Source of the DNA: an uncultured Thermotogae bacterium
GTDB lineage: Bacteria > Bipolaricaulota > Bipolaricaulia > UBA7950 > UBA9294
DNA: 64,000 bases
Reading direction: 5' to 3'
Assembly (NCBI GenBank): GCA_964608345.1
Contig: CAZSNG010000006.1
Coordinates: forward strand, 1,317 to 65,316
In this document: positions 1 to 64,000 of the stretch, one piece after another
Layout: the number at the start of each line of letters is the position of its first letter
How positions within the stretch are numbered: position 1 is the stretch's first letter
The notes under the pieces: model-generated
The model's database searches: none
Seen by the model: the letters and a program-made list of their open reading frames with translations, nothing else
What the model was told of the DNA's origin: nothing
Position numbers and translations under genes: made by a program

Positions 1-431
1 ATCTGCCCGCGGAGCTGTTTGACCTTCTCGGAGCATTCGGCGGTGGCGCGCTCAACGGTGGCCCGCGCCTCCTCGATCGTGTCCATCAGGACGAGCGCCT
101 CGTCCTCCATCGTGGAGATCCGCCGTCGTTCGCTGATGATCTTCGCCCGCAGATCCTCCATCTCCTTGAAGGAGATGATCCCCGTGTCGAGGCGCACCTG
201 GTATTGGCGGATGTTCTCGTCGAGCTCGTCGACCTCGAGGTTCCGCATCCGGCTGTCGTGCTCGAACCCCGAGAGCTGCTCGCGCAGCTTGGCTACCGCC
301 GCCTCTTCGACGACGATTCGATCCTCGGTCTGTTTCTGCTGGGCGAGAAGCCGATCGATTCGCGCCGACAGTTCGTGAAGCTGCGCATCGATCGCCTGCA
401 GGTCGAGAAGCTGTGTGATTTCGGCCAGCAC
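1..431 (-). CDS. Coiled-coil protein, probably the C4 zinc-ribbon/DUF164 (HP0958/CT398-like) family; 3' end runs off the window
   Basis: Not in the ORF track; my translation from GTG at 431 gives MLAEITQLLDLQAIDAQL...KEMEDLRAKIISERRRISTMEDEALVLMDTIEE, matching the family N-terminus (L..LQ.ID) and coiled coil. G-rich RBS upstream. The zinc ribbon itself lies outside the window. Confidence 0.7.
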   Translation of the reverse strand, partial: MLAEITQLLDLQAIDAQLHELSARIDRLLAQQKQTEDRIVVEEAAVAKLREQLSGFEHDSRMRNLEVDELDENIRQYQVRLDTGIISFKEMEDLRAKIISERRRISTMEDEALVLMDTIEEARATVERATAECSEKVKQLRGQ

Positions 432-512
432 GGTCCCCCCCACGCCGAATCGCGGTTTGAATCGACTATACGGGCCGGCGTAGGGTGCTTCAAGTCGGAG
501 AGCCGTGCCGGG

Positions 513-839
513 CTATCCCGGGAAGCCGCCCGGGAGATTGAGGCCTTGGGCGAGCGGTCCCAGCTTCTCCTGCGCCGTCTGCTTCGCGTTCGCTTGCGCC
601 TCCTGAACGGCGGCGATGATCAGGTCGGCGAGCATCTCGACGTCCTCGGGGTCGACGACCTCGCGCTCGATCTTCAGATTCGCCAAGTCGCCCTGGCCGG
701 AGACGGTCGCCGTCACCATGCCGCCGCCGGCAGTCGCCTCGATTCGCATCTCGGCGATCTCGGCCTGGGTGCGCTCCATCTCCTCCTGAAGCCGCTTGGC
801 CTGTTTCATCAGATTCCCGAACCCGCCAGTCCCCTTCAC
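513..839 (-). CDS. ybaB: YbaB/EbfC nucleoid-associated protein
   Basis: NLMKQAKRLQEEM, AGGGMVTATVSG, DVEMLADLIIAA motifs; canonical position after dnaX; GTG at 839 overlaps the dnaX stop (GTGA). Confidence 0.95.
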   Translation of the reverse strand: MKGTGGFGNLMKQAKRLQEEMERTQAEIAEMRIEATAGGGMVTATVSGQGDLANLKIEREVVDPEDVEMLADLIIAAVQEAQANAKQTAQEKLGPLAQGLNLPGGFPG

Positions 840-2464
840 AGCTCCTCCTTCACGATCTTCCCGTCGAAGGCCTTGCACACCATGCGGGCCTTCTCCTGAA
901 GGACCTCGTGGGGCAACGGCTTGCGAACAACGTCATCGTCGATCTCCACCTCGACGTGAATCTCGTCGCCGAAGTGCCGACGGACGACACCGGCCAGGTA
1001 CTGCATGTTGTCGCGCTTCTCGATGCTGTCCTTGTGGAACGAATGCTCCGGGTGAAACGAGATCAGCAGCTTCGTTCCGGAGAGGCTCGGCCTCCCCTCG
1101 ATCAGGAACGCCGCGATGGCGATTCGATCCTGTTCGATCTCACGGAGTAGTGCGTCCCAAGTTCCCTCGAAGGCCTCCGGAAGGGGCGGCCTTGCTTCCG
1201 CTCGTGCCACGTCGTCGGCGCTCGGTGTCTGGACGGCCTCCTCCGGTGGTGGGGTCTGCTCCACGCGAGGCGAAGCCGCCGGGGCATCGACGGATGTGCC
1301 TTCGTCGGCGAGCACAGTTCCGGGCTCGCTTGCGGGGGTGGGGGCCGGCTGCGCAGGGGATGTCGGCCGATCGGCCGATGGCTCCCGCTCCGGGAGCGCG
1401 GCCGCGGCTGGGCGCTCGGGAGAACCGGGAGATGCCGGAAGCGAAGCCAGCAGGTCGAGCAGTCCGATCTCGAGGTGGATCCGGCGATCGAGCGAGCGGA
1501 ACAGGTCGCTCTTGATCGCGAGGAGATGGCGGGCGATCTCGATGTCGGCATCCGCGGTGGGCGAGCCGTCGGCGAGTCGGTCGCGCAGGATGTGGATGAC
1601 ATCGGAGAGGAAGATCTCCAGATCCTTCCCGCGGTCGACGAGCCGCTCGATCGTTTCGATCACCGACTCCCGATCCCGGGTCCTGACGGCGTCGATGAAC
1701 GCCTCCTGCGTCTGCCGCTCGACGAGCCCAAGCATGTCGAGGACGGCCTCGCCGGTGATCTCGGCTCCGCCGTAGCTCATTGCCTGCTCGAGCATGACGA
1801 GGGCGTCGCGCATGCCTCCGCTGGCGCGGTGGGCGAGAAGCGTGACGGCCTCGGGCGACAGTCTGACGTCCTCGGACTGGGCGACGCGCACGAGGTGCTC
1901 TTCGATTTGCGCAGGGGGAATCTGGCGGAACTCGAACGCCTGACAGCGGGAGACGATGGTTCGCGGGACCTTGTACGGCTCCGTCGTGGCGAAGATGAAC
2001 ATCGCGTGGGGTGGCGGCTCTTCCAGCGTCTTCAGGAGGGCGTTGAACGCCTCGTTGGTGAGCATGTGCACTTCGTCGATGATGTAGACCTTCCGCTTCA
2101 GATCCGTCGGCGCGAACCCGACCTCTTCGCGGAGCCGGCGGATGTGATCGATCCCGCGATTCGATGCGCCATCGATCTCGACGATGTCCAGCGACCGCGT
2201 CGCGAGGATCGTCGAGCAGTTCCCGCACTCGTTGCACGGCTCACCGGCATCCGGCTGCAGGCAATTCACGGCGCGTGCGAGGATGCGCGCGATCGACGTC
2301 TTCCCGATGCCTCGTTCTCCGGCGAACAGATACGCGTGTGCCACAGCCCCGGAGGAAACTGCGTTTCGTAGCGTCCGAACGATCTCCTCCTGGCCGATGA
2401 CGTCCCCGAAGCGCTGAGGTCGCCAGCGGCGATAGATGGAGACGCTGTCTGACGGCTTGTTCAC
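836..2464 (-). CDS. dnaX: DNA polymerase III subunit gamma/tau
   Basis: IYRRWRPQRF, Walker A GERGIGKTS, zinc module C..EPCNECGNC, EIDGASNRGID, IIDEVHML, NALLKTLEEPP. Start placed at GTG 2464 (GAGGG RBS 5 nt upstream); 2476 is the alternative. Confidence 0.97.
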   Translation of the reverse strand: MNKPSDSVSIYRRWRPQRFGDVIGQEEIVRTLRNAVSSGAVAHAYLFAGERGIGKTSIARILARAVNCLQPDAGEPCNECGNCSTILATRSLDIVEIDGASNRGIDHIRRLREEVGFAPTDLKRKVYIIDEVHMLTNEAFNALLKTLEEPPPHAMFIFATTEPYKVPRTIVSRCQAFEFRQIPPAQIEEHLVRVAQSEDVRLSPEAVTLLAHRASGGMRDALVMLEQAMSYGGAEITGEAVLDMLGLVERQTQEAFIDAVRTRDRESVIETIERLVDRGKDLEIFLSDVIHILRDRLADGSPTADADIEIARHLLAIKSDLFRSLDRRIHLEIGLLDLLASLPASPGSPERPAAAALPEREPSADRPTSPAQPAPTPASEPGTVLADEGTSVDAPAASPRVEQTPPPEEAVQTPSADDVARAEARPPLPEAFEGTWDALLREIEQDRIAIAAFLIEGRPSLSGTKLLISFHPEHSFHKDSIEKRDNMQYLAGVVRRHFGDEIHVEVEIDDDVVRKPLPHEVLQEKARMVCKAFDGKIVKEEL

Positions 2465-2481
2465 GGTGGCCCTCACTTCCC

Positions 2482-2558
2482 TGGTCGGGGAGACTGGATT
2501 TGAACCAGCGACTTCCTGCTCCCAAAGCAGGCGCGCTACCAGGCTGCGCCACTCCCCG
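2482..2558 (-). tRNA. tRNA-Pro (anticodon TGG), CCA encoded
   Basis: Reverse complement CGGGGAGTGGCGCAGCCTGGTAGCGCG CCTGC TT TGG GA GCAGG AAGTCGCTGGTTCAAATCCAGTCTCCCCGACCA folds as a cloverleaf with TTCAA T-loop. Confidence 0.97.
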
Positions 2559-2571
2559 CGGCGGCGTGGTC

Positions 2572-2600
2572 ATTATAGGTAGGCCCGCGAGGCCGATCAA
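2572..2600 (-). promoter_or_regulatory. Sigma70-type promoter for tRNA-Pro/dnaX
   Basis: TTGATC-N17-TATAAT on the minus strand, ending 13 nt before the tRNA 5' end. Confidence 0.85.
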
Positions 2601-2643
2601 TCGGGTGATCCGGCTGCGGCGCACAATGCAGGCGGAAACCGGA

Positions 2644-5130
2644 TCAGCGGCCCCGCCACGTCCTCATCGGCAGCTTTCGGACGATCAGGTCGAGCAGGAA
2701 GACGGCGAGCGCGGCAAGCAGGAGCGGAACGTGCAACGGATCATACTCGGTGGAGGTTCCGCCGGTCACGACGGGCAGATCCTCTGCGTTGCCGAGCATC
2801 GAACCCCTGGTTGCCTGGACGATCCGCTCGATCGCGGCGAGGTCCGATCCCAGGTTCCTGAGCTCGTCCGGATACGGGATGGTCAGCGGGATCGTGACGG
2901 AGCGTTGCCGAGTGTTGTCGATCAAGTGAAGCGCGTACCCGCCCTCCGCCGGCGTGGGGAACGTCGCGACGTATAGCCCGGGACCGCGCTGGTCGAGATC
3001 GAGGGTTGCTCCGTCAGGGAGCAGTTCAACCTCGAGGTCGAGGAAGTTGGCGAACGCGCCCGCCTCGTACGCATCGACAAGCAGTTCGGTCGTCTCGGGG
3101 CCTTCGACGATCGTCGGCGACAGGCCGATCGTCGACGTGAGGTACGGCTCGGTCGTGGCGAGGACATCGTCGAACAACGCGGAGAGGCCGGGCCACGCGA
3201 GCCATGCTTCGGAGCCGAGGCCCGCCAGATCGGTGTTCAGGACGGTTACGGCGCCAAGACCCAGGCGCCAGGTACTGACGACCGGGTCCTCTGAGACCCA
3301 GAGGGACGTGTCGGCGCTCGGTTTCGGATACGTCAGCACGTATCCGTCGAGCGGCGGGACATCCGGGATTGCCAGCTGATCGCGAAGCCGACCGTCCACA
3401 TCGGCGGGACCGTCGATGAACCGCCGCCGGCTGATGCGCTGCGTTGCCTGAATCGAGATTTGCGGAAGCAATGAGAAGTCATCGGCGCGGTAGAGGGTGC
3501 CTCCGCCAGCCTCGACGAGCGCGCTGAGAAGGCCGACGTTCATCGTCCGCCCAACGCCGATGGCCGAGAGGGTGACGTCGTCCAATCCCTGCAGGCGCCG
3601 GACGAGCCCGGCGTAGTTTCGTGGTTCGTCGACGGTCTTCCCATCGCTGATCAGCAGGATGTGTTTTGCCGGGACCTCGATCTCCTCGAGGCGATCGAGC
3701 GCTTCGACGATCGGGTAGTAGACGTCGGTTCCGCCGATCGCCTCCAGCTCGCGCAATGCGTAGTACAGCTCGGACGACTCGACCGGAGAGACCGGGACGA
3801 TCCAGTCTTGGTCGAGATTGAACGCGAGGATCCCGACGTGGGTCGTGGCATCGAGGAGGGCGGCGCTCGCGGCCGCAGCTTCCTTGAGAATCTCGATCTT
3901 CTCTACACCGCCGACCCTCGAACGCATGCTGGACGAGCGGTCGAGCACGTAGACGAGTGCCAACTGCGCTTCTCGCGACTTCTCGGGTAGGGTGTAGGAG
4001 ACGGGGAGCAATTCCTCGATTCCGCCGGCGCTGATCCCTCGCACCTCCTCTTCGCCTTCGATGACGAGGAGTCCGCCGCCGAGGTTGCGCACGAACGAGT
4101 CGATCGCGTCCAACTCGTCGACGGTCAGGGTCGCGAACGACAAGCCGGTCAGGATGAGTTGGCGATAGGTCGACAGGATCTCGAGCGACGGGATCGTCGC
4201 GGACGCCGTGAAGTCCACATCGAGCGACTCGAGGAGCCCGGGAACTGCCGTGCGACCGAGAGGGTCGACGACGAGAACGGACGGATGCTCGGTTGCCGTG
4301 ACCAACAGCGAGAGAGCGTCGTTGTCGGGAATCGGATCGTCCTGGGCCTTGACGATCGCCTGATACGTGTGAGCGACCGGCTCGGCGAACCGATCGTCGA
4401 CCGAGAAGCGCGTGTGTCCCTGTTGAAGCGTGATCTCATCGAACGTGACGAGATCGTCGTCGCGGTAGACCACGAGCGTGGCGTCGACGGATCGTGCGGA
4501 GACGATCTCGAGATCGATCGAGAAGGACCTCCCCACCGAGACCTGGCTCGGCCCGTGCATCGAGATGAGTGTGACGTCTGCGGGCGGCGGTGCTCCGACC
4601 GGTACGACCGAGATCGGGACCCCCGCCGTCTGCGATGCGCCGGCGGCGACGTCGGGATCGTCGGTGAAGCGGCCGTCGGTGATCAAGACGAACTGGTTCG
4701 CCGCACCTTCGGGCAGGACGGACAGGCCGAGCGAGACGGCGGCGTTGAGGTTCGTTGACGTGCGATCGAGCTCCGCCACGCCGAGGGGGATGGCGGACGA
4801 GCCGAGCGGGACGGCAAGCGACGCGGTCCTCGCGAACTCGATCGTGGCGAAGGTCGAGGCCGGGTACGCGGAGAGAAGCCGTTGGATCGCTTCTCGCGTC
4901 GAGTCATCCTCCGAGGTGAGGATGACGCTCGCCGAGCGATCGACGAGGAAGACGATGTTGTGTTCCTCCTTGACGCGGGCGACACGAGGGCCGGCGAGGG
5001 CGAGCACGACGAGCAGCAGCGCGATGGCTCGAAGAAGGGGGCGGCGCCTCTGCCGGATGGACAGCCAGACGAGCGCGGCGGCAATCGGCAGCGCGAAGAG
5101 CAGCAAGTACGGCGTCGCCAGCTGGATCAT
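2644..5130 (-). CDS. Membrane-anchored protein with two vWA domains and a central class-I GATase-like domain
   Basis: MIDAS motifs LVDRSAS and VLDRSSS, LITDG/LISDG, GGGLLVIEG..., LLPV; N- and C-terminal hydrophobic helices. Confidence 0.85.
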   Translation of the reverse strand: MIQLATPYLLLFALPIAAALVWLSIRQRRRPLLRAIALLLVVLALAGPRVARVKEEHNIVFLVDRSASVILTSEDDSTREAIQRLLSAYPASTFATIEFARTASLAVPLGSSAIPLGVAELDRTSTNLNAAVSLGLSVLPEGAANQFVLITDGRFTDDPDVAAGASQTAGVPISVVPVGAPPPADVTLISMHGPSQVSVGRSFSIDLEIVSARSVDATLVVYRDDDLVTFDEITLQQGHTRFSVDDRFAEPVAHTYQAIVKAQDDPIPDNDALSLLVTATEHPSVLVVDPLGRTAVPGLLESLDVDFTASATIPSLEILSTYRQLILTGLSFATLTVDELDAIDSFVRNLGGGLLVIEGEEEVRGISAGGIEELLPVSYTLPEKSREAQLALVYVLDRSSSMRSRVGGVEKIEILKEAAAASAALLDATTHVGILAFNLDQDWIVPVSPVESSELYYALRELEAIGGTDVYYPIVEALDRLEEIEVPAKHILLISDGKTVDEPRNYAGLVRRLQGLDDVTLSAIGVGRTMNVGLLSALVEAGGGTLYRADDFSLLPQISIQATQRISRRRFIDGPADVDGRLRDQLAIPDVPPLDGYVLTYPKPSADTSLWVSEDPVVSTWRLGLGAVTVLNTDLAGLGSEAWLAWPGLSALFDDVLATTEPYLTSTIGLSPTIVEGPETTELLVDAYEAGAFANFLDLEVELLPDGATLDLDQRGPGLYVATFPTPAEGGYALHLIDNTRQRSVTIPLTIPYPDELRNLGSDLAAIERIVQATRGSMLGNAEDLPVVTGGTSTEYDPLHVPLLLAALAVFLLDLIVRKLPMRTWRGR

Positions 5131-6905
5131 GGGGTCCTCCTCATCAGCCGCCGCCGGCCGGCGTGCAAGTACGCTTCCGCAAACAGCAGGACGATCGCCA
5201 GCCCCGCGGCGATCGGCCAGAGCGAGAGGAAGCGGACGGCGCTTCGTCCGTCCGTTCCCGCAGCAGAGTCTTCGCCGGTCGGTACCAGGAGCGCCGATTC
5301 CGCGGCGGGGACGTTGACGGCGATCGCGAAGGCGCCGCGGTCCGTGACGAGCGTGTGGAAGCCCGGCATGGTCGGCTGGAAGGTTGAGAGGCCGATCGGA
5401 ACGCTGATCGGGGCCTCCTGGGCGTCGTACAGCGCTTCGACCGTACCGCGGCCGGCCAGCGAGACCGCTTCGCCGACCTCGGCCGAGCGATATGACAGGT
5501 CGGAGGGCAGGCGAACCAGTCCCGAGAGGACGTTGCGGATCAACAGCGGGAAGTCGATGGTGATCGGCAGGTTGGTGTCGAGGATGTTCGGCGCGAGGTA
5601 GGTGACAGTGCGCGACTCGTCCTCGAACGTGACGAGGAGCGGGACGCCGTCGGACTCCAGAATGACCTGGGCGGACGACGGGAGCGACGCGGTCGGTGCC
5701 TCGCGGATGCGGAACGTCGTCGGGTCGACTCCGAGGAGGAGCGAATGATCCGGACGAGAGATGGCGATCTGCGGCGTTGGGAGCGACTCGCCCTGCTCCA
5801 GGAGGCCGTCGATGCCGCCGTGAACCAGCAAGATCGTGCCGGTCAGAGAGGACGGTGCGCGGGCGGCATGAACGATCGTGAGATCCGCCGCCTGCGGGGA
5901 GTCGACGAGGCGAATCGGAACGACGGCACGCAGCGCGGCCATCAGGTAGCGATTCTCCGTCCCGACCCAGTGGATCCGAACGTCGATCGGGCGATCGAGG
6001 GAGAAGAAGCGGAGGTTGTCTGCAGGGAACGCATCTCCCGGTTCGATCGACGCCGTGAACAGCGAGCCCCGGGAGTTCGGGAACTGAATCACGAACGTGT
6101 CGGCCGCCCCGGGCTCCAGGAGGACGCTGAGGGTGGTCTGGTTCTCGCGGTCGTCGATGCGGATCGTCACATCCTGATAGGAATCGCTGTCATTCAGCAC
6201 GGACGCCAGCGCGCTCACGCCTGCGCTCTCGGGGTTCTCGCGAACGGAGAAGCCGGTCACCGCGAGGTTGTCCTCGCCACCGACGAGGACCGACTCGAAC
6301 GAAGCGGGCAGGTCGGCGAACGCATGATCGGAAAGGACGACGACGCGCTCGAACTGCGAAGTCCCTCCGATGCTGCCGAGCAGGGCAAGAAGCATGTCCG
6401 GAGTTCCGTCGCCGTTCCAGGTGGGCTCGGAGCGAAGCAGCGCGGTCTGGAGATCGGCGCGGCCGTGCTCGGGCCTGGCGAGGATCTCCGGGTGGGTCGA
6501 GAGCTGGATCAGAGCGGTCGCCGCGGATGAGTAGCGGTCGAGAAGGTCGCGGGCTTCTTCGATCGCCCGTTCGTAGCGAGTCGTTCCATCCTCGGTGACC
6601 GTGCGCATGCTCGCGCTGCCGTCGAGGATCACGGCCAGGCCGGAGATGGACGTTGTGCGCGTTCGCAATGCAGGCTGCGCGAGGGCGGTCGACAGGGCGA
6701 CGAGGACTGCGATCTGGAGGAGGATGAGCGGATCGAGCTGCTGGCGGATCCGCGCCGCTCGGGACTGCGGATCGCCCGGCAACCCTTCCCAGAGGAAGAG
6801 CGCCGAGACCTCGCGCCGACGTTCACGCGCTCGCAGGAAGTGCAGCAGGAGGATCAGAAGCGACGCGAACAGGAGGTAGAAGGCGGACGGGTTCAGGAGC
6901 GTCAT
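5127..6905 (-). CDS. BatA-type N-terminal domain plus vWA membrane protein
   Basis: LLLHFLR...VSALFLW and ALSTALAQP (BatA signature), VILDGSASM (MIDAS), C-terminal TM with LLFAEAYL. Confidence 0.85.
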   Translation of the reverse strand: MTLLNPSAFYLLFASLLILLLHFLRARERRREVSALFLWEGLPGDPQSRAARIRQQLDPLILLQIAVLVALSTALAQPALRTRTTSISGLAVILDGSASMRTVTEDGTTRYERAIEEARDLLDRYSSAATALIQLSTHPEILARPEHGRADLQTALLRSEPTWNGDGTPDMLLALLGSIGGTSQFERVVVLSDHAFADLPASFESVLVGGEDNLAVTGFSVRENPESAGVSALASVLNDSDSYQDVTIRIDDRENQTTLSVLLEPGAADTFVIQFPNSRGSLFTASIEPGDAFPADNLRFFSLDRPIDVRIHWVGTENRYLMAALRAVVPIRLVDSPQAADLTIVHAARAPSSLTGTILLVHGGIDGLLEQGESLPTPQIAISRPDHSLLLGVDPTTFRIREAPTASLPSSAQVILESDGVPLLVTFEDESRTVTYLAPNILDTNLPITIDFPLLIRNVLSGLVRLPSDLSYRSAEVGEAVSLAGRGTVEALYDAQEAPISVPIGLSTFQPTMPGFHTLVTDRGAFAIAVNVPAAESALLVPTGEDSAAGTDGRSAVRFLSLWPIAAGLAIVLLFAEAYLHAGRRRLMRRTP

Positions 6906-7783
6906 CGGAGGATCCCTCCGTGGCGGAGATCCTCGTGCAGGAATCGCTCGATGGGGACGTCCGTCGTCGTCTGGAAGTACGGGATCCCGCGCTCGAACGA
7001 GAAGGCGCGAAGCCGTTCCCGGTTTGCCCGGATCCGCTCGGCGTACTCGTCGAGCGTCCGCTGCCCGATCGTGAGCGTGACGTGCTGGGACGACTCGACA
7101 TCAACGAGCCGCGTCGCGCCCGCGCTGTGCGGGACGACGTCATCGGGGTCGAGGATCTGTAGGAGGATCACCTCGTCGCCCCGATGGACGAGCCGCGCCA
7201 GACCGTCCTCGAAGTCGACGCCGGAGGCGAGGAAGTCGCTGATGAGGATCGTCAGCCCGCTCTCGTGCGTCTGGGCGAGGAACTCGAGTACCGCGGCATT
7301 GATCGACGTGCGCCCTCCCGGCTCGATGTCGTGGAGCAAACGAAGGACTCTCCCCATCTGGCCCATCCCGTGGCGCACGGACAGGCCGGGAATCAGCTGG
7401 TCGTTGAACGGGTACAGCCCGACGCGATCGAGGCCGCGGAGACCGAGGTAAGCCATCGCCGCGGCGAGGTGGGCGGCGTAGTACGCCTTGCTTGGAACGC
7501 CGATGCGCATCGAGGCGCTGAAGTCAAGCAGCAGGTAGACGGGCAGATCTGCCTCGTGCACGTATGTCTTCACCAACAGCCGGTCGAGCCTGCCGAACAC
7601 GTTCCAGTCGATCGTGCGGAAGTCATCGCCCGGCGTGTACGCGCGGTAGTCGGCAAACTCGAGGCTGACGCCGGCCCTCGGGGAGGCATGGAGCCCGGCG
7701 AGATGCCCCTTCCTTCGTCCCTTAACGATGAAACGAAGGTTCGACAGGCGTCGCAAGAAGGCTTCGTCGATGAACGTCGGCAT
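6902..7783 (-). CDS. DUF58 (vWA-like) protein
   Basis: GVSLEFADYRAYTPGDDFRTIDWNVFGR, LLDFSASM, ILISDF; ATG at 7783 overlaps the MoxR TAA (TAATG). Confidence 0.93.
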   Translation of the reverse strand: MPTFIDEAFLRRLSNLRFIVKGRRKGHLAGLHASPRAGVSLEFADYRAYTPGDDFRTIDWNVFGRLDRLLVKTYVHEADLPVYLLLDFSASMRIGVPSKAYYAAHLAAAMAYLGLRGLDRVGLYPFNDQLIPGLSVRHGMGQMGRVLRLLHDIEPGGRTSINAAVLEFLAQTHESGLTILISDFLASGVDFEDGLARLVHRGDEVILLQILDPDDVVPHSAGATRLVDVESSQHVTLTIGQRTLDEYAERIRANRERLRAFSFERGIPYFQTTTDVPIERFLHEDLRHGGILR

Positions 7784-8769
7784 TATGTGTGGGCGGGGAC
7801 GTGCTCCCACACGTCATCCAGGAGCTCGTCGACTGTGACCCCTTCGGCTTCGCCCTTGAAGTTCAGGACGATGCGGTGCGTCAGCGCGCTGTGGAACAGC
7901 TCTTGGATGTCCTCGCGGCGCACGTTCACCTGGCCCGCGAGGAACGCATGGGCCTTGGCGCCGTTGATCAGCGCGAGGGCGGCCCGGGGGCTGGCCCCGT
8001 ATTCGACGTACTCCACGATTCTCGCAGGAGCGTGTTCCGTGTTCGGGTGGGTGGCGAGTAGGAGACGCGCAACGTACTCGCGCAACCCCTGGCCGATCGG
8101 GATCTCGCGGACGACCCGCCTCGCCGTCAGGATGTCTGCGGCGGTCGCCGTCGGCTCGGGCAGGCGGATCCCTTCTCCTTCGGTGTTCCGCTCGGTGATC
8201 GTGACGAGCTCATCGAGGGACGGGAAGCGAACGTTCGCCTTCAGAAGGAAACGGTCGATCTGGGCCTCGGGGAGGGGATACGTGCCCTCCATCTCGATCG
8301 GGTTCTGGGTCGCCAGGACGATGTACGGCTCCTCGAGCGGGTATGTGTGGATCCCGACGGTGACGGTTCTCTCCTCCATCGCCTCGAGCAGCGCGGACTG
8401 GGTTTTCGGGGTCGCGCGGTTGATCTCGTCGGCGAGGATCACGTTGGCGAAGACGGGACCTTGAGAGAACGAGAATCGCCGATGCCCCGACTCCTCGGTG
8501 ATGATGTCGGTCCCGACGATGTCGGCGGGCATGAGATCCGGCGTGAACTGGATCCGCGAGAACTTCAGCCCGAGCGATGCGGCGAGCGTCCTGACGAGCA
8601 GCGTCTTGCCGAGTCCGGGGACGCCCTCGAGGATCAGATTTCCCCGGCAAAGGAGCGCGATCAGGGCGGCGCGGACGATCTCGCCGTGGCCGACGATCAC
8701 CTCCTCGATCGATGCCGTCAAGCGCCCGAATACCGTTTGCGCTACCTCCAGGTCCCGTTCGGTGATCAT
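7783..8769 (-). CDS. moxR: MoxR-family AAA+ ATPase
   Basis: LEGVPGLGKT, RIQFTPDLMPAD, LADEINRATPKTQSALLE, ATQNPIEMEGTYPLPEAQIDRF. Confidence 0.96.
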   Translation of the reverse strand: MITERDLEVAQTVFGRLTASIEEVIVGHGEIVRAALIALLCRGNLILEGVPGLGKTLLVRTLAASLGLKFSRIQFTPDLMPADIVGTDIITEESGHRRFSFSQGPVFANVILADEINRATPKTQSALLEAMEERTVTVGIHTYPLEEPYIVLATQNPIEMEGTYPLPEAQIDRFLLKANVRFPSLDELVTITERNTEGEGIRLPEPTATAADILTARRVVREIPIGQGLREYVARLLLATHPNTEHAPARIVEYVEYGASPRAALALINGAKAHAFLAGQVNVRREDIQELFHSALTHRIVLNFKGEAEGVTVDELLDDVWEHVPAHT

Positions 8770-10319
8770 GCTCCTCCTTCTGAAATCGCGTTGAAGTAGT
8801 CTCGAACGATCTCGATGGCCCCCTCGGGCACACCGCGCTCTCTGAGAATCGAGTCAATCCGATCAAAGCGCACCCGAAACGATGCGGCTTCGGAGTCGGT
8901 GCCAGGCAGCACCTCGATCGGAACACCCTCGGTGACGAACTCGCTGACGAAGTCCCCTTCGGATCCTATTCTTCCCTGCTCCTCTTCGCGGATGAACCCG
9001 ACCTCTCGCTCTTCGCCCTCACCGGTCGGGCCGCCGGCGCCGGCGGTCCCACCGAACGGATCCGGATCCTCGAAGCCGCGCTCACCGGCGGTGTCGGACG
9101 GACCGCCGAGCGATTCCTCGCCGTCTCCCTCCGAGCCGTCGGACTGGTCTCCACCGCCCGGTCCGCCGGGACCCGCGCCTTCGGCGCCGGCCTCGTCAGG
9201 TGTCTGATTGAACTCGTCCATCATGTCTTCGAGGCTCTGCTGGTCTCCCGGCATGGCAGTGCTCTGGGGGAGCCCATCCCCGCCCTGAGACTCACTTCCG
9301 CGGTTCTCTTCGTCGCCGAACTGATCGAGCAGCTGCTCAACGATCTCCTCGACTGTCCGGGACGGCGGCGGATTCACGAGTTCGTTGAGCCCTTCCTGAA
9401 GGCCGGGAGGAATAGCACCTTGATCGAGTTCGCGCTGCAGGTTCTCGAGCTCTTCTTCGGTCAGTTGCGGCGGCAGTTCGGACTCCGGAGCGTTCTCGAG
9501 GCGCTCCTGGATGCTCTCGAGGAGCTGAGAGATGGCGCGCATCGCTTCGCCCTGGATCCGGGCCAGGTCTTCGATGCCTTCGGGGGAGATCGGTACCAGG
9601 ACGGCTTCGTCGGGCGTCATCCCGGCGAGATCGCGCATGACGTCGTCCAGCGTCTCGCCCCGGCTGGGTGTGTCGAGTCCCGGCAAGGTACCCCCAGCAG
9701 CCTCCGGCTCGGTCTTGAGTGTCGTTGGCGCATCCACTTCCCCGACCGCCGATGGAGCGGCCGTCTCCTCGGCGGAGATCGAACCGCTCGGCGCGAGGGA
9801 TCGCTCCTCCACCGCTTCGAACGGTGATACCTGGAGCGCCGGGAGCGGGACGAACGCGAGGCCGACGGCAAGTGCGACGCAGCAGAGGCCGGCTGAGCCA
9901 CCAAGGAGCGTGCGTCTCCCGACCGGGAGTGCGGACTCCCACACCTGGGTCGCGGGGCTCACTTCTTCCTCGAGCCGCGTGCGGAAGACCGTCGCACCGG
10001 CGCGCTGCCGAATCTCATACAGCGAACTGAGACGGGCTCCCAGCCCGAGGATGTCGTCGAGCTGCAGCAGCAAATGCGGCATGCGTGGGCGCTTCCGGCG
10101 CCCGACCAGATACGCGAGGCCGGCGGCCAGGAACGGAGGTGTCGCGAACGCGGCGAGTGCCCAGTACGGGAACGGAATGCGGAGAAGGCGAACGGCAACC
10201 ATCGCGGCGACGGCTGCGGCGGCCGTTCCGCCCATCGCGATGCTCGCGAACGAGAGGCCCCTCAGAGAGCGTGCCCTGGAGTCAACGGACTTGAGGAAGC
10301 GGGAGAAGTCAAACGGCAT
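8766..10319 (-). CDS. Membrane protein with long acidic Gly/Glu-rich cytoplasmic tail (DUF4175-like, typical of MoxR clusters)
   Basis: Three N-terminal hydrophobic helices, low-complexity acidic region, C-terminal VPEGAIEIVRDYF motif; start overlaps upstream stop region. Confidence 0.7.
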   Translation of the reverse strand: MPFDFSRFLKSVDSRARSLRGLSFASIAMGGTAAAAVAAMVAVRLLRIPFPYWALAAFATPPFLAAGLAYLVGRRKRPRMPHLLLQLDDILGLGARLSSLYEIRQRAGATVFRTRLEEEVSPATQVWESALPVGRRTLLGGSAGLCCVALAVGLAFVPLPALQVSPFEAVEERSLAPSGSISAEETAAPSAVGEVDAPTTLKTEPEAAGGTLPGLDTPSRGETLDDVMRDLAGMTPDEAVLVPISPEGIEDLARIQGEAMRAISQLLESIQERLENAPESELPPQLTEEELENLQRELDQGAIPPGLQEGLNELVNPPPSRTVEEIVEQLLDQFGDEENRGSESQGGDGLPQSTAMPGDQQSLEDMMDEFNQTPDEAGAEGAGPGGPGGGDQSDGSEGDGEESLGGPSDTAGERGFEDPDPFGGTAGAGGPTGEGEEREVGFIREEEQGRIGSEGDFVSEFVTEGVPIEVLPGTDSEAASFRVRFDRIDSILRERGVPEGAIEIVRDYFNAISEGGA

Positions 10320-10980
10320 GGGTCCTCCTGAGCGAGCGGCGAAGGCCGAGGATCTGTGCGAAGACCAGCGCGACGAGGAAGGCGTAAGCCACGAGCAATT
10401 CGAGAGACGGTGCAGATTGGACGATGCGAAGCGCAGCGCCGAGCGGGCTGAGAAGCGTCACCGCCGACGGCACGTGGGGGACGAAACCCAGGCTCCACGG
10501 CACGAGGAGGACGAGGCCGAACAGCGCGTACTGAAGCATGAACGTGTGCGTCTGCCGAGCCACTCCCCACAAGGCGAGCCGGAGGGAGATCAGAGCGAAC
10601 ATGAACGATGCGAGCGTCGAATAGAGGACGAGGAGTGGCAGAGCCAGGTCGTGGCCGGGCAGGAGGGCACGGGCGAAGAAGAGGAGCGGGAGAACGACCA
10701 GCTGTCCGAACAGGATGTGCCATAGCAATCGCGGGAGCGTCTCCCATCTCAGGCGCTCCCACCTTGCCGCTGCGATGCCGCGGAACGTGCCGAGCAGCGC
10801 GATGAGCGTGAGATACGTCAGGTGAAACACGAACGGGGAAGGCTGCCAGCGCACGTCGATCAGCTGAGAGACGCGGCCGCCGGCCGGGATCGAGAAGAGC
10901 AGCCCTGTGGCGCACGCCAACAGGATGAGGAGATACCCTTGAACCGCGCTGTTGGAGAGGACCGACTCCTGCCTTCTCAA
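10309..10980 (-). CDS. Multi-pass membrane protein (ABC-2-permease-like hydrophobicity)
   Basis: About six TM segments; TTG start at 10980 overlaps the upstream TGA and follows GGGGAGG. Confidence 0.7.
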   Translation of the reverse strand: MRRQESVLSNSAVQGYLLILLACATGLLFSIPAGGRVSQLIDVRWQPSPFVFHLTYLTLIALLGTFRGIAAARWERLRWETLPRLLWHILFGQLVVLPLLFFARALLPGHDLALPLLVLYSTLASFMFALISLRLALWGVARQTHTFMLQYALFGLVLLVPWSLGFVPHVPSAVTLLSPLGAALRIVQSAPSLELLVAYAFLVALVFAQILGLRRSLRRTHAV

Positions 10981-12713
10981 GAGACCTCCCCCCTGACGAC
11001 GTACACGTCGAGATGTCTCACTTTCCGGCCTGCTTCCGTGGCAACGTCGTCCCTCGGGACCGAGAGCCCGACGAACCACATGCCGGTCTGGAAAGGCAAT
11101 TCCTCGATCAGGTGCTGAAGGACAAGAGAGGCCGTCCCGTCGGCTTCTCGCACCAGGGAGCCCAGCGTCGCTGAAGATGCCTGCTCATATGTGTGCGTAC
11201 CGTTCGATACGGGCGGCACACGAACGCCCTGCCCATCGGCGATCAGCCAGCAGTCGACGAGCTCCACATCGGCGCGGTAGTCGAGGACGGCGTGGCCGCT
11301 GGCCCTGTCGACAGAGAGCCGCACGAGCGACGGCGCGGTAGCGTAGGCGTAGAACGTCTTCTGCCCGATCTCGGCGGCGGACGCGATGACGCGTCCCGGC
11401 TCCGCAGTGTGCGCATAGGCGCGAGGCGTCGCCGTCGGTCGGGGCATTGGGTGCGGAGTGACAGTTCCCGACGGCGCTTGGAGGGGGATTGCCTCACCGC
11501 CGAGGGCGTACGGAAGCGGGTCGGTCTCTGTGGAGTAGAAGCTCGACGAAACATGATCAATACCGAACGACGTTGCAAGGTGTAAGACAGTGTTGGAGAC
11601 ATATATCGACGATACCTGTTTCGTGTTGTTTGCATAGAAACCGGACCAAACGCAGAGAGCCGCAAAGACCACGGCGGCGGTGGCCACGCCGGCCCACCGG
11701 TGCCTGCGGCCGACGAAAACGACCGCCCCCAGGGCGATCGTAGTCAGGGCGATGAGAAGCAGCGCGGAACCATGCGTCGGGCGATCGACCGGAAGGGATC
11801 CGAGCAGCGCCTCGGAAACAGCCGTCATCGACAGGCGCGTGGCGCCGGGAACCGCTTCCCTGGCCCGCTCGAACTCCGCCCCAGTGAGGTCGGTCGGGCG
11901 AACGGCCACGACGGCGACGTGCCCGGCACCGTACGGCCAACCGAAGACAAGCGGTAGATCGCCGCGGGAAACGGGCCTGGACGTCCCCGGCTTCATCGTT
12001 CCGGTGAGCGCGAGGGTGCCGTCCTCGTGAGTGGTAAGCGACGGATTCGACAGCGGTAGGAGCTGCCGAAGAGCGGGCGAATCGAAGCGGAAGTAGTCCG
12101 GTCCGCTGGCAATGACGAGGGAACCGCCGGCGAGGACCCACTGGGCGATCGCGGGCCACGCCTCCTGTGGTGGGGGCTCCGAAATCCAGAGCGAGTGGAC
12201 CGCGTCGTACGCCCACCACTCGGACGGCAGTTCGGCGGCGGTGACCGGTGTCTCCTCCTCGTCGAGGCTGTGCGGCAGGGCGCCGTAGACGAGCGGGAAC
12301 GGATCGAGATGACGCGTCGCCCGGAGGAGAATCGACGTCTCTGCGAGGCTCGTTCCGTCCTCGGCAAGAAGTGCGACATCGATCGGGTTCAGCGGCTCGT
12401 ACATCGGGATGGCCGTACTGAAGGCGCCATCCGTGGAAACGACGAACCCTAGATCCTGTCGGATAGTGCTGGTGTCGCGCCACTCGTTGCCGAGCACGTG
12501 CGTGACGAGAAGGCGGGCAGTCAGATCGTGGTCGAATCCGCGGATTCGCACGCGAAGCGGCGCGTAACGTTCGGGGACGACGTGCCCGTTGAAACCGATT
12601 TGGACGTCAATGGACGGAGCCGCTCGCGCCGGCACGACCACGAGTGCGAGAAGAGCCGATGCGAAGCAGAGCCATAAGGTGCCTCGAAGATTGGGGTTCC
12701 GCCCGGTCGTCAT
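10977..12713 (-). CDS. Exported/membrane protein of the MoxR-vWA cluster, with a GATase-like segment
   Basis: Signal peptide ending ARA-APS, GFNGHVVPERYAP, WVLAGGSLVI, YGAGHVAV, two internal TM helices. Confidence 0.7.
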   Translation of the reverse strand: MTTGRNPNLRGTLWLCFASALLALVVVPARAAPSIDVQIGFNGHVVPERYAPLRVRIRGFDHDLTARLLVTHVLGNEWRDTSTIRQDLGFVVSTDGAFSTAIPMYEPLNPIDVALLAEDGTSLAETSILLRATRHLDPFPLVYGALPHSLDEEETPVTAAELPSEWWAYDAVHSLWISEPPPQEAWPAIAQWVLAGGSLVIASGPDYFRFDSPALRQLLPLSNPSLTTHEDGTLALTGTMKPGTSRPVSRGDLPLVFGWPYGAGHVAVVAVRPTDLTGAEFERAREAVPGATRLSMTAVSEALLGSLPVDRPTHGSALLLIALTTIALGAVVFVGRRHRWAGVATAAVVFAALCVWSGFYANNTKQVSSIYVSNTVLHLATSFGIDHVSSSFYSTETDPLPYALGGEAIPLQAPSGTVTPHPMPRPTATPRAYAHTAEPGRVIASAAEIGQKTFYAYATAPSLVRLSVDRASGHAVLDYRADVELVDCWLIADGQGVRVPPVSNGTHTYEQASSATLGSLVREADGTASLVLQHLIEELPFQTGMWFVGLSVPRDDVATEAGRKVRHLDVYVVRGEVS

Positions 12714-12809
12714 CCGCCCGAGTGTATAGAGAGATTGTCAAGAAATTGAGGAGACGTCGGGCCTCACATCGTCGCGGAGTTCGGCACCGCCTCAGGAAGA
12801 GGCGGACAG

Positions 12810-13427
12810 CTACTGGGGGAGCTTCTCCACGGCGAGCGCGGCGTCCTCACTGAGCACGTCGGCGTAGATCTGCGTCGTTTGAATCGAGCGGTGGCCGAGC
12901 TGCTTCTGGACGAGCCGGAGGTTGAAATCCGACGCGCGGTATAGGAGCGACGCGTACGTGTGGCGACAGGAGTGGATCGAGAACCGCTTGGGGATGCCGA
13001 CGACATCAGCGTGCTTGCGGAAGATTCGGTAGACGGCCGACCGGGTCAGCGAACCGCCGCGGGACGAGACGAAGACGGCCGCGCGGCCCGCGGTCGACTG
13101 ACCGAGTGACTCCTTCCATGAGATGAACTGCGCGAGGTGGTCGCGCAGGGCGGATCCGATGCGGACCCCTCTCTTCTTGCCACCCTTGCCGTCTCGGACG
13201 ATCAGCGAGGAGTGCGCTTGGTCGAGGATGACGTCGCGAAGCTGGAGTGCACAGATCTCCGAGACGCGGAGTCCCGAATCGAGCGCGACGTGGAGGATCG
13301 CCCAGTCCCTAGCCGGATCGGTTCGGCCGTCTGGGGACGGCTCGTCAGCGAGACGCTGGCAGTAGGTCTTGAGCAACTGCACCTGGTCCGGTGTCAGGAA
13401 GTCTTCGTGAGTCACTTCGAGCGGCAT
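12810..13427 (-). CDS. Compact tyrosine recombinase, catalytic domain only (FimB/FimE-like size)
   Basis: Complete catalytic set: SGLRVSE (R), GKGGK (K), HSCRH (HxxR), LGH, TTQIY (Y); only about 40 aa precede RDWAIL, so no core-binding domain; AAGGAGGAG RBS. Confidence 0.93.
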   Translation of the reverse strand: MPLEVTHEDFLTPDQVQLLKTYCQRLADEPSPDGRTDPARDWAILHVALDSGLRVSEICALQLRDVILDQAHSSLIVRDGKGGKKRGVRIGSALRDHLAQFISWKESLGQSTAGRAAVFVSSRGGSLTRSAVYRIFRKHADVVGIPKRFSIHSCRHTYASLLYRASDFNLRLVQKQLGHRSIQTTQIYADVLSEDAALAVEKLPQ

Positions 13428-13486
13428 GGCTCCTCCTTCGTCCGGGGAGGAGCGTAGCGAGGCGCCCGCGATCGGGATGGGACAAG

Positions 13487-13518
13487 TTTCGCAACAAAAG
13501 GTTACTTTTGTTGCGAAA
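13487..13518. repeat. Perfect 14-bp inverted repeat, putative recombinase binding/crossover site or operator
   Basis: TTTCGCAACAAAAG-GTTA-CTTTTGTTGCGAAA, AT-rich in a GC-rich genome, 60 nt upstream of the recombinase start. The repeat is directly visible; its function is inferred. Confidence 0.8.
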
Positions 13519-13665
13519 TCGGACCGTGGATCGCGAAAAGGGCCTAGGGAACTGCATCTAGGAGCAATCGGGAACGGGCGTGCGAGTCGCAGGGTGTGGC
13601 GCGATGTTCTGGTGAGGGCCGATTCTGGGGTCGGCGGACTGCTTGGAGGCCGTTTATGGGGCCTC

Positions 13666-14439
13666 TCATTCGATCGAGTATCTCTGGACGATCTTTTCCT
13701 CGTCCCCTACGACGTTTGCTTCGACTTCGACGTACTTCTCGATCGTCGAGCGCTCGAGTTTCTCCCGAAGGAGGTTGTCGAGCTGAAAGATGCCCGCCGA
13801 GTTCGACATCTCGATCGAGATCCTGATCGGGCGTTCCCCGCCTGACTCGAGGTGAACCTTCCGGATCGCCATGGCCGAGACCGAGTGAATGGTCGGGACG
13901 CCGGTCTCGAATGGGATCCGTGCGCGCCCCGACTCCATGTCGAGCGCGTCAGCGACCTTCACCACGCCGGCTTCGATGGTGAGGGTCTCGATCTTGCGCT
14001 GGTGGGCGAAGATGGCGTGGAGCACCTCGCCCTTGAGGAGGGCGATGGTGCGCTGGTCGTAGATCGTGCCGAGCAAGCGATCGACCAGCGGAGCGGCCAG
14101 TATGAGCGACAGGAGCTCGTGGTCGTGGCGGTGGATCACGTGCCCGATGTCGTGCAGGGCGCAGGCGAGGACGACGACGACCTCGGCGTCGTCGTTGGTC
14201 AGCCCGTGATTCTCGACGACGCTCGGCGTGACTCCTGCGTTCATCAGGAGACGCAGCAGCTTCAGGCCGATGTTCGTCATAATGCGGACGTGGACCGGTC
14301 CGTGGTCGTTGATTCCCATCCGGTCGATTGCCGTGATGTTCGAGCCGGACCAAAGCGCATCGAGCTCGACCGACGAATCGATCTGCGCGACGACGTGCTT
14401 GAGCTGCTCATTCTGGTTGCATGGGACGTTAAGGGGCAT
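13666..14439 (-). CDS. HD-domain phosphohydrolase (COG3294/MJ0778-like)
   Basis: INDHGPVHVRI, CALHDIGHVIHRHDHE, VKVADALDM motifs. Confidence 0.88.
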   Translation of the reverse strand: MPLNVPCNQNEQLKHVVAQIDSSVELDALWSGSNITAIDRMGINDHGPVHVRIMTNIGLKLLRLLMNAGVTPSVVENHGLTNDDAEVVVVLACALHDIGHVIHRHDHELLSLILAAPLVDRLLGTIYDQRTIALLKGEVLHAIFAHQRKIETLTIEAGVVKVADALDMESGRARIPFETGVPTIHSVSAMAIRKVHLESGGERPIRISIEMSNSAGIFQLDNLLREKLERSTIEKYVEVEANVVGDEEKIVQRYSIE

Positions 14440-14878
14440 CGATCTCCTCTCTTAGGAATCGCCACCAGGGCGCTGCTTCGTGGGGAGTGTCGGCCTGGGC
14501 TTGAAGGCGCTGCTCGAGGGTGGCGACGTGTTGACGCAGGAAGGCGAGTTCCTCACGGAGGGACGCGATCAACAGGGCGGTTTGATCCGGTTTTGCATCG
14601 CGCGGCACGAAACGCGGCGAAACCGATGTGGTCGAATGGTTCTGGTTATATACCTTTGCGCGCAAGACTTCGCTGGCCTCGGTCATGGTTAACCCGCTAT
14701 CGTGCAACTCCTGCAATCGCCGAAGCAGATCGGCACCGTCGTCGGCGAGCAGGATCTGGTTGTTGGGGCCGCGGCGAGTGTGCGGGAGGAGCAGATCCTT
14801 GATCGCCTCGATGCGATTGCGGACCTGGTTTGCGCTGGTGAGGCCGAGCGACTGCCGCAGACTGTTGATTGAGTGCAT
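14429..14878 (-). CDS. MerR-like HTH plus coiled-coil protein with C-terminal PWWRF motif (RacA/DUF3967-like architecture)
   Basis: N-terminal HSINSLRQSLGLTSANQVRNR, RRGPNNQILL wing, LQELHDSGLTMTEA; heptad LREELAFLRQHVATLEQRL; GGGGGA RBS. Confidence 0.7.
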   Translation of the reverse strand: MHSINSLRQSLGLTSANQVRNRIEAIKDLLLPHTRRGPNNQILLADDGADLLRRLQELHDSGLTMTEASEVLRAKVYNQNHSTTSVSPRFVPRDAKPDQTALLIASLREELAFLRQHVATLEQRLQAQADTPHEAAPWWRFLREEIDAP

Positions 14879-14970
14879 GATCCCCCTGGCAGACGATACC
14901 GCACCGGCTCCGTGGGAGGCAAGAGACGCCGATTGTGAGGCCGGAGGGGATCGGATAGCCTAGGGCCGGC

Positions 14971-16704
14971 ATGCGCATCCGACGACTCACCGAGCCCGTA
15001 ACGCTGAAGATCGCTGCCGGAGAGGTGGTCGATCGCCCGGCGTCGGTAGTGAAGGAGCTTGTCGAGAACGCGATCGACGCCGGAAGTGAGAGGATCGATG
15101 TCGTTCTCCGTGAGGGGGGCAAGTCGCTGATCATCGTCCGGGACGACGGCGAAGGGATGCCCGGCGAGGACTTGCGGCTCGCATTCGAGCGGTACGCGAC
15201 GAGCAAGATCGAGACGGAGACGGACCTGTACTCGATCGAGACGCTCGGTTTTCGTGGAGAGGCGCTGGCCAGCATCGCTGCGGTCTCCCGGGCGCGCGTC
15301 ACATCCTGCACCCGCGACGGAGGATCGGCCCATACGCTGGAAGTGAGCGGCGGGCACATCGGAGACGTGGTGCCGGCGTCGCGACCTCCGGGGACGACCG
15401 TCGAGGTCGCGGACTTGTTCTTCAACGTGCCGGCACGCTCGCGATTCCTCGGCGCCGCGCGGACGGAGTTCATGCACGTCAATCGCGTCGTCCAGCGGCT
15501 CGCCCTCCTCTCGCCGTCGATCGGGTGGTCGGTGAAGCACGGGGACCGTGAAGTATTCGCCGCGCCGGGTGTGGAGTCGCTGCTCGACCGATTGGCGCAG
15601 ATCTACGGAACCGAGGTCGCTGCCGGCTTGATCCCGCTCGAGGGCGTGCGAGGTCCGATCACGGTGAGCGGGTTCATCAGTCGCCCCGACCTGAAGCGGG
15701 GGAATCGGAGGGATCAGAGCTTCGTCGTCAATGGCCGGTTCGTGAGCGATCGAGGGCTCTCGTTCATCCTCGCGAGCGCCTACCGCGGGATTCTGCGTCC
15801 GGGGAGCTACCCGATCGCCGTGATCCGGGTCGATCTGCCGAACGAGCAGGTGGACGTTAACGTGCATCCTCGAAAGGAAGAGATTCGATTCGCGGACGCG
15901 CGGCAGGTGCAGGACGCCGTTGCGGCGGCCTTGCTGAAGGCGCTGTCCAGCCGGCAGGTCGTCGCTCCGCTGACGCCGTCGCGGGGCGGATCGCGCGGAG
16001 CGGTCGCGACGGGAGAGCCGCAGCCCCGCTATGGCGAGCGAACCGAGGCGCTGTCGTTCGATCTGCCACGCGAGATGCAGCTTTCCGGGCGGATGCGCGA
16101 GCTCGAGAAAGTGAGGGTTCAGGGCGATCGCCGCGTGATCGGGCAGCTCCAGGCGACGTACTTGCTTGTCGAGTCGCCGGACGGGCTGGAGATCGTCGAC
16201 CAGCACATCGCCCACGAGCGGATCCTGTACGAGGGCCTGCGAAGCGAGTGGGGCGCGGACGGCATCGTCCGCCAGATCTTCCTGATTCCCGCCCGCGTCG
16301 AAGTGCCGTTCGAGGCGGCGAGCGTCCTCGTCGGCCGGCGTGAGGAACTGGAGAGGGTCGGGATCATCCTCGACGAGTTCGGCGGCGGCACGTTCCTGAT
16401 CCGTGAATACCCGCGCGCGCTTGCCGACGAGCAGACGAAGAGGGGATTTCAGGAAGTGATCGAGTCGCTGATCGGCGCGCTTGGCGCGGAGACCGATCTG
16501 GAGGACCCGCTGCTCGACCGGCTGTTGAGCGAGTTGAGCTGCGGCGCGGCGATCAAGGCCGGGGATCCGATTCCGCTCGCCGAGGCGCAGGCGCTGGTGG
16601 AGCGGCTGATGACCCTGGAGAACCCCAACTTCTGTCCGCACGGGCGGCCGATCGTCTTCAAGATCGACAGGGATGAACTCGATCGCCGCTTCCAGCGCCG
16701 CTAG
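14971..16704 (+). CDS. mutL: DNA mismatch repair protein MutL (endonuclease type)
   Basis: IAAGEVVDRPASVVKELVENAIDAG, GFRGEAL, DVNVHPRK, DQHIAHER, SCGAAIKAG, CPHGRP. Confidence 0.97.
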   Translation: MRIRRLTEPVTLKIAAGEVVDRPASVVKELVENAIDAGSERIDVVLREGGKSLIIVRDDGEGMPGEDLRLAFERYATSKIETETDLYSIETLGFRGEALASIAAVSRARVTSCTRDGGSAHTLEVSGGHIGDVVPASRPPGTTVEVADLFFNVPARSRFLGAARTEFMHVNRVVQRLALLSPSIGWSVKHGDREVFAAPGVESLLDRLAQIYGTEVAAGLIPLEGVRGPITVSGFISRPDLKRGNRRDQSFVVNGRFVSDRGLSFILASAYRGILRPGSYPIAVIRVDLPNEQVDVNVHPRKEEIRFADARQVQDAVAAALLKALSSRQVVAPLTPSRGGSRGAVATGEPQPRYGERTEALSFDLPREMQLSGRMRELEKVRVQGDRRVIGQLQATYLLVESPDGLEIVDQHIAHERILYEGLRSEWGADGIVRQIFLIPARVEVPFEAASVLVGRREELERVGIILDEFGGGTFLIREYPRALADEQTKRGFQEVIESLIGALGAETDLEDPLLDRLLSELSCGAAIKAGDPIPLAEAQALVERLMTLENPNFCPHGRPIVFKIDRDELDRRFQRR

Positions 16705-17600
16705 CCGGGAACCAACACGCGAAGGGCGTTCGGGAGGGTCGAGACGGTGAACGAATCGCTCGGCAGCCTGTACGGTTCTCCATCCATATGTGCGATCAGC
16801 TTCTTCGGCGACGAGAGGGTCGCCTCGGGCAGCTGCCGGTAGTGGACCTTTCGCCACTGCAGGTGCCGTCCGGCCCTGACCCGCGGCAGGCGAACGAGGC
16901 GCTCGAGCTTCGAGTAGTCCTCGATCGCGGAGATGTCGATCATGCCGTCAACGATGTCCGCCTCGGGCGCGAGTTTGAACCCGCCGCCGGCGTACTTCCC
17001 GTTGGCGATGCCGAGTGAGAGGCAGGTCAGTTCGAGCTGCCAGTCGGCCGCCTCGATCGTCACGGGGAAGGCCGGGAACCGGAGGATCTCCTTGACCGCG
17101 GCCGAGACGTAGGCCGGAGCGCCCTTGAGCCGCTGCATCTGGAGCACATCGCGGGCGACCTGGGCGTCGATGCCGATGCCCATTCCATTGACGAAGCAAC
17201 GTTCGTCGTTGATTCGTCCCAGATCCATCGTTCGCTCCACGCCGCCGGTGAGAACGTCGATGGCGTTGAACGGATCGGCCGGGATGCCGAGCATCCGGAC
17301 GAAGTCGTTGCCTGTCCCGGCGGGAATGACTGCCAGGACGGCGTCCTTCCCGAGCAGGCCGTTGGTGACTTCATTGACGGTGCCGTCCCCACCCATCGCG
17401 ACGATGCGCTTGAACCCCGCTTCGATCCCCCATCTGGCGACGTCGGTCGCCTCCTGAGGCTCATTTGTGTAGTGGAGTTCGTACGAGATACCGCGCCGAT
17501 CCAGCTCGGCCTTGACCTTCGGAAACAGAGCCTTACATCGGCCGTGTCCGGCAATCAGATTGACAATGACGAACAGCTCCGCCCCGCCCCCGCCGCTCAT
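16701..17600 (-). CDS. Diacylglycerol/lipid kinase family (YegS/BmrU-like)
   Basis: IVNLIAGHG, MGGDGTVNE, PAGTGNDF, YAGGG, HMDGE. Confidence 0.93.
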   Translation of the reverse strand: MSGGGGAELFVIVNLIAGHGRCKALFPKVKAELDRRGISYELHYTNEPQEATDVARWGIEAGFKRIVAMGGDGTVNEVTNGLLGKDAVLAVIPAGTGNDFVRMLGIPADPFNAIDVLTGGVERTMDLGRINDERCFVNGMGIGIDAQVARDVLQMQRLKGAPAYVSAAVKEILRFPAFPVTIEAADWQLELTCLSLGIANGKYAGGGFKLAPEADIVDGMIDISAIEDYSKLERLVRLPRVRAGRHLQWRKVHYRQLPEATLSSPKKLIAHMDGEPYRLPSDSFTVSTLPNALRVLVPG

Positions 17601-17664
17601 GGGAGAATCCTACGAAACCCGGCAGATGGAAGTCAAGCGGCGCCGGCTGATCGCCGCCTGCCGA

Positions 17665-18300
17665 TCACGGCTTGATCGCTCGAATGACGATGAACGATCC
17701 GCGCTCGTGCCCATCCGACGGAGGCTCGATCCGATCGTTCGCCCGCTCGGCAGCGCCGGTGAGCGTCTGCACCGTCCGCTCGATTCGCAGCCCGGCCCGC
17801 TCGACGGCGTCGAAGACCCGCCGTTTCGTGTGGAGCGTCGCGTGCCGGTAGAAGCGATCCTCCGACGCGAGCTCGCAGTACAGCTCCCCGAAGCGACTGT
17901 CGCCGGGCAGGAATGCGACGATCGCTCGCCCGCCGGATCGCAGCGCGCGTTCGACCTCGGCGAACGTCCGGTCGATGTCGTCGACGAAGCAGAGCGTGGT
18001 GATCAGGAAGACCGCGTCGGCGGATGCGTCCTCGAGCGGCAGCGATTCGGCTGTTCCCCGCAGAACATCGACGCCACGCGCCGCGGCGAGTGCGGCCATT
18101 CCTTCGGTGGGTTCGACGCCGAGAGGGATGCCCAGTCGTGACGCGAACCGTCCGCTGCCGACGCCGATCTCGACCCAGTCGCCCGCTGGTGGCAGCAGCT
18201 CGCGAACGGCGAGCAGCTCGGACTCGTACACGCGTTCGTTCCGGTCGAACCAGGCGTCGTATTCGGCGGCGTGTGTCTCGAACGGATTCGGTTCACCCAT
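17665..18300 (-). CDS. Class I SAM-dependent methyltransferase
   Basis: AAEYDAWF, VEIGVGSGRF, AESLPLEDAS, TTLCFVDD; start overlaps the end of the ABC ATPase gene. Confidence 0.9.
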   Translation of the reverse strand: MGEPNPFETHAAEYDAWFDRNERVYESELLAVRELLPPAGDWVEIGVGSGRFASRLGIPLGVEPTEGMAALAAARGVDVLRGTAESLPLEDASADAVFLITTLCFVDDIDRTFAEVERALRSGGRAIVAFLPGDSRFGELYCELASEDRFYRHATLHTKRRVFDAVERAGLRIERTVQTLTGAAERANDRIEPPSDGHERGSFIVIRAIKP

Positions 18301-19027
18301 CGGTTCCTCCAGTCTGGATCAGCGCGAGCAGATCGTCCCTGGCTTCCAGGAACGGGCTTCCGAGACGCTCGGTTCGCTCCGAAGCGGCGAGTCGGATCGA
18401 CCGATCCCCGAGGACCGCCGCCGGCCGCTCGGTCAGCACGACGATCCGCTCCGCGAGGGCGACCGCCTCCTCGAGGTCGTGGGTGACGAACAGCATCGTC
18501 CGGTTGAAGCGGTCGATCAGCCCCGCCAGCCAGTCCTGCATTCGATGTCTCGTGAGGACGTCCAGAGCGCCGAACGGTTCGTCCAGGACGAGGATCGGGC
18601 TGCCGGTCATCAGCGCTCGCAGGAGAGCGACGCGCTGGCGCATGCCGCCGGACAGCTCGTGCGGATAGGCAGCCTCGAAGCCGGACAGACCGAACGCCGG
18701 CAAGTGCTCGCCGACGGTCGCCCGGCGCCTCGCCCGCCCGACGCGCCGGATCTGCAACGGCAGCGCCGCGTTCTCGACCACCGTCTTCCACGGGAAGAGC
18801 AGGCCCCCCTGAGGCAGGTAGCCGGCGCGGTCGAGAGAGCCCGCGACGTGTCCTCCATCCGCCGTCTCCAGACCGAGTAGGATTCGCAGCAGTGTCGTCT
18901 TTCCGCATCCCGAGGGGCCGAGGAGGGCGACCGCCTCCCCGTCGTCGATCGACAGCGATACGTCGTGGAGGACCTCGAGATCCCCGAACTGCTTGCGAAC
19001 GGAACGGACGACGAGGCGGTCCGTCAC
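18293..19027 (-). CDS. NitT/TauT-family ABC ATPase (ThiZ-like)
   Basis: GPSGCGKTT, LSGGMRQR, LDEPF, VTHD; GTG at 19027 overlaps the upstream TGA. Confidence 0.92.
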   Translation of the reverse strand: MTDRLVVRSVRKQFGDLEVLHDVSLSIDDGEAVALLGPSGCGKTTLLRILLGLETADGGHVAGSLDRAGYLPQGGLLFPWKTVVENAALPLQIRRVGRARRRATVGEHLPAFGLSGFEAAYPHELSGGMRQRVALLRALMTGSPILVLDEPFGALDVLTRHRMQDWLAGLIDRFNRTMLFVTHDLEEAVALAERIVVLTERPAAVLGDRSIRLAASERTERLGSPFLEARDDLLALIQTGGTDG

Positions 19028-20031
19028 TCCGATTCCTCCCGTTGTACGTCCTCGGGCTGCGGCAGGTAGTCGTTCGTGAACGCGGCGAGCGGGTCGATCG
19101 CCCGTTCGATCAGCCGATTGTCGAGCGCCCACTGCGAGAAGCGGGTCCAGACGATCTCCTCCTGCATGCCCCAGCGGTCGACGTCCTCCATCGTCTGCTC
19201 GGCGATCCATGCTTGAGACGTACGGACGAGTTCGGCATCGAGTTCCGGGGCGTGTCCGAGAAGGATCTCCGCCGCCTCGGCCGGGTGCAGCGTCGCATGA
19301 ACGTATCCGCGCGCCAGGGCCCGCAGGAACCGGCGCACGACGTCCGGGCGATCCGCGATCATCCGTTCCCGCGTGACGATCACAGGCGTGTAGTAGTCGA
19401 GGACGTCGGCGAGGTCGGGCAGCGGGAAGAAGTCGAACGCGATCCCCTCCAGTTCGGCGTGGATCCCCTGCCAGCCGTAGAACACCCAGTAGAAGTCGGC
19501 CAGGTCGCGGCGGACGGCCGTCGTGAAGTCGAGCATCCCCATATTGATCATCTCGACGGTGTCGAAGTCCGCGCCGACCGCCTCCATGACCGTGCGGATC
19601 ATCACGGACTCCAGGTCGCTACCCCAGCCGGCGTAGCGCAGGTTCTCGAAGTCGAGCGGTCCGGCGATGCCCCGATCGCTCGGGGCGGCGAAGCCGGACG
19701 TGTTGTGCTGGAACAGCGTCGCGATCGACACGACCGGAACGTCCTGCGCGCGGGCCATGGTCACGTACTCCTGCATCGATACGCCGAACTCCGATTGGCC
19801 GCTCGCGACGAGCGGGATCGACGCCGTCTCGGTCGGCTCGAGGACCTCGATGACGAGGCCCTCCTCGGCGAAGAAGCCAAGCGCCTCGGCGACGAAGATG
19901 CCGGTGTGGTTCGTGTTCGGCGTCCAGTCAAGAGCGATCCGCACCGGTTCCGGATCGCTCGCCACCGCGGCCGAGGCGATCGCGAGGCAAAGGACGAGCA
20001 GAACCGACCATCGAGCGAGCCGTCTATCCAT
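19024..20031 (-). CDS. NMT1/THI5-like ABC substrate-binding protein (ThiY-like)
   Basis: Signal peptide, LDWTPNTNHTG, DYYTPVIV, FTNDYL; lies in a TPP-riboswitch operon. Confidence 0.92.
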   Translation of the reverse strand: MDRRLARWSVLLVLCLAIASAAVASDPEPVRIALDWTPNTNHTGIFVAEALGFFAEEGLVIEVLEPTETASIPLVASGQSEFGVSMQEYVTMARAQDVPVVSIATLFQHNTSGFAAPSDRGIAGPLDFENLRYAGWGSDLESVMIRTVMEAVGADFDTVEMINMGMLDFTTAVRRDLADFYWVFYGWQGIHAELEGIAFDFFPLPDLADVLDYYTPVIVTRERMIADRPDVVRRFLRALARGYVHATLHPAEAAEILLGHAPELDAELVRTSQAWIAEQTMEDVDRWGMQEEIVWTRFSQWALDNRLIERAIDPLAAFTNDYLPQPEDVQREESE

Positions 20032-20818
20032 GAGTCCTCCTTCGTAGCCACGGAGTCAGGACGAATCCGATTCCGTCGACCGTCTTGAACAGCGCGAAGC
20101 TGAGCAGCATCACGAGGACGATGGCTCCAAACAGCCGATCGGTTCGAAACGACTGCTGGGCCCTCGTCATGTACACACCGAGACCGAGCGATCCGCCGAG
20201 CCACTCGCCGACGATCGCACCGAGAACCGAGTACGTCGCGGCAATCTTCGCGCCGGCGAGGATCCCAGGTAGCGATGCCGGAACGTACAGATGCCTGTAC
20301 CGATCGATCCACGATGCGTCGAGGGTGTCGAGCAGCTCCGCGTAGGCCGGATCGACGGCGCGGAACCCCTCGTACGTGTTGACCGTCAGCGGGAAGAAGC
20401 AGACGAACGCGACGACCAGGATCTTGGAGAGCGAGCCAAGTCCGAACCAGATCAGGATCATCGGGGCGATCGCGATCAACGGAACCGCCTGCGACAGCAC
20501 CAGGTGGGGGTAGATCAGATCGCGGACGACCGAGGACCGATGCATCGCCAGGGCGACCGCGATGCCGAGGCCGAGGGCGATCCCCAGGCCGGCGAGGGTC
20601 TCGACGATCGTGGCGGTCGCGTGATGCCCGAGCAGCGCAGCGTCGCTCGCGATCGCACGGAGCGTCGCCGCCGGAGACGGGAGCATGTAGCCGGGAACGC
20701 GGAAGACCCACACGACTCCCTGCCAGAGGGCGATGAATAGGACCAGGCTCAACGCCCACCGGACCGAGGGACGCCGCCAAACCGATCTCGGGGAAAGCGG
20801 TTCGGCGCGTCCGTTCAT
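20024..20818 (-). CDS. ABC permease (ThiX-like)
   Basis: YMLPSP, SQAVPLIAIAP, WFGLG, GAIVGEWLGGSLGLG; ATG 20818 overlaps the thiN stop. Confidence 0.92.
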   Translation of the reverse strand: MNGRAEPLSPRSVWRRPSVRWALSLVLFIALWQGVVWVFRVPGYMLPSPAATLRAIASDAALLGHHATATIVETLAGLGIALGLGIAVALAMHRSSVVRDLIYPHLVLSQAVPLIAIAPMILIWFGLGSLSKILVVAFVCFFPLTVNTYEGFRAVDPAYAELLDTLDASWIDRYRHLYVPASLPGILAGAKIAATYSVLGAIVGEWLGGSLGLGVYMTRAQQSFRTDRLFGAIVLVMLLSFALFKTVDGIGFVLTPWLRRRTHG

Positions 20819-21474
20819 CGCGGGGCCTCCTCTGGCGGTCCGTGAACGACGAGGAGTGTGCCCGAGCGAACCGCGATGCGGACCGGCATCTCCTCGATGA
20901 CGTTCGAGATCCCGTGGGCGCTCGCCCGGACGAGAGGCTCGTCGTCGAGGCGATATCGAAGGCCGTCCGTTCGAACGACGGTGCCGCGTGACAGCGGGAT
21001 CAGCGAGACCCGGTCGGCCGGCCGCCCGACCGGGAGCGAGAACTCCCCTCGGATCAGCCAGGCTGTTTCGTCGCCGGCGATCAGCTCGACCGACGCACCG
21101 CAATCGAGTGCCTTCTCGAGCATCAGGACGTTTGCCAGCGTGTGGTCGATCCGCCCCCCGAACGCCCCGAAGACGATCAGCTCCCGAGCTTGCCGACTGA
21201 GCGCGCCGTCGACTGCGAGCTCGAGATCGGTGAAGTCCTTTTCTGGCTCGTGAATCTCCGCTTCGGCGCCCGATGCGAGCAACGTCGCGCGGTCGGAGGG
21301 TGCGAGCGAGTCGAGGTCGCCGACGACGCGGTCGACACGGATACCTGCGGCGACCGCCTTCGCCCAGGCACCGTCGGTCGCCACGATCCGATCGGCGCGG
21401 TTGGCGAGGCGAGGCAGGCGCGCGGTGTCCCCCCACGTGCCGTTGGCAAGGATCAGGATGGTGTCAACAGGCAT
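20815..21474 (-). CDS. thiN: Thiamine pyrophosphokinase
   Basis: ATDGA, VGDLDS, EKDFTDLELA, GAFGGRIDHTLAN, GLRYRL, GISN. Confidence 0.93.
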   Translation of the reverse strand: MPVDTILILANGTWGDTARLPRLANRADRIVATDGAWAKAVAAGIRVDRVVGDLDSLAPSDRATLLASGAEAEIHEPEKDFTDLELAVDGALSRQARELIVFGAFGGRIDHTLANVLMLEKALDCGASVELIAGDETAWLIRGEFSLPVGRPADRVSLIPLSRGTVVRTDGLRYRLDDEPLVRASAHGISNVIEEMPVRIAVRSGTLLVVHGPPEEAPR

Positions 21475-21571
21475 TCCTGCATCGCTCCTTGAACGGAGGA
21501 GGCAGGGTCGGACGGCGGACTCGGCGAAGCGCCGATCGGCTCAATCGATGGACGTGCTGTCGTTCGTTCAT

Positions 21572-21659
21572 GGTTCCCTACGCTGGCATTACCCAGTTCA
21601 GGTTCTGCGGGTCGAGGGTGCCTCCTCCTCTCAGCCCAAGCTATTGGGCTCCCCGAACG
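21572..21659 (-). promoter_or_regulatory. TPP (THI-box) riboswitch
   Basis: Minus strand: GTTCGGGGAGCCCAATAGCTTGGGCTGAGAGGAGG...GACCCGCAGAACCTGAACTGGGTAATGCCAGCGTAGGGAAC, with the conserved CTGAGA, ACCTGA and TAATGCCAGCGTAGG elements and P1 GTTC/GAAC; upstream of thiamine genes. Confidence 0.96.
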
Positions 21660-21664
21660 GCGCT

Positions 21665-21693
21665 ACTCTACCGAACCGACTGCGGCAAGGCAA
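21665..21693 (-). promoter_or_regulatory. Sigma70-type promoter of the thi operon
   Basis: TTGCCT-N17-TAGAGT; the predicted start site coincides with the 5' end of the aptamer. Confidence 0.7.
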
Positions 21694-21803
21694 GAGGCGC
21701 GCACGAATGGTGTGGACCGTTCGCGAAGGAGAGCGCAGCGACATCATCGCATCGACGCCCCATGTCGGTTCACGGGAGAACTCGACGCGGTCGCCAAGTA
21801 GAG

Positions 21804-21831
21804 CGCGGTAGGCACACAAGTGCCCACCGCG
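21804..21831 (-). terminator. Hairpin after the M42 peptidase gene
   Basis: Minus strand CGCGGTGGGCAC-TTGT-GTGCCTACCGCG, 12-bp stem with one G-U; weak U tract. Confidence 0.5.
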
Positions 21832-21855
21832 TATCGAGGTCAGCTTCGGGTTCTC

Positions 21856-22923
21856 CTAGGAAGGGAGGAAGCTGGTACTCTCGTCGATCCCGGCGATCGT
21901 CTCGGCGATCAGTTTCGCGCAGTTCTCGACATCGTCGAGGTGGATGATTTCGCTCGGCGAGTGCATGTACCGGCTCGGCACGGCGATCAGTCCGGTGGCG
22001 ACGCCCGCGCGGGTGACCTGCATTGCCCGTGCATCGGTGCCCGTCGGTCGCGGCCAGGCATGGCGCTGGATCGGTATGTCCTTGTTCTCGGCCGTGTCGA
22101 CGATTCGGTCGAACAGCGGCGTGTTGATGTTCGGACCTCGGGTCACGATCGGGCCGGCGCCCATCTTGATGTCGCCCGATTGCCTCTTCTCCTTGCTCAT
22201 GCCGGGCATGTCGGTGCAGTGGCCGACATCGACGGCGATGCCGACCTGCGGGTCGATCCCGAACGCACTTGTCGTCGCGCCGCGGGTGCCGATCTCCTCC
22301 TGGACGGTCGCGACCGCGTAGATCGCCGCTTTCGGGTTCATCTCCGCCGCAAGGCGGGCCGCCTCGAGAACGACGAACGCGCCGATCCGGTCGTCAAACC
22401 CGCGCGCTACGGCCAAGCCGTTTCGCAGCTCGGCGAACTCGTAATCGAGGACGCCCGCATCGCCGATAGTGATGATCGTCTCGGCCTCCTCGCGATCCTT
22501 GGCGCCGATGTCGATCCAGAGATTCTCCATCTTGACGACCTTCTTGCGGTCCTCGGGGGTCATCAGGTGGATCGGCTTCCGTCCGATGACGCCGAGGACG
22601 ATCCCCTTCTTCGTCTGGATCCGAACCCGCTGACCGGGGAGGACCTGCACGTCCCAACCGCCGAGGCCGATGAAGAAGAGGTACCCCTCCTTGTCGATGT
22701 GGGTCACCATCAAGCCGATCTCGTCGGCATGGCCGGCGAGCATGATTCGCGGCGAGCCCGCTTCGTTGACGACGGCGAACGCGTTGCCGTGCTGGTCAAC
22801 CCACGTCCGATCGGCGAATGCGTTGGCCTCTTCGCGCCATACGCGCGCCGCGTCCTCTTCGAAACCGGTGGGGCAGATCGTCTGCATGTAGCGCTTCAGG
22901 AAATCGAGACGCGCCTTCTCCAT
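21856..22923 (-). CDS. M42 family aminopeptidase (TET-like)
   Basis: LAGHADEIG, GFDDRIG, VQEEIG, AVDVGH, GTDA, RYMHSP. Confidence 0.95.
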   Translation of the reverse strand: MEKARLDFLKRYMQTICPTGFEEDAARVWREEANAFADRTWVDQHGNAFAVVNEAGSPRIMLAGHADEIGLMVTHIDKEGYLFFIGLGGWDVQVLPGQRVRIQTKKGIVLGVIGRKPIHLMTPEDRKKVVKMENLWIDIGAKDREEAETIITIGDAGVLDYEFAELRNGLAVARGFDDRIGAFVVLEAARLAAEMNPKAAIYAVATVQEEIGTRGATTSAFGIDPQVGIAVDVGHCTDMPGMSKEKRQSGDIKMGAGPIVTRGPNINTPLFDRIVDTAENKDIPIQRHAWPRPTGTDARAMQVTRAGVATGLIAVPSRYMHSPSEIIHLDDVENCAKLIAETIAGIDESTSFLPS

Positions 22924-23014
22924 CAGTAGTCCTCCTCTTGCTGATCGGACCCTCAGTGTACACGGCCGTCAACGCCGGGTCCATCGATGGCTACGGGATT
23001 CTCGTCATCTCCCA

Positions 23015-23043
23015 TTGACTGCGTGGCGGGACGCTCCTAGACT
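23015..23043 (+). promoter_or_regulatory. Sigma70-type promoter for the peptidase pair
   Basis: TTGACT-N17-TAGACT about 60 nt upstream of ATG 23105. Confidence 0.7.
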
Positions 23044-23104
23044 AGCCGCTGCTTCGAGTCGCCATCGGACCGGAGACTGTGGAGGGCGTTCGAGGAGGTC
23101 GGAG

Positions 23105-24148
23105 ATGTCGCTGTACGAGTACGAACTGGGCCGCGCGGCCGACGTGTTGACCCGCGACCTGCTGAAGCTGAAGCCGGGGGAGACGTTCGTGATCACCGCC
23201 GACACGGAGTCGGACCAGCGGGTCGTCGACGCGACGGCGCGCGCGGCCTTCGCCCTCGGCGCGAAGCCGATGGTGATCTGGCTCGCCTCACCGCTCGGGG
23301 TCGGGCGAGTCGCGGACCCGATGCTCCCCATCGACGCGCTGATCGGGGCGCTACGTGGCGCCGACGCGTGGGTCGAGTTCAACAATCAGTGGCTGCTCTA
23401 TTCGACCCCGCACGACGTGGCGATGCGGGAGAACGATCGGCTGCGGTATCTCTGTCTGGTCGGGATGAACCCCGACATGATGGTTCGCTGCATCGGGCGG
23501 ATCGATCACGTCGCTCTTAAGGCGTTTCTCGAGAAGACCGTCGATATCGTGCGTGCCGCCGACCGAATCCGCGTCACTTCGCCGGGCGGCACCGATCTCG
23601 AGTTCCACAGCATCCCCGGCCGCGGCGCGCTGATTCGCGACGGGTACGCCGATCGACCGGGGACGTACATGATGGGCGGCTTCATCGCGTGGGCCCCCGA
23701 CCTCGAGTCGATCGACGGGACTCTCGTGTTCGACGGCTCGATCTCACCGCCGTGCGGAAGGCTGGAGGAGCCGATCCGGACGACGATCGAGGCCGGGGGC
23801 ATCGTCGACATCGGCGGAGGGGCCCAGGCGCGTCAGCTAGCCGCCTATCTCGATGCATTCGATCATCCGCAGATGCGGCGGATCGCCCATTCGTCGTTCG
23901 GCTTCCATCCCAACGCTCGGCTCTCGGGCGATATCGTCGAGGACGAGCGGGTGTGGGGCTGTACCGAGTGGGGCATCGGCCACGTCGGGGCGACGCTCAT
24001 CCCGCCAGAAGGCATCCCGGCGCCGTCGCATTCCGACGGCCAATCGCTCGACTGCTCGGTGTGGCTTGACGAGCGGCCGATGCTGGAGACCGGCCGCGTC
24101 GTCCATCCCGAGCTCATCGAGTTGGCCCGAGCGCTCGGAAAGGCGTAG
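23105..24148 (+). CDS. M29/leucyl-aminopeptidase-like (aminopeptidase T / NicX-like fold) metalloprotein
   Basis: LKLKPGETFVITAD, TSPGGTDL, GTLVFDGS, FGFHPNA, IVEDER, GIG, SHSD; GGAGG RBS. Confidence 0.75.
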   Translation: MSLYEYELGRAADVLTRDLLKLKPGETFVITADTESDQRVVDATARAAFALGAKPMVIWLASPLGVGRVADPMLPIDALIGALRGADAWVEFNNQWLLYSTPHDVAMRENDRLRYLCLVGMNPDMMVRCIGRIDHVALKAFLEKTVDIVRAADRIRVTSPGGTDLEFHSIPGRGALIRDGYADRPGTYMMGGFIAWAPDLESIDGTLVFDGSISPPCGRLEEPIRTTIEAGGIVDIGGGAQARQLAAYLDAFDHPQMRRIAHSSFGFHPNARLSGDIVEDERVWGCTEWGIGHVGATLIPPEGIPAPSHSDGQSLDCSVWLDERPMLETGRVVHPELIELARALGKA

Positions 24149-24171
24149 CTGGGGACCGAGGAGGCCGTTTC

Positions 24172-25245
24172 ATGGACCGACTGGTTGCGTCATTCGTCGA
24201 GATGGTGCGGATCGACAGCGAGTCGGGGAACGAGGCGCGGTTCCTCACCTACCTCGGCGAGCGGATGGAGCGCGAGCTGGACGCGGCGTGCACGACCGAC
24301 GACTACGGAAACCTCATCGCGCGCATTCCCGGCAGGAATACGGCGGCGACGCGACCGATTCTGTTCGGGACCCACGGCGACACTGTGAAGCCCGGTGTGG
24401 GGATCGAACCGGTGATCGAGGACGGCGTCATCCGATCGAGCGGCGACACGATCCTCGGCGCCGACGACAAGGCGGGGATCGCCGAGCTGATCGAGGCCGT
24501 CCTGACCGCGGAGTCCCATCCTCCGCTGGAACTGGTGGTCACGCGGGAGGAGGAGCTCGGCGCGCGCGGGGCGCGCCATCTCGACGTCGCATCGCTCGAG
24601 AGCCGGGTCGGCTTCGTCATCGATATGGATGCGCTCGACGCGGTCGTCATCGGCGGGCCATCGAAGATGTCGATCGACGTCGAGATCACCGGGCGTGCCG
24701 CCCACGCGGCGATGGAGCCGGAGAGGGGGATCTCGGCGGTGCGGGTTGCGGCGGCGGCGATCGTCTCGATCGAGGAGGGCCGGGTCGAGGCGGGGACTAC
24801 CGTCAACGTCGGCACCGTCCGCGGTGGCGAGATCCGAAACGGCGTGCCCGAGAAGGCGTTCGTCGAACTCGAGTGCCGAAGCCTGTCGCACCAAACCTGC
24901 GTGGCCCGTGAGCAGACGATTCGAGAGGCGTTCGAGCAGGCGGCGGTTGCCGCCGGAGCAACCTTGTCGATCTCGACCGAGCTCTCCTATCGCGCGTCGC
25001 GCGTGCCGGACGGCTCGGCGGCGATTGCCGCCGCCGTCGCCGCAATCGAGTCCGTCGGCCTGACGTCCGACGTGCGAACGATCGTCGGCGGAACCGACGC
25101 GTCGATCCTCAATACTCATGGGGTCGAGACCGTGGTCCTCGGGGTCGGGATGTTGGAGGAGCACTCGACCCGCGAGGAGATCAACATCGAGTCGATGCAG
25201 ATCGCCGTTCGGATCCTCCGCCACATCCTGGAACGACACGTGTAG
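24172..25245 (+). CDS. M20 peptidase T-like (YqjE-type) tripeptidase
   Basis: THGDTV, GADDKAGI, REEE, AAHAA, TTVNVG, GGTDA, EHSTRE. Confidence 0.9.
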   Translation: MDRLVASFVEMVRIDSESGNEARFLTYLGERMERELDAACTTDDYGNLIARIPGRNTAATRPILFGTHGDTVKPGVGIEPVIEDGVIRSSGDTILGADDKAGIAELIEAVLTAESHPPLELVVTREEELGARGARHLDVASLESRVGFVIDMDALDAVVIGGPSKMSIDVEITGRAAHAAMEPERGISAVRVAAAAIVSIEEGRVEAGTTVNVGTVRGGEIRNGVPEKAFVELECRSLSHQTCVAREQTIREAFEQAAVAAGATLSISTELSYRASRVPDGSAAIAAAVAAIESVGLTSDVRTIVGGTDASILNTHGVETVVLGVGMLEEHSTREEINIESMQIAVRILRHILERHV

Positions 25246-25426
25246 GTGGCCTGGACAGCCCCGATCGTCCGTTCGAACGGCTTTCGATATATACGAAGTC
25301 GTGAAGATCCCTTCCCAAAGGCAGTTTGCCTCTCCATATCGGGTGTCTCGGGAAAGCCGTGAGCTCGCAAAGTTCCTCCCTGTATGATCTTTGCAGTGTC
25401 TCGCCCGGCGACGGTACGGCATTCGC

Positions 25427-25454
25427 TTGACATCGCAATTCTTGTCGATATAGT
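25427..25454 (+). promoter_or_regulatory. Sigma70-type promoter of the XRE/hydantoinase operon, with overlapping GATAT-N6-ATATC inverted repeat
   Basis: TTGACA-N16-TATAGT, 9 nt before the ATG, no SD. Confidence 0.75.
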
Positions 25455-25463
25455 GAAATATCA

Positions 25464-26018
25464 ATGGATAATGAAACGGTTGGCGGGACGATCCGGAAGC
25501 TTCGCCAGGAGCGGGCATGGACCCTGGAAGAGCTCTCATCTCGGTGCGGCCTCTCCGTCGGCTTCCTTTCCCAGGTCGAGCGGGGACTCTCCTCGTTGTC
25601 GGTGGCATCACTGAAGACAGTCACCGATGCGCTGGACGTGCCTCTTGCACAGTTCTTCTCGCTGCCGGACACCGACCGGCCTGCGATCACCAAGGCCGGC
25701 GAGCCGCACTATGTGATGCGGATCGGCAGCTCGGAGATCACGTACTCGATGCTGTCGGGAGCCCGACCGAACCGAACGATGGAGGCGTTCATCGCGGAAT
25801 ACCCGCCCGACTACGTTCCGCCGGTTCTGCCGCACGAGGGCGAGGAGTTCGCCTACGTCCTCTCCGGCAAGATCCTGTTGGTCTTCGAAGACGAGGAACA
25901 TGTTCTCGAACCGGGTGACTCGTTCCAGATCGACTCCAACCGACCGCACACCGTGCGCAACCTGGAGGCCGAGCCTGCGCGCATTCTCTGGGTGCAGACA
26001 CTAATGATTCTTCGCTGA
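25464..26018 (+). CDS. XRE-family HTH plus cupin transcriptional regulator (PuuR/SutR-like)
   Basis: IRKLRQERAWTLEELS...SVGFLSQVERG; cupin HEGEEFAYVLSG...PHTVRN. Confidence 0.95.
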   Translation: MDNETVGGTIRKLRQERAWTLEELSSRCGLSVGFLSQVERGLSSLSVASLKTVTDALDVPLAQFFSLPDTDRPAITKAGEPHYVMRIGSSEITYSMLSGARPNRTMEAFIAEYPPDYVPPVLPHEGEEFAYVLSGKILLVFEDEEHVLEPGDSFQIDSNRPHTVRNLEAEPARILWVQTLMILR

Positions 26019-26035
26019 TTGAGGAGGAGCAACGC

Positions 26036-28093
26036 ATGCCGAAGCGTCTGGCGATCGACATTGGGGGGACGTTCACCGATCTCGTGGCTCTCGATGAGAC
26101 CACGGGAGAGATCACACTAGAGAAGGTACTCACCACGCCGGGCAACTACGCCGACGGCGTAACACACACCATCCGCAAGAGCCAACTCGATCCCAAGACG
26201 GTAGCGCAGTTCGTTCATGGAACCACAGTGGTGATCAACGCGCTCACCGAGCGCCACGGAGCAAAGGTTGCTCTGATCACGACCCGCGGATTCCGTGATG
26301 TTCTCGAGATTCAGCGTGGCAATCGAACCGATATGTACAACCTGCTCTACGAGAAGCCGAAGCCGTTCGTCCCGCGCCGCCATCGGTTTGAGGTCAGCGA
26401 GCGCGTGTCCTTCCGCGGTGACGTCCTGATCCCGCTCTCCGAGGACGAGGTGACCGAGATTGCCGGGGAGTGCCGTCGAGAAGAGATCGAGGCGATCGCT
26501 GTCTGCTACATCCATGCCTACGCGAACCATGCGCACGAGATTCGGACTCGCAAGATCATTGAGCGGATCTGTCCCGACGTGGCTGTGACGTTGTCGCACG
26601 AGATCACCCAGGAGTGGCGCGAGTACGAGCGGACCAACACCACGGTGATGAACGCGTACGTCAAGCCGGCGACGACCCGATACCTCTCGACGCTCGATCA
26701 GGAGCTTTCGACAATGGGGTTGGCCGGGCCGAAGTACGCGATGCAATCGAACGGCGGGACGACGACGTTCGCCCAGGCTCAGCGAGTTCCGATCCATCTC
26801 ATCGAATCAGGACCGGTCGGGGGCGTGATCGGCGCCGGCGTGCTCTCCGAGGCGACCGGCGACACGAGCATGATCTCGTTCGACATGGGCGGGACAACCG
26901 CCAAGGTGAGCCTGATCGATCACGGGCAGATCAGGATTGACACCGACTACCACCTGGAGAAGAGCACGACGTGGGCCGGCTACCCGCTGCGGATCCCGGT
27001 CGTCGACATCGTCGAAGTCGGTGCCGGCGGCGGGTCGATCGCTTGGATCGACGCTGGCGGCGCGCTCCACGTCGGACCACGGAGTGCCGGCGCCGATCCA
27101 GGTCCCGCCTGCTATGACCTTGGCGGGATCGAGCCGACGGTGACCGACGCGAACCTAGTGACCGGACGGCTGAGCGCCGACTACTTCCTCGGAGGGCAGA
27201 TGAAGCTGAACACGGCCAAGGCGGAGGCCGCGGTCCGCAAGATCGCCGAGCAGTTCGGTCTTTCGGTCACCGATGCGGCTCTCGGGATCATCCGACTGAC
27301 CAACGCGAACATGCAGGCGGCCCTCGAGCGCGTCTCCATTGAGCGCGGCTACGATCCGCGCGATTTCACCCTCGTCGCCAACGGGGGAGCCGGCGGTCTG
27401 CACGGAGCGACCCTGGCGCGCGAGTTGAAGCTGCGGAAGGTGATCGTTCCGCAGGCGCCGGGCCAGTTCTCGGCCTGGGGGATGCTGATGACGAATCTGC
27501 GGCACGATTTCATCCGCACCCGCGTGTCGGACTGCTCCGCCGCCAACCTGGGGGAGATTCGCCGCACATTCGCGGAACTCGATCGGGAGCCAGCCGAGCA
27601 ATTCGCCGCCGAGGAGTTCCCGAAGGACCGTGTCTGGATCGAGCGTTTTCTCGATCTGCGCTATCGGGGGCAGGAGCACACCGTGCGGACACCCATCCGG
27701 GCCGACGAACTCGACGGCGGTCAACTCGATTCGGTCATCGCCCGCTTCCACGACCTGCATGAGCAGGCCTACTCGTTCCGGCAGGACGACCCAGTGGAGA
27801 TCGTCAACTTCCATGTCGTCGGGTGGGGGCGGGTCGACAGGCCCGATTTCGTGCCACGCGAGATTGAAGGAGCCAACAGGGACGCGGCCGATAAGGGAAC
27901 GCGACCGGTCGTCTTCGAGGGCGAGGGAACGGTCGAGAGCCGCGTCTTCGAGCGCGGACTCCTTCCGACCGGAGAGACGATCGACGGTCCCGCAGTGATC
28001 GAAGAGCCGGCGTGCACCACCATCGTCTGCCCGTCGCAACGGGTGGAGGTCGACGAGTTCGGCAATCTCGTTATCACGGAGGTGGCGGCATGA
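26036..28093 (+). CDS. Hydantoinase/5-oxoprolinase A subunit (ATP-binding, HyuA-like)
   Basis: IDIGGTFTD, HGTTVVINAL, EYERTNTT, ESGPVGG, DMGGTTA, GAGGGSIA, GPRSAGADPGPACY, PTVTDAN. Confidence 0.95.
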   Translation: MPKRLAIDIGGTFTDLVALDETTGEITLEKVLTTPGNYADGVTHTIRKSQLDPKTVAQFVHGTTVVINALTERHGAKVALITTRGFRDVLEIQRGNRTDMYNLLYEKPKPFVPRRHRFEVSERVSFRGDVLIPLSEDEVTEIAGECRREEIEAIAVCYIHAYANHAHEIRTRKIIERICPDVAVTLSHEITQEWREYERTNTTVMNAYVKPATTRYLSTLDQELSTMGLAGPKYAMQSNGGTTTFAQAQRVPIHLIESGPVGGVIGAGVLSEATGDTSMISFDMGGTTAKVSLIDHGQIRIDTDYHLEKSTTWAGYPLRIPVVDIVEVGAGGGSIAWIDAGGALHVGPRSAGADPGPACYDLGGIEPTVTDANLVTGRLSADYFLGGQMKLNTAKAEAAVRKIAEQFGLSVTDAALGIIRLTNANMQAALERVSIERGYDPRDFTLVANGGAGGLHGATLARELKLRKVIVPQAPGQFSAWGMLMTNLRHDFIRTRVSDCSAANLGEIRRTFAELDREPAEQFAAEEFPKDRVWIERFLDLRYRGQEHTVRTPIRADELDGGQLDSVIARFHDLHEQAYSFRQDDPVEIVNFHVVGWGRVDRPDFVPREIEGANRDAADKGTRPVVFEGEGTVESRVFERGLLPTGETIDGPAVIEEPACTTIVCPSQRVEVDEFGNLVITEVAA

Positions 28094-29826
28094 CCGCAAA
28101 GCATGCGATCGATCCCTTCACCGTCGAAGTCATCAAGCGGGCCTTGATCTCTGCCGCCGAACAGATGTTCGTCGCTCTCGGCCGCACTGCCAAGAGCTCA
28201 GTCATCTACGAGGTGCTCGACTACGGATGCGCGATTACAGACGCCGCCGGCCGGATGATCGCCCAGGCGAACGGGATCCCGGCCTTCATCGGTGTGCTGA
28301 GCGATGCGGTGCTCGACGTGATCGAGAAGTTCGGCCTCGACGGCCTCGAAGAGGGCGACATCATCATCACCAACGATCCGTACATGGGTGGAGCGACGCA
28401 CCAGAACGACGCCGTGCTGATCCTTCCGATCTTCTACCAAGGCAAGCCGGTGATGTTCTCGGCGAGCAAGGCGCATTGGAACGACATCGGAGGCAAGGAT
28501 CCCGGAAGCTGGTCGCCGAACGCGACCGATATCTATCAGGAAGGGCTCCAGTTCCCGGTGGTCAAGATCTTCAATGCCGGCGTGGAGAACCGCGACATCG
28601 TCGACATCCTCTCCCGCAACGGACGGATCCCGGAGATGACGCTCGGCGACATGCGAGCCCAGGCCGCCTCCCTGCGCGTCGCGGCGAAACGGGCTCAGCA
28701 GATCTGCGACAAGTACGGGCTCGACACGGTCCTAGAGTCGGTTGAGGTCTATCTCAAGCAGGGGCGGCAAGAAGCGCTGGCCGAACTGAAGAAGTTCCCG
28801 AAGGGTGAGTACACCGCCGAGGAGCACATCGACGACGACGGACTCGGCGGCGACCCAGTATTGGTGAAGGTCAAGGTGACGATCAGCGAAGACGAGTTCG
28901 TCATCGACTACACTGGAACCGGCGGGACCTGCCGCGGGCCGATCAACAGCCCTCTCTCGGTGCTGATGTCGACGGCCAAGTTCGCCTTCCAGTCGGTCCT
29001 CGCCCCGCACGCCGACCCGAACGAGGGATTCTTCTCGCCGCTGAGGGTGATCGTCCCCGAGGACACGGTGTTCAACCCAAAGCGGCCGGCGCCGGTCAGC
29101 ACCTACTGGGAGTCGGACGCCTACGCAGGCGACGTGGTCTGGCGAGCGCTCGCCGACGCGATCCCGGACCGGATCACGGCCGGACACTTCCTGAGTGTCT
29201 GCGGCACGATCGTCAGCGGGATCGATGACGAGTCCGGCGAGTGGTTCTTCTCGGTCGAACCGAACGCCGGTGGCTGGGGTGCCGGACGCGGCAAATCGGG
29301 CGAGAGCGGCCTGGTCTGCTCGGGCGACGGGGAGACCTACATCCTGTCGATCGAAGTGGCCGAGACTCGCTACCCGATGATCGTCGATCAGTTCTCACTC
29401 AACATCGCCGACGGCGGACACGGGGAATGGCCCGGCGGCCACGGCCTGATCAAAGACTACCGGATCACCAATTCGCAGGCCCTGGTCACCGCGAGCTTCG
29501 GACGGAGCACGTTCCCGCCTTGGGGGCTGGCTGGTGGACAGGACGGGACCCCGAACGACGTCGAGATCCGAAAGGTCGATGGGAGCGTCGAGCGACGAGG
29601 TCGCTTCTCGAGCGAAGTGCTCGGGGACGGCGACATCGTCCGGTTCATCACCGGCACCGGCGGAGGCTACGGCGATCCGCGCGAACGGGATCCGAAACTC
29701 GTCCTCAGCGACGTACTGGACGGCTACGTCTCGGTCGAGGCAGCCCGCGACGTCTACGGCGTCGTCCTCGAAGGCGACCCGCTCCGGGTTGACGACGACA
29801 AGACCACGGCGGCCAGGGGAGGATAG
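28090..29826 (+). CDS. Hydantoinase/5-oxoprolinase B subunit (HyuB-like)
   Basis: IITNDPYMGGATHQND, KAHWNDIGG, DIYQEG, GGWGA, TGTGGGYGDP; ATGA overlap with the A subunit. Confidence 0.95.
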   Translation: MTAKHAIDPFTVEVIKRALISAAEQMFVALGRTAKSSVIYEVLDYGCAITDAAGRMIAQANGIPAFIGVLSDAVLDVIEKFGLDGLEEGDIIITNDPYMGGATHQNDAVLILPIFYQGKPVMFSASKAHWNDIGGKDPGSWSPNATDIYQEGLQFPVVKIFNAGVENRDIVDILSRNGRIPEMTLGDMRAQAASLRVAAKRAQQICDKYGLDTVLESVEVYLKQGRQEALAELKKFPKGEYTAEEHIDDDGLGGDPVLVKVKVTISEDEFVIDYTGTGGTCRGPINSPLSVLMSTAKFAFQSVLAPHADPNEGFFSPLRVIVPEDTVFNPKRPAPVSTYWESDAYAGDVVWRALADAIPDRITAGHFLSVCGTIVSGIDDESGEWFFSVEPNAGGWGAGRGKSGESGLVCSGDGETYILSIEVAETRYPMIVDQFSLNIADGGHGEWPGGHGLIKDYRITNSQALVTASFGRSTFPPWGLAGGQDGTPNDVEIRKVDGSVERRGRFSSEVLGDGDIVRFITGTGGGYGDPRERDPKLVLSDVLDGYVSVEAARDVYGVVLEGDPLRVDDDKTTAARGG

Positions 29827-29833
29827 CGCGACG

Positions 29834-30352
29834 ATGGAACTCCACGAGGCGATCCGCGGCAGACGGAGTGTGCGACGGTTCCTGCAGGAGCCGATTGAAC
29901 GACCGATTCTCGACCGGCTCATCGAGGCGGCGATGTGGGCTCCGTCCGGCGGGAATGCGCAAACGTGGCGTTTCGTCGTGGTCACCGAGCCGGAGAGGAT
30001 CGCAAAGCTTCGGACGGTGAGTCCGGGCCTGCTTGGCGATCCCCCCGTGGTGATTGCTGTCTGTCAGGATCTTGCCGAAGCCAGGGCCAAGGGGAGTACG
30101 CTCGGAGAGACGTTCCTCGCCCCGCTCGACTCGGCGATGGCGACGCAGAACCTTCTTCTGGCGGCACACGCCGAGGGGCTTGGTACGTGCGTGATCGCGT
30201 CGTTCCACAAGCGAGCGGTCGGCCGTCTGCTCGAGCTCCCGGATCGGGTCGAGGTGGTGCTGCTCGTCTCCGTCGGACGACCGGCCGAGTCACCGAACCC
30301 GCCGTCGCGAAGGACCGAGGGGATCGTCCATTATGAGGCGTTCCATGGATAG
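29834..30352 (+). CDS. Nitroreductase-fold flavoprotein, AlbA-like (cyclodipeptide oxidase subunit A)
   Basis: RRSVRRF, WAPSGGNAQTW, LRTVSPGLLGDP.VIAVCQD (resembles recalled AlbA LRAFSPGVLGTP..VVACVD), AMATQNLLLAAHAEGLGTC; followed by an AlbB-like gene. Confidence 0.85.
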   Translation: MELHEAIRGRRSVRRFLQEPIERPILDRLIEAAMWAPSGGNAQTWRFVVVTEPERIAKLRTVSPGLLGDPPVVIAVCQDLAEARAKGSTLGETFLAPLDSAMATQNLLLAAHAEGLGTCVIASFHKRAVGRLLELPDRVEVVLLVSVGRPAESPNPPSRRTEGIVHYEAFHG

Positions 30353-30671
30353 AGGTTCGCTTGAGCGCAAGGTCTTTGATCTGATCGGCTACATGGCGAC
30401 CAGCGGGCGGAACCTGATCGACGAGACGCCGCTCTACGGTCCGTTTCGTTTGGTCGACGCGGCGAGTCGACTGATCGAGATTCTCGAAGGTGAAGGCATC
30501 GGAAGCTCCCGCCTCTCCACGCTGCGCGAGCGAATCGATGCAGGGAAGTACTCCGTGATGGTCGACGCGGAGGAATACAAGGACTACCTCGATGGCGTCG
30601 TCGACGCGGTCGTCGACCACATGGACAGTGACACGAGCAAAGGAGGTGAAGCTTCGCCCACAGGCACGTGA
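30345..30671 (+). CDS. DUF6092 / AlbB-like protein (cyclodipeptide oxidase subunit B)
   Basis: YMATSGRNLIDETPLYGPFRLVDAASRL...RLSTLRERID aligns by memory with AlbB YLLSSGRGLLEEPADYGIYRCTDGARRA...RLTAVRERLD; 8-nt overlap with the upstream gene. Confidence 0.8.
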   Translation: MDRGSLERKVFDLIGYMATSGRNLIDETPLYGPFRLVDAASRLIEILEGEGIGSSRLSTLRERIDAGKYSVMVDAEEYKDYLDGVVDAVVDHMDSDTSKGGEASPTGT

Positions 30672-30715
30672 AGAAGGGAGGGAACGACAGCACAAGCGCA
30701 CGGGAGGTGCAGGAA

Positions 30716-32287
30716 GTGAAGAGAATACTGATTGTTGCACTGGCAGCAGTGATGGCATTTGGCGTGATCGGACTTGCGGATGGCGCCCTTCGGGTGACGT
30801 TCGCCTGGCCGACGCACATCGATCCGGCGGTCGGATCGGACTTCTCCAGTTCGTCGGCGTTCGTCAACCTGTACGATACGCTCGTCTATCCGACGTCGAG
30901 CGGCGATCCGGTTTCGCACGTCGCCACGAGCTGGGACGTCACCGAGGACTCGCTCCAATGGACGTTCCACCTTCGCGACGACGTCTACTTCCACGACGGC
31001 ACGAAGCTGACGGCGAACGACGTGAAGTACTCGATGGACCGCCTAACGACGATCGGTGAGGGCTACGGCTTCCTGTTTATCGGCCGCATTGCCAGCACCG
31101 AAGTCATCGACGAAACCACGGTCCGGTTCAACCTAGCGGCCCCATTCGGCCCGTTCCTCTCAACCCTCTATCGTCTGTACATCGTCAACATGGCCCTGGT
31201 CGAGGCGAACACGGTCACGCCGGGTGCTTACGGTGACTTCGGTGATTACGGGAAGACGTTCCTCGTCGACAACGACGCCGGGAGCGGACCGTATATCGTC
31301 GAGGAGTTCCGCGTCGAGGAAGAGCTGGTGATGACCAAGAACTCAAGCTACTGGCTCGACATCGACGCCGATGCGCCGGACGAGGTTCGCTTCATCGGCA
31401 CGACCGAGACGGCCACCGTCCGAACGATGATGGCCCGCGGAGAACTGGAGATCTCCGACCAGTGGCAGACGAGCGAGGCGATTCAGGCACTCGACGCGAT
31501 GGACGGGATCGACATCGCCGCGTTCTCGCCGGGGACGATCTTCTACATGATGATCAACATGAAGATCGCGCCGACCGACGACATCCACTTCCGCAAGGCG
31601 ATGGCCTACGCGACCGACTACGACACCGTCATCACCCACATCTTCCCCGACACGTACCAGGCCCGCGGTCCGGTCCCGCAGAACATCCCGGGCGCCGATC
31701 CAACGGTCTTCCAGTATTCGCTCGATTTGGACAAGGCGCGCGAGGAGCTGGCGTTGTCGAAGTATGATCCGGCCGACTACGAAGTCGAACTCCACTGGAT
31801 CGCCGAAGTGCCGGACGAGGAGAAGGTGGCGCTGATGTTCTTGGCGAACATGGCCGAGATCGGGATCAACGTCAAGGTCGTGAAGGTGCCGTGGATGTCG
31901 GTCGTCGAGGAGATGGGCGCGCTCGAGACGAGCCCGCACATCGTGACGATCTTCGACTCCTCGCACTACCCGGAGGCCGGTTCGCTGATCGAATCCCGCT
32001 ACCATTCCAGCTCCGCCCCCACGTGGGAGCAGAACGAGTGGCTGCTCGACGAGGCACTTGATGCGATGATCGAATCCGCGATCAACACGGTCGATCAGGC
32101 AGAGCGGTTCGCGAGGTACGCCGGATTGCAGCACATGATCACGGCCCTTTGCCCGACGATCTTCCTGTTCGAGCAAGTGGAGAAGCACGCCTATCTGGCG
32201 GACAAGATCGATTGGCCGACCGCTCGCGGCGAGGTCAATCCGGTCATGGGCTACAACATGGCGGCTCGCTTCATCAAGATCAAGTAG
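30716..32287 (+). CDS. Peptide ABC transporter substrate-binding protein (family 5, DppA/OppA-like)
   Basis: Sec signal peptide, NLYDTLV, FHLRDDVYFHDGTKLTANDVKYS, GSGPY, FRKAMAYA; GGAGGT RBS before GTG. Confidence 0.95.
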   Translation: MKRILIVALAAVMAFGVIGLADGALRVTFAWPTHIDPAVGSDFSSSSAFVNLYDTLVYPTSSGDPVSHVATSWDVTEDSLQWTFHLRDDVYFHDGTKLTANDVKYSMDRLTTIGEGYGFLFIGRIASTEVIDETTVRFNLAAPFGPFLSTLYRLYIVNMALVEANTVTPGAYGDFGDYGKTFLVDNDAGSGPYIVEEFRVEEELVMTKNSSYWLDIDADAPDEVRFIGTTETATVRTMMARGELEISDQWQTSEAIQALDAMDGIDIAAFSPGTIFYMMINMKIAPTDDIHFRKAMAYATDYDTVITHIFPDTYQARGPVPQNIPGADPTVFQYSLDLDKAREELALSKYDPADYEVELHWIAEVPDEEKVALMFLANMAEIGINVKVVKVPWMSVVEEMGALETSPHIVTIFDSSHYPEAGSLIESRYHSSSAPTWEQNEWLLDEALDAMIESAINTVDQAERFARYAGLQHMITALCPTIFLFEQVEKHAYLADKIDWPTARGEVNPVMGYNMAARFIKIK

Positions 32288-32307
32288 CGGCAGACCGCAG
32301 GACTGAC

Positions 32308-32336
32308 GGGCGGGCGGGCCGCGAGCCCGCTCGCCC
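32308..32336 (+). other. GC-rich intergenic hairpin after the substrate-binding protein gene (mRNA stabiliser/attenuator)
   Basis: GGGCGGGCGGGC-CGCGA-GCCCGCTCGCCC, 12-bp stem with one G-U, no U tract. Confidence 0.6.
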
Positions 32337-32365
32337 ACTGATCATCGAAACGAGGGCAGACGCTC

Positions 32366-33394
32366 ATGAGCATTGTCAGGTTCCTTGTCAAGCGCCTGGT
32401 CTTCTCCGTCTTCGTCCTCCTCGGCTTGTCGATTCTCATCTTCACGATCTCCCGCGTTCTTCCGGGAGATCCGGTGCGAATGGCCTTGGGATCGCGAGCA
32501 CCGGAGTGGGCCGTGGAGAACATGCGGCGGGAGATGCATCTCGACGAGCCGCTCTACAAACAGTACGCCTTCTGGCTCTCCGGGGCCGTGCGCGGCGATC
32601 TGGGAACCTCGCTGGTGACCCGTCGTGCGGTGAGCACCGACGTGAGAGAATTCCTTCCCGCAACGCTCGAGCTGGCGTTGTTCGCGGCGGTGATCATGGC
32701 CGTCTTCGGCATCCTGTTCGGGGCGATCGCGGGACGGTTCCGGAATACGTGGGTCGACAACGTGATCCGCGTCTTCTCCTACATCGGAGTCGTCACCCCG
32801 TCGTTCGTCTTCGCGATCCTGTTCGTGCTCCTGTTTGGCTACCTGTTGAGGATCCTGCCGACGATCGGGCGTCTGAGCCCGTGGATCTCGCGACCGCCGA
32901 CAGTGACCGGGCTGATGACGATCGACTCGCTGATCGCGGGGGACTTCGCCGCATTTGGAGACGCATTTCAGCACATGATCCTCCCCGCGCTCAGTCTGTC
33001 GCTCGGTTCGCTGGCACAGCAGGCACGGATCGCGCGTTCTTCGATCAGTGACAATCTCGGTAAGGACTACATTCTCTCGGCCAAGGGGTTCGGGATCCCG
33101 GGGCGCGTAGTGATGTTCAAGTACCTGTTGAAGCCATCCCTGATCCCGACCGTGTCGATCATGGGACTCGATTTCGCCGGGATCGTTGCCAACGCCTTCC
33201 TGGTCGAGTTGATCTTCAATTGGCCGGGTTTTTCCCGTTATGGGATCAACGCGATGCTCAACAAGGACCTCAACGCCATCGCCGCCGTCGTGATGGTCCT
33301 CGGCCTGATCTTCATCACCGTCAACATCATCGTCGACTTGGTCGTGGCGTGGCTCGACCCGCGAATCCGGCTCGGCGCGGAAAGGGGGAAGTAG
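32366..33394 (+). CDS. Peptide ABC permease, DppB-like
   Basis: LPGDPV, LDEPLYKQY, GDLGTS, PATLEL, TPSF, EAA-like ARIARSS...YILSAKGFG. Confidence 0.95.
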   Translation: MSIVRFLVKRLVFSVFVLLGLSILIFTISRVLPGDPVRMALGSRAPEWAVENMRREMHLDEPLYKQYAFWLSGAVRGDLGTSLVTRRAVSTDVREFLPATLELALFAAVIMAVFGILFGAIAGRFRNTWVDNVIRVFSYIGVVTPSFVFAILFVLLFGYLLRILPTIGRLSPWISRPPTVTGLMTIDSLIAGDFAAFGDAFQHMILPALSLSLGSLAQQARIARSSISDNLGKDYILSAKGFGIPGRVVMFKYLLKPSLIPTVSIMGLDFAGIVANAFLVELIFNWPGFSRYGINAMLNKDLNAIAAVVMVLGLIFITVNIIVDLVVAWLDPRIRLGAERGK

Positions 33395-33395
33395 G

Positions 33396-34283
33396 ATGCC
33401 TGAAGGACCTAAGTACAGCGGGCTCCAGCGCCGGTGGGAGGCGCTCCGGAAGGGATGGTACAAGTTCTCCCGCAATCCGGTCTCCGTCATCGGACTCGTG
33501 TTCGTCTTCGGCGTCGCCTTCCTCGCGATCTTCGCATCCTATGTCGCACCTTATCCCACTCACGCCGGGAGGTTTGTCGACTTCGCTACGGGATCGCAGC
33601 CCCCGAGCCTTCAGCACATCTTCGGAACCGACGTCTTCGGGCGTGACATCCTGTCGCGCGTCTTCTTCGGGTTCCGCTATTCGCTGATGATGGGCGCTGT
33701 CGTCCTCTCGCTGGTCGTGATCCCTGGAGTGGTCCTAGGACTGATCGCGGGATACTACCGCGGCACGTGGATCGACACGGTGATCATGCGGATCACCGAT
33801 GTCTTCATTGCAGTCCCGGCCTTGATCCTGGCGCTTGCCGTATGCTCGGTTCTGACGCCGAACATCTTCAACGCGATGATGGCCGTCTCCTTGATGTGGT
33901 GGCCGTGGTACACGCGGCTCGTCTACGGTCTCGCGTCGTCGCTGCGGAACGAGTTCTTCGTCCAGTCGGCAGAGGTGACCGGAGCGAGCCGACGTCACAT
34001 TCTGTTCCGCGAGCTCCTCCCGAACTGCGTCTCGAGCATCTTCACCAAGATGAGCCTCGACATGGGCTGGGTCATCCTCATCGGATCCGCGCTGAGCTTC
34101 GTGGGTTTGGGAGCGCAGCCGCCGATCCCCGATCTTGGGACGATGGTTGCGGATGGTGCGAAGTACGTTCCGGATCAGTGGTGGATCGCGATCTTCCCCG
34201 CCTTTGCGATCATGATCGTCGTGCTCGGTTTCAACCTGCTCGGCGACGGATTCCGTGACCTGTTCGCGCTCGAGGAGATCTAA
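33396..34283 (+). CDS. Peptide ABC permease, DppC-like
   Basis: HIFGTDVFGRDILSR, LSFVGLGAQPP, WWIAIFP, GFNLLGDG. Confidence 0.95.
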   Translation: MPEGPKYSGLQRRWEALRKGWYKFSRNPVSVIGLVFVFGVAFLAIFASYVAPYPTHAGRFVDFATGSQPPSLQHIFGTDVFGRDILSRVFFGFRYSLMMGAVVLSLVVIPGVVLGLIAGYYRGTWIDTVIMRITDVFIAVPALILALAVCSVLTPNIFNAMMAVSLMWWPWYTRLVYGLASSLRNEFFVQSAEVTGASRRHILFRELLPNCVSSIFTKMSLDMGWVILIGSALSFVGLGAQPPIPDLGTMVADGAKYVPDQWWIAIFPAFAIMIVVLGFNLLGDGFRDLFALEEI

Positions 34284-34284
34284 C

Positions 34285-35274
34285 ATGACCGAACACGTGC
34301 TCCAAATCAGCGATCTCCACGTCGAGTTCAAGGTCTACGAGGGTCGGCTCAAGGTCCTCAACGGCGTTGACATGGACGTCGAGCCCGGGGCCCGCGTTGG
34401 CCTTGTCGGGGAGGCCGGCTGCGGCAAGACGACGACGATGCGCTGCGTGCTCGGGATTCTGCAATCCCCGCCGGGGAGGATCACCGACGGGACGATCCTG
34501 TTCCACGGTCGGGACATCCTCAAGATGTCGCAGGCGAATCTGCAGCGGATCCGCGGCGGCGGAGTCTCGATGATCTTCCAGGATCCGGTCGCGGCGCTGA
34601 ATCCCGTCTTCACCGTGGGCGACCAATTGACGTCCGTCATTCGCTACGCCGCGTCGAAGAAGATGGACAAGAAAGAGATCCGGCGGCGTGCGGTCAAGGC
34701 CCTCGCCGACGTCCAGCTTCCCGATCCGGATCGGATGTACACCAGCTACCCGGTGCAGCTGTCGGGGGGGATGAGGCAGCGGGTCTGCATCGCGATGGCC
34801 CTGGCGACCGAGCCGGAGTTGATGATCGCCGACGAGCCGACCACCGCCCTCGACGTGACGATCCAGGCGCAAGTGCTTCGGCTGCTCAGCGAGCTCGTCG
34901 AGGAGCGATCGACCTCGGTCATCTTCATCACTCACAGCCTCGGCGTCGTCAAGGAGATGGCCGACTGGGTCTACGTGATGTACGCGGGGAACATCGTCGA
35001 GGGGGCGAAGAAGGAGATTCTGTTCGAGAAGCCGCTCCACCCCTACACGCTCGGCCTGATGGGCGCGCTCCCGAAGCTGACCGGCGGCGGAATCGCCGAG
35101 GGGATCCAGGGTCGGATTCCGGACTACCTCAATCCGCCGGCCGGATGTCGATTCAATCCCCGGTGTTCCCGGGTGATGGGGAAATGCGGAGGCGAGCGGC
35201 CGGGATTCCTCGAAGTCGAGCCCGATCACCGCGTTGCCTGCTACCTCTACGGGGAGGGTGACGATGTCGAGTGA
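34285..35274 (+). CDS. Peptide ABC ATPase, DppD-like
   Basis: GEAGCGKTT, LSGGMRQR, IADEPTTALD, HPYT, GCRFNPRC. Confidence 0.95.
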   Translation: MTEHVLQISDLHVEFKVYEGRLKVLNGVDMDVEPGARVGLVGEAGCGKTTTMRCVLGILQSPPGRITDGTILFHGRDILKMSQANLQRIRGGGVSMIFQDPVAALNPVFTVGDQLTSVIRYAASKKMDKKEIRRRAVKALADVQLPDPDRMYTSYPVQLSGGMRQRVCIAMALATEPELMIADEPTTALDVTIQAQVLRLLSELVEERSTSVIFITHSLGVVKEMADWVYVMYAGNIVEGAKKEILFEKPLHPYTLGLMGALPKLTGGGIAEGIQGRIPDYLNPPAGCRFNPRCSRVMGKCGGERPGFLEVEPDHRVACYLYGEGDDVE

Positions 35275-36259
35275 TCTGCTGATCGTCGAGAACCTGAAGA
35301 AGCACTTCGTGACGTCACGCGGCACCGTCCGTGCGGTCGACGATGTGTCGTTCACCGCAGTGGAAGGTGAGACCCTCGGTATCGTCGGTGAATCGGGCTC
35401 CGGGAAGAGCACGATCGCTTACACGATCATCGGCCTTCACGCGCCGACCGACGGGAAGATCACGTTCGACGGCAAGGACATGTCGACCGGGGTCAGCAAG
35501 CGGCCGCGATCGCTGAAGCGTTCGATGCAGATCGTCTTCCAGGATCCGGGGACGTCGCTCAATCCGCGTCGGACGATCGAGCAGATCCTCGCGCTCCCGC
35601 TCCAAGTGCACGGGATTGGTACGCGCCGGGATCGTCGAACCAGGATCAGCGAGCTGCTCAAGCGGGTCGAGCTGCCGACCGACTACTTGTTCAAGTCGCC
35701 GCACATGCTCGGCGGCGGGGAGCGGCAGATGGTCGCGATCGCCCGTGCACTCGCGACGGACCCGCAATTGGTGATCCTCGATGAGCCGACATCGGCTCTC
35801 GACGTGTCGATTCAGGCGAAGATCATCAACATGCTCTGCCGTTTCCAGGATGACATGAATCTGACCTACCTGTTCATCACTCACGATCTGAGCCTGATGC
35901 GGAACGTGGCGTCGCGGGTAGCGATCATGTATCTCGGCAAGGTCTACGAGCTGGCGCCGACCGACGAGTTCTTCGAGCGGCCGCTCCAGCCGTACACGAA
36001 GATGCTCTTGTCCTCGATTCCGGTCGTCCTGCCCGAAGAAGAGGCCATCAAACCGTCGCGCATTGTTCCCGAGGGCGAGATCCCGAGTCCGGTCAACGTG
36101 CCGCCCGGGTGCGGTTTCCACACCCGCTGTCCCGAGATGGGCGAGGACTGCGACGCGGACGAACCGCGGCTGGTCGAAGTCAAGGAAGGACACTTCGTTC
36201 GGTGTCACAAGTGTGCCGAGCCGATTGTGGCGGAGACCGCCGACGCAGGAAAGGAGTAG
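35264..36259 (+). CDS. Peptide ABC ATPase, DppF-like
   Basis: GESGSGKST, signature variant LGGGERQ, LDEPTSALD, GCGFHTRC. Confidence 0.95.
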   Translation: MSSDLLIVENLKKHFVTSRGTVRAVDDVSFTAVEGETLGIVGESGSGKSTIAYTIIGLHAPTDGKITFDGKDMSTGVSKRPRSLKRSMQIVFQDPGTSLNPRRTIEQILALPLQVHGIGTRRDRRTRISELLKRVELPTDYLFKSPHMLGGGERQMVAIARALATDPQLVILDEPTSALDVSIQAKIINMLCRFQDDMNLTYLFITHDLSLMRNVASRVAIMYLGKVYELAPTDEFFERPLQPYTKMLLSSIPVVLPEEEAIKPSRIVPEGEIPSPVNVPPGCGFHTRCPEMGEDCDADEPRLVEVKEGHFVRCHKCAEPIVAETADAGKE

Positions 36260-36262
36260 ACG

Positions 36263-37042
36263 ATGAGGAAGATTCTCTGGATCGATCCGGTCGGGACCAA
36301 TCTTTTCGACGAGCCGATCAAGGCGTTCCTCGACACCGCGAAGGATGGCGACACGCAGCTTGACATCTGCTCGCTCGAGCGCGGGCCGATGCATCTCGAG
36401 TACCACTACTACGAGGCGCTCATCCTTGCCGACACGTTGCACGTGGTGAAGAAGGCCGAGAACGACGGCTACGACGCGGCTGTAATCGGCTGTTTCTACG
36501 ATCCGGGACTCCACGAAGCGCGCGAGATCTGCGACCGGATGGTCGTCACCGCACCGGCCGAGTCGGCGATGCACATCGCCACCACGCTCGGCCATTCCTT
36601 CTCGATTCTCGTCGGGCGCAAGAAGTGGATTCCCAAGATGCACCAGAACGTCGTCAAGTACGGGTTCGAAGGCCAACTAGCCTCGTTCAAGTCGCTTGAG
36701 ATGGGCGTCTACGACTTCCAGAAGGACCCGGCCGAGACCGAGCGACGGATGACGGACGCTTCGCGCGAAGCAGTGGAGGAGGACGGCGCCGAGTCGATCG
36801 TCCTCGGATGCACGATCGAATTCGGCTTCTACGAGAAGCTGCAGAGGGAGATCGGCGTCCCAGTCATCGATGCGACGATCGCCCCGCTCAAGTATGCCGA
36901 GTTCCTGGTCGGCCTCCGCGATCGATTCTCGTGGGGGCACAGCAAGGTCTACGGCTACGAGTCGCCGCCTGGCTCGGAGATCGTCGACTGGAAGCTTGCA
37001 TCGCAGTACGACATCGAAGGGCTATGGGGGACGACGGAATGA
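36263..37042 (+). CDS. Asp/Glu/hydantoin racemase family (hydantoin-racemase-like)
   Basis: DAAVIGCFYDPGL, SIVLGCT, GVPVID: both catalytic Cys motifs present. Confidence 0.9.
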   Translation: MRKILWIDPVGTNLFDEPIKAFLDTAKDGDTQLDICSLERGPMHLEYHYYEALILADTLHVVKKAENDGYDAAVIGCFYDPGLHEAREICDRMVVTAPAESAMHIATTLGHSFSILVGRKKWIPKMHQNVVKYGFEGQLASFKSLEMGVYDFQKDPAETERRMTDASREAVEEDGAESIVLGCTIEFGFYEKLQREIGVPVIDATIAPLKYAEFLVGLRDRFSWGHSKVYGYESPPGSEIVDWKLASQYDIEGLWGTTE

Positions 37043-38643
37043 GCAACACCGCACAACTGCGAGTCGGGTTCGACGTTGGCGGGACGTTCACCGACGGCGT
37101 GTTGATGATGGGGCGCGAGGTCATCGCTAAGGCGAAGTCGCTCACCACCCAAGACGTCACCTCGGGGATCGTCGAGGCGCTCGACCGCGTTCTCGAGGGA
37201 TCGGCCGTCGACCTGAGCCGGATCTCGATGGTCTCGCTCGGAACGACGCACACGACCAACGCACTCATCGAGCGCCGAAACCTGAACAAGGTCGGCATCT
37301 TCCGGCTCGGCGCGCCCGCAACGACCGCGATCCCGCCCTTGACCGGGTGGCCGGACGACCTGAAGGAGGCGATCGGCGGGCAGGAAGTTGTCTATGTCAT
37401 CCGAGGCGGATCGGAGTACGACGGCCGCGACATCGTGCCGCTCGACAAGCAGGCGATCGCGAATGCGTGCGCGGCGATGAGGGGGAAGGTCGACTCGGTA
37501 GCGATCACCGGCGTCTTCTCGCCGATCATCTCCGATCACGAGGAATGGGCCGAGGAGGTCGTACGAAGCGTGCTCGGGGACGAGATCCACGTCACGCTGT
37601 CCCATCGAATCGCGACGATCTCGCTCCTCGAGCGGGAGAACTCGACGATCCTCAATGCCGCGGTGATCACGGTGATGCAACGTGCCGTTCAGTCGCTGAA
37701 AGCGGCGGTCGCCGAGCGTGGGATCGAGGCGCCGCTGTTCATCGTCCAGAACGATGGGAGCGTGATGTCGGCCGATTACGCCGTCGACTACCCGATCTTC
37801 ACCGTCGCTTCCGGCCCGGCGGCCAGTGTGCGGGGATCGGTCTATCTCTCAGGTATTGAAGACGGCGTTGTCGCCGACATCGGCGGGACATCGACCGACG
37901 TCGCCTACATCGTCAAGGGATTCCCGCGTGAGTCGTCGATCACCGTCAACATCGGTGGTGTGAAGACGAACATCCGCTGTCCCGACCTCCTGTCGATCGC
38001 GCTCGGCGGCGGGACGATCGTCAAGCACGAAGGGGACGACGTCACCGGCCTCGGGCCGGAGAGCGTCGGCTACAACCTCGTCCGGCTCGGCACGTCGTTC
38101 GGCGGGCCGCTGCTGACCGTCCACGATACCGCCGTCGCCCTCGGCAAGCTCGACACGCGGCTCGACGTCTTCACAACGGACTTCGTCACTGCGCCGGAGA
38201 AGATCGCGGCCGTGCCTCGCTCGCTGATCGAAAGCGCGTGGGAGGCGATCCGGAAGACGATCGAGGAAGCGATCGACAAGATGAAGACGACGGCCGAGCC
38301 GGTCCCCGCCATCTTCATCGGCGGCGGAGCGCTCGTCGTTCCCAAGACGGGCCTCTCCGGCGTGAGCGAGGCGATCAGTCCCGATCACTTCGAGGTGGGA
38401 GGCGCGGTCGGGACGACGATCGCCGAGATCGGGGCCTACGCCGAAGGCGTTGTGGATCTCGACGTGGAGGACCGCGACGAAGCGATCGAGCGAGTCACTG
38501 AGCACGCGATCGACAACGCCGTCAAGGCGGGCGCGATCCGCGAGACGGCCGAGGTGATCGACATCGAGGAGATTCCGTTCACCTACATGCCCGGCAAACG
38601 CGAGAAGATCCGGATCCGCGTGAAAGGGAAGGTGCTGCAGTGA
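37039..38643 (+). CDS. Short hydantoinase/oxoprolinase A-like ATPase (DUF917-associated type)
   Basis: GFDVGGTFTD, LGTTHTTNAL, LERENSTILNA, SGPAASVRG, DIGGTSTD, LGGG. Confidence 0.9.
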   Translation: MSNTAQLRVGFDVGGTFTDGVLMMGREVIAKAKSLTTQDVTSGIVEALDRVLEGSAVDLSRISMVSLGTTHTTNALIERRNLNKVGIFRLGAPATTAIPPLTGWPDDLKEAIGGQEVVYVIRGGSEYDGRDIVPLDKQAIANACAAMRGKVDSVAITGVFSPIISDHEEWAEEVVRSVLGDEIHVTLSHRIATISLLERENSTILNAAVITVMQRAVQSLKAAVAERGIEAPLFIVQNDGSVMSADYAVDYPIFTVASGPAASVRGSVYLSGIEDGVVADIGGTSTDVAYIVKGFPRESSITVNIGGVKTNIRCPDLLSIALGGGTIVKHEGDDVTGLGPESVGYNLVRLGTSFGGPLLTVHDTAVALGKLDTRLDVFTTDFVTAPEKIAAVPRSLIESAWEAIRKTIEEAIDKMKTTAEPVPAIFIGGGALVVPKTGLSGVSEAISPDHFEVGGAVGTTIAEIGAYAEGVVDLDVEDRDEAIERVTEHAIDNAVKAGAIRETAEVIDIEEIPFTYMPGKREKIRIRVKGKVLQ

Positions 38644-39818
38644 GCGATCGACGGACCGACCCGCGCAGGATTCTTGCCGACTGGGGTGTCACCGGTTTCC
38701 GCGTGATTGACAAGGAAGCGATCAGCGAGATCACCCTCGGGGCGTCGATCCTCGCCACCGGCGGCGGAGGCGATCCGGAGATCGGCCTCCTCTGGACATA
38801 TAAGGTGATCGACGAGGGGAAAGAGATCCTGATGGTCGACCCGATGGACGTTCCAGACGAGGTGCAAACGGCCAGTGCGGCCTGCCTCGGCGCGGCGATC
38901 GTACTGACCGAGAAGCCGCCGAGCAGCTCGGTGATCAACCTGGCGATCCGGAAGCTGGAAACGTACATGGACTGCTCGATCGAGGCGATGATTCCGCTCG
39001 AATGCGGCGGCGTGAATTCGCCTGTCTCCTACGCGGCAGCCGGCGAGTTCGGAATCCCCGTCATCGATGTCGACGGGATGAACCGTGCCTTCCCGGAACT
39101 CCAGATGACATCGTGGGTAACGCACGGCTGTCACTCGTCTCCGACCGTCTCGGTCGACGACCGGCAGAACATCTCCGTGATTGACACCGGCGACGACGAC
39201 ATGCTGGCCGAGACACTGGCGCGGCGGGTAGCCATGGCCTACGGAGGAATCTCGTGGATCGCCACCTATCCGCTGACCGGAGCGCAGATGAAACGAACGT
39301 CGATTCTCGGCTCGCAGAGCATCGCCTGGGCCGTCGGTCGCGCCGTGATGCGGGCTCGACGGGAGCACCTCGACCCGATCGCCGAACTGCTGGGCAGCCT
39401 GAAGGAAGAGCGAAATGTCGAGGGCTATCGGGTCTTCCGCGGGAAGATCGTCGATATCCGTCGCGACTTCGGATCCGAGACGAACAAGGGTTTCACCCTC
39501 GGATCGATCGTGATGGAGGGGATCGACGACTACAAGGAGCAGACGGCGAGGCTCGACTTCCAGAACGAGTGGCTCAACCTACGAGTCAACGACGAGATCC
39601 TCTGTCTCCCGCCTGACCTGATAGCGATCCTCGATTCGGAGACGGGCGAGCCGATCCGAACCGACATCATGAAGTACGGATACCGGGGGACAATCGTCCT
39701 CATCCCGGCACACGAGCGGATGAGAACGCCCAAGGGGATCGAGATGTTCGGTCCGCGCCACTTCGGTTATGACCTTGACTACGCAACGGTCGAGGAGCTG
39801 AACGAACACAGGAGGTGA
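38640..39818 (+). CDS. DUF917-family protein, paralog 1
   Basis: LATGGGGDP, PLECGGVN, DVDGMNRAFPELQMTS, FQNE, PPDLI, GEPIRT. Confidence 0.9.
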   Translation: MSDRRTDPRRILADWGVTGFRVIDKEAISEITLGASILATGGGGDPEIGLLWTYKVIDEGKEILMVDPMDVPDEVQTASAACLGAAIVLTEKPPSSSVINLAIRKLETYMDCSIEAMIPLECGGVNSPVSYAAAGEFGIPVIDVDGMNRAFPELQMTSWVTHGCHSSPTVSVDDRQNISVIDTGDDDMLAETLARRVAMAYGGISWIATYPLTGAQMKRTSILGSQSIAWAVGRAVMRARREHLDPIAELLGSLKEERNVEGYRVFRGKIVDIRRDFGSETNKGFTLGSIVMEGIDDYKEQTARLDFQNEWLNLRVNDEILCLPPDLIAILDSETGEPIRTDIMKYGYRGTIVLIPAHERMRTPKGIEMFGPRHFGYDLDYATVEELNEHRR

Positions 39819-39825
39819 TGGGGGA

Positions 39826-40095
39826 GTGGACTACGAGGGATTGTTCGCAGGCGACGCTCGTCATCGCGAGGTCTTGAAGGCGATCCTCGAGTCGCCGTTC
39901 ATCGAGCGCCAGGCGCTTGGCGAGAAGCTGGCCGTTCCGAGCGACGAGCTCGATCCTCTCCTCGCGGCGTTGGTGGAGAAGATGCTGGTGCTCGAGCTGG
40001 CGAGCCAGGCCGATTCCAGCATCGAGGCTCGCGTCCCGAAGACGGTGTACATGATCAACCCCGAGGAGGAAGCAGGCGTCCGTGAGCACGTGTAA
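39826..40095 (+). CDS. Small hypothetical protein, possible winged-helix fold
   Basis: 89 aa, GGGGA RBS, coupled to both neighbours; amphipathic HTH-like pattern (REVLKAIL..P...LGEKL....ELDPLLAALVEK.LV). Confidence 0.6.
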   Translation: MDYEGLFAGDARHREVLKAILESPFIERQALGEKLAVPSDELDPLLAALVEKMLVLELASQADSSIEARVPKTVYMINPEEEAGVREHV

Positions 40096-41188
40096 GCCGA
40101 TCGATCATGAGAAGCGAATCGTTGCGTTGCAGCGCGAGATAGCGACCGCATCGGTCGACCTCGTCCTCCTCTTCCATCGCGACAACATCCGCTATTTCAC
40201 CGGGTTTCGGATCAACAAAGTCATCTCGTCGGTCCTCGCTGTTCCGCGGAGCGGGCCGCCGACGTACGTTGTGGCACGGCTCGACATGGAGCGCGCCAAG
40301 CGCGACTGCTGGATCGAGCAGCTGATCGCGTTTCCGGAGGACACGCCAGACCCTCTCTCCGCCCTGGATCCGCTCCTTCCGGCGCCGGTGAAGCGGATCG
40401 GCGTCGAGCATGGAACGATCACGCTCGAGCAGGCCGAGTTCATCAAGGGTCGGCGAGCAGCGGAGACCGTGTTGCTCGATGCCCAGCCGCTCGTCGATCG
40501 CCTCCGCGTGATCAAGAGCGTGGCCGAGATCGAGCGGCTGCGTGAATCGGCGCGGATCGCGAGTCGGGTCATGCAGCGGATTCAGGCCGAGCTCCGGCCC
40601 GGGCTGATCGAGGCGGAATTGGCGGCGTGGACCGAGCACCTGCTGGTCAAGGAAGGGGCCGAGGGCTCGTCGTTCGAGGCATTCATGACCTCGGGCGCCA
40701 ACGCGTGGCTCCCACAACGTGTCCCGGTGCGCAAGCCGATCCGAGACGGGGAAATGATCCTCCTCGACATGGGTGGGGTCTACGACGGCTACTGCTCCGA
40801 CATCACGAGAACGCTTTCGACCAACGGCCTCTCACCCGACCAACGGCGGCTATTCGACAGCGTTCGGCGGGCGTATGAGCGCGCGCTTGACGCAGTGCGG
40901 TCGGGTGTGACGGCTGAGGAGGTCGATGCCGCGGCCCGAGACCTGCTGCGCGCCGAGGGGTACGGCGAGTACTTCACCCACCTCACCGGACACGGGATCG
41001 GCCTGTCGACGCACGAGGGCCCGATCGTCGACGAGCACGTCGAGACCGTCCTCGCACCGGGGATGGTCTTCACGGTCGAGCCCGGGGCGTACGTACCGGG
41101 TGTCGGCGCGGCGCGGATCGAGGACATGGTGTTGGTCACCGAAACGGGGTACGAGATCCTGACCGACGCCCCACGCGAGATCGAGTAG
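40082..41188 (+). CDS. M24 Xaa-Pro peptidase (prolidase/aminopeptidase P)
   Basis: LLDMG, YCSDITRT, HLTGHGIGLSTHE, TVEPG, RIED metal ligands. Confidence 0.95.
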   Translation: MSTCKPIDHEKRIVALQREIATASVDLVLLFHRDNIRYFTGFRINKVISSVLAVPRSGPPTYVVARLDMERAKRDCWIEQLIAFPEDTPDPLSALDPLLPAPVKRIGVEHGTITLEQAEFIKGRRAAETVLLDAQPLVDRLRVIKSVAEIERLRESARIASRVMQRIQAELRPGLIEAELAAWTEHLLVKEGAEGSSFEAFMTSGANAWLPQRVPVRKPIRDGEMILLDMGGVYDGYCSDITRTLSTNGLSPDQRRLFDSVRRAYERALDAVRSGVTAEEVDAAARDLLRAEGYGEYFTHLTGHGIGLSTHEGPIVDEHVETVLAPGMVFTVEPGAYVPGVGAARIEDMVLVTETGYEILTDAPREIE

Positions 41189-41214
41189 GACGGGCAGGCG
41201 AGGAAGGAGCGATC

Positions 41215-42357
41215 GTGGGCGTGAGGGAGATCCTTGGAGAATGGCAGGTCACCGACTACCGCGTGATCGACAGGGAGGCGCTGGCTGAGATTACGCTCGG
41301 GGCGTCGGTCCTAGCGACGGGAGGTGGAGGGGACCCCGAGATCGGCCTGCTGTGGGCCTACAATGTCGTCGATCAGGGAAACGAGATTCTTCTGATCGAC
41401 CCCGACGCGATCCCCGACGAGGCGCTGGCGACGATTGCGGGCTGCCTCGGTGCGGCGCTCGTTCTGACCGAGAAGCCCCCGAACGGCCAGGAACTGTTCT
41501 GGTGCTACGATCGCCTTCGCCGCTACATGGGAAGGTCGGTGCAGGCGGTGATCCCGGCCGAGGCTGGAGGCGTCAACACGCCGGTCCCGATGGCTGTCGC
41601 CGGTGCGGTCGGCGTGCCGGTGATCGACGCCGACGGAATGGGGCGAGCCTTTCCCGAGCTTCAGATGACTTCGTTCTACACCCACGGCTGCCAGCCGGCT
41701 CCGGTGGCACTGGCCAACGAGAAGGGGCACGTCACGATCTGCGATTCCGAGGACGGTCTGCTGACTGAGCGGATCGCCCGAGCCGCGGCGATGGCCTATG
41801 GCGGGATCTCATGGATCGCCGGCTATCCGTTGACCGGGCGGCAGATTCGGGAGACCGCGATCTTGCGTTCGGTCACCCTGGCGTGGAATCTCGGCAGACG
41901 GATCTTCGAGGCGCGCCGGAAGCACCTCGATCCGATCGAGGAGACGCTGAATCTCACCAACGGCTACTGCGCCTTCACCGGGAAGATCGTCGACATCAAC
42001 CGCGAATTCGGGGCCGAAAAGACGAAGGGATTCTCCCTCGGCGAGATCACGATGGAGGGGATTGACGCGGACAAAGGGCGGACAGCCCGGATCGGGTTCC
42101 AGAACGAGTGGCTGACCTTCGACGTCGATGGCCGAATCCTCTGTCTGCCGCCGGATCTGATCTGCATCCTCGATCCGGCGACCGGCGAGCCGATCCGCAC
42201 CGACATCGTCAAGTACGGCTACCGCGGCTCGGTGATCCTGATCCCGGCTCATGAGCGGATGCGGACGCCGAAGGGCATCGAAACGTTCGGTCCGCGCTAC
42301 TTCGGTTACGAGTACGACTACGTCCCGGTCGAGCAGCTACGGGAGGGCATCGCCTGA
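41215..42357 (+). CDS. DUF917-family protein, paralog 2
   Basis: LATGGGGDPEIGLLW, PAEAGGVN, DADGMGRAFPELQMTS, GFQNEW, LPPDLI, TGEPIRTD. Confidence 0.9.
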   Translation: MGVREILGEWQVTDYRVIDREALAEITLGASVLATGGGGDPEIGLLWAYNVVDQGNEILLIDPDAIPDEALATIAGCLGAALVLTEKPPNGQELFWCYDRLRRYMGRSVQAVIPAEAGGVNTPVPMAVAGAVGVPVIDADGMGRAFPELQMTSFYTHGCQPAPVALANEKGHVTICDSEDGLLTERIARAAAMAYGGISWIAGYPLTGRQIRETAILRSVTLAWNLGRRIFEARRKHLDPIEETLNLTNGYCAFTGKIVDINREFGAEKTKGFSLGEITMEGIDADKGRTARIGFQNEWLTFDVDGRILCLPPDLICILDPATGEPIRTDIVKYGYRGSVILIPAHERMRTPKGIETFGPRYFGYEYDYVPVEQLREGIA

Positions 42358-43346
42358 TGAGGAACCGCAGGACGCTTCCGTTCGTCGACACGCACACCGC
42401 TGGTGAGCCGACTCGAATCGTCCTCGACGGGTTTCCGCAGCCACCCGGCGCGACGATGGAGGAGCGTAGGCAGTGGCTGAGCGTGCACGCTGACGGTCTA
42501 CGACGGCTCGTTCTCCAAGAGCCCCGCGGGCACCGTGACATGTTCGGCGCTGTGGTCTCCGAACCGGTCGACCCGACGTGTGATGCCGGCGTGTTCTTCA
42601 TCGAGAGCGGCGGGTATCTCAGAATGTGTGGGCACGGAACGATCGGCGTCGTCACGGCACTTGTCGCGTTGGGACGGTGCAGCGGGCCCGACGTAGTCCT
42701 CGACACGCCGGCCGGCCGAATCGCTTGCCGCGTCCACGGCGGCGGCGTGCCGCCGGAGGCGGTCACCATGCGGAATGTGCCCTCCTTCTACCTCGGAGAC
42801 GTCGATGTCGAAGGGACCACGGTGTCCCTCGCATTCGGAGGCAACCTCTTCGGACTGGTCGACGTCGCGGCGGCCGGTCATCGGGTCGACCGAACCGAGA
42901 TTGTCCCGCTCGTTCAAACGGCGCTCGAGCTGCGAGCGCGCGTGAACGAGCTCGGACCTTGGATGCATCCGGCCAGCGGAGAGGAGATGTGCGTTGAGCT
43001 GATCGAGTTCTTCGGGGAGGGGAACCCACCGCGAAACCTGGTTGTCTTCGGGCACGGCCAGGTCGACCGCTCCCCATGCGGGACCGGAACGAGCGCCAAG
43101 ATGGCGACCCTCCACGCCCGCGGCACGTTGGGTGTGGGAGAACCGTATCCCTACCGAAGCGTCCTCGACACGGAGTTCGTCGGACGAATCGTCGAAGAGA
43201 CAGACGTCGGAGACCATCGCGGGATCGTTCCTGAGATCACCGGAACAGCGCACATCATCGCGACGGGGGACCTGATCCTCGACGAGGACGATCCGTTCCC
43301 CGAAGGGTTTGAGCTGATGCCCGGGGCAGATCGCGGACTATTTTGA
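42357..43346 (+). CDS. Proline racemase / hydroxyproline epimerase family, two-Cys type
   Basis: DTHTAGEPTR, EPRGHRDMFG, YLRMCGHGT, DRSPCGTGTSA. Confidence 0.95.
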   Translation: MRNRRTLPFVDTHTAGEPTRIVLDGFPQPPGATMEERRQWLSVHADGLRRLVLQEPRGHRDMFGAVVSEPVDPTCDAGVFFIESGGYLRMCGHGTIGVVTALVALGRCSGPDVVLDTPAGRIACRVHGGGVPPEAVTMRNVPSFYLGDVDVEGTTVSLAFGGNLFGLVDVAAAGHRVDRTEIVPLVQTALELRARVNELGPWMHPASGEEMCVELIEFFGEGNPPRNLVVFGHGQVDRSPCGTGTSAKMATLHARGTLGVGEPYPYRSVLDTEFVGRIVEETDVGDHRGIVPEITGTAHIIATGDLILDEDDPFPEGFELMPGADRGLF

Positions 43347-43362
43347 AGAGGCCGCAAGTATA

Positions 43363-43391
43363 TTGAAACGCCGACGGTCATCACCTACCCT
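43363..43391 (+). promoter_or_regulatory. Putative sigma70 promoter of the second XRE operon
   Basis: TTGAAA-N17-TACCCT, 9 nt before ATG 43401, no SD. Confidence 0.55.
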
Positions 43392-43400
43392 CTTCGCATC

Positions 43401-44012
43401 ATGAACGAGATCGGCGTTCGCCTTCGAGAGGCGCGGCTCCAGCATGGCTGGACGCTCGATGGACTCTCCGAACGTTGCGGTCTGTCGCAGAGCTTCCTAT
43501 CGCAGGTCGAGCGGGGTCTATCGACCTTGTCCATCGTATCGCTATCCGCGATCTGCAAGGCCCTTGAGCTCCCGATCGAAACGCTCTTCTCGAGCAGCGC
43601 GCCCCTCGATCAGCGGTCGCCCCGGGTCACTACGGCCGATCGGCAGCTACTGATCCGGATTGGGGACTCCCCCGTGTCGTATCGCTATCTGAGCGGGCAA
43701 CTTCCCTCGTCGCCGATCGCTGAGCTGCTGATCGCGGAGTTCCCTGTTGGTTGCGACCAGCGCGACAGCACGCATGAGGGACAGGAGCTGGGCTACATCC
43801 TCGAGGGCGCACTCGACTTGCGTGTTGGGGAGGAGGAGCATCGCCTGGCTGTCGGTGACAGCTATCGGATCGATGCGTCCGAGCCGCACGACTACCGGAC
43901 GTCGGCCGATCTTGGCGCGAGGGTCTTGATGGCGGTGACTCAACGGTTCATCGAGGTCCCCCGCGAGGACGCATTGGGACGGGAGAGCCCTGCCCCCAAC
44001 GGGGCCACGTGA
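43401..44012 (+). CDS. Second XRE-HTH plus cupin regulator
   Basis: LREARLQHGWTLDGLS...SQSFLSQVERG; THEGQELGYILEG; PHDYR. Confidence 0.93.
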   Translation: MNEIGVRLREARLQHGWTLDGLSERCGLSQSFLSQVERGLSTLSIVSLSAICKALELPIETLFSSSAPLDQRSPRVTTADRQLLIRIGDSPVSYRYLSGQLPSSPIAELLIAEFPVGCDQRDSTHEGQELGYILEGALDLRVGEEEHRLAVGDSYRIDASEPHDYRTSADLGARVLMAVTQRFIEVPREDALGRESPAPNGAT

Positions 44013-44028
44013 GGAGAGAACAACGACG

Positions 44029-46227
44029 ATGGGACGAATCGAACAGCACCCGATCGTACGCAAGGAATGGAAGAATCCGTTTTCGTTCTCGTTCGACGGG
44101 AAGGAGATCGAAGCGTATCCCGATGAGATGATCTCCTCGGCGCTCTTCGCCGCGGGGATCCGCGTCTTCGGGCATCACCATCGCGATGGTGCGCCGCAGG
44201 GGATCTACTGCGCCAATGGCCAGTGCGCCCAGTGTCTCGTCTTGGCGGACGGCATCCCCGTGAAGGCATGCATGACGCCGACGGCGCCCGGCATGTGCGT
44301 CGAGCCGGTCGACGGGTTGCCGGTGCTGCCGGCGCTCGATCGGGTTCCGGAGATGTCCGAGGCCGAAACGATCTCCGTGCCGGTCCTCATCCTCGGTGGC
44401 GGCCCGGCGGGAATGTCGGCGGCGCTCGAGATCGGCGGTCGCGGCGTCGAAACGATTCTCGTCGACGACAAGGACAGGCTCGGCGGGAAGCTCGTCCTCC
44501 AGACGCACCGCTTCTTCGGATCGATCAACGCGGTGCATGCAGGGACGCGGGGCATCGACATCGGCACGCGCCTCGCGCGTGAGGTCGAGGCGCTCGACTC
44601 GGTTGACGTCTGGCTGAACGCCACCGCCCTTGCCGTCTTCGCCGACAGGAAGGTCGGGATCTTGCGTGGCGACAGGGTTGTCCACGTGGAGCCGGAGATT
44701 CTCCTCGTCGCCACCGGCGCGCGGGAGAAGTCGCTCGTCTTCAACGGCAACACCCTTCCCGGTGTCTACGGGGCGGGCGCGTTCCAAACGCTCGTCAACC
44801 GGGACCTCGTCCGCGCCGCCGACCGCCTGTTCATCGTCGGTGGCGGGAATGTCGGGCTGATCGCCGGGTATCACGCGCTCCAGGCGGGCATCGACGTGGT
44901 CGGACTCGTCGAGGCGCTGCCCGAGTGCGGCGGCTACAAGGTGCACAAGGACAAGCTCGCACGGATGGGTGTGCCGATCTACACCTCACATACGATCGTC
45001 TCCGCCAACGGATCGGATCGGGTCGAGTCGGTGACGATCGCGGAGGTGGACGGATCCTTCCGGCCGGACGCTGGTTCGGAGCGATCGTTCGACTGCGACA
45101 CGGTGTTGGTCGCCGTCGGACTCGATCCGGTCGATGAGTTCCTCGATGCCGCGCGCCGTTTCGACCTGCCGGTGTTCGCCGCCGGCGATGCCGAGGAGAT
45201 CGCCGAGGCGTCGGCCGCGATCTTCTCCGGACGGATCCAAGGCGTCGAGATCGCCCGCCATCTCGGCGTGTCCGGCGACGCGATCCCGGACGATTGGCGG
45301 TCGATGTCCGAGATCCTCCGCTCGAAGCCGGGAAGCATCGTGGAGCGTCCGGGGCCGGAGAGCGTGGCGGGAGTCCGACCCGTCTTTCACTGCACACAGG
45401 AGATCCCGTGCAACCCGTGCTCGTCGGTCTGCCCGCAGGGGCTGATCCGGATCGACGAGGAGGACATCCGCGCGCTTCCGCAATACGTCGCCGACGAAGT
45501 CGAGAAGGCATGCCTTGGGTGCGAACGGTGCATCACGATCTGCCCCGGCCTCGCGATCACGCTTCTGGACGGCCGCGACGATCCGGCGAACCCGCTGGTC
45601 ACGATTCCGTTCGAGTACGAGCCGGACCGACTGGCCGTTGGCGATGATGTCGAGGTCCTCGATGCGGTCGGGGAGCTGCTTGGCTCCGTGCCCGTCGTCG
45701 AACGGAAAGCAATCCCGGCGAACGACCGAACCGTCCTGATCGCGTTCCGCGCGCCGGCCGAGATCGCCGCGCGAATCGCCGGGATCCGCCTGCAAGAGCC
45801 GTGGGTCGGGGATTCTCGCGCCGAAGCGATTGAGCCGCTTCGGGACACTGACATCGTCTGTCGATGCGAGCGGGTGACCGCCGGGGAGATCCGCGAACTG
45901 ATCCGCGCCGGCATCCGAGACGTGAACGAGATCAAGACGATCACGCGAGCAGGCATGGGCGCCTGTGGGGGAAAGACGTGCCAGTCGTTGATCGGGCGCC
46001 TCTTTCGTGAGGAGGGGGTGTCCCTCGATGAGGTGACGGACCAGGTTCCTCGACCGCTGTTCGTCGAGGTCCCGCTCGGTTCGTTCGCCGGGATCGTCTC
46101 GAGCGTCGAATCGGTGCGCTCGTTCGAATCGGGCGGGGATCGTCTTGAGCCGCGAATGGGTCCGTCCGGCTCGAGCCGGGCAGGGAGCCCTGCGAACTCC
46201 CTGCGCTGGAGGTGCTCTCGTGACTAG
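44029..46227 (+). CDS. Fused [2Fe-2S]/FAD-NAD oxidoreductase/2x[4Fe-4S]/BFD protein; alpha-type subunit of a proline/hydroxyproline dehydrogenase or sarcosine/opine oxidase-like complex
   Basis: CANGQCAQC...C, GGGPAG, ATGARE, GGGNVG, CTQEIPCNPCSSVCP, CLGCERCITICP, CRCE...GMGACGGKTC. Confidence 0.88.
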   Translation: MGRIEQHPIVRKEWKNPFSFSFDGKEIEAYPDEMISSALFAAGIRVFGHHHRDGAPQGIYCANGQCAQCLVLADGIPVKACMTPTAPGMCVEPVDGLPVLPALDRVPEMSEAETISVPVLILGGGPAGMSAALEIGGRGVETILVDDKDRLGGKLVLQTHRFFGSINAVHAGTRGIDIGTRLAREVEALDSVDVWLNATALAVFADRKVGILRGDRVVHVEPEILLVATGAREKSLVFNGNTLPGVYGAGAFQTLVNRDLVRAADRLFIVGGGNVGLIAGYHALQAGIDVVGLVEALPECGGYKVHKDKLARMGVPIYTSHTIVSANGSDRVESVTIAEVDGSFRPDAGSERSFDCDTVLVAVGLDPVDEFLDAARRFDLPVFAAGDAEEIAEASAAIFSGRIQGVEIARHLGVSGDAIPDDWRSMSEILRSKPGSIVERPGPESVAGVRPVFHCTQEIPCNPCSSVCPQGLIRIDEEDIRALPQYVADEVEKACLGCERCITICPGLAITLLDGRDDPANPLVTIPFEYEPDRLAVGDDVEVLDAVGELLGSVPVVERKAIPANDRTVLIAFRAPAEIAARIAGIRLQEPWVGDSRAEAIEPLRDTDIVCRCERVTAGEIRELIRAGIRDVNEIKTITRAGMGACGGKTCQSLIGRLFREEGVSLDEVTDQVPRPLFVEVPLGSFAGIVSSVESVRSFESGGDRLEPRMGPSGSSRAGSPANSLRWRCSRD

Positions 46228-46345
46228 GACCTACGATGTGATTAGCGTCTCGAACGCCGGATGGGACGATGCGTTCGAGCCGGGCAGGGAATCGCTTGGA
46301 TTCCCTGCGTCGGGAGGGCTAGCGTGAGTCGGACGTACGATGTCG
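46141..46345 (+). repeat. Imperfect ~104-bp tandem duplication, each unit carrying hairpin + RBS + GTG start
   Basis: Both copies share TCGAGCCGGGCAGGGA...TCCCTGCG..GGAGG.GCT..CGTGA.T.GGAC.TACGATGT; GTG codons at 46220 and 46324. Confidence 0.8.
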
Positions 46346-47478
46346 TGGTTGTGGGGGCGGGGAGTGTGGGGGTTCCGGCCGCGTGGGCGATGGCGCGATC
46401 GGGGCTGGAAGTCCTCGTCGTTGACCGGCTCGCCAGCCCCGGCCAGGGGTCGAACAAGACCGCCATCGGCGGGATGCGCGCCACCCACTCCGAGCCGGCC
46501 AAGATTCGCGTCTGCCTTCGATCGCTCGAGATCGCATCGACGTGGCGCGACACGTACGGAGACGACATCGACTGGCGAAGCGGCGGGTACTCGTTCGTCG
46601 CGTACGGGGACCGCGAGGCCCGCATCCTCGAGGGATTGATCGAGACGCAACAGGCGAGCGGCCTGGACATCGACTGGCACGATCGCGACGACCTGCTCGG
46701 GAAGATCCCTGCGCTGGCTCGTGATGGGCTGCTCGGTGGGACGTTCTCCCCCGGAGACGGGATGTGCTCACCGCTCCTTCTCGGCCACGCGATGTACCAG
46801 CAGGCGTGCCGCGCGGGCGCTGACTTCCGCTTCCACGAGGGCGTGACCGGGATCGAGGTAGAAGGGGAACGCGTCCGCGCAGTCGTGACCGACAGCGCTC
46901 GATACGAGGCGCCGGTCGTCGTGAATGCGGCCGGTGCGTGGGCGAACGAGATCGGGGCGCTGGCCGGGCTGGAGCATCCGATCGAACCCGACTCGCACGA
47001 GGGCGGGATCACCGAGCCCGTGGCGCCGTTCCTCGGACCGATGATCGTCGACATCCGGCCGAGCGAGCACGCGGCGAACTGCTACTTCTTCCAGCTGGCG
47101 ACCGGGCAGATCGTCTTCGCGCTCACGCCGAAGCCGATCGTCCCCGGATTCGACTGCGACGAGACGAGCGACTTCCTACCGATCGTCGCACGCCGGATGA
47201 TCCAGCTGGTTCCGCGGCTCGCCGGTCTGCGTGTCCGGCGGACGTGGCGCGGTCTCTACCCGATGTCGCCCGACGGCGCTCCGCTCGTCGGTCTCTCGAA
47301 GGACATCGGAGGCTACGTGATGGCGATCGGAATGTGCGGTCACGGCTTCATGCTCGGGCCGGGTCTCGGCGAGATCCTCGATCGACTCGTCCGCGACGAT
47401 CTGACGGACGACGATCGAGCCATCCTCGACGGCCTTTCACCGATCCGGTCGTTCGAGGGTCAGGCGGCACTGAAGTGA
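46324..47478 (+). CDS. FAD-dependent oxidoreductase (DAO/SoxB family); beta subunit of the dehydrogenase complex
   Basis: YDVVVVGAGSVG, VVNAAGAW, TWRGLYPMSPDGAP, GMCGHGFMLGP. Confidence 0.92.
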   Translation: MSRTYDVVVVGAGSVGVPAAWAMARSGLEVLVVDRLASPGQGSNKTAIGGMRATHSEPAKIRVCLRSLEIASTWRDTYGDDIDWRSGGYSFVAYGDREARILEGLIETQQASGLDIDWHDRDDLLGKIPALARDGLLGGTFSPGDGMCSPLLLGHAMYQQACRAGADFRFHEGVTGIEVEGERVRAVVTDSARYEAPVVVNAAGAWANEIGALAGLEHPIEPDSHEGGITEPVAPFLGPMIVDIRPSEHAANCYFFQLATGQIVFALTPKPIVPGFDCDETSDFLPIVARRMIQLVPRLAGLRVRRTWRGLYPMSPDGAPLVGLSKDIGGYVMAIGMCGHGFMLGPGLGEILDRLVRDDLTDDDRAILDGLSPIRSFEGQAALK

Positions 47479-47507
47479 GTCCGGACGGAATGAATGAGGA
47501 GATCGCC

Positions 47508-48431
47508 ATGAAGCGATTGACTGGAGAAGCGCTCGAACGAGCGCAGCGCTTCCTGGAGAGCGAGGCACGTCCGTTGGAGCGCGCACTGTTCGCATCCCGC
47601 TTCGCCGGGGAATCCTCCGACCGTGTTCTCGACGAACTCGCTCGGTTCGCCAACGCGGACGGTGGCTTCGGCAACGGGCTGGAGCCCGACGTCCGCACAC
47701 CGAGCTCCTCGGCGCTGGCGACGGCGCTCGGGCTGAGGACCCTCGAGGAGTTCGACTGTCGACCGGATCATCCGCTCGTCCGCGGCGCGATCGACTGGCT
47801 TCGGTCGACCTTCGACGCCGAGGCTCAGGCCTGGCGCGTCGTCCCCCACGACACGAACGATCATCCGCACGCTCCGTGGTGGCACGACAACGACGGGAGC
47901 CTGGCGAGAACCTTCGGCGACTTCGAGATCGTCCCCGGGGCGCTGATTGCCGGGCTGTTGCAGCGGTTCGGGGCCGACCTGCCGGCCGACTGGCTGAGGG
48001 CCGTCACCGAAGCCACCGTTCGTCGTGTCGAGAGCCTCGACGTGCTCGGCGAAGGCGGCGGGAGCGACCTCGAATACGTCGTGCATCTTGCTCGAACCGA
48101 TGAGCTGCCGGAGTCGTACCGGAACCGGCTGATCGTGCGGATCCGGGAGGCGATCCCGCAGGTCGTCATCCGCGATCCGGCGAGATGGTCGACGTACTGC
48201 ATCACGCCGCTGCGCGCCGTCTCTTCACCGGATTCGATCGGTGCGGATCTCATCGCGGACGAGATCCAGCAGAACCTCGACGTCCTGATCGACCAGCAGT
48301 CCGCCGATGGCGCCTGGGACCCGACGTGGGACTACGCCTATCCGGCGGAGATGGCCGCCGCACGGCCGGAATGGCGGGGGATCCTCACGCTCGACGCGCT
48401 GGCCACACTGAGAGCATTTGGACGACTCTGA
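47508..48431 (+). CDS. Prenyltransferase/terpene-cyclase-like alpha-alpha barrel protein of unknown function
   Basis: EARPLERALF, ANADGGFGNGLEPD, HPHAPWW, QQSADGAWDPTW; GAGGAG RBS. Confidence 0.75.
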   Translation: MKRLTGEALERAQRFLESEARPLERALFASRFAGESSDRVLDELARFANADGGFGNGLEPDVRTPSSSALATALGLRTLEEFDCRPDHPLVRGAIDWLRSTFDAEAQAWRVVPHDTNDHPHAPWWHDNDGSLARTFGDFEIVPGALIAGLLQRFGADLPADWLRAVTEATVRRVESLDVLGEGGGSDLEYVVHLARTDELPESYRNRLIVRIREAIPQVVIRDPARWSTYCITPLRAVSSPDSIGADLIADEIQQNLDVLIDQQSADGAWDPTWDYAYPAEMAAARPEWRGILTLDALATLRAFGRL

Positions 48432-48509
48432 GTCGCAGTTCGTCAACGTCGGCGGATGGCTTTGCCGCAGCGGACGACACCGAGTACGGTCTGCCCGGGA
48501 GCTGGTTTG

Positions 48510-49298
48510 ATGAGGATCGTCGTCATCACAGGCAGCACGCGTGGGATTGGCCTTGGACTCGCGCGCGGGCTTCTCGACGAGGGCTGTTCCGTCGTGGTCA
48601 GCGGACGGGACGTACAGCGATGTGAGCAGGTTCGCGCTGAGCTGGCCGAGGAGCACGGCGAGAGTAGGGTCCTTGGTGTTGCTTGCGACGTCAGGCAATG
48701 CGATGCGGTGCAACGGCTGTGGGACGAGAGCGTTGCGCGCTACGGCTCGGTCGACATCTGGATCAACAACGCCGGGATCAGCCACCCGCAGGTCGAGGCG
48801 TGGGCGCAGACGGTCGATCGCACACAGGCGATCATCGACACCAACATCCTCGGCACGATCTACGGCGCACGCGTGGCGATCGCCGGCATGAGATCGCAGG
48901 GGTTCGGCGCGATCTACAACCTGGAAGGGCTTGGAAGCGCCGGCCGACACGTGCCCGGCACGTCGCTCTACGCAACGACCAAAGCGGCGGTCCGCTACTT
49001 CACCGATGCCCTGATCCTCGAGACGAAGGGCACACCGCTCGTCGTCGGAGCGATCCGACCGGGGATGGTGATGACCGACCTCGTACTCGAAGGTCTCGAT
49101 CGCGAGTCGCCCGATTGGCCGAGGGCGGAGCGGATCTTCAACATCCTTGCCGATCGAGTCGAAACGGTCACGCCGTGGATCGCGCGGCGCGTAGTGGAGA
49201 ACGACAGGGCCGGCGTGCGGATCGACTGGCTCACTCGCCGCCGGGTCTTCTCACGCTTCCTCCTCGCGCCGTTTCGCAGTCGGAACGTGTTCGACTGA
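48510..49298 (+). CDS. Short-chain dehydrogenase/reductase
   Basis: TGSTRGIG, INNAG, YATTK, PGMVMTD. Confidence 0.93.
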   Translation: MRIVVITGSTRGIGLGLARGLLDEGCSVVVSGRDVQRCEQVRAELAEEHGESRVLGVACDVRQCDAVQRLWDESVARYGSVDIWINNAGISHPQVEAWAQTVDRTQAIIDTNILGTIYGARVAIAGMRSQGFGAIYNLEGLGSAGRHVPGTSLYATTKAAVRYFTDALILETKGTPLVVGAIRPGMVMTDLVLEGLDRESPDWPRAERIFNILADRVETVTPWIARRVVENDRAGVRIDWLTRRRVFSRFLLAPFRSRNVFD

Positions 49299-49350
49299 CA
49301 CGCCCGGGGTCACGGGCACCTCCGTACAGCGGAAAGGAGGCAAAGACCGC

Positions 49351-49746
49351 ATGACCACCGAAGACCGCGAATCCGAGAAGCAGGCGATCCGCAACGCGAT
49401 CATGGCGAGCTACCACGAGGGGCACATCCAGAACGATCCCGAGCTCTTCCAGCGGATCCTCCATCCCGAATGGAGGTTCTTCCGTATGGATGCAGCCGGC
49501 AAGCTCCGGATCCAGGATCGCGACGCGTACGTCTCCCAGTACGATCCGGCCCACGCCGGCCCGCCGTTGGATTGGGAGACCGAGATCTACTCGATCGATG
49601 TCACCGGGAGCTTCGCGTCCGTGAAGTTGCGAATCGAGTGCAGCTTGGTGAAGTGCATCGACTACTTCAACATGATGAAGCTCGACGGGCGATGGTGGAT
49701 CGTCCACAAGATCTCGCATGGAGAGCCGAAGCAGGCCACCCGGTAG
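49351..49746 (+). CDS. NTF2/SnoaL-like (putative lumazine-binding type) protein
   Basis: IDVTGSFASVK, IDYFNMMKLDGRWWIVHK; AAAGGAGG RBS. Confidence 0.85.
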   Translation: MTTEDRESEKQAIRNAIMASYHEGHIQNDPELFQRILHPEWRFFRMDAAGKLRIQDRDAYVSQYDPAHAGPPLDWETEIYSIDVTGSFASVKLRIECSLVKCIDYFNMMKLDGRWWIVHKISHGEPKQATR

Positions 49747-49833
49747 GCCGGGACCGAAACGGCCGTCGCCTGCGATCCTTGAAGCCGCTATCCACATTCT
49801 CTACCGAGCTGTAGCCCGGTTCTGCTGGTCCGA

Positions 49834-50274
49834 TCATCTCGACCGAATGGCTTCCACCTGCTCTACGAACTCGGCCACCGGAAGCGCCGCGATCGCCTCC
49901 CCGATCAGTTCGAGCGGGAGATCGGCCAGCGACCGGAAGCGGACGCACGACTTCCCCGTGTCGTATCGCTTCCCGGTTGCCCTGTACGCCGCCTCGAAGT
50001 CGGCCTGCGCCCCCTCCGACATGTGGATCGACGTCAAATGGACGGCCGATGTTCGCTTTGCTCACTGACAGGAGAATGCGCTTCGCGCATTCTCCCAAGA
50101 TGTCGGAGCACGCTATCCGGCGACGACATCCGATCATGACCCCCAGTTCATCGCCTCTTCGTAGCCATCGGGCAAACTCTCGAGGATGACTGCGCGAACG
50201 GCCTTGATCGTCTGTCTCCGGTCCTCCGGGAGTTCGGCGAGGTACTCATCCACGGTCGCAGCGTCGGATCTCAT
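49834..50274 (-). pseudogene. Disrupted DUF1801-family gene
   Basis: 5' part MRSDAATVDEYLAELPEDRR...GYEEAMNWG ends at a stop at 50134; 3' part ...YDTGKSCVRFRSLADLPLELIGEAI is in another frame; the middle is degenerate and holds a hairpin. Confidence 0.8.
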
Positions 50275-50378
50275 GATCGTCCTCCTCGGCAGCCAGCGTG
50301 GTGCTGCGCTCTGAATGGGATGTGAGCAGCCCGGGGAGCTGCCGCGTGGAATCTGGGCAACCGGGGGCCCGGTCCGAG

Positions 50379-51137
50379 CTACTTCCGGCCCAATCCCATC
50401 ACGACGTCGAGGACCTCGTAGTCGGCGATTTCCGTTTCGTCGGGGGCGCACTGAACGAACAACCTCAGATGAGCGGCGCCGAGATCCACGGGCATCGTCG
50501 CCGAGCCGATCCAATACCGTCGATCGATGTGGGCGCGGACGCGTCGCGTCTCCGGCTCGTAGATGAGGCCGAGGATGTGGGGTTCATCCTGCCACCAGGC
50601 GGGATCCCCCCAGGTTCGGTACCCTGCGTTCTTGCAGTTCCCGTCGCCGTAGCAGTCGGTACAGCAGGTGTAGAGGAAGCCGGATTCGCGGTCACAGCCG
50701 AGTGTCGCGTGAGCATACTGGTCGCTGCTGTGCAATTCGATGCGGAAGCCGGCCGTCGCGTTGTGCTGCCGGAACAGGACCGCAATCTCGAAGCCTTCGT
50801 CTGCGTCGAACCGGAACGAATTGAAGCCGGTTTGCGTTCCGAAACACTCTCCAGGCCGTTCACAGATTCGCCTGCCGGTGCTTGTCCCGATGAGTCGGAA
50901 GCCACCGCTCTCCGTGACGGTGACTGCGATGCCCGAATCCTCGATGTCGGGGATGCGAACCCACGGGGTTGTCGAGGCCGAAGGAACGTCTGCCCACGTG
51001 TCGAACGCTTCGGTGCGAAGGTCCGGGCGGACGACGAGTTCGTACGAGTGGGTCAGCTCCAGGGTTTGGTGTGCTGTGCCGATGATCGCACAGCCGACGA
51101 TTAGGGCCAGAACCGCGCTACCGATGGCCCGGTTCAT
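50379..51137 (-). CDS. Exported Cys-rich hypothetical protein, possible concanavalin/LamG-like beta fold
   Basis: Signal peptide; CCTDCYGDGNC motif; HILGLIYEPETRRVRAHID strand pattern; GGAGGG RBS and overlap with upstream gene. Confidence 0.6.
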   Translation of the reverse strand: MNRAIGSAVLALIVGCAIIGTAHQTLELTHSYELVVRPDLRTEAFDTWADVPSASTTPWVRIPDIEDSGIAVTVTESGGFRLIGTSTGRRICERPGECFGTQTGFNSFRFDADEGFEIAVLFRQHNATAGFRIELHSSDQYAHATLGCDRESGFLYTCCTDCYGDGNCKNAGYRTWGDPAWWQDEPHILGLIYEPETRRVRAHIDRRYWIGSATMPVDLGAAHLRLFVQCAPDETEIADYEVLDVVMGLGRK

Positions 51138-52504
51138 GCGTCCTCCCTCCGGTGAATCCTCCCACTGGCTCGAATCCAGCCGATGGTGCCGTCGTCGTTG
51201 CGGATGATGTCGGCCATCGTGTTGGCGAACGGGCCGTCCATCACCAGGAGACGGTCCTCCTCGCAGCGCGTGAGGCTGAACGGTGGGCTCGGCGGCGGGA
51301 GCGGCGAGTCGGCGGTCGGGAAGGCCTGCTTGTAGGTGATCTGCCCGATCAAGCGGCCGCCGAGCAGGCCAAGCTCGATGTCCGCGAACGGGCGGCCGTA
51401 GACGCCAACGTACGGCGCGAGATCGGCCTCGGTCGATTCGATCGGCATCGGCTTCTCGACCTGAACGTCGAAATACTCCTTGAGAGCCCGCTCGGTGACG
51501 TCACGGGTCAGGACCGAGCCACGATCGGCGTTAGACAGCACGGCAACTGCGAATCCGCGCTCCGGCACGAGCGTGAGCAGCGAGACCTGCCCGACGGTTC
51601 CGCCGCCGTGCGAGATCCGGCGTACAGGGCTTGTTTCGTCGACCGACCAGGTCAGTCCCCAGTGCGCTTTTCCCCAGACGGGCGCGTGCGGCGCGTGCAT
51701 CTGCGCCAGGCTCTCTGACGTCAGGAGCCGCTCACCGTCTGCAGTCACTCCGTCGCCGAGATGGAATCGCGCGTACTCGAGGAGATCCTTCACCGAACAG
51801 ACGATCGCGCCCATCGGGCGGACGTAGCCGGGCAGCACCCACGACGGGATGACCCGAGCGCCGTCCGGCGTGACGCGGTGCCCGACGGTGAACCGCCCAG
51901 TGACCACCGGATCGATGTCGAGGTGCGTCGCGTTCAGCCCGAGCGGGTCGAGCACCAGCTCGCGGAGGACCTCGGAGTAGCGCTTCTCGGTGACGACCTC
52001 GACGATCCGCCCGAGGACGGCGAAGCCTGCGTTGTTGTACGACCAGACAGTGCCGATTGGGGCGAGCTGCCGGAGATCGGCCATCTTGGCGATGTACTTC
52101 GGCAGGGCATCATCGCCTGCCCCGGTGTCCTCGAACAGGTCTCCTGCCCACCCGCCGGTGTGGGTCATCAGGTGCCGGATCGTAGCCCGCCCGCTCGCAT
52201 CCTCGTCGGCGACCCGAAACTCAGGGAGGTACGTCCGAACCGTCGCGTCGAGGTCCAGCTTCCCGTCCTCGACGAGGCGCATCGCCAGCGTCCCGGTGAA
52301 CGTCTTGGTGATCGAGCCGATCTGATGCAGCGTGTCGTCGGTGACTTCCAGCGGATGGTTCGCGTTGGTTACGCCGAAGCCGCCGGTGCGGATCTCGCCG
52401 TCCTGCAGGACACCGACCGACGCCCCGGGGACCCCGGTTGCTCTCATCGCCTGTTCGACGAATTCGGTCAGCCGATGCCAGTGGCTACTGTGCGATCCTG
52501 CCAT
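51134..52504 (-). CDS. Serine hydrolase, class C beta-lactamase/PBP-like family
   Basis: GSITK (SxxK), LMTHTGG, WSYNN, SHGGG. Confidence 0.92.
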   Translation of the reverse strand: MAGSHSSHWHRLTEFVEQAMRATGVPGASVGVLQDGEIRTGGFGVTNANHPLEVTDDTLHQIGSITKTFTGTLAMRLVEDGKLDLDATVRTYLPEFRVADEDASGRATIRHLMTHTGGWAGDLFEDTGAGDDALPKYIAKMADLRQLAPIGTVWSYNNAGFAVLGRIVEVVTEKRYSEVLRELVLDPLGLNATHLDIDPVVTGRFTVGHRVTPDGARVIPSWVLPGYVRPMGAIVCSVKDLLEYARFHLGDGVTADGERLLTSESLAQMHAPHAPVWGKAHWGLTWSVDETSPVRRISHGGGTVGQVSLLTLVPERGFAVAVLSNADRGSVLTRDVTERALKEYFDVQVEKPMPIESTEADLAPYVGVYGRPFADIELGLLGGRLIGQITYKQAFPTADSPLPPPSPPFSLTRCEEDRLLVMDGPFANTMADIIRNDDGTIGWIRASGRIHRREDA

Positions 52505-52555
52505 GGATTGCCTCCGTTCCGCACCGGAGTGGGCCGTTTCCCTATCCTGCCCCGC

Positions 52556-53548
52556 CTACTCCAATAACAGAAGCAGCAGCGCTGCAGCGAGAAGCCCGCC
52601 GAGGATCAACGGCAGCAACGCCAGACGGATCGCGGGGCCTTCCTGCTTGGCCGGCTCGCTCCCGGCAAGTCGCTGGAGGCTCGGCCCGGTGATTCCTTCC
52701 TCGTTCAGCGGGAAGAGGTATTGTGTGCCGAAGCCGCGATGTGTCTCGATCGTTCGTTCGGTCATGGAGATCTTCCAGATGTGATCGTAGTCCCGCTCGA
52801 GCGCGATGTAGATCTCGAGCGCCTCGGGATCGAGGACGAGCGAGTAGCGGGTCTTGAAGCCACCGGTCGACATCGAGGTTCTGCGCAGGGCCTCGAACGC
52901 GTGATCGACGTCGAACCCGTCGAGATTCTCTTGGATGTAGCGAGTGGCGACCCGATACCGCTCCGCGCCGTCGCCGACGATGTCGCGCAGGTTGAGACCG
53001 CCGAAGTCCCCGTTGTGGAAGTTGGTCATGACGAGGAACGGCCCCTCGATCGGGGTGATCACGTTCCCCGCGATGCCGGCTTCGACGACTGCGGCGTTCC
53101 CGGTCGGGTCGGCGTACAGGTTGTGCAGCTGCAGGGATGGGTACTGAACGAGCCGCCGGCCGCCGATCCAATCGAGGACCTCGTCGACCGATGCAGACTG
53201 GCTCAGTCCGTCGTAGAACGCGTTCCAGACGTAGAGCTCATCTTCGGTGGGCTCCTCGGCCATCGCCCGTGGCGGCGAGACCATCTGGTCCGACGCGAAC
53301 AGGCCGTGCTCGTTCATGCCGACGGTGCGCGCGTAGTGCTCGTCCATCCAGAAGCTGCCGATGAAGACGGCGCCTGCTTCGTGCTCCTCGATCGAGAATC
53401 GGATCTCGTTCGGCGGGTAGTCGAAGTTCATCCCGTAGAGGGTCCTGCCGGAGTAGACGGCGAATCCGGTACACGCCAGGCTCGCGTGGGCGAGCCCACC
53501 CACGAGCGCTGCTGCCAACACCACTGCCACGATCGTTCGTCGTTTCAT
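52556..53548 (-). CDS. Exported Ntn hydrolase (C45/choloylglycine-hydrolase-like) with C-terminal membrane anchor
   Basis: Signal peptide ending ASLA followed by nucleophile Cys (CTGF), GMNFD, GMNEHGL, MTNF; hydrophobic C-terminus. Confidence 0.82.
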   Translation of the reverse strand: MKRRTIVAVVLAAALVGGLAHASLACTGFAVYSGRTLYGMNFDYPPNEIRFSIEEHEAGAVFIGSFWMDEHYARTVGMNEHGLFASDQMVSPPRAMAEEPTEDELYVWNAFYDGLSQSASVDEVLDWIGGRRLVQYPSLQLHNLYADPTGNAAVVEAGIAGNVITPIEGPFLVMTNFHNGDFGGLNLRDIVGDGAERYRVATRYIQENLDGFDVDHAFEALRRTSMSTGGFKTRYSLVLDPEALEIYIALERDYDHIWKISMTERTIETHRGFGTQYLFPLNEEGITGPSLQRLAGSEPAKQEGPAIRLALLPLILGGLLAAALLLLLLE

Positions 53549-53640
53549 GGTGTCGCTGATTATATCGTGAAGAGCCGGTGGCTCTTCACGGACGAGAACG
53601 CCTGCGTCGTTCTCGTGTTGGATAGGTGATGCAGTCTGGC

Positions 53641-55359
53641 CTAGTGCAGGCTGTGCTCTTCCTCCCATTCGACGAACAGCTCCCCGATGTCCGGAAGGGA
53701 GGTCCATTGGATGTACCCTTCAGCGACGAGGGGATCGATGAGTTCGATCAGCGTCTCCTCCCAGTAGCCGACGTCCTGGGTGAACGCGTCGTGAAGCGTG
53801 ATTCGGCCGGTTGTCTCGTCGTACTCGATGTACGGTTCGCCGTTCTCCGCCTTGTAGTGGTCGACGTGCGTGACGATGTAGAACGCGTTGACTCGATCGG
53901 GATCGGCGTAGCATAGAATCCGAGCGAGCATCGCGGCGAGCCGCTCGTGCAGTCGCTCCGGATGGCGTGTGATCGCCTGTCCCCATCCGGGCACGAAGAT
54001 CACGTCGCTCGTCGGATCATGCGTTTGGAAGGTCTCAGGGGACTCAACCGCATCGCACGCGGTCGGTCGCCACGGATTGGTGAACAGCCGGTCGAACGTC
54101 GATTGCGTGTTGTGATCCTTGAACGCGGACCACGTCGTGATGCCGACATCGGCGAGCGCGGACGGGTTGCCGTAGTGGAAGTTGCCGTTGTGATCTGTTA
54201 CGTCCGTCCCCGACACCTCCGTGATCAGCTCACGCAACGCGCCGACGTACTCCGGGGTGTGCGGGTCGGTGTCCGTTTCGATTCGCGTCCATCCGGGGCA
54301 GGTGCGGCAGTCGTTGCAGTCCTGGTTGCTGCGGAGCCGGCTGTCCGGATCGATGCACGCAGGCCCGTGGGTATGGGTCGAATACACGACGCCGAACTGC
54401 TGCGCCAGGTCGGACAACGTGGTCGGGGCGTACGCGAGCGACGCCATCGGCCAGTCCTCCTCCGGCTGGATCGTCAGGAAGCCGCCGTGCTCGTGCAACA
54501 CGCGGGCGAGCTCGGTGAACACGGCCGTCTTCTGGCGGAAGTACGCTTCGTTCCGCGTGATCAGACGCGGGTCCTCGATGTGGATGAGGACGTTGAAGTG
54601 GACGGGTGCCTGGGGCTTGAACGGTACCGGAATGCCGCCGACATCTCGTTCCAGCCGGCAAACTGCGGGAAGCGCCCACTGCTCCGCTTCGATCGAGGCG
54701 TCGTCGATGTCGATCGTGCGGTTCGGGCCGACGTCGATCGCGAACAGCGCGTACTCGACGCCGCGGGTGTTCCCGAACGTGAACTGCACTTGAGTCCACT
54801 CGGCTCCGAGTTCGAACCCGGCTTCCGGCTTGTGGAGCACACGGGGCTCGGTCTTGCCGCCTTCCACTCCGAGGACCTCGATCTTCAGTTCCGCCGGCCC
54901 CCGAAGCGAGCGTGCCCAGAGAGTGCAGCGGGTCGCCTCACCCTTCTCGATCTCGGATCGGAGTGCGAACAGGACTCCTTCGCCCGGTCCGGACTCGATT
55001 CTCATCCCGTAGTTGCCGGATCTCGCGGCATCCGTCAGCCGATCAACCAACGCGGGCGGCAACTGCGCCGCGGGATGAGCGAGTAGCACGACGGCGTCCG
55101 TCCCACGCTCGAATCCGCCGTCGACGAGCCAGTCCTTCCACTCGAGCAGATCCTCGGAGACAACCGCCCGGAGCGGATTGGGGACAACATCGCTGGATGC
55201 CGATCCGCAGTCCTCCGGGCAGTTGGCGGGGTTCTCCGGGCCGTCACAGGCGCCGTCGCCGCAGGGGTCCGCGGCGGCGGTGAGGTACAGGAGAACCAGC
55301 AGGATCGCAAACAGCCCGAGCTTCGGGCGGGGAATCCAAACTCGTTGCGAGGCAGACAC
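53641..55359 (-). CDS. Exported modular protein: Cys-rich motif, CBM4/9-like domain and deacetylase-like barrel
   Basis: GTG at 55359 after AAGGAGG; signal peptide; CGDGACDGPENPANCPEDC; LVDGGFE...AARSGNYG...IDDASIE; IHIED, HTH, THVDH putative metal ligands. Confidence 0.6.
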   Translation of the reverse strand: MSASQRVWIPRPKLGLFAILLVLLYLTAAADPCGDGACDGPENPANCPEDCGSASSDVVPNPLRAVVSEDLLEWKDWLVDGGFERGTDAVVLLAHPAAQLPPALVDRLTDAARSGNYGMRIESGPGEGVLFALRSEIEKGEATRCTLWARSLRGPAELKIEVLGVEGGKTEPRVLHKPEAGFELGAEWTQVQFTFGNTRGVEYALFAIDVGPNRTIDIDDASIEAEQWALPAVCRLERDVGGIPVPFKPQAPVHFNVLIHIEDPRLITRNEAYFRQKTAVFTELARVLHEHGGFLTIQPEEDWPMASLAYAPTTLSDLAQQFGVVYSTHTHGPACIDPDSRLRSNQDCNDCRTCPGWTRIETDTDPHTPEYVGALRELITEVSGTDVTDHNGNFHYGNPSALADVGITTWSAFKDHNTQSTFDRLFTNPWRPTACDAVESPETFQTHDPTSDVIFVPGWGQAITRHPERLHERLAAMLARILCYADPDRVNAFYIVTHVDHYKAENGEPYIEYDETTGRITLHDAFTQDVGYWEETLIELIDPLVAEGYIQWTSLPDIGELFVEWEEEHSLH

Positions 55360-55538
55360 GTGAGAGCCCTCCTTCATCGCAGTGTGTCGCTTGAGCATAC
55401 AGGCCAGGAGGCGATTCGTGTCTTGCGCGCTGCCGGAGAGTGCCGGTCGAGCTTGCCCCGCGTGAGCGGTCGTTGGTAGAGTTGTCCGCTGAAACGGAAT
55501 GATCGGACTGATCGGACGATGAGGACAAGGAGGGAAAG

Positions 55539-56450
55539 ATGCATCGAAGAACTTGGCTGATCCTGCTTCTGGTGGGGCTGCTGGCCTGCGCGTTGGTGGC
55601 CTGCTCGTCGAGTGACAGAACGACGGGCCCATCGGAAGAGACGACGACCACACCCGAGGACACAGCGAGCACACCCGAGGACACGCCGAGCACCTCGAAC
55701 GAGGAGACGGCGGCCGAGCCGGCCGACGTGCCTGAGCCGGTTGACGAACCAGGGCAGGTCGAGCCCGAGCCGCAGGAACGGACGGAACCGGATCCGCCTG
55801 AGCCCGCGACGCCTGACGAGGCCGCAGTGGCGCCGCCGGAGGGCGCATTCTCCGATGCAGCGACGGCGCTCGACAACCTGGACAGCTACCGATACTCGAC
55901 GCTCTTCACCTTCGTCGGTGAGGAAGGCGGCGAGATCGAAGCTGGCTCGATCGAGCTGATGGGCATCGTCGCCGGACCGGACGAGAAGCACCTGATCTGG
56001 ATGAACCTTGAGGACGAGGAACGATTCGAGGTGATTCGGCTCGGCGATCAGGCGTGGGTCTACGGTGACGGCGACTGGACCGAAACACCGATCTTGGTGG
56101 CGGAGGGGATGACGAACGCGATCCTGATCTTCGCGCCGTCGGTCGTCTGGAACGGCATCTTCGGCGAGCTGGAGGCGACGGCCTCGTATGTGGGGATGGA
56201 GACGGTGAACGGTACCTCCGCGCGTCACTACACCGCGACCTACGAGCAGTGGGCGGGGTACTGGGAGGGCGAGTTGGAGAATGCCACGGGAGACGTCTGG
56301 ATCGCCGAGGCCGGCTACCCGGTCAAGTACCACTTCGCGGCCAGCGGAATCGACAAGGACGGCGGGCGCGGCACCGTGACCTGGCGGATGGATCTCGCCG
56401 ACGTCAACGAGGAGATCACAATCGAGGCGCCTATCGCGAACGGATCCTAG
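55539..56450 (+). CDS. Lipoprotein with Pro/Glu/Thr linker and LolA/LppX-like beta domain
   Basis: Lipobox LVAC; repeated TPEDT; LDSYRY, ARHYT, DVWIAEAGYPVK, DVNEEITIEAP. Confidence 0.75.
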   Translation: MHRRTWLILLLVGLLACALVACSSSDRTTGPSEETTTTPEDTASTPEDTPSTSNEETAAEPADVPEPVDEPGQVEPEPQERTEPDPPEPATPDEAAVAPPEGAFSDAATALDNLDSYRYSTLFTFVGEEGGEIEAGSIELMGIVAGPDEKHLIWMNLEDEERFEVIRLGDQAWVYGDGDWTETPILVAEGMTNAILIFAPSVVWNGIFGELEATASYVGMETVNGTSARHYTATYEQWAGYWEGELENATGDVWIAEAGYPVKYHFAASGIDKDGGRGTVTWRMDLADVNEEITIEAPIANGS

Positions 56451-56464
56451 AGGATCCGTTCGCG
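56435..56464. terminator. Perfect hairpin over the lipoprotein stop codon, between convergent genes
   Basis: CGCGAACGGATCC-TAGA-GGATCCGTTCGCG, 13-bp stem, no U tract. Confidence 0.6.
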
Positions 56465-56560
56465 CAGCAGTCTCAACGATGATGGGGGGCTGCTGTCGGC
56501 CTGCTGTCCTGTCTCGCCTGCGAGCAGGTTGCCGGCTGCAGGAGTTCCCCCAGTGATCGG

Positions 56561-58285
56561 CTAGGTCGGACTTCTCTTGTGTAGGCTTCGTCCGAGAATC
56601 CAGAACAACACCGAGGTGACGACGCACAGGCCGGCGAACATCCAGACCCACCACGGGAATCCGAGCAGCGAGACGCGGCTGTCGCCCCAATTCCAGACGT
56701 CGATTCCGACGAGGAACAGCGCTGCGAAGGCGGCGCCCCAGCCGAGAACCGCGCGCCGGGTGAGCGCGCGAGGTTCTCGCGTCGACTCGCGCAGTAGCTC
56801 GGCCCGATGGATGAAGCTTCCGACGACGAGAACGAGGGTCGTCACGACGACGATCGGGACGACCGGCAGCGTTCCGAGCCGCGGGAGGAGCTTCAAGTAG
56901 TAGGCGACCACGAGCCCCTCACCGGCGACGATCGACGCAATCGCGGCGGCTGGGCTCATCCGCTTCCAGTAGAGGGCGCCGATGACGGTCGGGAAGAGGA
57001 CCGCGAGGCCGGTGAACGTCTGCGTGGCGAGGATTCGGAACGTCGCCGGCGGCTGGTAGGCGATCGCCAGCCCGACGAGGGCCAGCCCGACCACGAACGC
57101 CTTCGACATCCATTGGGGCGCTTCGGGCGATTGCGTGACCCGGTCTTGGACCGTGCCCGGCAGCTCACCAGACAGCGGAACGGGACCTTTCCTGCCGTTC
57201 CGCTCCGCGCGGTATCGCAGTAACGGTGCTGCGATATCGCGCGAAAACATAGACGACAGCGTCAGCAGCTGTGAATCGAGCGTCGACATCAGCGCCGCCA
57301 GGGCGGCCGTCAGCACGAGCGCCTCGATCGCCGGCGGCGCGTGTTCCGCCAGCATCATCGGAAGGATTCGATCGGCGGCGACGCCTTCCGGCAGGGTCGG
57401 GTAGGTCAGCCTCCCGAGAACGCCGATCGTCACCGGGAGCAAGAACAGGAACCCGGTGAGCAACGGGTAGAGCGACATCGTCGTCGCGAGCCCGCGCGGG
57501 CTCTTCGCGGCGTAGAACCGCTGGAACAGCTGAGGGAACATCGGATCGCACAGGAACCAGAGAAGCATGTATCCGAACCAGACGCCCGGCGTGTAGATCC
57601 CGCCCAGGCCGGGCCGCGCGAACAGCTCGGGGAAGTCGCCGAGGACGGTCCGATTCGCCGCAGACAGGCCGCCGAACCGCGCGGCGATGATGCCCACCGC
57701 GACGACGAGGAGAACGATCATCATCCCGCCCTGGAAAACGTCGGTCCGGGTCACGCCGCGGAAGCCGCCACGGAAGGTATACAGCAGCATGACAGCGGTG
57801 ATCAGCGCCGCGCCGGCGAAGTACGGGATCCCGAGCAGCGACTGAAGCGCGTACCCGGCGGCCATCGGTTGCATCGCGAGGTACGGGACGGTGAAGACGG
57901 TCATCACCAGGAAGAAGAGGAAGCGAAGGATCGGGCTGCCGGTCAGCCGATAGACGAGCTCCGGCGGTGTGATGAGTCCGTACTTCTTGCCCAGCTGCCA
58001 CGCCGGGCGCCCGATCAGGACGAACGTGAGCGCCATGAACCCGGTCCCGAACCCCATGATCGGGTAGTAAGCGTAGCCGCTCTCCCATCCGGCGCCGGCG
58101 AATCCGAAGACGGTGAACGCACTGAAGTTCGTCGCCGCCATCGTGAGGAACAGGACGAGCGGCGTCGTCGTGCGTGACGCGATGAAGTAGTCCTCGCTCG
58201 TCCCGCGTGCCCGGCGCATTGCCCAGAAGCCGATCCCAAGCAGGATCGCGAAGTACCCGACAACGACTGCGATTCGTACGGCCAT
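56561..58285 (-). CDS. Sodium:solute symporter (SSS, PanF/PutP-like) with C-terminal small membrane extension
   Basis: SEDYFIASR, MAATNFSAFTVFGFAG, RGGFRGVTRTDVFQG, QLFQRFYAAKS, AALMSTLDS; CAGGAGG RBS. Confidence 0.92.
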   Translation of the reverse strand: MAVRIAVVVGYFAILLGIGFWAMRRARGTSEDYFIASRTTTPLVLFLTMAATNFSAFTVFGFAGAGWESGYAYYPIMGFGTGFMALTFVLIGRPAWQLGKKYGLITPPELVYRLTGSPILRFLFFLVMTVFTVPYLAMQPMAAGYALQSLLGIPYFAGAALITAVMLLYTFRGGFRGVTRTDVFQGGMMIVLLVVAVGIIAARFGGLSAANRTVLGDFPELFARPGLGGIYTPGVWFGYMLLWFLCDPMFPQLFQRFYAAKSPRGLATTMSLYPLLTGFLFLLPVTIGVLGRLTYPTLPEGVAADRILPMMLAEHAPPAIEALVLTAALAALMSTLDSQLLTLSSMFSRDIAAPLLRYRAERNGRKGPVPLSGELPGTVQDRVTQSPEAPQWMSKAFVVGLALVGLAIAYQPPATFRILATQTFTGLAVLFPTVIGALYWKRMSPAAAIASIVAGEGLVVAYYLKLLPRLGTLPVVPIVVVTTLVLVVGSFIHRAELLRESTREPRALTRRAVLGWGAAFAALFLVGIDVWNWGDSRVSLLGFPWWVWMFAGLCVVTSVLFWILGRSLHKRSPT

Positions 58286-58353
58286 GCATCCTCCTGACAA
58301 TGAGAAACGCCGCCCAGCCGAGGCTGGGTGGCGCGGGCCTGGTCATACCTCGA

Positions 58354-58935
58354 CTGACACGGTAGCACGGGTTGGCATGGAATGCCAACCCAACGTGTCA
58401 GGGGCCGGTTTGCCGACGAACGGCAAACTGGCGTGGATGACGAACTGTCGGACGGACGGTCGTGCAACGCGCGCCAAGCCGTGGGTGTCTCAGGCCAGTC
58501 TTGCCGACGGACGGCAGACTGGCGTCGGGAGCAAATCGGACGTGGGCAGGGACGCGAGCGAATGCCAACCCACCGTGTCAGGGGCCGGTTTGCTGTCGAA
58601 CCGCAAACTGGCGCGGATGACGTACTGCCGGACGGGCGGTTGTGCAACGTGCGCGAAGCCGTGGGTGTCGCAGGCCAGTTTGCCGACGGACGGCAAGCTG
58701 GCGTCGGGAACAGATCGGACGTGGGCAGGGACGCGAGCGACTGCCAACCCGCCGTGTCAGCGGCCAGTCTGCCGACGGACGGCAAACTGGCGTGTGCAAA
58801 TCGGACGTGGGTAGGGACGCGAACAGCTGCCAATCCGCCGTGTCAGCGGACAGCTTGCCGACGGACGGGAAACTGGCGTCGGGAACAGATCGGACGTGAG
58901 CAGGGACGCGAGCGAATGCCAACCCACCGTGTCCG
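58354..58935. repeat. BIME/REP-like array: six 29-30-bp palindromes with two alternating linker types, ~90-bp period
   Basis: Consensus GCCAGTTTGCCG-ACGGA-CGGCAAACTGGC at 58404, 58494, 58584, 58674, 58763, 58849. Confidence 0.9.
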
Positions 58936-59018
58936 GAGGGAGTTCGTGCCTGCTGTTGTTTGTGGCGCCTGGCTCGCGCGGTTGGAAGGGCTCGTGTACA
59001 TTCTTCACAGGGGTTGAT

Positions 59019-59933
59019 ATGCCGAAGCTCGAAGGGATCTTCCCACCAATACCGACGCCGTTCGCCACGGACGGAGAACTCGATGTCGACGCACTCGCGG
59101 AGAACCTGCGCTGGTGGAATCGATTCGACCTGACGGGAGTCGTTGTCCTCGGATCGAACGGCGAGGCCGTCCTGCTCGACGAGAGCGAGAAGCTTCGCCT
59201 AGTCGAGACGGCGCGTGCGGAGCTCCCGAAAGGGCGCACGCTGATCGCCGGGACCGGGCTCCAGTCGACCGCGGCGACGATCCGGCTGACGCGGGCCGCC
59301 GCCGAGGCCGGCGCCGGCGCCGCGCTCGTTCTCTCCCCGTTCTACTACAAGGGGTTGATGACCGCGGATGTCCTCGAGCGGCACTTCCGGGATGTCGCCG
59401 ACGCCTCGCCGATCCCCGTCATCCTCTACAACATGCCCGCCTGCACCGGACTCGATCTCGACGCGGAGCTGATCGTGCGGCTTGCGGGACACGAGAACGT
59501 CGTCGGGCTGAAGGACTCGAGCGGCAATGTCGCCAAGCTCGGCCGACTCCACGACGAGCTTGGCGACCGCTTCTCGATTCTCGCCGGATCGGCGGGATTC
59601 CTGCTACCGGCCCTCGCTGTCGGCGCAGTCGGCGGCGTTCTCGCGCTGGCGAACATCGCGCCGCGCGAGTGCCTCGAGGTCCGGCGGCTCGCATTGGCGG
59701 AGGACATCCGGGCGGCAAGAACGCTTCAGATCCGGCTGGTGCGCCCGAACACCGCGGTGACGCGGCGCTGGGGTGTGCCCGGTCTGAAGGCGGCGATGGA
59801 GATGCTCGGTCTTCGCGGTGGTCCGGTGCGCCCGCCGCTCCGGCCGCTGGGTCCCGCCGAGTGCGACGAATTGCGATCGATCCTGCGCGACGCAAGGATC
59901 CTCGAAGTCGACGAGAAGGAGACGACCACATGA
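59019..59933 (+). CDS. DapA-family aldolase, 4-hydroxy-2-oxoglutarate aldolase (HOGA)-like
   Basis: GIFPPIPTPF, LGSNGE (rather than the GTTGE of DHDPS), ILYNMP, GLKDSSG. Confidence 0.8.
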   Translation: MPKLEGIFPPIPTPFATDGELDVDALAENLRWWNRFDLTGVVVLGSNGEAVLLDESEKLRLVETARAELPKGRTLIAGTGLQSTAATIRLTRAAAEAGAGAALVLSPFYYKGLMTADVLERHFRDVADASPIPVILYNMPACTGLDLDAELIVRLAGHENVVGLKDSSGNVAKLGRLHDELGDRFSILAGSAGFLLPALAVGAVGGVLALANIAPRECLEVRRLALAEDIRAARTLQIRLVRPNTAVTRRWGVPGLKAAMEMLGLRGGPVRPPLRPLGPAECDELRSILRDARILEVDEKETTT

Positions 59934-61096
59934 AGGACCGCACGCTGCTGATGATCCCGGGGCCGATCGAGTTCGAGCCGGCCGTATTGCAGGCGCTCGG
60001 CGCCCCGACGACCAGTCATGTCTCGCCCGACTTCATCGACGTCTTCGGACGGGCGATCGAGCGGATGCGCGAGGTGTGGCAGGCCCCGACGGGCCAGCCG
60101 TTCGTCCTCGCCGGCTCCGGCACTCTGGCGATGGACTGCGCCGGAGCAAACCTGGTCGAGCCGGGCGACCGCGCGCTCGTCCTGAGTACCGGTGTGTTTG
60201 GCGACCGGTTCGAGGATCTGCTGACGCGCTACGGCGCCGAGGTGGACGTGATCCGTGCACCGATTGGGGAGACGATCGACTTCGACGCCGTCGCGGCGGC
60301 CCTCCGCGAGAATCCGTACAAGCTGATGACGGCGACCCACGTGGATACGTCGACGGCGGTTCGGATCGACGCGGAGCGGTTCGGTGCGCTCGGCCTGGTG
60401 CACGATGTGCTCACCGTCCTCGATGGAGTCTGTTCCGTCGCCGGAGAGGAGATCTGCCAGGAGGCGTGGGGAGTCGACGTCGTGCTGACCGCATCGCAGA
60501 AGGCGGTCGGCGTGCCTCCCGGGCTGGCGCTGCTCGTCGTCAGCCAGCGCGTGCTGTGCGCGTGGGGCAAGCGCCGGACCCGGGTTGCGAACTATTACGC
60601 CGACTGGGACAAGTGGCTGCCGATCATGGCGTCGTACGAGAAGCGCGTGCCGAGCTACTTCGGGACTCCGGCGGTCAATCTGGTGTCCGCGCTCGATGTC
60701 AGCTTGGGGCAGATCCTCGAAGAGGGGATGGAAGCCCGGTTCGCGCGGCATCGTCGATTCGGCGACGCCTGCCGTGCGTCGCTTCGCGCCCTCGGGCTTG
60801 GGCAGGTGCCGACCGACGACGACCACGCGGCAAACACGCTCAGTGCGCCGCGGTTTCCGGTCGGCGTGACGAAGGCGGATCTGCTGCCGGCGATCCGACA
60901 CGCCGGGGCCATCCTTGCGGGCGGGCTGCATCCGGAGATCAAGGCCGAGTACTTCCGAATCGGCCACATGGGGGCGACGAAGCCGGGAGACCTCTTGGCG
61001 ACGATCGGGGCGATCGAGGCGGGGCTGCGGTCGAGCGGCCACGCGTTCGACGGCGGGTCCGGCCTCGCGGCTGCACAGGCTGTGCTGTTCGGATAG
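59930..61096 (+). CDS. Class V PLP aminotransferase (alanine-glyoxylate/serine-pyruvate type)
   Basis: LMIPGP, GSGTLAMD, THVDTST, LDGVCS, TASQKA (PLP Lys), YFRIGHMG; ATGA coupling. Confidence 0.92.
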   Translation: MKDRTLLMIPGPIEFEPAVLQALGAPTTSHVSPDFIDVFGRAIERMREVWQAPTGQPFVLAGSGTLAMDCAGANLVEPGDRALVLSTGVFGDRFEDLLTRYGAEVDVIRAPIGETIDFDAVAAALRENPYKLMTATHVDTSTAVRIDAERFGALGLVHDVLTVLDGVCSVAGEEICQEAWGVDVVLTASQKAVGVPPGLALLVVSQRVLCAWGKRRTRVANYYADWDKWLPIMASYEKRVPSYFGTPAVNLVSALDVSLGQILEEGMEARFARHRRFGDACRASLRALGLGQVPTDDDHAANTLSAPRFPVGVTKADLLPAIRHAGAILAGGLHPEIKAEYFRIGHMGATKPGDLLATIGAIEAGLRSSGHAFDGGSGLAAAQAVLFG

Positions 61097-61129
61097 GATC
61101 GGCGGCGAAGGGCGGAGAGGGAGGGTTCG

Positions 61130-61984
61130 ATGATACGGAGACGGAAGAAGAAGGAGAAGAAGCCAGCATGGATTCTCCGCCTCGTCTGGCGGTTCGGATA
61201 CAAACCGGGCCGCGTCATGCGCGAGGTTCTCGAGTGGACCGAAGTGCTCGTCGTGGCCGGGGCACTGGCGGCAATCATCATGATCTTCGTCACCGTCCGG
61301 ATGCACGTACCGACCGGCTCGATGATCCCGACGATCGACCCGAAGGACTCGTTCTTCGTCGATCGGATCACCTACTACTTCCGCGACCCGAAACCGGGGG
61401 ACATCGTCGTCTTCCGGCACACCGAACAGGTTCTCGCTCGCTCGGTTGCGGACGGATCGACCGCCGATCTCGCCGGTGTCGAGGCCGGCGATCAGCTGCT
61501 GTACCTGAACAGCGAGCCGATCTATGCCACCGAGGATGCGGACGCGTACCTCGCGACGCTCGACGAGGGGGCGTTTCTTCGCCTGACGGTCGTCGGCGGC
61601 GTGCAGTACGAGCTGGGGAATCGTGAAGCGGGCCTCGGCTCGCTCGAGGACCTCGGCATCGTGACGCGTGAGAAGCGGATGCGCTACGTCAAGCGGCTCG
61701 TCGCCATCGGCGGGCAGACGGTCGAGATCCGCGGCGGTGACCTGTACGTCGACGGGGAGATGCTGACCGACCCGCGCTTCGATCGGTACTACTACTCGAA
61801 CGACCCGCGTTTCCAGTACGGCGTCGAACCGACACTCGTCCCCGAGGGTCACTACTTCGTGCTCGGCGACAACTCACAGAACTCGTTCGACTCGCGATTC
61901 TGGGGGTTCGTCGACGAGCGGGACTTCATCGGAGAGCCGTACCTTCGTGTATGGCCGTTCAATCGGTTCGGCCTGATGCGCTAG
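61130..61984 (+). CDS. lepB: Signal peptidase I with a PDZ-like insertion
   Basis: TM helix, VPTGSMIPT (Ser), YVKRL (Lys), FVLGDNSQNSFDSRFWG; insert VADGSTADLAGVEAGDQLLYLN. Confidence 0.92.
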   Translation: MIRRRKKKEKKPAWILRLVWRFGYKPGRVMREVLEWTEVLVVAGALAAIIMIFVTVRMHVPTGSMIPTIDPKDSFFVDRITYYFRDPKPGDIVVFRHTEQVLARSVADGSTADLAGVEAGDQLLYLNSEPIYATEDADAYLATLDEGAFLRLTVVGGVQYELGNREAGLGSLEDLGIVTREKRMRYVKRLVAIGGQTVEIRGGDLYVDGEMLTDPRFDRYYYSNDPRFQYGVEPTLVPEGHYFVLGDNSQNSFDSRFWGFVDERDFIGEPYLRVWPFNRFGLMR

Positions 61985-62952
61985 GGCGCTTCCTCGAACC
62001 GGAGATTCGGCGACGCGAAGATAGCGGCCGGCGCCGGCGCACCGTCGAGGATCGCCTCGATCGCTTCGGCGAGGACCGGGTGTGTATGCATGTCCACGTG
62101 ATCCATCCCGATACACGCCACGTTCTCCGCTTCGGGGAGATACGCCGAGGCCATCAGTACGACCAAATCCGATCCCTGCCACGCGAGTCCGGCGTCGACG
62201 CACTCGCGCAGGCACCTCTCCTCGTCGAGGCGAATGCCACAGCCAAAGCAGGTCTGTCCGGCCATCGACACGTAGCGGACGCCGGGTCGAAGCGATGTCA
62301 GGCGGCCGTCGATCACGCGGTCCCGATTCAGCAGGTCGAGGAACTGGCCCTCCGGACTGAGCTGGCGCCCGAGGCGGCTCAGCCACTGGCCGAACGACGC
62401 GAGGAACGCGCCGTGGTGTGGCGCGGCGACGGAGACCAAGGTCCGCACGTCACTCTGGTAGTCGGTGGCGTGGTCGGGGAAGTCGTCGGTTCCGATGACG
62501 TCATCGAAGTCGTCCGCCTCGACGTAGGCGCGGGCGACCAGCGCGCCCATGCTGTGGGCGACAATGTCGACGGCGGGAACGGCGAACGTCTCCGTGATCC
62601 AGGCGATTTCGTCGGCCAGACGGGCGGCGTAGAAGCGCAGGTCGCGAACCGTAGGCTCGTACGGGAGGGCATAGTCGGAGAGGAAGACGTCCCGGTGCTC
62701 CGGATCCGCGGCCGGCAGAAGGTAGAGGTCGTGCCCGGACTCGATTTCGATCGCGAGCATGTCCGCGATTGGACGGCCCGAGAGGTGGCCAGCGACGTCC
62801 GCCCAGAGCTCCGTCACCCGGAACCCGGGGATCGGCTGGAAGCCGTAGACGAGGAGGGCCGGCGGAGCGGCGGCCGCGGTTGTTGGGGCGACGATCGCGA
62901 GCAGGACAACCATGAGAAGGACGGCGGGGAGGTCAGCACGAAGTGTCCGCAT
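61981..62952 (-). CDS. Exported alpha/beta hydrolase (lipase/esterase, PGAP1-like)
   Basis: Signal peptide, LVYGF, IVAHSMG, VAAPHHG, SDLVV, VDHVDMH; ATG 62952 after GGGAG. Confidence 0.82.
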   Translation of the reverse strand: MRTLRADLPAVLLMVVLLAIVAPTTAAAAPPALLVYGFQPIPGFRVTELWADVAGHLSGRPIADMLAIEIESGHDLYLLPAADPEHRDVFLSDYALPYEPTVRDLRFYAARLADEIAWITETFAVPAVDIVAHSMGALVARAYVEADDFDDVIGTDDFPDHATDYQSDVRTLVSVAAPHHGAFLASFGQWLSRLGRQLSPEGQFLDLLNRDRVIDGRLTSLRPGVRYVSMAGQTCFGCGIRLDEERCLRECVDAGLAWQGSDLVVLMASAYLPEAENVACIGMDHVDMHTHPVLAEAIEAILDGAPAPAAIFASPNLRFEEAP

Positions 62953-63023
62953 GAACTCCCATCCTCGCATCGCCGGCCCTCCCGGCCGCATTCTACACGT
63001 GCTTGCCTGTGTCATCCGATCGC

Positions 63024-63790
63024 ATGGTCTCTATCGAGCGCTCTTGGAGTCGCTGGAGGGCAATGCGACCCGGTCGGCTCCCGATCATCGGCCGCCCGAT
63101 CGGTACTGGGATATCGGAGTCAACACGCCGACCGTCAGGCGGATTGCCGCGCGGCACGCGAAGGCGTACGCGGCGTGACGGCCCGAGGGCCGTCACGGAC
63201 GAGAACGCAAGCGCGCTCTCGTGTGGGATCGATTGGCGAGCCCAGTCCTACGGCGCGGTTCCTCGATCACGGATGCGAGGCGGCCCATCTTGGCGTGTTC
63301 CTGCTCGGGCGAACGATCGATCGGTTCGACGCCCCACCGCTCGCGGAGATTGGCCGCCTGGTCGAGTCGTTCCTTGGCTGGGCGGCAACCGACGCGTTCC
63401 GCATCGAGGTCCTGCAACCGCTCCTGCGCCGATGGCGCGCTCCGACGAGCCGAACCCTCGAGGCGTGGGCGTCGTCGTCGTGCCGGTGGAAACGCAGGGC
63501 GAGCGCGGTTGTCTTCACGCGCAGGCTAGGCGCCTCGGGCCGATTCACGGATCTCGGACTGTCGGCGTGCGAACGCTTGGTCTGGGACGATGACGATCTC
63601 GTCCGCACGGGCGTCGGGTGGGCGTTGAAGGACCGGATGAAGGGCGACAAGGCGGAGGTGCTTCGTTTCGTCGAAGACCTGCGACGTCGTGGCGTCTCCT
63701 CAACGATCACTCTCTACGCGATTCGAGACCTCGTCGGCGAGGAGCGTTGTCGCCTCCTGTCCATCAAGCCGACCCGGGCGTACCTTCCCG
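63024..63790 (+). pseudogene. Frameshifted AlkD-like DNA alkylation repair gene; boundaries approximate
   Basis: GVNTPTVRRIA in one frame, ending at a stop at 63178; WAATDA, WASS..RWKRRAS, DDDLVRTGVGWALK in a different frame. Confidence 0.72.
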
Positions 63791-64000
63791 GGATACGAAC
63801 GAGATTGCCCCCGTCTGGCAACTGCTGACGCACAGACCGCAGCCGAAGCACTTGTCCTGGTCCAGGGAGGGCTTCTCGCCGTTCTGCGGCGCGGCCCACG
63901 CGTCGAACGGGCACCGTGAGACGCACGCTCCGCAGGCAATGCACGTGCCGATGTCGTGCTCGGCGACGTGGGTCGCCTCGACGATCGCGTCGTGGTAGTC
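63764..64000 (-). CDS. C-terminal 2x[4Fe-4S] dicluster domain of a gene that starts outside the window
   Basis: My translation: ...CIACGACVSRCPF...CFGCGLCVSSCQTGAI...stop at 63764-63766. Confidence 0.9.
   Translation of the reverse strand, partial: DYHDAIVEATHVAEHDIGTCIACGACVSRCPFDAWAAPQNGEKPSLDQDKCFGCGLCVSSCQTGAISFVSREGTPGSA

Follow-up and report, generated by a model that had tools for sequence, protein, structure and literature searches.

A conserved 32-bp palindrome beside a catalytic-domain-only tyrosine recombinase of Candidatus Bipolaricaulota: a putative relative of Xer/dif systems

A tyrosine recombinase of 205 amino acids (rec205) and a perfect palindrome directly upstream of its gene were found in a 64-kb stretch of DNA from Candidatus Bipolaricaulota (this whole stretch is referred to as the window), and the same adjacency of gene and site recurred in 65 of 66 genomes and at 96 metagenome loci. 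Judged by its sequence, the pair is most likely a pared-down and hitherto undescribed relative of the Xer/dif systems, which separate joined chromosomes. We propose with about even confidence that the palindrome is the core site of the adjoining recombinase and that the two make up an Xer-type module with one recombinase, chromosomal and inherited vertically; a module of this kind, which resembles XerS, XerH and XerA, would probably resolve replicon multimers and may be autoregulated. The observations made here concern the sequence anatomy, conservation, linkage and near-uniqueness of the pair, the fold of the protein and the genomic position of the locus (Table 1).

Table 1. Position of the recombinase gene, the palindrome and neighbouring features in the window.
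Feature	Position	Strand	Remarks
rec205, tyrosine recombinase of 205 aa, catalytic domain only	12810..13427	minus	PF00589 and invariant active site
TACGCT, -10-like hexamer (TAc..T)	13451..13456	minus	about 25 nt before the start codon; logo gcTAc..T at +56 to +63
Asymmetric motif TGTCC	13480..13484	minus	2 nt past the gene-proximal arm; logo positions +30 to +34
Palindrome, proposed core recombination site	13487..13518	.	14-bp arms and 4 variable nt, or 13-bp arms and a 6-bp G-NNNN-C overlap
Conserved motif away from the gene, GTTCCCTAGGCCCTTTTCG in the window	13533..13553	minus	15-35 nt from the palindrome; partly conserved across lineages
HD-domain phosphohydrolase	13666..14439	minus	PF01966; gene overlapping that of p149 at the latter's end; synteny kept at nearly every locus
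p149, MerR-like winged helix and C-terminal coiled coil	14429..14878	minus	Bipolaricaulota-specific; upstream of the site and rec205

The palindrome (TTTCGCAACAAAAGGTTACTTTTGTTGCGAAA, 32 bp) was recovered in a repeat search as two 14-nt arms (13487-13500 and 13505-13518) that are 100% complementary and enclose a spacer of 4 nt. Its near end lies 59 nt upstream of the rec205 ATG, in keeping with a sequence-only reading of this DNA that had described a perfect AT-rich repeat about 60 nt upstream of the recombinase. The arrangements 14+4+14 and 13+6+13 are two parses of one and the same palindrome, which has the form of an Xer/dif site (inverted arms of 11-13 bp around a central region of 6-8 bp). 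The 13+6+13 geometry, 32 bp in total, matches that of the tyrosine-recombinase sites lox, FRT and dif. By our own arithmetic, about 0.002 perfect 14+14 repeats with a short spacer are expected by chance per 64 kb. A sequence logo was built from 142 distinct sequences, in which the arm positions outside the selected core were 84-100% conserved with the exception of the 13th of 14. The centre reads T-R-C-C at about 1 bit per position and is asymmetric yet variable between species. Conserved positions extend over the full length of the palindrome, covering 28 of its 32 bp, and the two half-site blocks are separated by two helical turns; across loci the arms were invariant, the central 4 nt variable and the flanking DNA randomised. 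A protelomerase target was rejected, as the centre of the palindrome is not itself palindromic.

The palindrome (of the form TCGCAACAAAAG-N4-CTTTTGTTGCGA) was present with its exact 24-nt core in 63 of the 66 species genomes, with one mismatch in two and as a symmetric variant in one. In 65 of the 66 its left end was 84-150 nt from the ATG of the rec205 orthologue that follows it, which answers the question raised by the earlier reading of whether it is kept upstream of orthologues, and it was kept although the identity of the rec205 protein varies between 55% and 89% and the flanks are randomised. In the symmetric variant (locus L060) the outer 3-4 positions are altered symmetrically in both arms, and residues that are otherwise invariant are altered both in rec205 (R123, R134, K175 and others) and in the neighbouring protein p149 (Q41 and others). 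This co-variation was rejected as a pointer to the protein that reads the palindrome, since both proteins changed together with the site. The recombinase gene is single-copy and occupies one locus in each of the 66 species genomes, as befits a core, vertically inherited gene; the gene order at the locus is fixed (DAGK, MutL, p149, HD, site, rec205, p578), and rec205 is better conserved across the phylum than the neighbouring MutL. The fixed single-copy position among housekeeping genes and the conservation exceeding that of MutL argue for selection for a host function.

In the sequences scanned, the site occurs almost only at the rec205 locus. No second copy of the 13-nt arm was found in the window with up to two mismatches (0.21 matches expected from shuffles), so that the earlier observation of no second site in this stretch stands, and no second copy of the palindrome was found with up to four mismatches in 1.33 Mb of related host sequence. 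A metagenome scan placed 102 of 120 palindrome occurrences at the rec205 locus; the rest were mostly phage- or plasmid-like, and such non-locus copies amounted to far below one per genome. At two loci (L167 and L096) a second, degenerate copy of the palindrome lies close by, and its centre differs. About 170 host loci yielded no recombination product, hybrid site, integrated element or attL/attR-like duplicate.

The protein is a member of the tyrosine recombinase superfamily by both its PF00589 score and its R-K-H-x-x-R-H/W-Y active site. PF00589 matched residues 10-192 (E = 1.7e-32, 113 bits versus a cut-off of 27.1), and R54, K81/K85, H152, R155, H179 and Y188 were invariant in an alignment of 29 orthologues. 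No Pfam match to an N-terminal SAM-like or core-binding domain was obtained, and the previously noted combination of an intact R-K-HxxR-H-Y set with a missing core-binding domain was thus borne out. The start codon of the 618-bp gene is secure, with an AGGAGG ribosome-binding site and an N-terminus (MPLE.T.EDF) common to all orthologues, which were found in 66 Bipolaricaulota genomes at 55-90% identity and with lengths of nearly always 204-212 aa. Profile and structure comparisons identified the catalytic domains of XerA, XerD and XerH as the closest ones, and XerA (5hxy), XerD and XerH were the best PDB relatives: XerA 5hxy was matched with a profile E of 4.7e-24 and a Foldseek E of 8e-10 (TMq 0.72), and the XerH structure was among the best matches (TMq 0.74). 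The AF2 model of rec205 (pTM 0.80) superposes on XerA, XerH, IntI, lambda Int and Cre. The NCBIfam scores were all far below the respective cut-offs, namely 125.9 bits for XerC (cut-off 335), 121.2 for XerD (330), 120.1 for XerA (220) and 103.1 for XerS (267), and at 205 aa the protein does not have the two-domain layout (core-binding plus catalytic) of Xer enzymes. The IntI model TIGR02249 reached 75 bits versus a cut-off of 265 with an alignment confined to the C-terminal part, and the repeat search found no attC-like repeats near rec205, which does not fit an integron integrase. The enzyme had also been called unusually small. This is correct in comparison with known Xer enzymes but not in general, because its nearest relatives in a library of 1.8 billion proteins are mostly 200-250 aa long and FimB/FimE provide a precedent.

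Bacterial dif sites are normally located at a switch of the GC skew. No such switch, and hence no terminus-like position, was seen at the palindrome: on the left side of the site the skew in the window is +0.064 and on the right side +0.040; it is positive in 28 of 32 bins and does not change sign over the 13 kb to the left and the 50 kb to the right. The earlier remark that local gene orientation is not terminus-like likewise holds on the gene map of the window. Across 40 genomes the skews of the two flanks were correlated (r = 0.85), with a terminus-like pattern in 2 only. In the one complete chromosome, CP070725.1, the locus lies at 902-923 kb of 1,726 kb (53% of the record as numbered rather than as measured from an origin), and the skew profile over +/-10 kb is too weak to read. 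A replication origin was rejected as an explanation of the locus, as gene orientation diverges near 15-23 kb with the sign of the skew constant.

A recombinase gene that adjoins its site is a documented hallmark of xerS/difSL of streptococci and lactococci and of xerH/difH of Helicobacter and Campylobacter (PMC5357621), and the neighbourhood of xerS and difSL given in the sequence-only reading is confirmed by the same paper. As in these modules, rec205 is one tyrosine recombinase immediately beside an apparently single chromosomal site and a vertically inherited core gene, and the arms of the palindrome end in AAAA/TTTT at the central region as do those of difSL and difH. Of the AAAA-N6-TTTT core ascribed to both sites in that reading, the inner arms are borne out, but the central region is 11 bp in difSL and 6-10 bp in difH (PMC5357621). 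XerS and XerH differ from rec205 in that they comprise 354-362 aa including a core-binding domain; both are FtsK-dependent. Their sites difSL and difH have imperfect arms and lie at the terminus, whereas the arms of the palindrome are perfect and the interval of -13/+50 kb around it lacks a skew switch. The best match in both sequence and structure is archaeal XerA, a single recombinase that acts without FtsK. The Sulfolobus dif lies in the SSO1161-1162 intergenic region, away from the termination zones, and this archaeal case means that a position away from the terminus is not disqualifying for the site described here. Unlike rec205 (120 bits on the XerA model versus a cut-off of 220), XerA has both domains; archaeal xerA genes generally do not adjoin dif, and the host of rec205 is bacterial.

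Other systems share individual traits with the locus. XerL/dif of Legionellales, a system with one recombinase that is particular to its lineage, was overlooked until the dif mimic of a mobile element drew attention to it (PMC9765430), and phage contigs hold a copy of the Bipolaricaulota host site in a comparable manner. In Legionella, however, there is genetic proof of the system, and the LME-1 attachment site through which dif came to light is invariably near the replication terminus, while the Bipolaricaulota site, a candidate by its sequence, lies off the skew switch and no integrated element was observed there. FimB and FimE likewise consist of about 200 aa with a catalytic domain only, and thus enzymes without a core-binding domain can work; they depend on accessory DNA-bending proteins. 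With the 34-bp loxP the palindrome shares perfect 13-bp inverted arms around an asymmetric spacer, but Cre has a large N-terminal clamp domain and 14-16% identity to rec205. A one-sided conserved accessory motif and a linked, putatively DNA-binding protein are reminiscent of cer/psi with ArgR/PepA/ArcA. A 205-aa relative with 43% identity (P0244) is located on a plasmid-like ParA/RepA contig, the usual setting of multimer resolvases, and in this respect rec205 resembles plasmid- or phage-borne resolvases. In contrast to these and to Cre/loxP, the rec205 module is chromosomal and phylum-wide and does not reside on a mobile replicon.

The DNA next to the palindrome carries further conserved elements. 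The TGTCC motif (T 94%, G 94%, T 100%, C 100% and C 71% in the logo of 142 sequences) has no mirror image on the other side of the palindrome. The TACGCT hexamer may represent the -10 element of the rec205 promoter; a consensus scan of 13380-13720 gave no match to a full sigma-70 promoter. The gene-distal motif has the form GTTCCyrTCTGCrTT in the Bipolaricaulis lineage and is found at nearly the same offset in two phage contigs (L200 and L201). Upstream, p149 precedes the site and rec205 at every locus with sufficient flank, and in one lineage (L100/L123/L143/L162/L192) in which the HD gene and MutL are absent it directly adjoins them. Its AF2 model resembles CadR, CueR, NmlR, GlnR and RacA (Foldseek E = 2.6e-3 and above, prob 1.0; TMt 0.75-0.78 for the DNA-binding domain) and has a long disordered linker between winged helix and coiled coil; 26 of 29 family members match MerR_1 below the threshold (15 bits versus a cut-off of 21.6). 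A single-protein system, as originally suggested, is doubtful in view of this linkage to site and gene, which persists even where synteny breaks. p149 may assist the recombinase, or the palindrome may be its own binding site, and the HD phosphohydrolase is regarded as context, its membership in the system being uncertain.

For the Xer-type reading we infer the following scheme of binding, cleavage, dimer resolution, p149 function and autoregulation. Each 13-14-bp arm would be bound by one rec205 monomer, and Tyr188 would cut where the arms meet the 6-bp G-NNNN-C overlap. In a chromosome dimer, or in a phage or plasmid multimer, two such sites would synapse and swap strands in two steps, returning the replicon to monomers, with the asymmetric T-R-C-C centre conferring polarity on the site. 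As rec205 has no core-binding domain, recognition and assembly would probably be aided by the A-tracts that border the overlap, together with a further protein bound to the conserved flanking motifs, for which the linked MerR-like p149 is the best candidate. Occupancy of the site would probably also autoregulate rec205, given its position just upstream of the start codon, and the process would probably be independent of terminus- and FtsK-based control of the XerCD type, as with archaeal XerA. Geometry, retention of the palindrome across diverged orthologues, a polar and constrained centre, near-uniqueness, the Xer-like catalytic domain, gene-site adjacency and the symmetric change in L060 are in line with this scheme, as are the conservation of rec205 above that of MutL in a fixed housekeeping setting, the phage copies of the site with its gene-distal motif and the relative on a ParA/RepA contig. 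Less readily accommodated are the missing skew flip and core-binding domain, the Xer scores far below cut-off and the linked p149 as a possible reader of the palindrome, as are the lack of recombination products, a raw palindrome count in viral contigs no higher than for control palindromes, phage overlaps unlike those of 142 host sites and a palindrome accompanied by p149 and no recombinase on one contig (L140, see below).

If the two are a working pair, a chromosome-maintenance system would have been identified for a candidate phylum known almost wholly from metagenomes, and Xer-type recombination on a 32-bp lox-like site would be possible without the core-binding clamp domain that is, to our knowledge, common to every characterised enzyme of the Xer, Cre and lambda types. 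With a gene of only 618 bp and a site of 32 bp whose arms are perfectly symmetric, the system would be compact and of interest as a recombination tool. It raises the question of how a catalytic-domain-only enzyme attains site specificity, to which p149 is one candidate answer. If the palindrome is an operator only, what is left would be an orphan recombinase and its control site, both conserved and the latter tightly so, which would interest mainly phylum specialists.

Such a plain operator role is a serious rival reading, although we consider it unlikely. A dimer, either p149 or rec205 as its own repressor, would control rec205 and possibly a long downstream operon from the palindrome, and the substrates of the recombinase would lie elsewhere or on mobile DNA. 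The location 59 nt before the ATG, between the gene-distal motif and the -10-like hexamer, is consistent with this, and so is p149, whose winged helix and coiled coil, similar to those of MerR, GlnR and RacA, are the architecture of a dimeric palindrome-binder and which stays beside site and gene after loss of the HD gene and MutL. A plasmid- or phage-like contig (L140) pairs the palindrome with a p149 homologue (hmmsearch E = 1.6e-11) and encodes no recombinase in its 5.1 kb, and the degenerate second copies in L167 and L096, differing in their centre, look more like repeated operators than recombination partners. The changes in L060, found in both p149 and rec205, favour neither protein. Several properties fit an operator poorly, however. 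Operators of the MerR family comprise about 18-23 bp, a length exceeded by 28 conserved positions in 32 bp with half-sites two helical turns apart; the palindrome is not set between -35 and -10 elements with a 19-20-bp spacer, no copy precedes the p149 gene itself, and the 4 nt in the middle show both constraint and polarity. Phage L201 has the site 1 kb away from its own recombinase gene, with a gene on the opposite strand in between, and hence the site is not the operator of a promoter there. Phage copying of host recombination sites has precedents (cer, psi, CTX and LME-1), and we know of none for phage copying of a single-gene operator.

Distinctly unlikely in its full form is a more elaborate version of the Xer-type reading, namely a split two-protein system for multimer resolution in which an XerA-like, catalytic-domain-only rec205 depends on a p149 dimer that takes the place of the core-binding domain. 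Recognition or shaping of the 32-bp site and of the motifs beside it would fall to p149. The system would work at a distance from the terminus and independently of FtsK; it would stand in for canonical XerCD throughout the phylum, and the phages of these bacteria would exploit it.

The phage contigs also bear on an improbable alternative, in which the site serves chiefly for the attachment of mobile elements and rec205 is a domesticated or resident integrase whose conserved target phages use, without a housekeeping role in chromosome segregation. L200 (identical to L127) and L201 contain a host-like palindrome plus the gene-distal flanking motif, which in L200 agrees with that of host locus L039 at 14 of 15 positions and at the same offset; the left flank of L200 is identical at 25 of 45 positions versus 18.3 +/- 1.7 in the null. 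It is this extended similarity alone that counts, since the palindrome core occurred 3 times in viral contigs of IMG/VR and composition-matched control palindromes 2, 0 and 0 times, so that the raw count is no evidence. A search for further phages with flanking motif and one arm returned only L200, L201 and L210, the last of which was rejected as a chance match within a T7-like RNA polymerase gene. PHROG integrase families match rec205, and beyond the phylum the proteins closest to it are encoded on plasmid-like, IS-associated or multi-copy elements; at the nearest three the palindrome is absent, P0242 having a terminator hairpin alone upstream, P0243 adjoining an IS605 TnpB and P0244 being the ParA/RepA-associated relative. 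On the other hand, rec205 is single-copy, syntenic among housekeeping genes and better conserved than MutL, the approximately 170 host loci contained no integrated element or attL/attR-like duplicate, and the central hexamers of the phage sites differ from all of the 142 host sites. The L201 recombinase has relatives at 45-62% identity in 6 further viral contigs, none of them with the palindrome within 4 kb, and the palindrome was therefore rejected as a generic site of the L201 phage clade.

Programmed inversion or deletion with a distant second site, in the manner of FimB/FimE phase variation, is very improbable in spite of the shared architecture of about 200 aa without a core-binding domain. 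In the Fim system two short inverted repeats flank an invertible promoter, whereas the rec205 locus has a single site and no invertible segment, and the invertase option of the sequence-only reading found no support, as a partner site did not emerge either in the window (up to two mismatches per arm) or in 1.33 Mb (up to four) and non-locus copies in the metagenome scan were far under one per genome. The invertase models NF007371 and NF007370 scored 49.3 and 46.9 bits versus cut-offs of 222 and 221, and synteny was fixed, with no orientation variants around the site in 66 genomes.

Least probable of all is a palindrome that functions purely as a nucleic-acid hairpin (terminator of the HD gene, leader-RNA structure or cruciform) without a dedicated sequence-specific protein. 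As single-stranded DNA it does form a stable 14-bp stem (-15.2 kcal/mol versus -4.2 +/- 1.9 for shuffles, z = -6), and the L060 variant retains pairing through changes in both arms, but a T-run after the stem is missing, the terminator scan of 13380-13720 was empty, so that a terminator role was rejected, and no Rfam family matched in 13300-13800 even with permissive filters. The stem is moreover AT-rich in a genome of 65% GC, and among the 142 distinct sequences it was invariant with a variable loop, the opposite of structural covariation.

The most economical reading of the sequence comparisons is that the 32-bp palindrome and rec205, the catalytic-domain-only tyrosine recombinase encoded next to it, would form a cognate recombinase/site module. 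This reading is based on the 13+6+13 geometry, the conservation of the element over its full length with a constrained, polar centre, the symmetric co-variation of the arms in one divergent lineage (L060), the near-uniqueness of the site, its strict adjacency to an Xer-like catalytic domain and its copies on phage DNA. The palindrome described in the sequence-only reading was confirmed, the 13+6+13 parse given there being the same sequence as 14+4+14. It is AT-rich in a host genome of 65% GC, and 59 nt separate its nearer end from the rec205 ATG. No further match to the arm was found in the 64-kb window with up to 2 mismatches allowed (shuffle expectation 0.21), and no second copy of the palindrome with up to 4 mismatches in 1.33 Mb of host sequence.

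Features of the rec205 locus (window coordinates)
Feature	Position	Strand	Description
Palindrome	13487-13518		TTTCGCAACAAAAGGTTACTTTTGTTGCGAAA; perfect inverted repeat, 14-nt arms, 4 nt between
TGTC(C) motif (TGTCC in the window)	13480-13484		asymmetric; two bases past the gene-side arm; T and C at 100% in the logo
TAc..T hexamer			about 25 nt before the ATG; conserved in the logo
Looser motif, GTTCC...TTT type	13533-13553		15-35 nt from the palindrome, on the side away from the gene
rec205	12810-13427	minus	205 aa; PF00589 over residues 10-192, E = 1.7e-32
p149	14429-14878	minus	MerR-like neighbour protein; family confined to Bipolaricaulota

A scan with one genome per species yielded 66 Bipolaricaulota rec205 loci (55-89% identity). 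As the sequence-only reading had proposed to check, the palindrome is retained upstream of the orthologues: its 24-nt core, GCAACAAAAG-N4-CTTTTGTTGC, is exact in 63 of these loci, carries one mismatch in two (L036, L054) and is replaced by a variant site in L060. The site starts 84-150 nt upstream of the ATG. In L009 (~3600-4000) the palindrome lies 400 nt from the gene; between them are a stretch of Ns and CCGTCCGAGGCGAAGCGAGGAGGGACTCT in tandem copies, which could reflect either misassembly or a genuine tandem repeat including the ribosome-binding region. A logo of 142 distinct host sequences, oriented as the gene, gave the consensus T-n-T-C-GCAACAAAAG-[T R C C]-CTTTTGTTGC-G-A-n-A, i.e. 14-bp arms with 13 conserved positions around four central ones. 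The centre is variable (16 different central hexamers) yet polar, with about 1 bit per central position, and the flanks outside the element hold 0-0.2 bit with three exceptions. Both motifs flanking the palindrome are non-palindromic. Invariant arms around a variable centre indicate probable sequence-specific recognition by a pair of identical subunits of a protein.

Pfam identified the catalytic domain alone in rec205. An AGGAGG ribosome-binding site, together with an N-terminus that every orthologue conserves, settles where translation begins. No core-binding domain is hidden upstream, and its absence, already noted from the sequence, was upheld. Residues R54, K81/K85, H152, R155, H179 and Y188 are invariant. 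A PDB profile search placed archaeal XerA at the top (5hxy, E = 4.7e-24), ahead of a second XerA, XerD, IntI4 and XerH, and the AF2 model (pLDDT 80, pTM 0.80) matched the catalytic domains of XerA, IntI4 and XerH with TMq values of 0.67-0.74. The NCBIfam models ranked in the order XerC, XerD, XerA, XerS (E = 1e-36 to 1e-30, all far under the cut-offs). rec205 belongs to the tyrosine recombinase superfamily, and curated family scores leave it outside XerC, XerD, XerA, XerS and FimB/E. In contrast to the characterised Xer enzymes, which are defined by a two-domain architecture, rec205 consists of one domain; its mode of action is probably that of a single-recombinase Xer module, yet it cannot be classed as one. 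Among 1.84 billion cluster representatives, searched exhaustively, 57 clusters reached E <= 1e-30, most of 200-250 aa and aligned end to end, and short recombinases without a core-binding domain therefore constitute a large and as yet uncharacterised family. A relative with 43% identity lies on a ParA/RepA plasmid-like contig and another adjoins an IS605 TnpB. Many proteins of 530-750 aa (e.g. P0261, P0277, P0298, P0330) match rec205 in two separate stretches, as if a pair of short recombinase domains had been fused in tandem.

The relatives of rec205 belong to Candidatus Bipolaricaulota (Acetothermia/OP1), and the best 120 homologues listed from a collection of 5.8 billion proteins are almost all exactly 205 aa long and 72-100% identical. 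The gene order is fixed throughout the phylum: DAG kinase, MutL (opposite strand), p149, HD-domain protein, palindrome, rec205 and the conserved proteins p578/p256/p517, followed in the window by a MoxR-DUF58-BatA-VWA cluster and dnaX. At the same loci MutL is less conserved than rec205, which is a core chromosomal gene and not a mobile element. The species scan also returned 13 Desulfobacterota loci (L067-L079; 35-44% identity), which occur in several copies per genome without the palindrome and are probably part of a mobile element; these proteins share a conserved N-terminal extension of ~35 aa ending in ...NIDGIK. The genes immediately downstream of rec205 at 2644-12713 (minus strand), namely p578, p256 and p517, which lack a Pfam match, then a MoxR AAA ATPase, DUF58, BatA/VWA and VWA, are all on the strand of rec205 and may be co-transcribed with it. 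A metagenome scan for 20 specified bases of the site matched at least 120 loci. In 96 of the 120 listed, a rec205 orthologue starts 68-142 nt from the site centre, six are incomplete host loci in which the HD gene flanks the site on its opposite side, and 18 fall into about a dozen phage-like, plasmid-like or unassignable families. Since a second chromosomal copy per genome would roughly double this total, the site appears to be almost unique and linked to rec205.

The neighbour protein p149 has a very conserved N-terminal stretch of 77 residues, a variable disordered linker, a leucine-zipper-like helix and a tail with conserved WW..LREE.DA. Its model, a winged helix-turn-helix with a long helix, matches the MerR-family regulators CadR, CueR and NmlR and the DNA-binding domains of GlnR and RacA; no Pfam family scored above threshold, MerR_1 appearing below threshold in 26 of 29 members. 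p149 is always upstream of the recombinase locus, and in one lineage (L100/L123/L143/L162/L192), where the HD gene and MutL are missing from the neighbourhood, it directly precedes the palindrome and rec205, which links p149 to site and gene. It would either assist the recombinase as a partner or recognise the palindrome itself. The latter is one form of the main rival explanation, a mere operator read by p149 or by rec205 as repressor, which we consider less likely than the recombinase/site module but a serious contender. In L192, a 417-aa protein with Cys pairs CDEC, CWIC and CRHC...CDHC is encoded upstream of p149 (6603-7856) where the HD gene is missing; by eye it resembles an archaeal-type Pus10 tRNA pseudouridine synthase. 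L060, the most divergent lineage, has the variant site TTTTAACAAAAG-GTAT-CTTATGTTAAAA (3803-3830, ~200 nt upstream of the gene), with the outer 3-4 positions changed symmetrically in both arms. Alongside, its proteins are altered at otherwise invariant residues (R123, R134 and K175 of rec205; Q41 of p149), making L060 a natural specificity-switch pair suited to experiments.

The core was found in three viral contigs, a count that by itself carries no meaning, since control palindromes matched in composition (three in number) had 2, 0 and 0 viral matches. L200 (identical to metagenome L127) is a phage contig encoding a large terminase subunit, and L201 one with a primase, both terminase subunits (small and large) and a recombinase of its own (200-222 aa, 33% identity to rec205). 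The two contigs have TCGCAACAAAAG...CTTTTGTTGCG and, 12-13 nt from the palindrome, the motif GTTCCyrTCTGCrTT, as in a Bipolaricaulis lineage (L031/L037/L039/L041/L043). L200 shares 14 of 15 motif positions with host L039 at the same offset (p ~5e-4, our own estimate corrected for multiple comparisons), and its ungapped left flank is identical at 25 of 45 positions (null 18.3 +/- 1.7, maximum 24). In L201 the site lies 1 kb from the recombinase gene with an opposite-strand ORF between them, and is therefore no promoter operator there. The palindrome was not found beside relatives of the L201 recombinase, as would be expected if the L201 site is copied from a host. That the palindrome is an attachment site only is less likely. 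Several observations speak against integration: no prophage-flanking duplicate was seen at the host loci, no phage overlap sequence equals that of a sampled host, and the plasmid- or phage-like L140 pairs the palindrome with a p149 homologue (4393-4809), not a recombinase. Degenerate second copies with a different centre, 0.3-1 kb away in L096 and L167, also weigh against integration. Orphan palindromes on phage- or plasmid-like contigs stand beside replication-initiator (O-like) genes (L140 2650, L167 8165/8495, L190 1935, L096 8980/9953).

An inversion site is a less likely explanation as well; NCBIfam models of FimB/E-type invertases were much weaker on rec205 (1e-13). So is a hairpin, which in its purely structural form is not indicated by invariant arms around a varying centre; no Rfam match or terminator was found at the palindrome. 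With moderate confidence, we propose that the recombinase/site module would resolve replicon multimers, with probable autoregulation of rec205 and probable assistance by p149. The same adjacency of gene and site is a recognised hallmark of XerS/difSL and XerH/difH (PMC5357621), and XerL (PMC9765430) is a precedent for a single-recombinase system that is lineage-specific and came to light through a mimic on a mobile element. A full-text literature search found no paper linking Bipolaricaulota or Acetothermia to an Xer system; a classification preprint mentions simple recombinases from candidate phyla, placed close to Xer as a subgroup 'Cand', and contains neither the rec205 architecture nor the site.

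The position of the site relative to GC skew, another check proposed at the outset, revealed no sign change (+0.064 left, +0.040 right). Skew is positive in 28 of 32 2-kb bins of the window (1-64000) despite two switches of gene orientation (minus 1-15 kb, plus 23-50 kb, minus 50-64 kb), so it looks replication-related, and about half of the window genes would be head-on to replication. This puts the entire window putatively on a single replichore, and any terminus would lie over 50 kb to the right. Across 40 genomes the flank skews are correlated (r = 0.85) and share their sign in 34, the terminus pattern (+ then -) occurring in only 2. CP070725.1, the one complete chromosome, has the locus at 53% of a record whose origin is not placed and whose local skew is too weak to read. 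The site is not at the skew switch, though a terminus-proximal position is compatible with the data, the window extending only 13 kb leftward. The Sulfolobus Xer/dif site, which lies off the termination zones and is independent of FtsK (PMC3020120), provides a precedent for a position away from the terminus.

Follow-up and report, generated by a model that had tools for sequence, protein, structure and literature searches.

A conserved gene cluster with a cyclodipeptide oxidase-like pair in an uncultured Bipolaricaulota bacterium, and its possible role in the catabolism of proline-containing cyclic dipeptides

Introduction

The characterized cyclodipeptide oxidases (CDOs) are specific for the 2,5-diketopiperazine (DKP) scaffold of cyclic dipeptides, and those known require O2. 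A "non-CDPS CDO-like" class of gene clusters was described in 2024 without an assigned function; its first describers proposed hydantoin- or allantoin-like substrates, and the authors of the AlbAB structure cautioned that the non-CDPS enzymes need not be oxidases and might take hydantoin-like rings as substrates. Enzymes that open comparable rings are known from the N-methylhydantoinase/caprolactamase clade, whose characterized members hydrolyze lactams or cyclic ureides at the expense of ATP, and the M24 family of peptidases also holds ring-opening and amidino hydrolases. A search of the literature and the PDB recovered no characterized DKP catabolic pathway. Here we describe a cluster that combines several of these families, found in a 64-kb stretch of DNA (the window) from an uncultured, presumably anaerobic bacterium.

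Results

Profile searches against Pfam and NCBIfam delineated about 22 co-oriented genes on the + strand that form one conserved run. A prior sequence-only reading had proposed a candidate DKP catabolic pathway at positions 25464 to 47478, and the gene families that it named are all present there, on the + strand and at the coordinates that it gave. This part is tightly packed, with intergenic distances of -14 to +78 bp (the largest gap being 78 bp) and eight overlapping junctions. The reading had begun the cluster too far to the right, since the conserved neighborhood extends from a NicX-like gene (23015) and an M20 peptidase gene (24172); it had placed the M24 peptidase after both DUF917 genes, between which it in fact lies; and it had omitted a conserved 89-aa open reading frame (39826 to 40095). 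Synteny in relatives, on which the reading had staked itself beforehand, is conserved: dozens of contigs of Candidatus Bipolaricaulota/Acetothermia relatives share the gene order, and the whole order persists at protein identities as low as ~50%. Counts were anchored on orthologs of the second DUF917 gene in metagenome contigs with enough flanking sequence, some of which are near-duplicates, so that the counts are not fully independent. With that limit, the M24 gene, the small open reading frame, DUF917, the HyuA-like gene, the racemase, and the ATPase lie upstream in 20 to 21 of 21 contigs, while downstream the proline racemase comes next in 19/19 and both flavoenzyme genes are present in 14/19. 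The arrangement is not due to chance. Membership of a 313-aa protein (47490 to 48431, + strand), which begins 11 bp after the last flavoenzyme gene, is doubtful; it has no match in Pfam and follows that gene only in the four closest relatives.

At the center of the cluster is an FMN nitroreductase-fold subunit (29834 to 30352, +; best PDB match AlbA, 8uc3_A, 6.9e-33), whose gene end is overlapped by 8 nt by that of a DUF6092 subunit (30345 to 30671, +; DUF6092, 5.9e-26; best PDB match AlbB, 8uc3_D, 7e-9). The pair, earlier called AlbA/AlbB-like, is a true homolog of the cyclodipeptide oxidase AlbAB. Across 18 homologs, the residues equivalent to the catalytic Tyr37 of AlbB and to Glu33 and Arg41 do not vary. 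The AlbA-like subunit retains Cys135 but has Asp in place of Cys115, the covalent FMN link of AlbA, and Gly in place of Ser54. These two replacements, together with the absence of a CDPS, place the pair in the non-CDPS CDO-like class; profile searches of the 64-kb window recovered neither a CDPS nor an NRPS.

Immediately upstream are the genes for HyuA (26036 to 28093, +), the ATP-binding component of a lactam hydrolase of the hydantoinase/oxoprolinase/caprolactamase family, with full-length Hydant_A_N, Hydantoinase_A, and Hydant_A_C domains, and for its hydrolytic partner HyuB (28087 to 29826, +; Hydantoinase_B, 1e-167). The best PDB matches of HyuB are N-methylhydantoinase (7hk5_A, 4e-82) and the caprolactamase beta subunit (6yra_B, 2e-64), and by sequence HyuAB falls within the N-methylhydantoinase/caprolactamase clade. 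In NCBIfam, it scores well under the equivalog cutoffs of every characterized lactamase (caprolactamase alpha, 559 bits versus 1000 for HyuA; CapB, 274 versus 1000 for HyuB). The adjacency of HyuAB, AlbAB, and the ABC transporter recurs in a separate lineage (locus L043), whose AlbB is only 40% identical. HyuAB is missing from many CDO-like clusters of other phyla and hence is not part of their universal core.

An Asp/Glu/hydantoin-racemase-family enzyme (36263 to 37042, +; Asp_Glu_race, 2e-32) retains both catalytic cysteines, its GCF and LGCT motifs aligning with the Cys positions mutated in 3qvk. It matches a putative hydantoin racemase (3qvj, 6.5e-24), the epimerase OpaE (9qbx, 7e-21), and allantoin racemase (5lfd, 1e-15); its solved relatives, OpaE included, act on ring C-alpha centers. 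Next comes HyuA2 (37039 to 38643, +), a short HyuA-like ATPase of 534 aa in which Pfam detects the N-terminal and central domains (Hydant_A_N, 1.1e-35; Hydantoinase_A, 2.4e-34) and no C-terminal domain. Its stop overlaps the start of the first of two DUF917/S-Me-THD-like genes (DUF917a; 38640 to 39818, +; S-Me-THD_N and S-Me-THD_C), and the two adjoin in relatives, with the order reversed at one locus. DUF917a scores 61 to 62 bits against thiohydantoin desulfurase models with cutoffs of 440 to 450, and profile comparison found it unrelated to HyuB (hhalign probability, 0.2%). The second copy, DUF917b (41215 to 42357, +; recognized by Pfam; 95 bits versus 450 in NCBIfam), is 61% identical to the first.

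The enzymes of the proline end follow. An M24 metallopeptidase with a Creatinase_N domain (40082 to 41188, +; Peptidase_M24, 3.8e-66) resembles prolidase (Xaa-Pro dipeptidase): its best PDB matches are proline dipeptidases (3q6d, 3.8e-63; 1pv9, 2.9e-57), and all five metal ligands (D, D, H, E, E) are kept. It reaches 212 bits against the PepQ cutoff of 630 in NCBIfam and 102 bits with an ectoine hydrolase model. A two-Cys proline racemase (42357 to 43346, +; Pro_racemase, 6.3e-90), translationally coupled through the overlap of its start with the DUF917b stop, matches proline racemases (7pb3, 2e-74; 6j7c, 1.6e-67) better than the PA1268 type (2azp, 5.6e-52), and has Cys91, Cys241, and Phe at the proline-discriminating sites 1 and 5. 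Beyond it lie a fused Fe-S flavoprotein (44029 to 46227, +; Pfam 2Fe-2S Fer2_4, Pyr_redox_2, 4Fe-4S, and BFD 2Fe-2S) and a DAO-family flavoprotein (46261 to 47478, +; DAO, 2.5e-58), which corresponds to the catalytic beta subunit of dye-linked proline dehydrogenases of the archaeal type. The former matches the heterotetrameric sarcosine oxidase alpha subunit (2gag_A, 1.5e-20) and PH1363 (1y56_A, 4e-19), is the predicted partner in electron transfer for the DAO subunit, and corresponds to three or four separate genes at two relative loci; its last ~50 codons are poorly conserved. The latter best matches 1y56_B (2e-49), with glycine and sarcosine oxidases at 5e-20 or weaker; its true start is probably ~20 codons downstream, the relatives having 384 to 392 aa. 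The earlier label of a proline dehydrogenase-like pair is corrected to a fused archaeal-type L-proline dehydrogenase. In NCBIfam, the HyuA, HyuB, ProR, PepQ, and DUF917 models all score under their curated cutoffs, none reaching equivalog level.

Upstream of the tightly packed part, the NicX-like protein (23015 to 24148, +), a metallo-enzyme fold, has NicX as its sole PDB match (7cn3_A, 1e-17), with His, His, and Asp aligned to residues 265, 318, and 320 of that chain; the ortholog at one relative locus has a precomputed PF26233 NicX match. Its start codon is uncertain (347 aa in relatives). Loci of Bipolaricaulota, Anaerolineae, Atribacterota, Bathyarchaeia, Bacillota, and Thermodesulfobiota carry it together with AlbAB, frequently in tandem duplicate. 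The M20 peptidase (24172 to 25245, +; Peptidase_M20 and M20_dimer) is PepT-like, exceeding the TIGR01883 cutoff (283 bits versus 274), with no carbamoylase model among the NCBIfam matches listed; it lies immediately 5' of AlbA at five relative loci and, like the NicX-like gene, accompanies AlbAB across phyla. A divergently transcribed M42 aminopeptidase (TET/lysyl-aminopeptidase-like; 21856 to 22923, - strand; Peptidase_M42, 2e-92; archaeal lysyl aminopeptidase, 250 bits versus 700 in NCBIfam) adjoins the cluster at four relative loci, is absent at another, and is a peripheral member of the neighborhood. None of the four peptidase-type genes in the region is carbamoylase-like by Pfam, NCBIfam, or PDB matches.

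Transport is represented by a family-5 (Dpp/Opp/Nik-type) extracytoplasmic solute-binding protein (30668 to 32287, +; SBP_bac_5, 5.9e-66) whose N terminus carries a membrane anchor or signal, DppB-like (32366 to 33394, +; BPD_transp_1 and BPD_transp_1_N) and DppC-like (33396 to 34283, +; BPD_transp_1 and OppC_N) permeases, and DppD-like (34285 to 35274, +) and DppF-like (35264 to 36259, +) ATPases, each with ABC_tran and oligo_HPY. On domain content, we predict a binding-protein-dependent importer. The binding protein reaches no NCBIfam equivalog (best NikA, 109 bits versus 393), and a GC-rich hairpin (32308 to 32336) lies 3' of its gene. Regulator 1 (25464 to 26018, +; Cupin_2, 1.3e-20; HTH_3, 3.3e-10), of PuuR-like architecture (72 bits versus the PuuR cutoff of 211), is kept at the cluster head in relatives, and regulator 2 (43401 to 44012, +; HTH_3 and cupin in Pfam) is found at the equivalent position in only 8/19. 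Just 5' of the regulator 1 gene is a sigma-70-like promoter match (TTGACA-16-TATAGT; 25427 to 25454, +; 11/12 positions, as a consensus match only), in a 218-bp gap that also holds an AT-rich palindrome (25277 to 25302). The 89-aa protein (39826 to 40095, +) occupies the same position in >50 loci, where its ESRVPK motif is invariant, and has no match in Pfam or NCBIfam; its AF2 model (pLDDT 70) has Lrp/AsnC-type HTH domains as top Foldseek hits, none significant (E >= 0.13), and it is probably an HTH/winged-helix-like DNA-binding module.

Discussion

The best-fitting reading of the locus, which we hold tentatively, is the catabolism of imported, mainly proline-containing DKPs. Beside the observed family memberships, catalytic residues, coupling, and synteny, we infer the DKP substrate, the way in which each reaction runs, and the identity of the ring-opening enzyme. 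The Dpp-type binding protein and ABC importer would bring in the ring compound, and the two-Cys racemase-family enzyme would epimerize its C-alpha, making isomers with D-residues usable. HyuAB would then open the lactam ring with ATP, the short HyuA-like ATPase and DUF917 protein being a possible second, unrelated pair. The AlbAB-like flavoenzyme, with noncovalent FMN, might dehydrogenate or reduce the ring C-alpha-C-beta bond, either feeding dehydro-DKPs into the route or preparing an oxidative ring cleavage in which the NicX-like protein may take part. Linear Xaa-Pro dipeptides would be cut by the M24 enzyme and others by the M20, M42, and NicX-like enzymes; D- and L-proline would be interconverted by the racemase and oxidized by the fused dehydrogenase. 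Expression would be under the two HTH-cupin regulators and the small HTH-like protein.

This reading is favored by AlbAB being the best solved relative of the pair, with an invariant catalytic Tyr and DKP-specific CDOs as its kin; by the clade of HyuAB; by the intact cysteines of the racemase and the ring C-alpha chemistry of its relatives; by four peptidase-type genes without a carbamoylase among them; and by the order conserved to ~50% identity and recurring in part in L043. The prolidase-like M24, the Phe/Phe racemase, its coupling to DUF917b, and the likeness to L-proline dehydrogenase make the link to proline strong. Among DKPs of natural or abiotic origin, the Xaa-Pro type is generally the commonest and epimerizes readily, which would account for the presence of two epimerizing enzymes, one for the ring and one for proline. 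Against it, no cluster enzyme is assigned at equivalog level, the hosts are presumed anaerobes whereas known CDOs need O2, HyuAB is outside the universal core, two ring-opening systems appear redundant, and the M24 family has its ring-opening and amidino hydrolases. The route first proposed is partly supported: the AlbAB homology, importer, and synteny stand and the proline end has gained strength, whereas the substrate and the steps given to each enzyme (epimerization, desaturation, and ring opening) are conjectural. The absence of Cys115 and Ser54 from the AlbA-like subunit also counts against a DKP substrate.

That loss, with the structure authors' caution and the first describers' proposal, also suggests that the substrate may instead be a hydantoin-like (or allantoin-like) ring. 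Consistent with this, an NCS1 permease, of a family that takes its name from the transport of cytosine, purine, uracil, thiamine, and allantoin, replaces the ABC importer in two relatives, one of which also has a PucR-type regulator; the proline end and the lack of a carbamoylase-like peptidase speak for DKPs. Biosynthesis is disfavored relative to catabolism by the missing CDPS and NRPS and the importer dependent on a binding protein.

The AlbAB-like pair departs from AlbAB at the site of the covalent FMN link, and the NicX-like protein is related to 2,5-dihydroxypyridine dioxygenase. The closest solved relative of the DAO subunit is the beta subunit of the Pyrococcus horikoshii L-proline dehydrogenase, and in Thermococcus a cluster of ProR and L-ProDH has been documented as a unit for proline catabolism.

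Gene content and organization of the cluster

An unbroken series of plus-strand genes, as traced by third-position G+C, extends from 23015 to about 49300 in a window whose G+C content is 62-68% throughout. Between 25464 and 47478, the gaps measure at most 78 bp and eight junctions overlap. Pfam and NCBIfam scans bore out all of the families named for this ~22-kb run in the sequence-only reading and resolve it, always on the plus strand, into a regulator combining HTH_3 and cupin domains (regulator 1; start, 25464); HyuA (start, 26036) and HyuB (start, 28087); a nitroreductase-fold, AlbA-like protein (start, 29834) and a DUF6092, AlbB-like protein (start, 30345); a family-5 binding protein, two permeases, and two oligo_HPY ATPases of a Dpp/Opp-type importer (30668 to 36259); an Asp/Glu/hydantoin racemase (start, 36263); a short HyuA-like ATPase lacking the C-terminal domain (HyuA2; start, 37039); the first of two S-Me-THD-like proteins (DUF917a; start, 38640); an 89-aa ORF (39826 to 40095); an M24/Creatinase_N peptidase (start, 40082); the second S-Me-THD-like protein (DUF917b; start, 41215); a member of the proline racemase family (ProR; start, 42357); a second HTH-cupin regulator (regulator 2; start, 43401); a 732-aa Fe-S flavoprotein (start, 44029); and a DAO flavoprotein (46261 to 47478). 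The run stands as first described, with two amendments to its gene list: the peptidase, placed after both DUF917 genes in that reading, lies between them, and the small conserved 89-aa gene had been overlooked. Two further plus-strand genes precede regulator 1, coding for a NicX-like protein (23015 to 24148) and a PepT-like M20 peptidase (24172 to 25245). The start codons of the NicX-like, binding-protein, and DAO genes and the C terminus of the Fe-S flavoprotein are uncertain.

The 89-aa protein has no family assignment; it is found between DUF917a and the M24 peptidase in >50 loci and carries the motif ESRVPK, which is invariant. The top Foldseek matches of its single-sequence AF2 model (pLDDT, 70) are HTH domains of the Lrp/AsnC type, none of them significant, and given such matches and a moderate model, we only tentatively call it HTH-like.

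A near-consensus match to a sigma-70-type promoter (TTGACA-16-TATAGT, 25427 to 25454) lies directly 5' of regulator 1, and the same 218-bp gap holds an AT-rich palindrome (25277 to 25302). Just 3' of the binding-protein gene is a GC-rich hairpin (32308 to 32336) with 12-nt arms that are 92% complementary. An Rfam scan found no RNA elements inside the cluster. To its left, a TPP riboswitch (21558 to 21665, minus strand; 66.9 bits, above the gathering score) precedes genes for a thiamin pyrophosphokinase and an NMT1/THI5-type binding protein (20815 to 21474 and 19024 to 20031, both minus strand). This thiamine operon is unrelated to the cluster and marks the left border of the neighborhood. The left part of the window also holds a BatA/VWA/DUF58/MoxR-type operon (2644 to 8769), a 205-aa phage-integrase-family ORF (12810 to 13427), and a tRNA-Pro(TGG) gene (2482 to 2558), all on the minus strand.

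On the right, a 313-aa ORF without a Pfam match (47490 to 48431, plus strand) begins 11 bp past the DAO stop and keeps this position in just the four nearest relatives (L054, L057, L058, and L091). Since it fills the space, an apparent ~950-bp noncoding gap 3' of the DAO gene was rejected. Farther downstream are a beta-lactamase-family serine hydrolase (51134 to 52504, minus strand), a sodium:solute symporter (SSF; 56561 to 58300, minus strand), and, 11 kb from the cluster, a DHDPS-family protein (58896 to 59933, plus strand). These could bear on the use of D-peptides, proline, or hydroxyproline; none of them adjoins the cluster.

Conservation of the gene order in relatives

Homologs of the DUF6092 protein with 57-90% identity are mostly metagenomic, and those that are named belong to Candidatus Bipolaricaulota/Acetothermia MAGs. 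The proteins encoded on the closest contigs are about 90-94% identical to those of the window, and close relatives repeat the order regulator-HyuA-HyuB-AlbA-AlbB-binding protein-permeases-ATPases-racemase-HyuA2-DUF917-small ORF-M24. Of two relatives with this order, L001 has the same upstream genes as the window and L003 has unrelated ilv/leu genes there, which shows that the unit begins at the regulator or just before it. The sequence-only reading had made its case depend on synteny of the nitroreductase and DUF6092 genes with hydantoinase A/B and Dpp genes; this arrangement is conserved in close relatives, and the HyuAB-AlbAB-ABC adjacency recurs in L043, a locus in which AlbB is only 40% identical.

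A metagenome scan centered on DUF917b yielded 76 loci, with 10-kb flanks and with counts that include near-duplicate and related contigs. In this set, ProR directly follows the DUF917b ortholog in all 19 loci with at least 5.5 kb of downstream sequence, both flavoenzyme genes are present in 14 of these 19, and the M24 peptidase, the small ORF, DUF917a, HyuA2, the racemase, and an ATPase are each present in 20 or 21 of the 21 loci with enough upstream sequence. The order holds down to about 50% protein identity.

A second scan, centered on AlbB and limited to one genome per species, recovered 46 loci from many anaerobic lineages. In the 30 loci spanning 12 kb or more, ABC ATPases are most frequent (22 loci), followed by the binding protein and permeases and by DUF917 (18 each), the racemase (16), the NicX-like protein (11), and HyuB (9). 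ORF maps of distant loci from Anaerolineae, Atribacterota, Bathyarchaeia, Bacillota, and Thermodesulfobiota share a recurring core of the NicX-like gene (often in two tandem copies), PepT-like M20, AlbA, AlbB, a Dpp-type importer, one to three racemase paralogs, and DUF917 with or without HyuA2. This recurrence indicates that the NicX-like and M20 genes of the window belong to the system, whose start accordingly lies farther left than regulator 1. In two relatives, the importer is replaced by an NCS1 permease, a family whose name covers cytosine/purine/uracil/thiamine/allantoin, and in L051 a PucR-type regulator lies by the AlbAB-like pair (L105, 4491 to 5801; L051, 7291 to 8607 and 11992 to 13614). 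Two or three racemase paralogs occur in some distant CDO (cyclodipeptide oxidase)-like loci (L033, 18836 to 20287; L038, 11848 to 12555, 14649 to 15377, and 19397 to 20173), and a 545-aa protein of L047 (7846 to 9483) fuses two Asp/Glu/hydantoin-racemase domains. Such multiplicity could reflect the handling of several stereoisomers or of several ring positions.

An AlbAB-like pair of the synthase-less class

The top PDB match of the nitroreductase-fold protein is AlbA of the Streptomyces noursei CDO filament (8uc3_A, 6.9e-33), and the best solved relative of the DUF6092 protein (Pfam, 5.9e-26) is AlbB of the same filament (8uc3_D, 7e-9); their genes overlap by 8 nt. In AlbAB, Tyr37 of AlbB is catalytic, Ser54 of AlbA aids this Tyr, and Cys115 of AlbA binds FMN covalently (8-alpha-S-cysteinyl), according to the structural report (Andreas & Giessen, Nat Commun 2024, PMC11055893). 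The window protein has Tyr35, Glu31, and Arg39 where AlbB has Tyr37, Glu33, and Arg41; these three do not vary among 18 homologs, and Met78 is also kept. In the AlbA-like protein, Cys135 is kept, and Asp stands in place of Cys115, Gly in place of Ser54, Val in place of Pro136, and Ala in place of Gly138. The AlbA/AlbB-like pair of the sequence-only reading therefore holds as to homology and the catalytic Tyr; the FMN-binding Cys115, Ser54, and a cyclodipeptide synthase (CDPS) partner are missing. Its FMN is expected to be bound noncovalently. No CDPS or NRPS domain was found in the window proteins scanned or in annotated relatives.

According to that report, Cys115 is retained only by CDPS-linked CDOA proteins, and 88% of the 274 CDO operons identified lack a CDPS (PMC11055893). 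These non-CDPS operons, found in anaerobes, are enriched in PF01177 (the hydantoin-racemase family), PF06032 (DUF917), ABC di/oligopeptide transporters, and peptidases; the report gives them no function, suggests purine/hydantoin metabolism or novel metabolites, and proposes hydantoin- or allantoin-like substrates for their enzymes. Thermococcus, Clostridium, and Blautia are among the cultured organisms for which it names CDO-like clusters. The window falls within this published cluster class, to which no function is assigned. As its host is a presumed anaerobe, O2 is an improbable electron acceptor, and the AlbAB-like pair may not be an oxidase (PMC11055893).

Candidate ring-opening and epimerizing enzymes

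HyuA and HyuB, whose genes overlap by 7 nt, are full length, covering Pfam profile positions 1-176/176, 1-290/291, 8-185/193, and 1-519/519. The best solved relatives of HyuB are N-methylhydantoinase (7hk5, 4e-82) and caprolactamase (6yra_B, 2e-64), and the PDB (2026) contained no relative closer than these two. The CapA model scored 559 bits and the CapB model 274 bits against equivalog cutoffs of 1000. Scores of this order, about half of the cutoff for CapA, suggest that the substrate is not one of the known ones, and we assign HyuAB to the family only, with a predicted substrate beyond those characterized. In the literature searched, no member of the family was reported to open a 2,5-diketopiperazine (DKP), i.e., a cyclic dipeptide.

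The HyuA2 and DUF917a genes overlap by 4 nt and stay side by side even in L046, where DUF917 comes first; this overlap and persistent adjacency, which are the sole basis of the pairing, suggest that HyuA2 and DUF917 form a functional pair. Both DUF917 copies match the S-Me-THD domains over their full length, and they score 61-95 bits against their sole named relatives, the (S-methyl)thiohydantoin desulfurases, with cutoffs of 440-450. The idea that DUF917 is a divergent HyuB was rejected, with a profile-profile hhalign probability of 0.2% (15 DUF917 versus 6 HyuB sequences). By analogy with the attack of DUF917 on the thio-imidate carbon of thiohydantoins, we propose that the HyuA-type kinase could phosphorylate the lactam oxygen and that DUF917 could then hydrolyze the resulting imidate.

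The racemase keeps both Cys motifs, and its similarity to hydantoin/allantoin racemases (e.g., the putative hydantoin racemase 3qvj, 6.5e-24) is roughly the same as that to the epimerase OpaE. In the NicX-like protein, residues 265, 318, and 320 of Pseudomonas putida NicX, which we take to be iron ligands, are matched by His, His, and Asp; the protein might be a metallohydrolase or might cleave an oxidized ring. The M20 protein passes the PepT-like model (283 bits; cutoff, 274), and no carbamoylase model was among its listed matches, so a role as an L-carbamoylase is unsupported; Pfam and NCBIfam scans found no CN_hydrolase within the cluster either.

A predicted proline-yielding and proline-oxidizing end

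The M24 protein consists of Creatinase_N and M24 domains, and its metal-ligand motifs LDMGG, SDITRT, GHGIG, VEPG, and RIED (D, D, H, E, and E) are kept. Its best PDB matches are proline dipeptidases, and it scores 212 bits against PepQ (cutoff, 630); the prolidase match and the five metal ligands argue against a creatinase.

ProR, whose start overlaps the DUF917b stop, matches true proline racemases best (7pb3, 2e-74; 6j7c, 1.6e-67; compare 5.6e-52 for a PA1268-type entry), and its score of 301 bits against PRK13969, although below the cutoff of 556, is the best among six models. As the sequence-only reading had proposed, it is a two-Cys proline racemase, with the catalytic pair kept at Cys91 (MCGHG) and Cys241 (SPCGTG). 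Ligand sites 1 and 5 discriminate within the family, both being Phe in proline racemase; HypE has Ser/Val and Cys/Tyr there, and the bifunctional TlProR has Trp as its site 5 residue. With a site-5 spacing taken from W241/C251 of TlProR, and a site-1 spacing that we take to be that of Trypanosoma cruzi Phe102/Cys130, ProR has Phe at both sites, 28 residues before Cys1 and 10 before Cys2. Having Phe rather than Trp at site 5, it is predicted to be proline specific and not bifunctional. Hydroxyproline is disfavored as an end product by the Phe/Phe sites and by the better match to proline racemases than to HypE-type entries. The cluster has neither a DapA-type deaminase nor an aldehyde dehydrogenase.

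The best solved relative of the DAO protein is 1y56_B (2e-49), about 30 orders of magnitude ahead of the next (about 5e-20), and it scores 172 bits against L-proline dehydrogenase (L-ProDH) beta compared with 54-55 bits against SoxB. The Fe-S flavoprotein matches 1y56_A (PH1363, 4e-19) and also SoxA. PH1363/PH1364 is the alpha4beta4 L-proline dehydrogenase of Pyrococcus horikoshii, and ProR and L-ProDH genes cluster in Thermococcus (PMC4364671). The proposed proline-dehydrogenase-like flavoenzyme pair is thereby upheld, its DAO beta subunit being closest to PH1364 and the adjoining Fe-S/flavin partner being related to PH1363. In two more distant relatives (L088, 12129 to 15426; L090, 12378 to 14555), three or four separate genes ahead of the DAO gene encode what is a single Fe-S flavoprotein in the window, an arrangement that we interpret as the alpha-beta-gamma-delta layout of archaeal proline dehydrogenases. 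Together, ProR, the flavoenzyme pair, the M24 peptidase, and the coupling of ProR to DUF917b make it very likely that proline is a product of whatever the upstream enzymes process.

Diketopiperazine catabolism and competing readings

We regard catabolism of imported Xaa-Pro DKPs as the best-fitting function of the locus, at slightly less than an even chance. In its favor are a member of an enzyme family that acts on DKP scaffolds, here unaccompanied by a synthase; an importer of the peptide type in most clusters; four genes of peptidase type and no carbamoylase; homologs of ATP-dependent lactamases; a ring-type epimerase; and a prolidase, a proline racemase, and a proline dehydrogenase whose genes are tightly coupled. 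Among DKPs, the Xaa-Pro type is the commonest, arises abiotically from peptides, and epimerizes easily, all of which would fit organisms living on necromass. Against it, the enzymes are assigned no further than to families, two residues important in AlbAB are missing from the CDO-like enzyme, the hosts are thought likely to be anaerobic, and HyuAB lies outside the cross-phylum core.

Alternatively, the substrate could be a 5-substituted hydantoin or some other small cyclic ureide or amidine, in which case HyuAB would be an ATP-dependent hydantoinase, the racemase would racemize hydantoins, DUF917 would hydrolyze the hydantoin ring, and the AlbAB-like enzyme would act on the 2,4-imidazolidinedione scaffold. 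We judge this unlikely. In its favor, N-methylhydantoinase is the best solved relative of HyuB, hydantoin and allantoin racemases are those of the racemase, thiohydantoin rings are the substrate of the sole named DUF917 relatives, and hyuABCE of Pseudomonas sp. NS671 pairs HyuAB with a hydantoin racemase. The NCS1 permease that stands in for the ABC importer in L105 and L051, and the PucR regulator of L051, keep a hydantoin-like substrate plausible, and such substrates are the ones proposed by the authors of the AlbAB structure. Of the hallmarks of hydantoin utilization, however, the window has the two-Cys racemase but neither an NCS1 permease nor an N-carbamoyl-amino-acid amidohydrolase, its M20 protein being PepT-like and a CN_hydrolase being absent. 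No allantoinase, allantoicase, or other purine catabolism gene was found among the window proteins scanned, most clusters have a Dpp/Opp-type importer (components in 18 to 22 of 30 genome loci), and the tightly coupled prolidase, ProR, and proline dehydrogenase would not be explained by any natural hydantoin.

Distinctly unlikely, in our estimate, is the absence of any single substrate, the locus then being a peptide and amino acid scavenging island of adjacent modules that act separately: peptidases together with an importer of di- and oligopeptides, a HyuAB that resembles 5-oxoprolinase and acts on pyroglutamate, and the proline racemase and dehydrogenase, with the AlbAB-like, DUF917, and racemase genes serving an unrelated function. 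Module combinations do vary, HyuAB being missing in L012 and L013 and the proline genes being missing near AlbAB in other phyla, and L005 has AlbAB with M20 alone; the promoter-like site and second regulator suggest more than one transcription unit, and ProR and L-ProDH of Thermococcus are self-sufficient. But the overlaps join genes of different supposed modules (AlbB-binding protein, racemase-HyuA2, small ORF-M24, and DUF917b-ProR), the ATPase and racemase genes are 3 bp apart, and the order is kept in relatives whose orthologs are only about 50% identical. Moreover, AlbAB, the racemase, DUF917, the NicX-like protein, M20, and the importer occur together in at least six phyla, which is hard to account for without a common substrate.

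A route from creatinine or creatine to glycine via N-methylhydantoinase, creatinase, and sarcosine-oxidase-like flavoenzymes is very improbable. The annotation of HyuB's top PDB match and the Creatinase_N domain of the M24 enzyme would suit it, as would the scores of the Fe-S flavoprotein against the soxA family (149 bits) and of the DAO subunit against soxB (74 bits). Creatinase, however, is not a metalloenzyme, and the M24 protein has five metal ligands and a prolidase match far above other M24 types; the DAO subunit is far closer to L-ProDH beta than to SoxB; creatinine deaminase and N-carbamoylsarcosine amidase are absent, the cluster having no amidohydrolase-type deaminase or isochorismatase-family amidase; and there would be no role for the proline racemase, the AlbAB-like pair, or DUF917. 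Biosynthesis of a modified DKP- or hydantoin-type secondary metabolite, suggested by the tailoring role of characterized CDOs in biosynthetic clusters and listed as a possibility for non-CDPS clusters in the AlbAB report (PMC11055893), has just as slim a chance, as neither the window nor the annotated relatives contain an enzyme that would form the scaffold, such as a CDPS or NRPS, the transporter is a binding-protein-dependent importer, and the peptidases and proline-oxidizing enzymes are degradative. The remaining probability belongs to readings other than DKP catabolism and these four.

DKPs are widespread as microbial signals, antibiotics, food and fermentation products, and products of abiotic peptide breakdown, and they resist ordinary peptidases. 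DKP-degrading bacterial strains were described in 2013, with the enzymes not identified there. Our searches of the literature and the PDB turned up no DKP hydrolase or DKP catabolic pathway, and the literature searched held no report of a CDO in DKP catabolism, in agreement with the earlier remark that no pathway of this kind had been characterized. The cluster class itself was already published in 2024 (PMC11055893); what is new is an architecture, seen in Bipolaricaulota, that includes HyuAB and a full proline disposal module, the cross-phylum NicX-like and PepT-like partners, and a specific, testable substrate hypothesis, namely, Xaa-Pro DKPs with ATP-dependent ring opening. The 2024 paper left unanswered what role is played by the synthase-less 88% of CDO-like operons; to that class the Bipolaricaulota variant adds a prolidase, a proline racemase, and a proline dehydrogenase, from which this hypothesis, testable with purified proteins, follows. 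It is doubtful, though conceivable, that the entire picture holds, i.e., that this would be the first genetically defined microbial DKP catabolic pathway, with DKPs as a new substrate class for HyuAB, HyuA2-DUF917 as a second, nonhomologous ATP-dependent ring opener, and a catabolic, O2-independent role for the large group of non-CDPS AlbAB-like enzymes, possibly coupled to a NicX-like enzyme that cleaves rings. If true, DKP catabolism would explain the use of recalcitrant peptide-derived carbon and nitrogen by abundant uncultured subsurface anaerobes and would provide a source of enzymes for DKP hydrolysis and epimerization.

Comparison with known systems

Among catabolic operons with HyuAB-type ring opening, hyuABCE of Pseudomonas sp. 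NS671 combines this ATP-dependent step with a hydantoin-family racemase, and the agropinic acid lactamase genes agaFG of octopine-type Ti plasmids share a catabolic operon with genes for a DAO-type oxidoreductase and for import by an ABC system. Unlike hyuABCE, the window has no carbamoylase (the hyuC equivalent), and the AlbAB-like, DUF917, NicX-like, prolidase, and proline genes set it apart from both systems. At the level of the enzyme, window HyuAB shares with the caprolactamase CapAB of Pseudomonas jessenii (6yra), N-methylhydantoinase (7hk5), and 5-oxoprolinase a three-domain HyuA and a HyuB encoded by overlapping genes; CapA/CapB are its closest models and N-methylhydantoinase and caprolactamase its closest structures, but it scores far below equivalog level.

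The proline end resembles the Thermococcus litoralis cluster (TlProR with alpha4beta4 and alpha-beta-gamma-delta L-ProDHs) and PDH1 of P. horikoshii (1y56) in that a two-Cys ProR adjoins a DAO-beta/Fe-S-flavin L-ProDH. It differs from these in the fusion of the accessory subunits in one 732-aa protein, from TlProR in having Phe instead of Trp at site 5, and from the T. litoralis cluster in lying inside a ring-opening and peptidase cluster, without a T3LHyp dehydratase or a Pyr2C reductase.

AlbAB of S. noursei, which functions in albonoursin biosynthesis (8uc3), shares with the window pair the two subunits, the overlapping genes, Tyr37, Glu33, Arg41, and Met78 of AlbB, and Cys135 of AlbA, whereas the window pair lacks Cys115, Ser54, Pro136, and Gly138, has no AlbC (CDPS) partner, and lies in a catabolic context. 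The nearest counterparts are the non-CDPS CDO-like clusters, which, as described in the available portions of PMC11055893, likewise have an AlbA/AlbB-like pair without a CDPS and without Cys115, PF01177 and PF06032 genes, a transporter, and peptidases; the NicX-like and PepT-like M20 partners seen here across phyla are not named in those portions. To this common set the window adds HyuAB, a prolidase-like M24 peptidase, a proline racemase, and a proline dehydrogenase, and these additions point to a proline-yielding, peptide-like substrate.

Follow-up and report, generated by a model that had tools for sequence, protein, structure and literature searches.

A synthase-less cyclodipeptide oxidase-like gene pair in an operon of import and hydrolysis genes from a Bipolaricaulota bacterium

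Gene content and conservation of the locus

The window, that is, the whole stretch of DNA analysed (64,000 nucleotides, 64 kb), contains a packed plus-strand unit of 17 genes (25464–43346). A pair of genes whose products are related to the two subunits of the cyclodipeptide oxidase (CDO) AlbAB belongs to this translationally coupled unit (Table 1). The reading frames of the CDOA-like and CDOB-like proteins overlap by 8 nt at 30345–30352 (ATGGATAG; read from the sequence), and the CDOB frame overlaps the downstream binding-protein gene by 4 nt. The promoter match in front of the regulator gene is the only strong one between 25000 and 44500; it is weak evidence, because the number of such matches is not above the shuffle expectation.

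Table 1. Features of the CDO-like operon and its upstream peptidase genes (positions in the window)
Feature	Position	Strand	Basis or remark
M42 aminopeptidase	21856–22923	−	upstream peptidase set (21856–25245)
NicX-like/M29-related protein	23105–24148	+	upstream peptidase set
PepT-like M20 tripeptidase	24172–25245	+	TIGR01883, 283 bits, above 274-bit cut-off
sigma-70-like promoter match, TTGACA-16-TATAGT, 11/12	25427–25454	+	just 5' of the regulator gene
HTH (XRE) and cupin regulator, first gene of the unit	25464–26018	+	Pfam HTH_3, Cupin_2; PuuR-like below cut-off
HyuA, ATP-dependent lactamase/hydantoinase alpha	26036–28093	+	Pfam Hydant_A_N, Hydantoinase_A, Hydant_A_C
HyuB, catalytic beta subunit	28090–29826	+	4-nt overlap with HyuA; Pfam Hydantoinase_B, E 1e-167
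CDOA-like FMN subunit, nitroreductase fold, 172 aa	29834 (ATG)–30352 (TAG)	+	Pfam, PDB, alignment
CDOB-like subunit (DUF6092), 108 aa	30345 (ATG)–30671 (TGA)	+	Pfam, PDB, alignment, AF2
Family-5 (Dpp/Opp/Nik type) solute-binding protein	30668–32287	+	Pfam SBP_bac_5
Two ABC permeases (DppB/DppC type)	32366–34283	+	Pfam BPD_transp_1, OppC_N
Two ABC ATPases (DppD/DppF type)	34285–36259	+	Pfam ABC_tran, oligo_HPY
Asp/Glu/hydantoin-racemase family protein	36263–37042	+	Pfam PF01177, E 2e-32
Short HyuA-like ASKHA ATPase, 534 aa	37039–38643	+	paired with DUF917; Pfam Hydant_A_N, Hydantoinase_A
DUF917/S-Me-THD-like protein	38640–39818	+	Pfam PF06032, PF20906
Conserved 89-aa ORF	39826–40095	+	53–57% identical in Bipolaricaulota operons
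M24 peptidase with Creatinase_N, PepQ/prolidase-like	40082–41188	+	NCBIfam PepQ, 212 bits, below 630-bit cut-off
Second DUF917 paralogue	41215–42357	+	domain searches
Proline-racemase family (proline racemase, Hyp epimerase or Hyp dehydratase)	42357–43346	+	Pfam Pro_racemase, E 6e-90

The two genes preceding the pair encode HyuA and HyuB, for which the best NCBIfam models are those of caprolactamase CapA and CapB. Their substrate cannot be transferred to the present proteins, because the scores (559 bits for HyuA against the alpha-subunit model, and 274 bits) lie well below cut-offs of 1000 bits. Among solved structures, HyuB is closest to N-methylhydantoinase (7hk5, 4.9e-82) and to 6yra_B, deposited as 'Hydantoinase' (2e-64); the acetophenone and acetone carboxylases rank behind these. 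The binding protein of the importer gave no clue to its ligand; searches of the PDB and NCBIfam returned only generic binders of peptides, nickel and opines. The first DUF917 protein matches the thiohydantoin desulfurases of NCBIfam weakly (62 bits versus a 440-bit cut-off), and the link between the two families consists of NCBIfam model names and weak scores only. Its neighbour, the short HyuA-like ATPase, adjoins DUF917 in distant relatives too. The 89-aa ORF matched nothing in Pfam or NCBIfam. The proline-racemase-family gene, the last of the packed unit, scores below cut-off with every NCBIfam equivalog. The M20 protein has a marginal match (9e-8) to the carbamoylase-family structure 5tp4, and neither an N-carbamoylase-type enzyme nor a CN-hydrolase domain was found in the window ORFs scanned.

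The contig comes from an anaerobic, peptide-fermenting Bipolaricaulota bacterium. The nearest named relatives are Ca. Bipolaricaulota/Acetothermia, and the upstream flank (methyltransferase, ABC ATPase, NMT1, permease, TPK and M42 genes) is syntenic with a contig whose CDOB is labelled Acetothermia. Ca. Bipolaricaulis has been described as a peptide fermenter without a complete respiratory chain (PMC6092417). Bipolaricaulota relatives at 55–68% CDOB identity share fifteen of the genes, from the HTH-cupin regulator at the operon head to the M24 peptidase, although their flanks differ. None of the GTDB representative genomes gave a match to the window at species level, and the best locus found among them is 68% identical over the CDOB match. 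The Firmicute Ca. Formimonas likewise has a module of regulator, Dpp-type transporter, racemase, CDOAB, M24 and HyuAB, and its M24 gene directly follows CDOB.

Relatives of the pair are spread over many anaerobic phyla of bacteria and archaea. Across phyla, the pair is most often accompanied by DUF917 (31 of the 44 long relative loci), PF01177 racemases (24/44) and NicX-like proteins rather than by HyuAB; HyuB lies near the pair in 12 of the 44. NicX-like and M20 homologues adjoin the pair in other phyla. One archaeal (DHVE2) cluster contains an NCS1 permease, of the hydantoin/allantoin transporter family, and in one relative the pair comes after an AMP-binding (adenylating) enzyme and an M20 protein. 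The order CDOA–DUF6092 with short spacing spans bacteria and archaea: for 58 of 65 relatives, the start projected for CDOB falls within a span from 29 nt before to 13 nt after the CDOA stop.

The CDOA-like and CDOB-like proteins

An earlier note on this DNA had proposed that the overlapping nitroreductase and 108-aa genes encode homologues of AlbA and AlbB. The overlap is present, and the homology of both proteins to AlbA/AlbB, as judged from the sequence comparisons, is far beyond chance. The CDOA-like protein belongs to the nitroreductase family (PF00881, E 5.1e-33); its two best matches in a sequence search of the PDB are AlbA (8uc3_A, 6.9e-33) and NdasCDO-A (9exv_A, 3.7e-32), followed by a next match at 8.4e-24 and many generic nitroreductases. 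The 108-aa protein scores 91.2 bits with DUF6092 (PF19585, E 5.3e-26) versus a cut-off of 28.7 bits, in keeping with the earlier assignment, and its best PDB matches are AlbB (8uc3_D, 7.3e-9) and then 9exv_C (6.5e-8). DUF6092 is a small family: a search of 1.84 billion representatives yields 196 clusters at E up to 0.001.

The AF2 model of the CDOB-like protein has four helices (pLDDT 86.8), in agreement with the published description of AlbB. A Foldseek search of the PDB with this model gave nothing at E ≤0.001, and AlbB was absent among the 50 matches listed, which were only generic four-helix bundles at E ≥0.4. Given the strong sequence evidence, this result was counted neither for nor against homology to AlbB.

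The motifs quoted in the earlier note align as it had claimed. In the CDOA-like protein, SPGLLGDP corresponds to SPGVLGTP of AlbA, IAVCQD to VVACVD, and APSGGN to APTASN; the last of these places a Gly at Ser-54 and keeps a Ser at the position of Thr-52. In the CDOB-like protein, SGRNLIDETPLYGPFR aligns with SSGRGLLEEPADYGIYR of AlbB and includes the conserved YG (Y37 and G38 in AlbB). The equivalents of AlbB E33, Y37, G38, R41, D44 and M78 are all retained, with E33, Y37 and R41 numbered E27, Y31 and R35 in the CDOB-like protein. In AlbB numbering, Y37, G38, R41 and D44 do not vary among 66 sequences, 61 of which also have E33. The Y37F mutation removes AlbAB activity (PMC11055893). In the CDOA-like protein the equivalents of AlbA R24, R28, N55 and R175 are retained, the first three being invariant in 62 aligned sequences.

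The site of flavin attachment was misassigned in the earlier note, which had placed it at the Cys of IAVCQD. This residue aligns with C91 of AlbA and has an equivalent in the unrelated nitroreductase 4dn2. The flavinylated Cys is C115 in AlbA (PMC11055893) and C121 in NdasCDO (PMC11760959), and the position of C115 is an Asp here, on which HMMER and MAFFT agree; the IAVCQD Cys is thus ruled out. The Asp is found in 60 of 62 synthase-less relatives in the CDOA alignment, and C115 is retained by CDPS-linked CDOAs only (PMC11055893). Since an Asp stands in place of the flavinylated Cys, the FMN of this pair is probably non-covalent. A covalent link between this Asp and the flavin was also considered; a literature search found no clear precedent, and such a link seems only remotely likely. 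Two further positions differ: E121 of AlbA is a Gln, and S54, which supports the catalytic Tyr in AlbAB, has given way to Gly in this protein as in 43 of 62 relatives. The S54A mutant of AlbA is 62-fold slower (PMC11055893). The acid/base network therefore differs from that of AlbAB.

Possible functions of the operon

The reading that we favour, at roughly even odds (about 0.5), is that the AlbAB-related pair performs O2-independent Cα–Cβ redox chemistry on an imported cyclic amide, in concert with HyuAB, the racemase and the peptidases. Judging from the conserved residues, the two proteins would assemble as AlbAB does, into an A2B2 heteromer or filament with FMN at the A/B interface, Tyr-31 of the CDOB-like protein (AlbB Y37) would serve as the acid/base beside flavin N5, and a hydride would be moved to or from a Cα–Cβ bond next to an amide of the ring. 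The gene context suggests the remaining steps. A small cyclic amide may be brought in through the Dpp-type ABC importer and its ring stereocentres epimerised by the PF01177 racemase; HyuAB, perhaps also the short-HyuA/DUF917 pairs, would open the ring with ATP, and the M24, PepT-like M20, M42 and NicX-like enzymes could then release amino acids. The substrate is more likely to be a 2,5-diketopiperazine, or one of its dehydro derivatives, than a hydantoin. A peptide rather than a ureide is indicated by the Dpp-type importer, the PepT-like M20, PepQ-like M24 and M42 enzymes, and the lack of an N-carbamoylase-type enzyme among the ORFs scanned. Counting against this reading, the Gly at the S54 position alters the acid/base network, the binding protein offers no ligand clue, and the DUF917, racemase and NicX-like partners, the thiohydantoin kin of DUF917 and the NCS1 permease hint at hydantoin-type rings.

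O2 is probably not the electron partner of the pair, because the host is an anaerobe; canonical CDOs of the AlbAB/NdasCDO type, by contrast, use O2 for the α,β-dehydrogenation of 2,5-diketopiperazines. The direction that we favour, the least certain step, is that an α,β-dehydro residue would be reduced and the ring then hydrolysed; the argument is thermodynamic and purely inferential, the host being a fermenter without a respiratory chain. Reduction of a C=C bond by the nitroreductase fold has precedent in the enone reductase CLA-ER (4qlx) and the FbiB C-terminal domain, both of which (the latter as models) are among the weaker matches of the CDOA-like protein. Both act on the C=C bond of α,β-unsaturated carbonyls in the reductive direction. 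Alternatively, dehydrogenation could be coupled to an electron acceptor other than O2.

The same architecture might instead serve a hydantoin-utilisation operon acting on a hydantoin-type ureide (a 5-substituted hydantoin, a 5-alkylidene-hydantoin or a purine- or histidine-derived ring), a serious minority reading to which we give limited credence. HyuA, HyuB, the racemase and the M20 protein parallel hyuA/B/E/C of Pseudomonas sp. NS671. In addition, N-methylhydantoinase is the best solved relative of HyuB, the unit contains a gene of the hydantoin-racemase family (PF01177), DUF917 has no named relatives besides thiohydantoin desulfurases and is, with the racemase, the partner seen most often across phyla, and the DHVE2 archaeal cluster has its NCS1 permease. 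Hydantoin utilisation has also been proposed in print for synthase-less CDO-like operons (PMC11055893). Against this, the M20 protein exceeds the PepT-like cut-off at 283 bits whereas its carbamoylase-family match is marginal, a carbamoylase or CN-hydrolase domain is absent from the ORFs scanned, the importer is of the Dpp/Opp type, and four peptidase-type genes lie in or flank the unit. To our knowledge, free 5-substituted hydantoins are not abundant natural nutrients.

The pair could also be a redox-neutral flavin isomerase or epimerase, which would need no external electron partner because the hydride is removed and then returned. The earlier note had raised this speculatively as redox-linked epimerisation, alongside activation for ring opening. 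The anaerobic host, the packed unit without an electron-transfer partner gene, the loss of the covalent link with an invariant Asp at the flavin edge, and the racemase-type genes that recur nearby, which suggest that stereochemistry matters in the pathway, are in line with such an activity. It would, however, be redundant, because dedicated cofactor-independent racemases of the PF01177 and proline-racemase families are already there, and the catalytic Tyr is arranged as in a true dehydrogenase. We know of no such reaction in the nitroreductase fold and regard this reading as improbable.

Two further readings have very little in their favour. The homology to AlbAB, together with the relative in which an AMP-binding enzyme, an M20 protein and the pair could form a small biosynthetic unit, might point to a biosynthetic tailoring oxidase whose CDPS, NRPS or other ligase is encoded elsewhere in the genome. 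As the earlier note had stated, however, the window holds neither a CDPS nor an NRPS: CDPS, Condensation, AMP-binding and PP-binding domains were absent from about 55 ORFs across the 64 kb (Pfam). In a tblastn search with AlbC, no match in the window had an E-value below 5.3, and none in 1.07 Mb comprising the window and 78 related loci had one below 0.3; this is a weak test for a CDPS because these enzymes diverge strongly. The pair is moreover translationally coupled to an importer and hydrolases, a catabolic rather than biosynthetic context that agrees with the earlier note, and CDPS-linked CDOs are all from actinomycetes and are the only ones with C115 (PMC11055893). We consider a biosynthetic role very unlikely. 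Slightly less credible still is an ordinary NAD(P)H nitroreductase or flavin reductase followed by a functionally unrelated small ORF. Many generic nitroreductases do match the CDOA-like protein, but AlbA and NdasCDO-A are ahead of the other solved structures by about nine orders of magnitude in E-value, DUF6092 follows CDOA with similar short spacing in 58 of 65 loci, and the FMN-contact residues of the DUF6092 protein are invariant.

A more ambitious proposal, and a doubtful one at present, is that the operon encodes an entire route by which peptide-fermenting anaerobes and thermophiles would salvage diketopiperazines independently of O2. Dpp-type import would be followed by ring epimerisation and by a CDO-like Cα–Cβ reductase or dehydrogenase working without O2; the caprolactamase-like HyuAB would then open the diketopiperazine ring with ATP, and dipeptidases would release the amino acids. 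Were this correct, diketopiperazine catabolism would gain assigned genes, and the large class of synthase-less CDOs, together with the DUF917 and racemase partners, would have a first function. Diketopiperazine-degrading enzymes are poorly known, and literature searches for diketopiperazine hydrolases, DUF917 and thiohydantoin desulfurase gave essentially nothing usable. Diketopiperazines arise spontaneously from peptides. The contig offers a clean test case, with a compact operon, a dedicated binding protein and regulator usable as substrate reporters, and direct coupling of the flavoenzyme to a lactamase-like enzyme that depends on ATP.

Comparison with known systems

HyuA and HyuB are full-length homologues of the known lactam and hydantoin hydrolases (7hk5, 6yra_B and CapAB) and are nearer to these than to the acetone and acetophenone carboxylases. 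These systems, like hyuAB of Pseudomonas sp. NS671, do not include a CDO-like pair. HyuAB and a PF01177 protein of the classical hyu system are present here, whereas a carbamoylase was not found among the ORFs scanned and the M20 protein is PepT-like. CLA-ER and the FbiB C-terminal domain share the nitroreductase fold with CDOA through distant homology, but they are homodimers without a DUF6092 partner.

The pair resembles AlbAB of Streptomyces noursei (8uc3; PMC11055893) in being encoded by two genes with overlapping reading frames, in keeping the FMN-phosphate residues R24, R28 and R175 as well as N55 of AlbA, and in retaining E33, Y37, R41 and M78 of AlbB. It differs in the replacement of C115, which carries the 8α-S-cysteinyl FMN in AlbA, by Asp, of S54 by Gly and of E121 by Gln, and in an E2 loop about two residues shorter than in AlbA. 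There is no CDPS neighbour, and an importer and hydrolases take the place of the biosynthetic cluster. The comparison with NdasCDO of Nocardiopsis dassonvillei (9exv; PMC11760959) is similar: the equivalents of NdasCDO-B E32, Y36, F39 and R40 are found in the CDOB-like protein, but the flavinylated C121 has no counterpart and S58 of NdasCDO-A is a Gly here. NdasCDO is CDPS-linked and O2-dependent, its rate being limited by flavin reoxidation (PMC11760959).

By sequence, the pair is a synthase-less member of the CDO family, a class described in 2024, and the novelty implied by the earlier note was overstated. Among 274 CDO operons, 88% (241) have no CDPS; these operons are enriched for PF01177 racemases, DUF917, ABC peptide transporters and peptidases and occur in anaerobes, whereas the 33 CDPS-linked CDOs are all from actinomycetes, so that synthase-less pairs outnumber the characterised biosynthetic ones by about seven to one (Andreas et al., 2024; PMC11055893). 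Five Ca. Bipolaricaulota entries are listed in the table of that paper, among them pairs that carry SPGLLGDPP...CQD and RNLLDETP.YGPFRLVDA, the same motifs as in the present pair (PMC11055893). Later papers on synthase-less CDO-like pairs were not found in the literature searched. As in that class, a CDPS is lacking, a PF01177 racemase, DUF917, a peptide ABC transporter and peptidases are present (21856–43346), C115 is missing and the setting is anaerobic; nothing categorical differs. The locus adds to the class the absence of a carbamoylase, a 15-gene Bipolaricaulota layout and direct coupling to the lactamase-like HyuAB. Another addition is the Asp that almost invariably replaces the flavinylated Cys, a simple and testable marker that separates the two functional classes.

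The gene pair and its operon

The first gene of the pair encodes a Pfam Nitroreductase protein (E 5e-33). Its best relatives among solved structures are the cyclodipeptide oxidase (CDO) subunits AlbA (8uc3_A, 6.9e-33) and NdasCDO-A (9exv_A, 3.7e-32), which score about nine orders of magnitude better than any other nitroreductase. The second protein falls into DUF6092 (91 bits versus a 28.7-bit cut-off), and among solved structures only AlbB (7.3e-9) and NdasCDO-B (6.5e-8) are meaningful relatives of it. Its AF2 model, a confident four-helix protein (pLDDT 86.8), agrees with how AlbB has been described in print; when this model was compared with the PDB by Foldseek, no significant match came back, and AlbB was not among the matches listed. 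The resemblance to AlbA and AlbB proposed in an earlier note is thus borne out, and by sequence the pair is AlbA/AlbB-like.

A gene map of the window (62–68% G+C) was drawn from third-codon-position bias, which gave a clear signal. The pair forms genes 4 and 5 of a 17-gene unit in which all junctions are overlaps of 1–14 nt or gaps of at most 26 nt, except for 78 nt ahead of the first permease. The CDOA and CDOB reading frames share 8 nt, ATGGATAG, and the CDOB stop overlaps the GTG start of the following solute-binding protein gene by 4 nt. Gene 14 is conserved in the same place in the operons of Bipolaricaulota relatives, where its 89-aa product has counterparts that are 53–57% identical.

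Features of the gene unit and of the surrounding window
Feature	Position	Strand	Remark
MoxR-type AAA ATPase, DUF58, BatA-like and von Willebrand A-domain proteins	2644-8769	-	typical MoxR-VWA cluster
Three ORFs adjoining the integrase-family ORF	8766-12713		no Pfam family
Short phage-integrase-family ORF	12810-13427	-	205 aa
Methyltransferase, ABC ATPase, NMT1/THI5-like binding protein, permease, thiamine pyrophosphokinase (TPK)	17665-21474	-	upstream flank
M42 aminopeptidase, NicX-like (M29-related) protein, M20 protein			directly upstream of unit
Sigma-70-like promoter match	25427-25454		strong, 11/12 positions; just upstream of unit
Gene unit	25464-43346	+	17 genes
HTH-cupin regulator		+	gene 1
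HyuA, HyuB		+	genes 2-3
CDOA-like	29834-30352	+	gene 4, 172 aa
CDOB-like	30345-30671	+	gene 5, 108 aa
Family-5 solute-binding protein		+	gene 6
Two permeases, two ATPases		+	genes 7-10, Dpp/Opp type
PF01177 racemase		+	gene 11
Short HyuA-like ATPase, DUF917	37039-39818	+	genes 12-13
89-aa ORF	39826-40095	+	gene 14; no Pfam or NCBIfam family
M24 peptidase with Creatinase_N domain		+	gene 15
Second DUF917, proline-racemase-family protein		+	genes 16-17
Proline-racemase-family gene (gene 17) and associated genes (see text)	42357-47478; 56561-58300 (-); 58896-59933		
PF00144 serine hydrolase	51134-52504	-	class C beta-lactamase/D-aminopeptidase-like

Residues at the flavin site

Covalent 8α-S-cysteinyl FMN is attached at C115 of AlbA (Andreas et al., PMC11055893), and the attachment residue in NdasCDO-A is C121 (Sutherland et al., PMC11760959). 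The Cys of the IAVCQD motif, previously taken for this site, aligns to AlbA C91 rather than C115; it was rejected as the flavin site, and its equivalent is found also in the unrelated nitroreductase 4dn2. The C115 position is Asp in the window protein, in HMMER and MAFFT alignments alike, and in 60 of the 62 synthase-less CDOA sequences compared, which were drawn from related genomic loci (L013–L077) of many phyla. Neither the text nor the supplementary legends searched in PMC11055893 (2024) mention this Asp, which could serve as a marker of the class. At the AlbA E121 position, 55 of the 62 have Gln.

Ser-54 of AlbA is the Ser of APTASN, and the S54A mutant is 62-fold slower (PMC11055893). 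As had been noticed, APSGGN replaces this motif in the window protein, which places Gly at Ser-54; the same Gly occurs in 43/62 sequences, and the equivalents of R24, R28 and N55 are invariant. On the CDOB side, Tyr-37 is the catalytic Tyr of AlbB and Y37F is inactive (PMC11055893). This Tyr and Gly-38, the YG already recognised in the 108-aa protein, are invariant in 66 sequences together with R41 and D44, and E33 is kept in 61. These patterns indicate that the FMN-holding interface and the catalytic Tyr are retained and that, with Asp at C115 and Gly at S54, the covalent link and the Tyr-supporting Ser are not.

Neighbours in the window and in other genomes

No CDPS, Condensation, AMP-binding or PP-binding domain was detected in the ORFs scanned across the 64 kb, and a tblastn search with AlbC found nothing. 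Both results agree with the earlier view that the window lacks a CDPS or NRPS, and the import and hydrolysis genes around the pair fit the catabolic-type setting claimed for it. HyuB is nearest to N-methylhydantoinase (4.9e-82), then to a chain deposited as 'Hydantoinase' (6yra_B, 2e-64), and is not closest to acetone or acetophenone carboxylases; the top NCBIfam models for HyuA and HyuB are caprolactamase CapA and CapB, with scores far under the equivalog cut-offs. The upstream M20 protein lies above the PepT-like cut-off and matches the carbamoylase-family structure 5tp4 only marginally (9e-8).

The short HyuA-like ATPase regularly adjoins DUF917, both in the window and in archaeon HR01 (locus L053, 6762–13046), where the pairing occurs twice in tandem around CDOA/CDOB. 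This regular pairing suggests a two-subunit ATP-dependent enzyme like HyuA/HyuB. The proline-racemase-family gene that ends the unit is accompanied farther along the window by a second HTH-cupin regulator, an FAD/Fe-S oxidoreductase whose N-terminal part is SoxA-like, a DAO-family dehydrogenase, a sodium:solute symporter and a DHDPS-family gene; as a group these resemble a set for proline or hydroxyproline catabolism. The PF00144 protein, far under all NCBIfam beta-lactamase cut-offs, probably hydrolyses peptides or esters rather than conferring resistance.

JGI metagenome contigs as long as 118 kb match the region identically; among named CDOB relatives, those of Ca. Bipolaricaulota/Acetothermia are the nearest. 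The flank from the methyltransferase through TPK to M42 is syntenic with L009, a contig whose CDOB is labelled Acetothermia. The 15 genes from regulator to M24 keep their order in Bipolaricaulota contigs with 55–68% CDOB identity; the flanks differ. The phylum's one closed genome has been described as that of an anaerobic peptide/amino-acid fermenter without a complete respiratory chain (PMC6092417).

A scan of species-representative genomes yielded 66 loci from Bipolaricaulota, Anaerolineae, Atribacterota, Bacillota, Thermodesulfobacteriota, Bathyarchaeia, Thermococci, Desulfurococcales, DHVE2 and others. In 58/65 loci the CDOB start, as projected, falls within a span that reaches from 29 nt before the CDOA stop to 13 nt after it. 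In the 44 loci that span 10 kb or more, genes near the pair include DUF917, often in several copies (31), Dpp-type permeases (25), PF01177 racemase (24), NicX-like (19), any HyuA-like (18) and HyuB (12); some clusters also carry AroM, DUF1177 or an NCS1 permease. In a DHVE2 archaeon (L046, 441–13127) the genes around CDOA/CDOB comprise five paralogues of DUF917, three members of the racemase family and one NicX-like gene; an NCS1 (cytosine/purine/allantoin-type) permease occurs there as well. In the complete genome of the Firmicute Ca. Formimonas warabiya (L045, NZ_CP017634, locus 1734–18243), regulator, Dpp genes, racemase, CDOA, CDOB, M24, HyuA and HyuB are directly followed by ferredoxin and by 2-oxoacid:ferredoxin oxidoreductase (alpha, beta and gamma subunits), hinting that a 2-oxo acid may be among the products of the pathway. 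In a Thermotogota-labelled MAG (JBDKUT010000009, L011/L024, 6558–10306) the pair is preceded only by an adenylating (AMP-binding) enzyme and a hydrolase of the M20 type; genes for Hyu proteins, DUF917 and transporters are absent. This setting differs from the others and is possibly biosynthetic.

Substrate, direction and relation to the published class

The two proteins would form an A/B heteromer that binds FMN non-covalently; the CDOB Tyr would work beside flavin N5, on a Cα–Cβ bond next to a ring amide, and O2 would probably not serve as acceptor. A diketopiperazine-type substrate is favoured over a hydantoin, because the importer is of Dpp/Opp type, four enzymes of peptidase type (including the PepT-like tripeptidase above cut-off) lie in or beside the unit, the scanned ORFs include no carbamoylase, the hosts ferment peptides and many of them bear the labels of thermophilic lineages, and HyuAB-type enzymes open lactams at the cost of ATP. 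Peptides give rise to diketopiperazines spontaneously, and epimerisation is spontaneous too, which would account for the racemases. The similarity of HyuB to N-methylhydantoinase, the thiohydantoin desulfurases among DUF917 relatives and the NCS1 permease speak for a hydantoin-type substrate, which the importer type and the lack of a carbamoylase among the scanned ORFs nevertheless make rather unlikely. That the pair is a redox-neutral epimerase is improbable. Biosynthetic tailoring with a distant synthase is very hard to credit in this import-and-hydrolysis setting, and an unrelated nitroreductase harder still with AlbA and NdasCDO-A so far ahead of other relatives.

For the diketopiperazine-type substrate, reduction of dehydro residues before ring opening is tentatively preferred, the direction being the least certain step of the scheme. 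A covalent cysteinyl link raises the flavin potential, a carboxylate at the edge of the flavin would be expected to lower it, and high-potential acceptors are lacking in a fermenter. Together these points, inferred from general flavin chemistry, incline towards the reductive direction, which has a parallel in uracil, reduced before dihydropyrimidinase acts. The opposite route, in which dehydrogenation comes first and hydrolysis then yields a 2-oxo acid, is kept alive by the 2-oxoacid oxidoreductase adjoining the Formimonas cluster.

The pair belongs to a published, uncharacterised class. Of 274 CDO operons analysed, 88% were without a CDPS; these were enriched in PF01177, DUF917 and AroM genes, ABC peptide, OPT and EamA transporters, and peptidases, and C115 was retained only by CDPS-linked CDOAs (PMC11055893). 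That study found CDOs in anaerobes, where other electron acceptors are possible, and suggested hydantoin- or allantoin-like substrates while leaving the function open (PMC11055893). A search of the available literature found no later paper on synthase-less CDO enzymes. The class is large, and the window operon offers a good experimental entry point. A table in PMC11055893 has five Ca. Bipolaricaulota entries, and the two shown have the motifs of the window proteins. Since the class, including such entries, is already covered there, the novelty implied by the earlier note was overstated, and the window pair is an addition to this published class.
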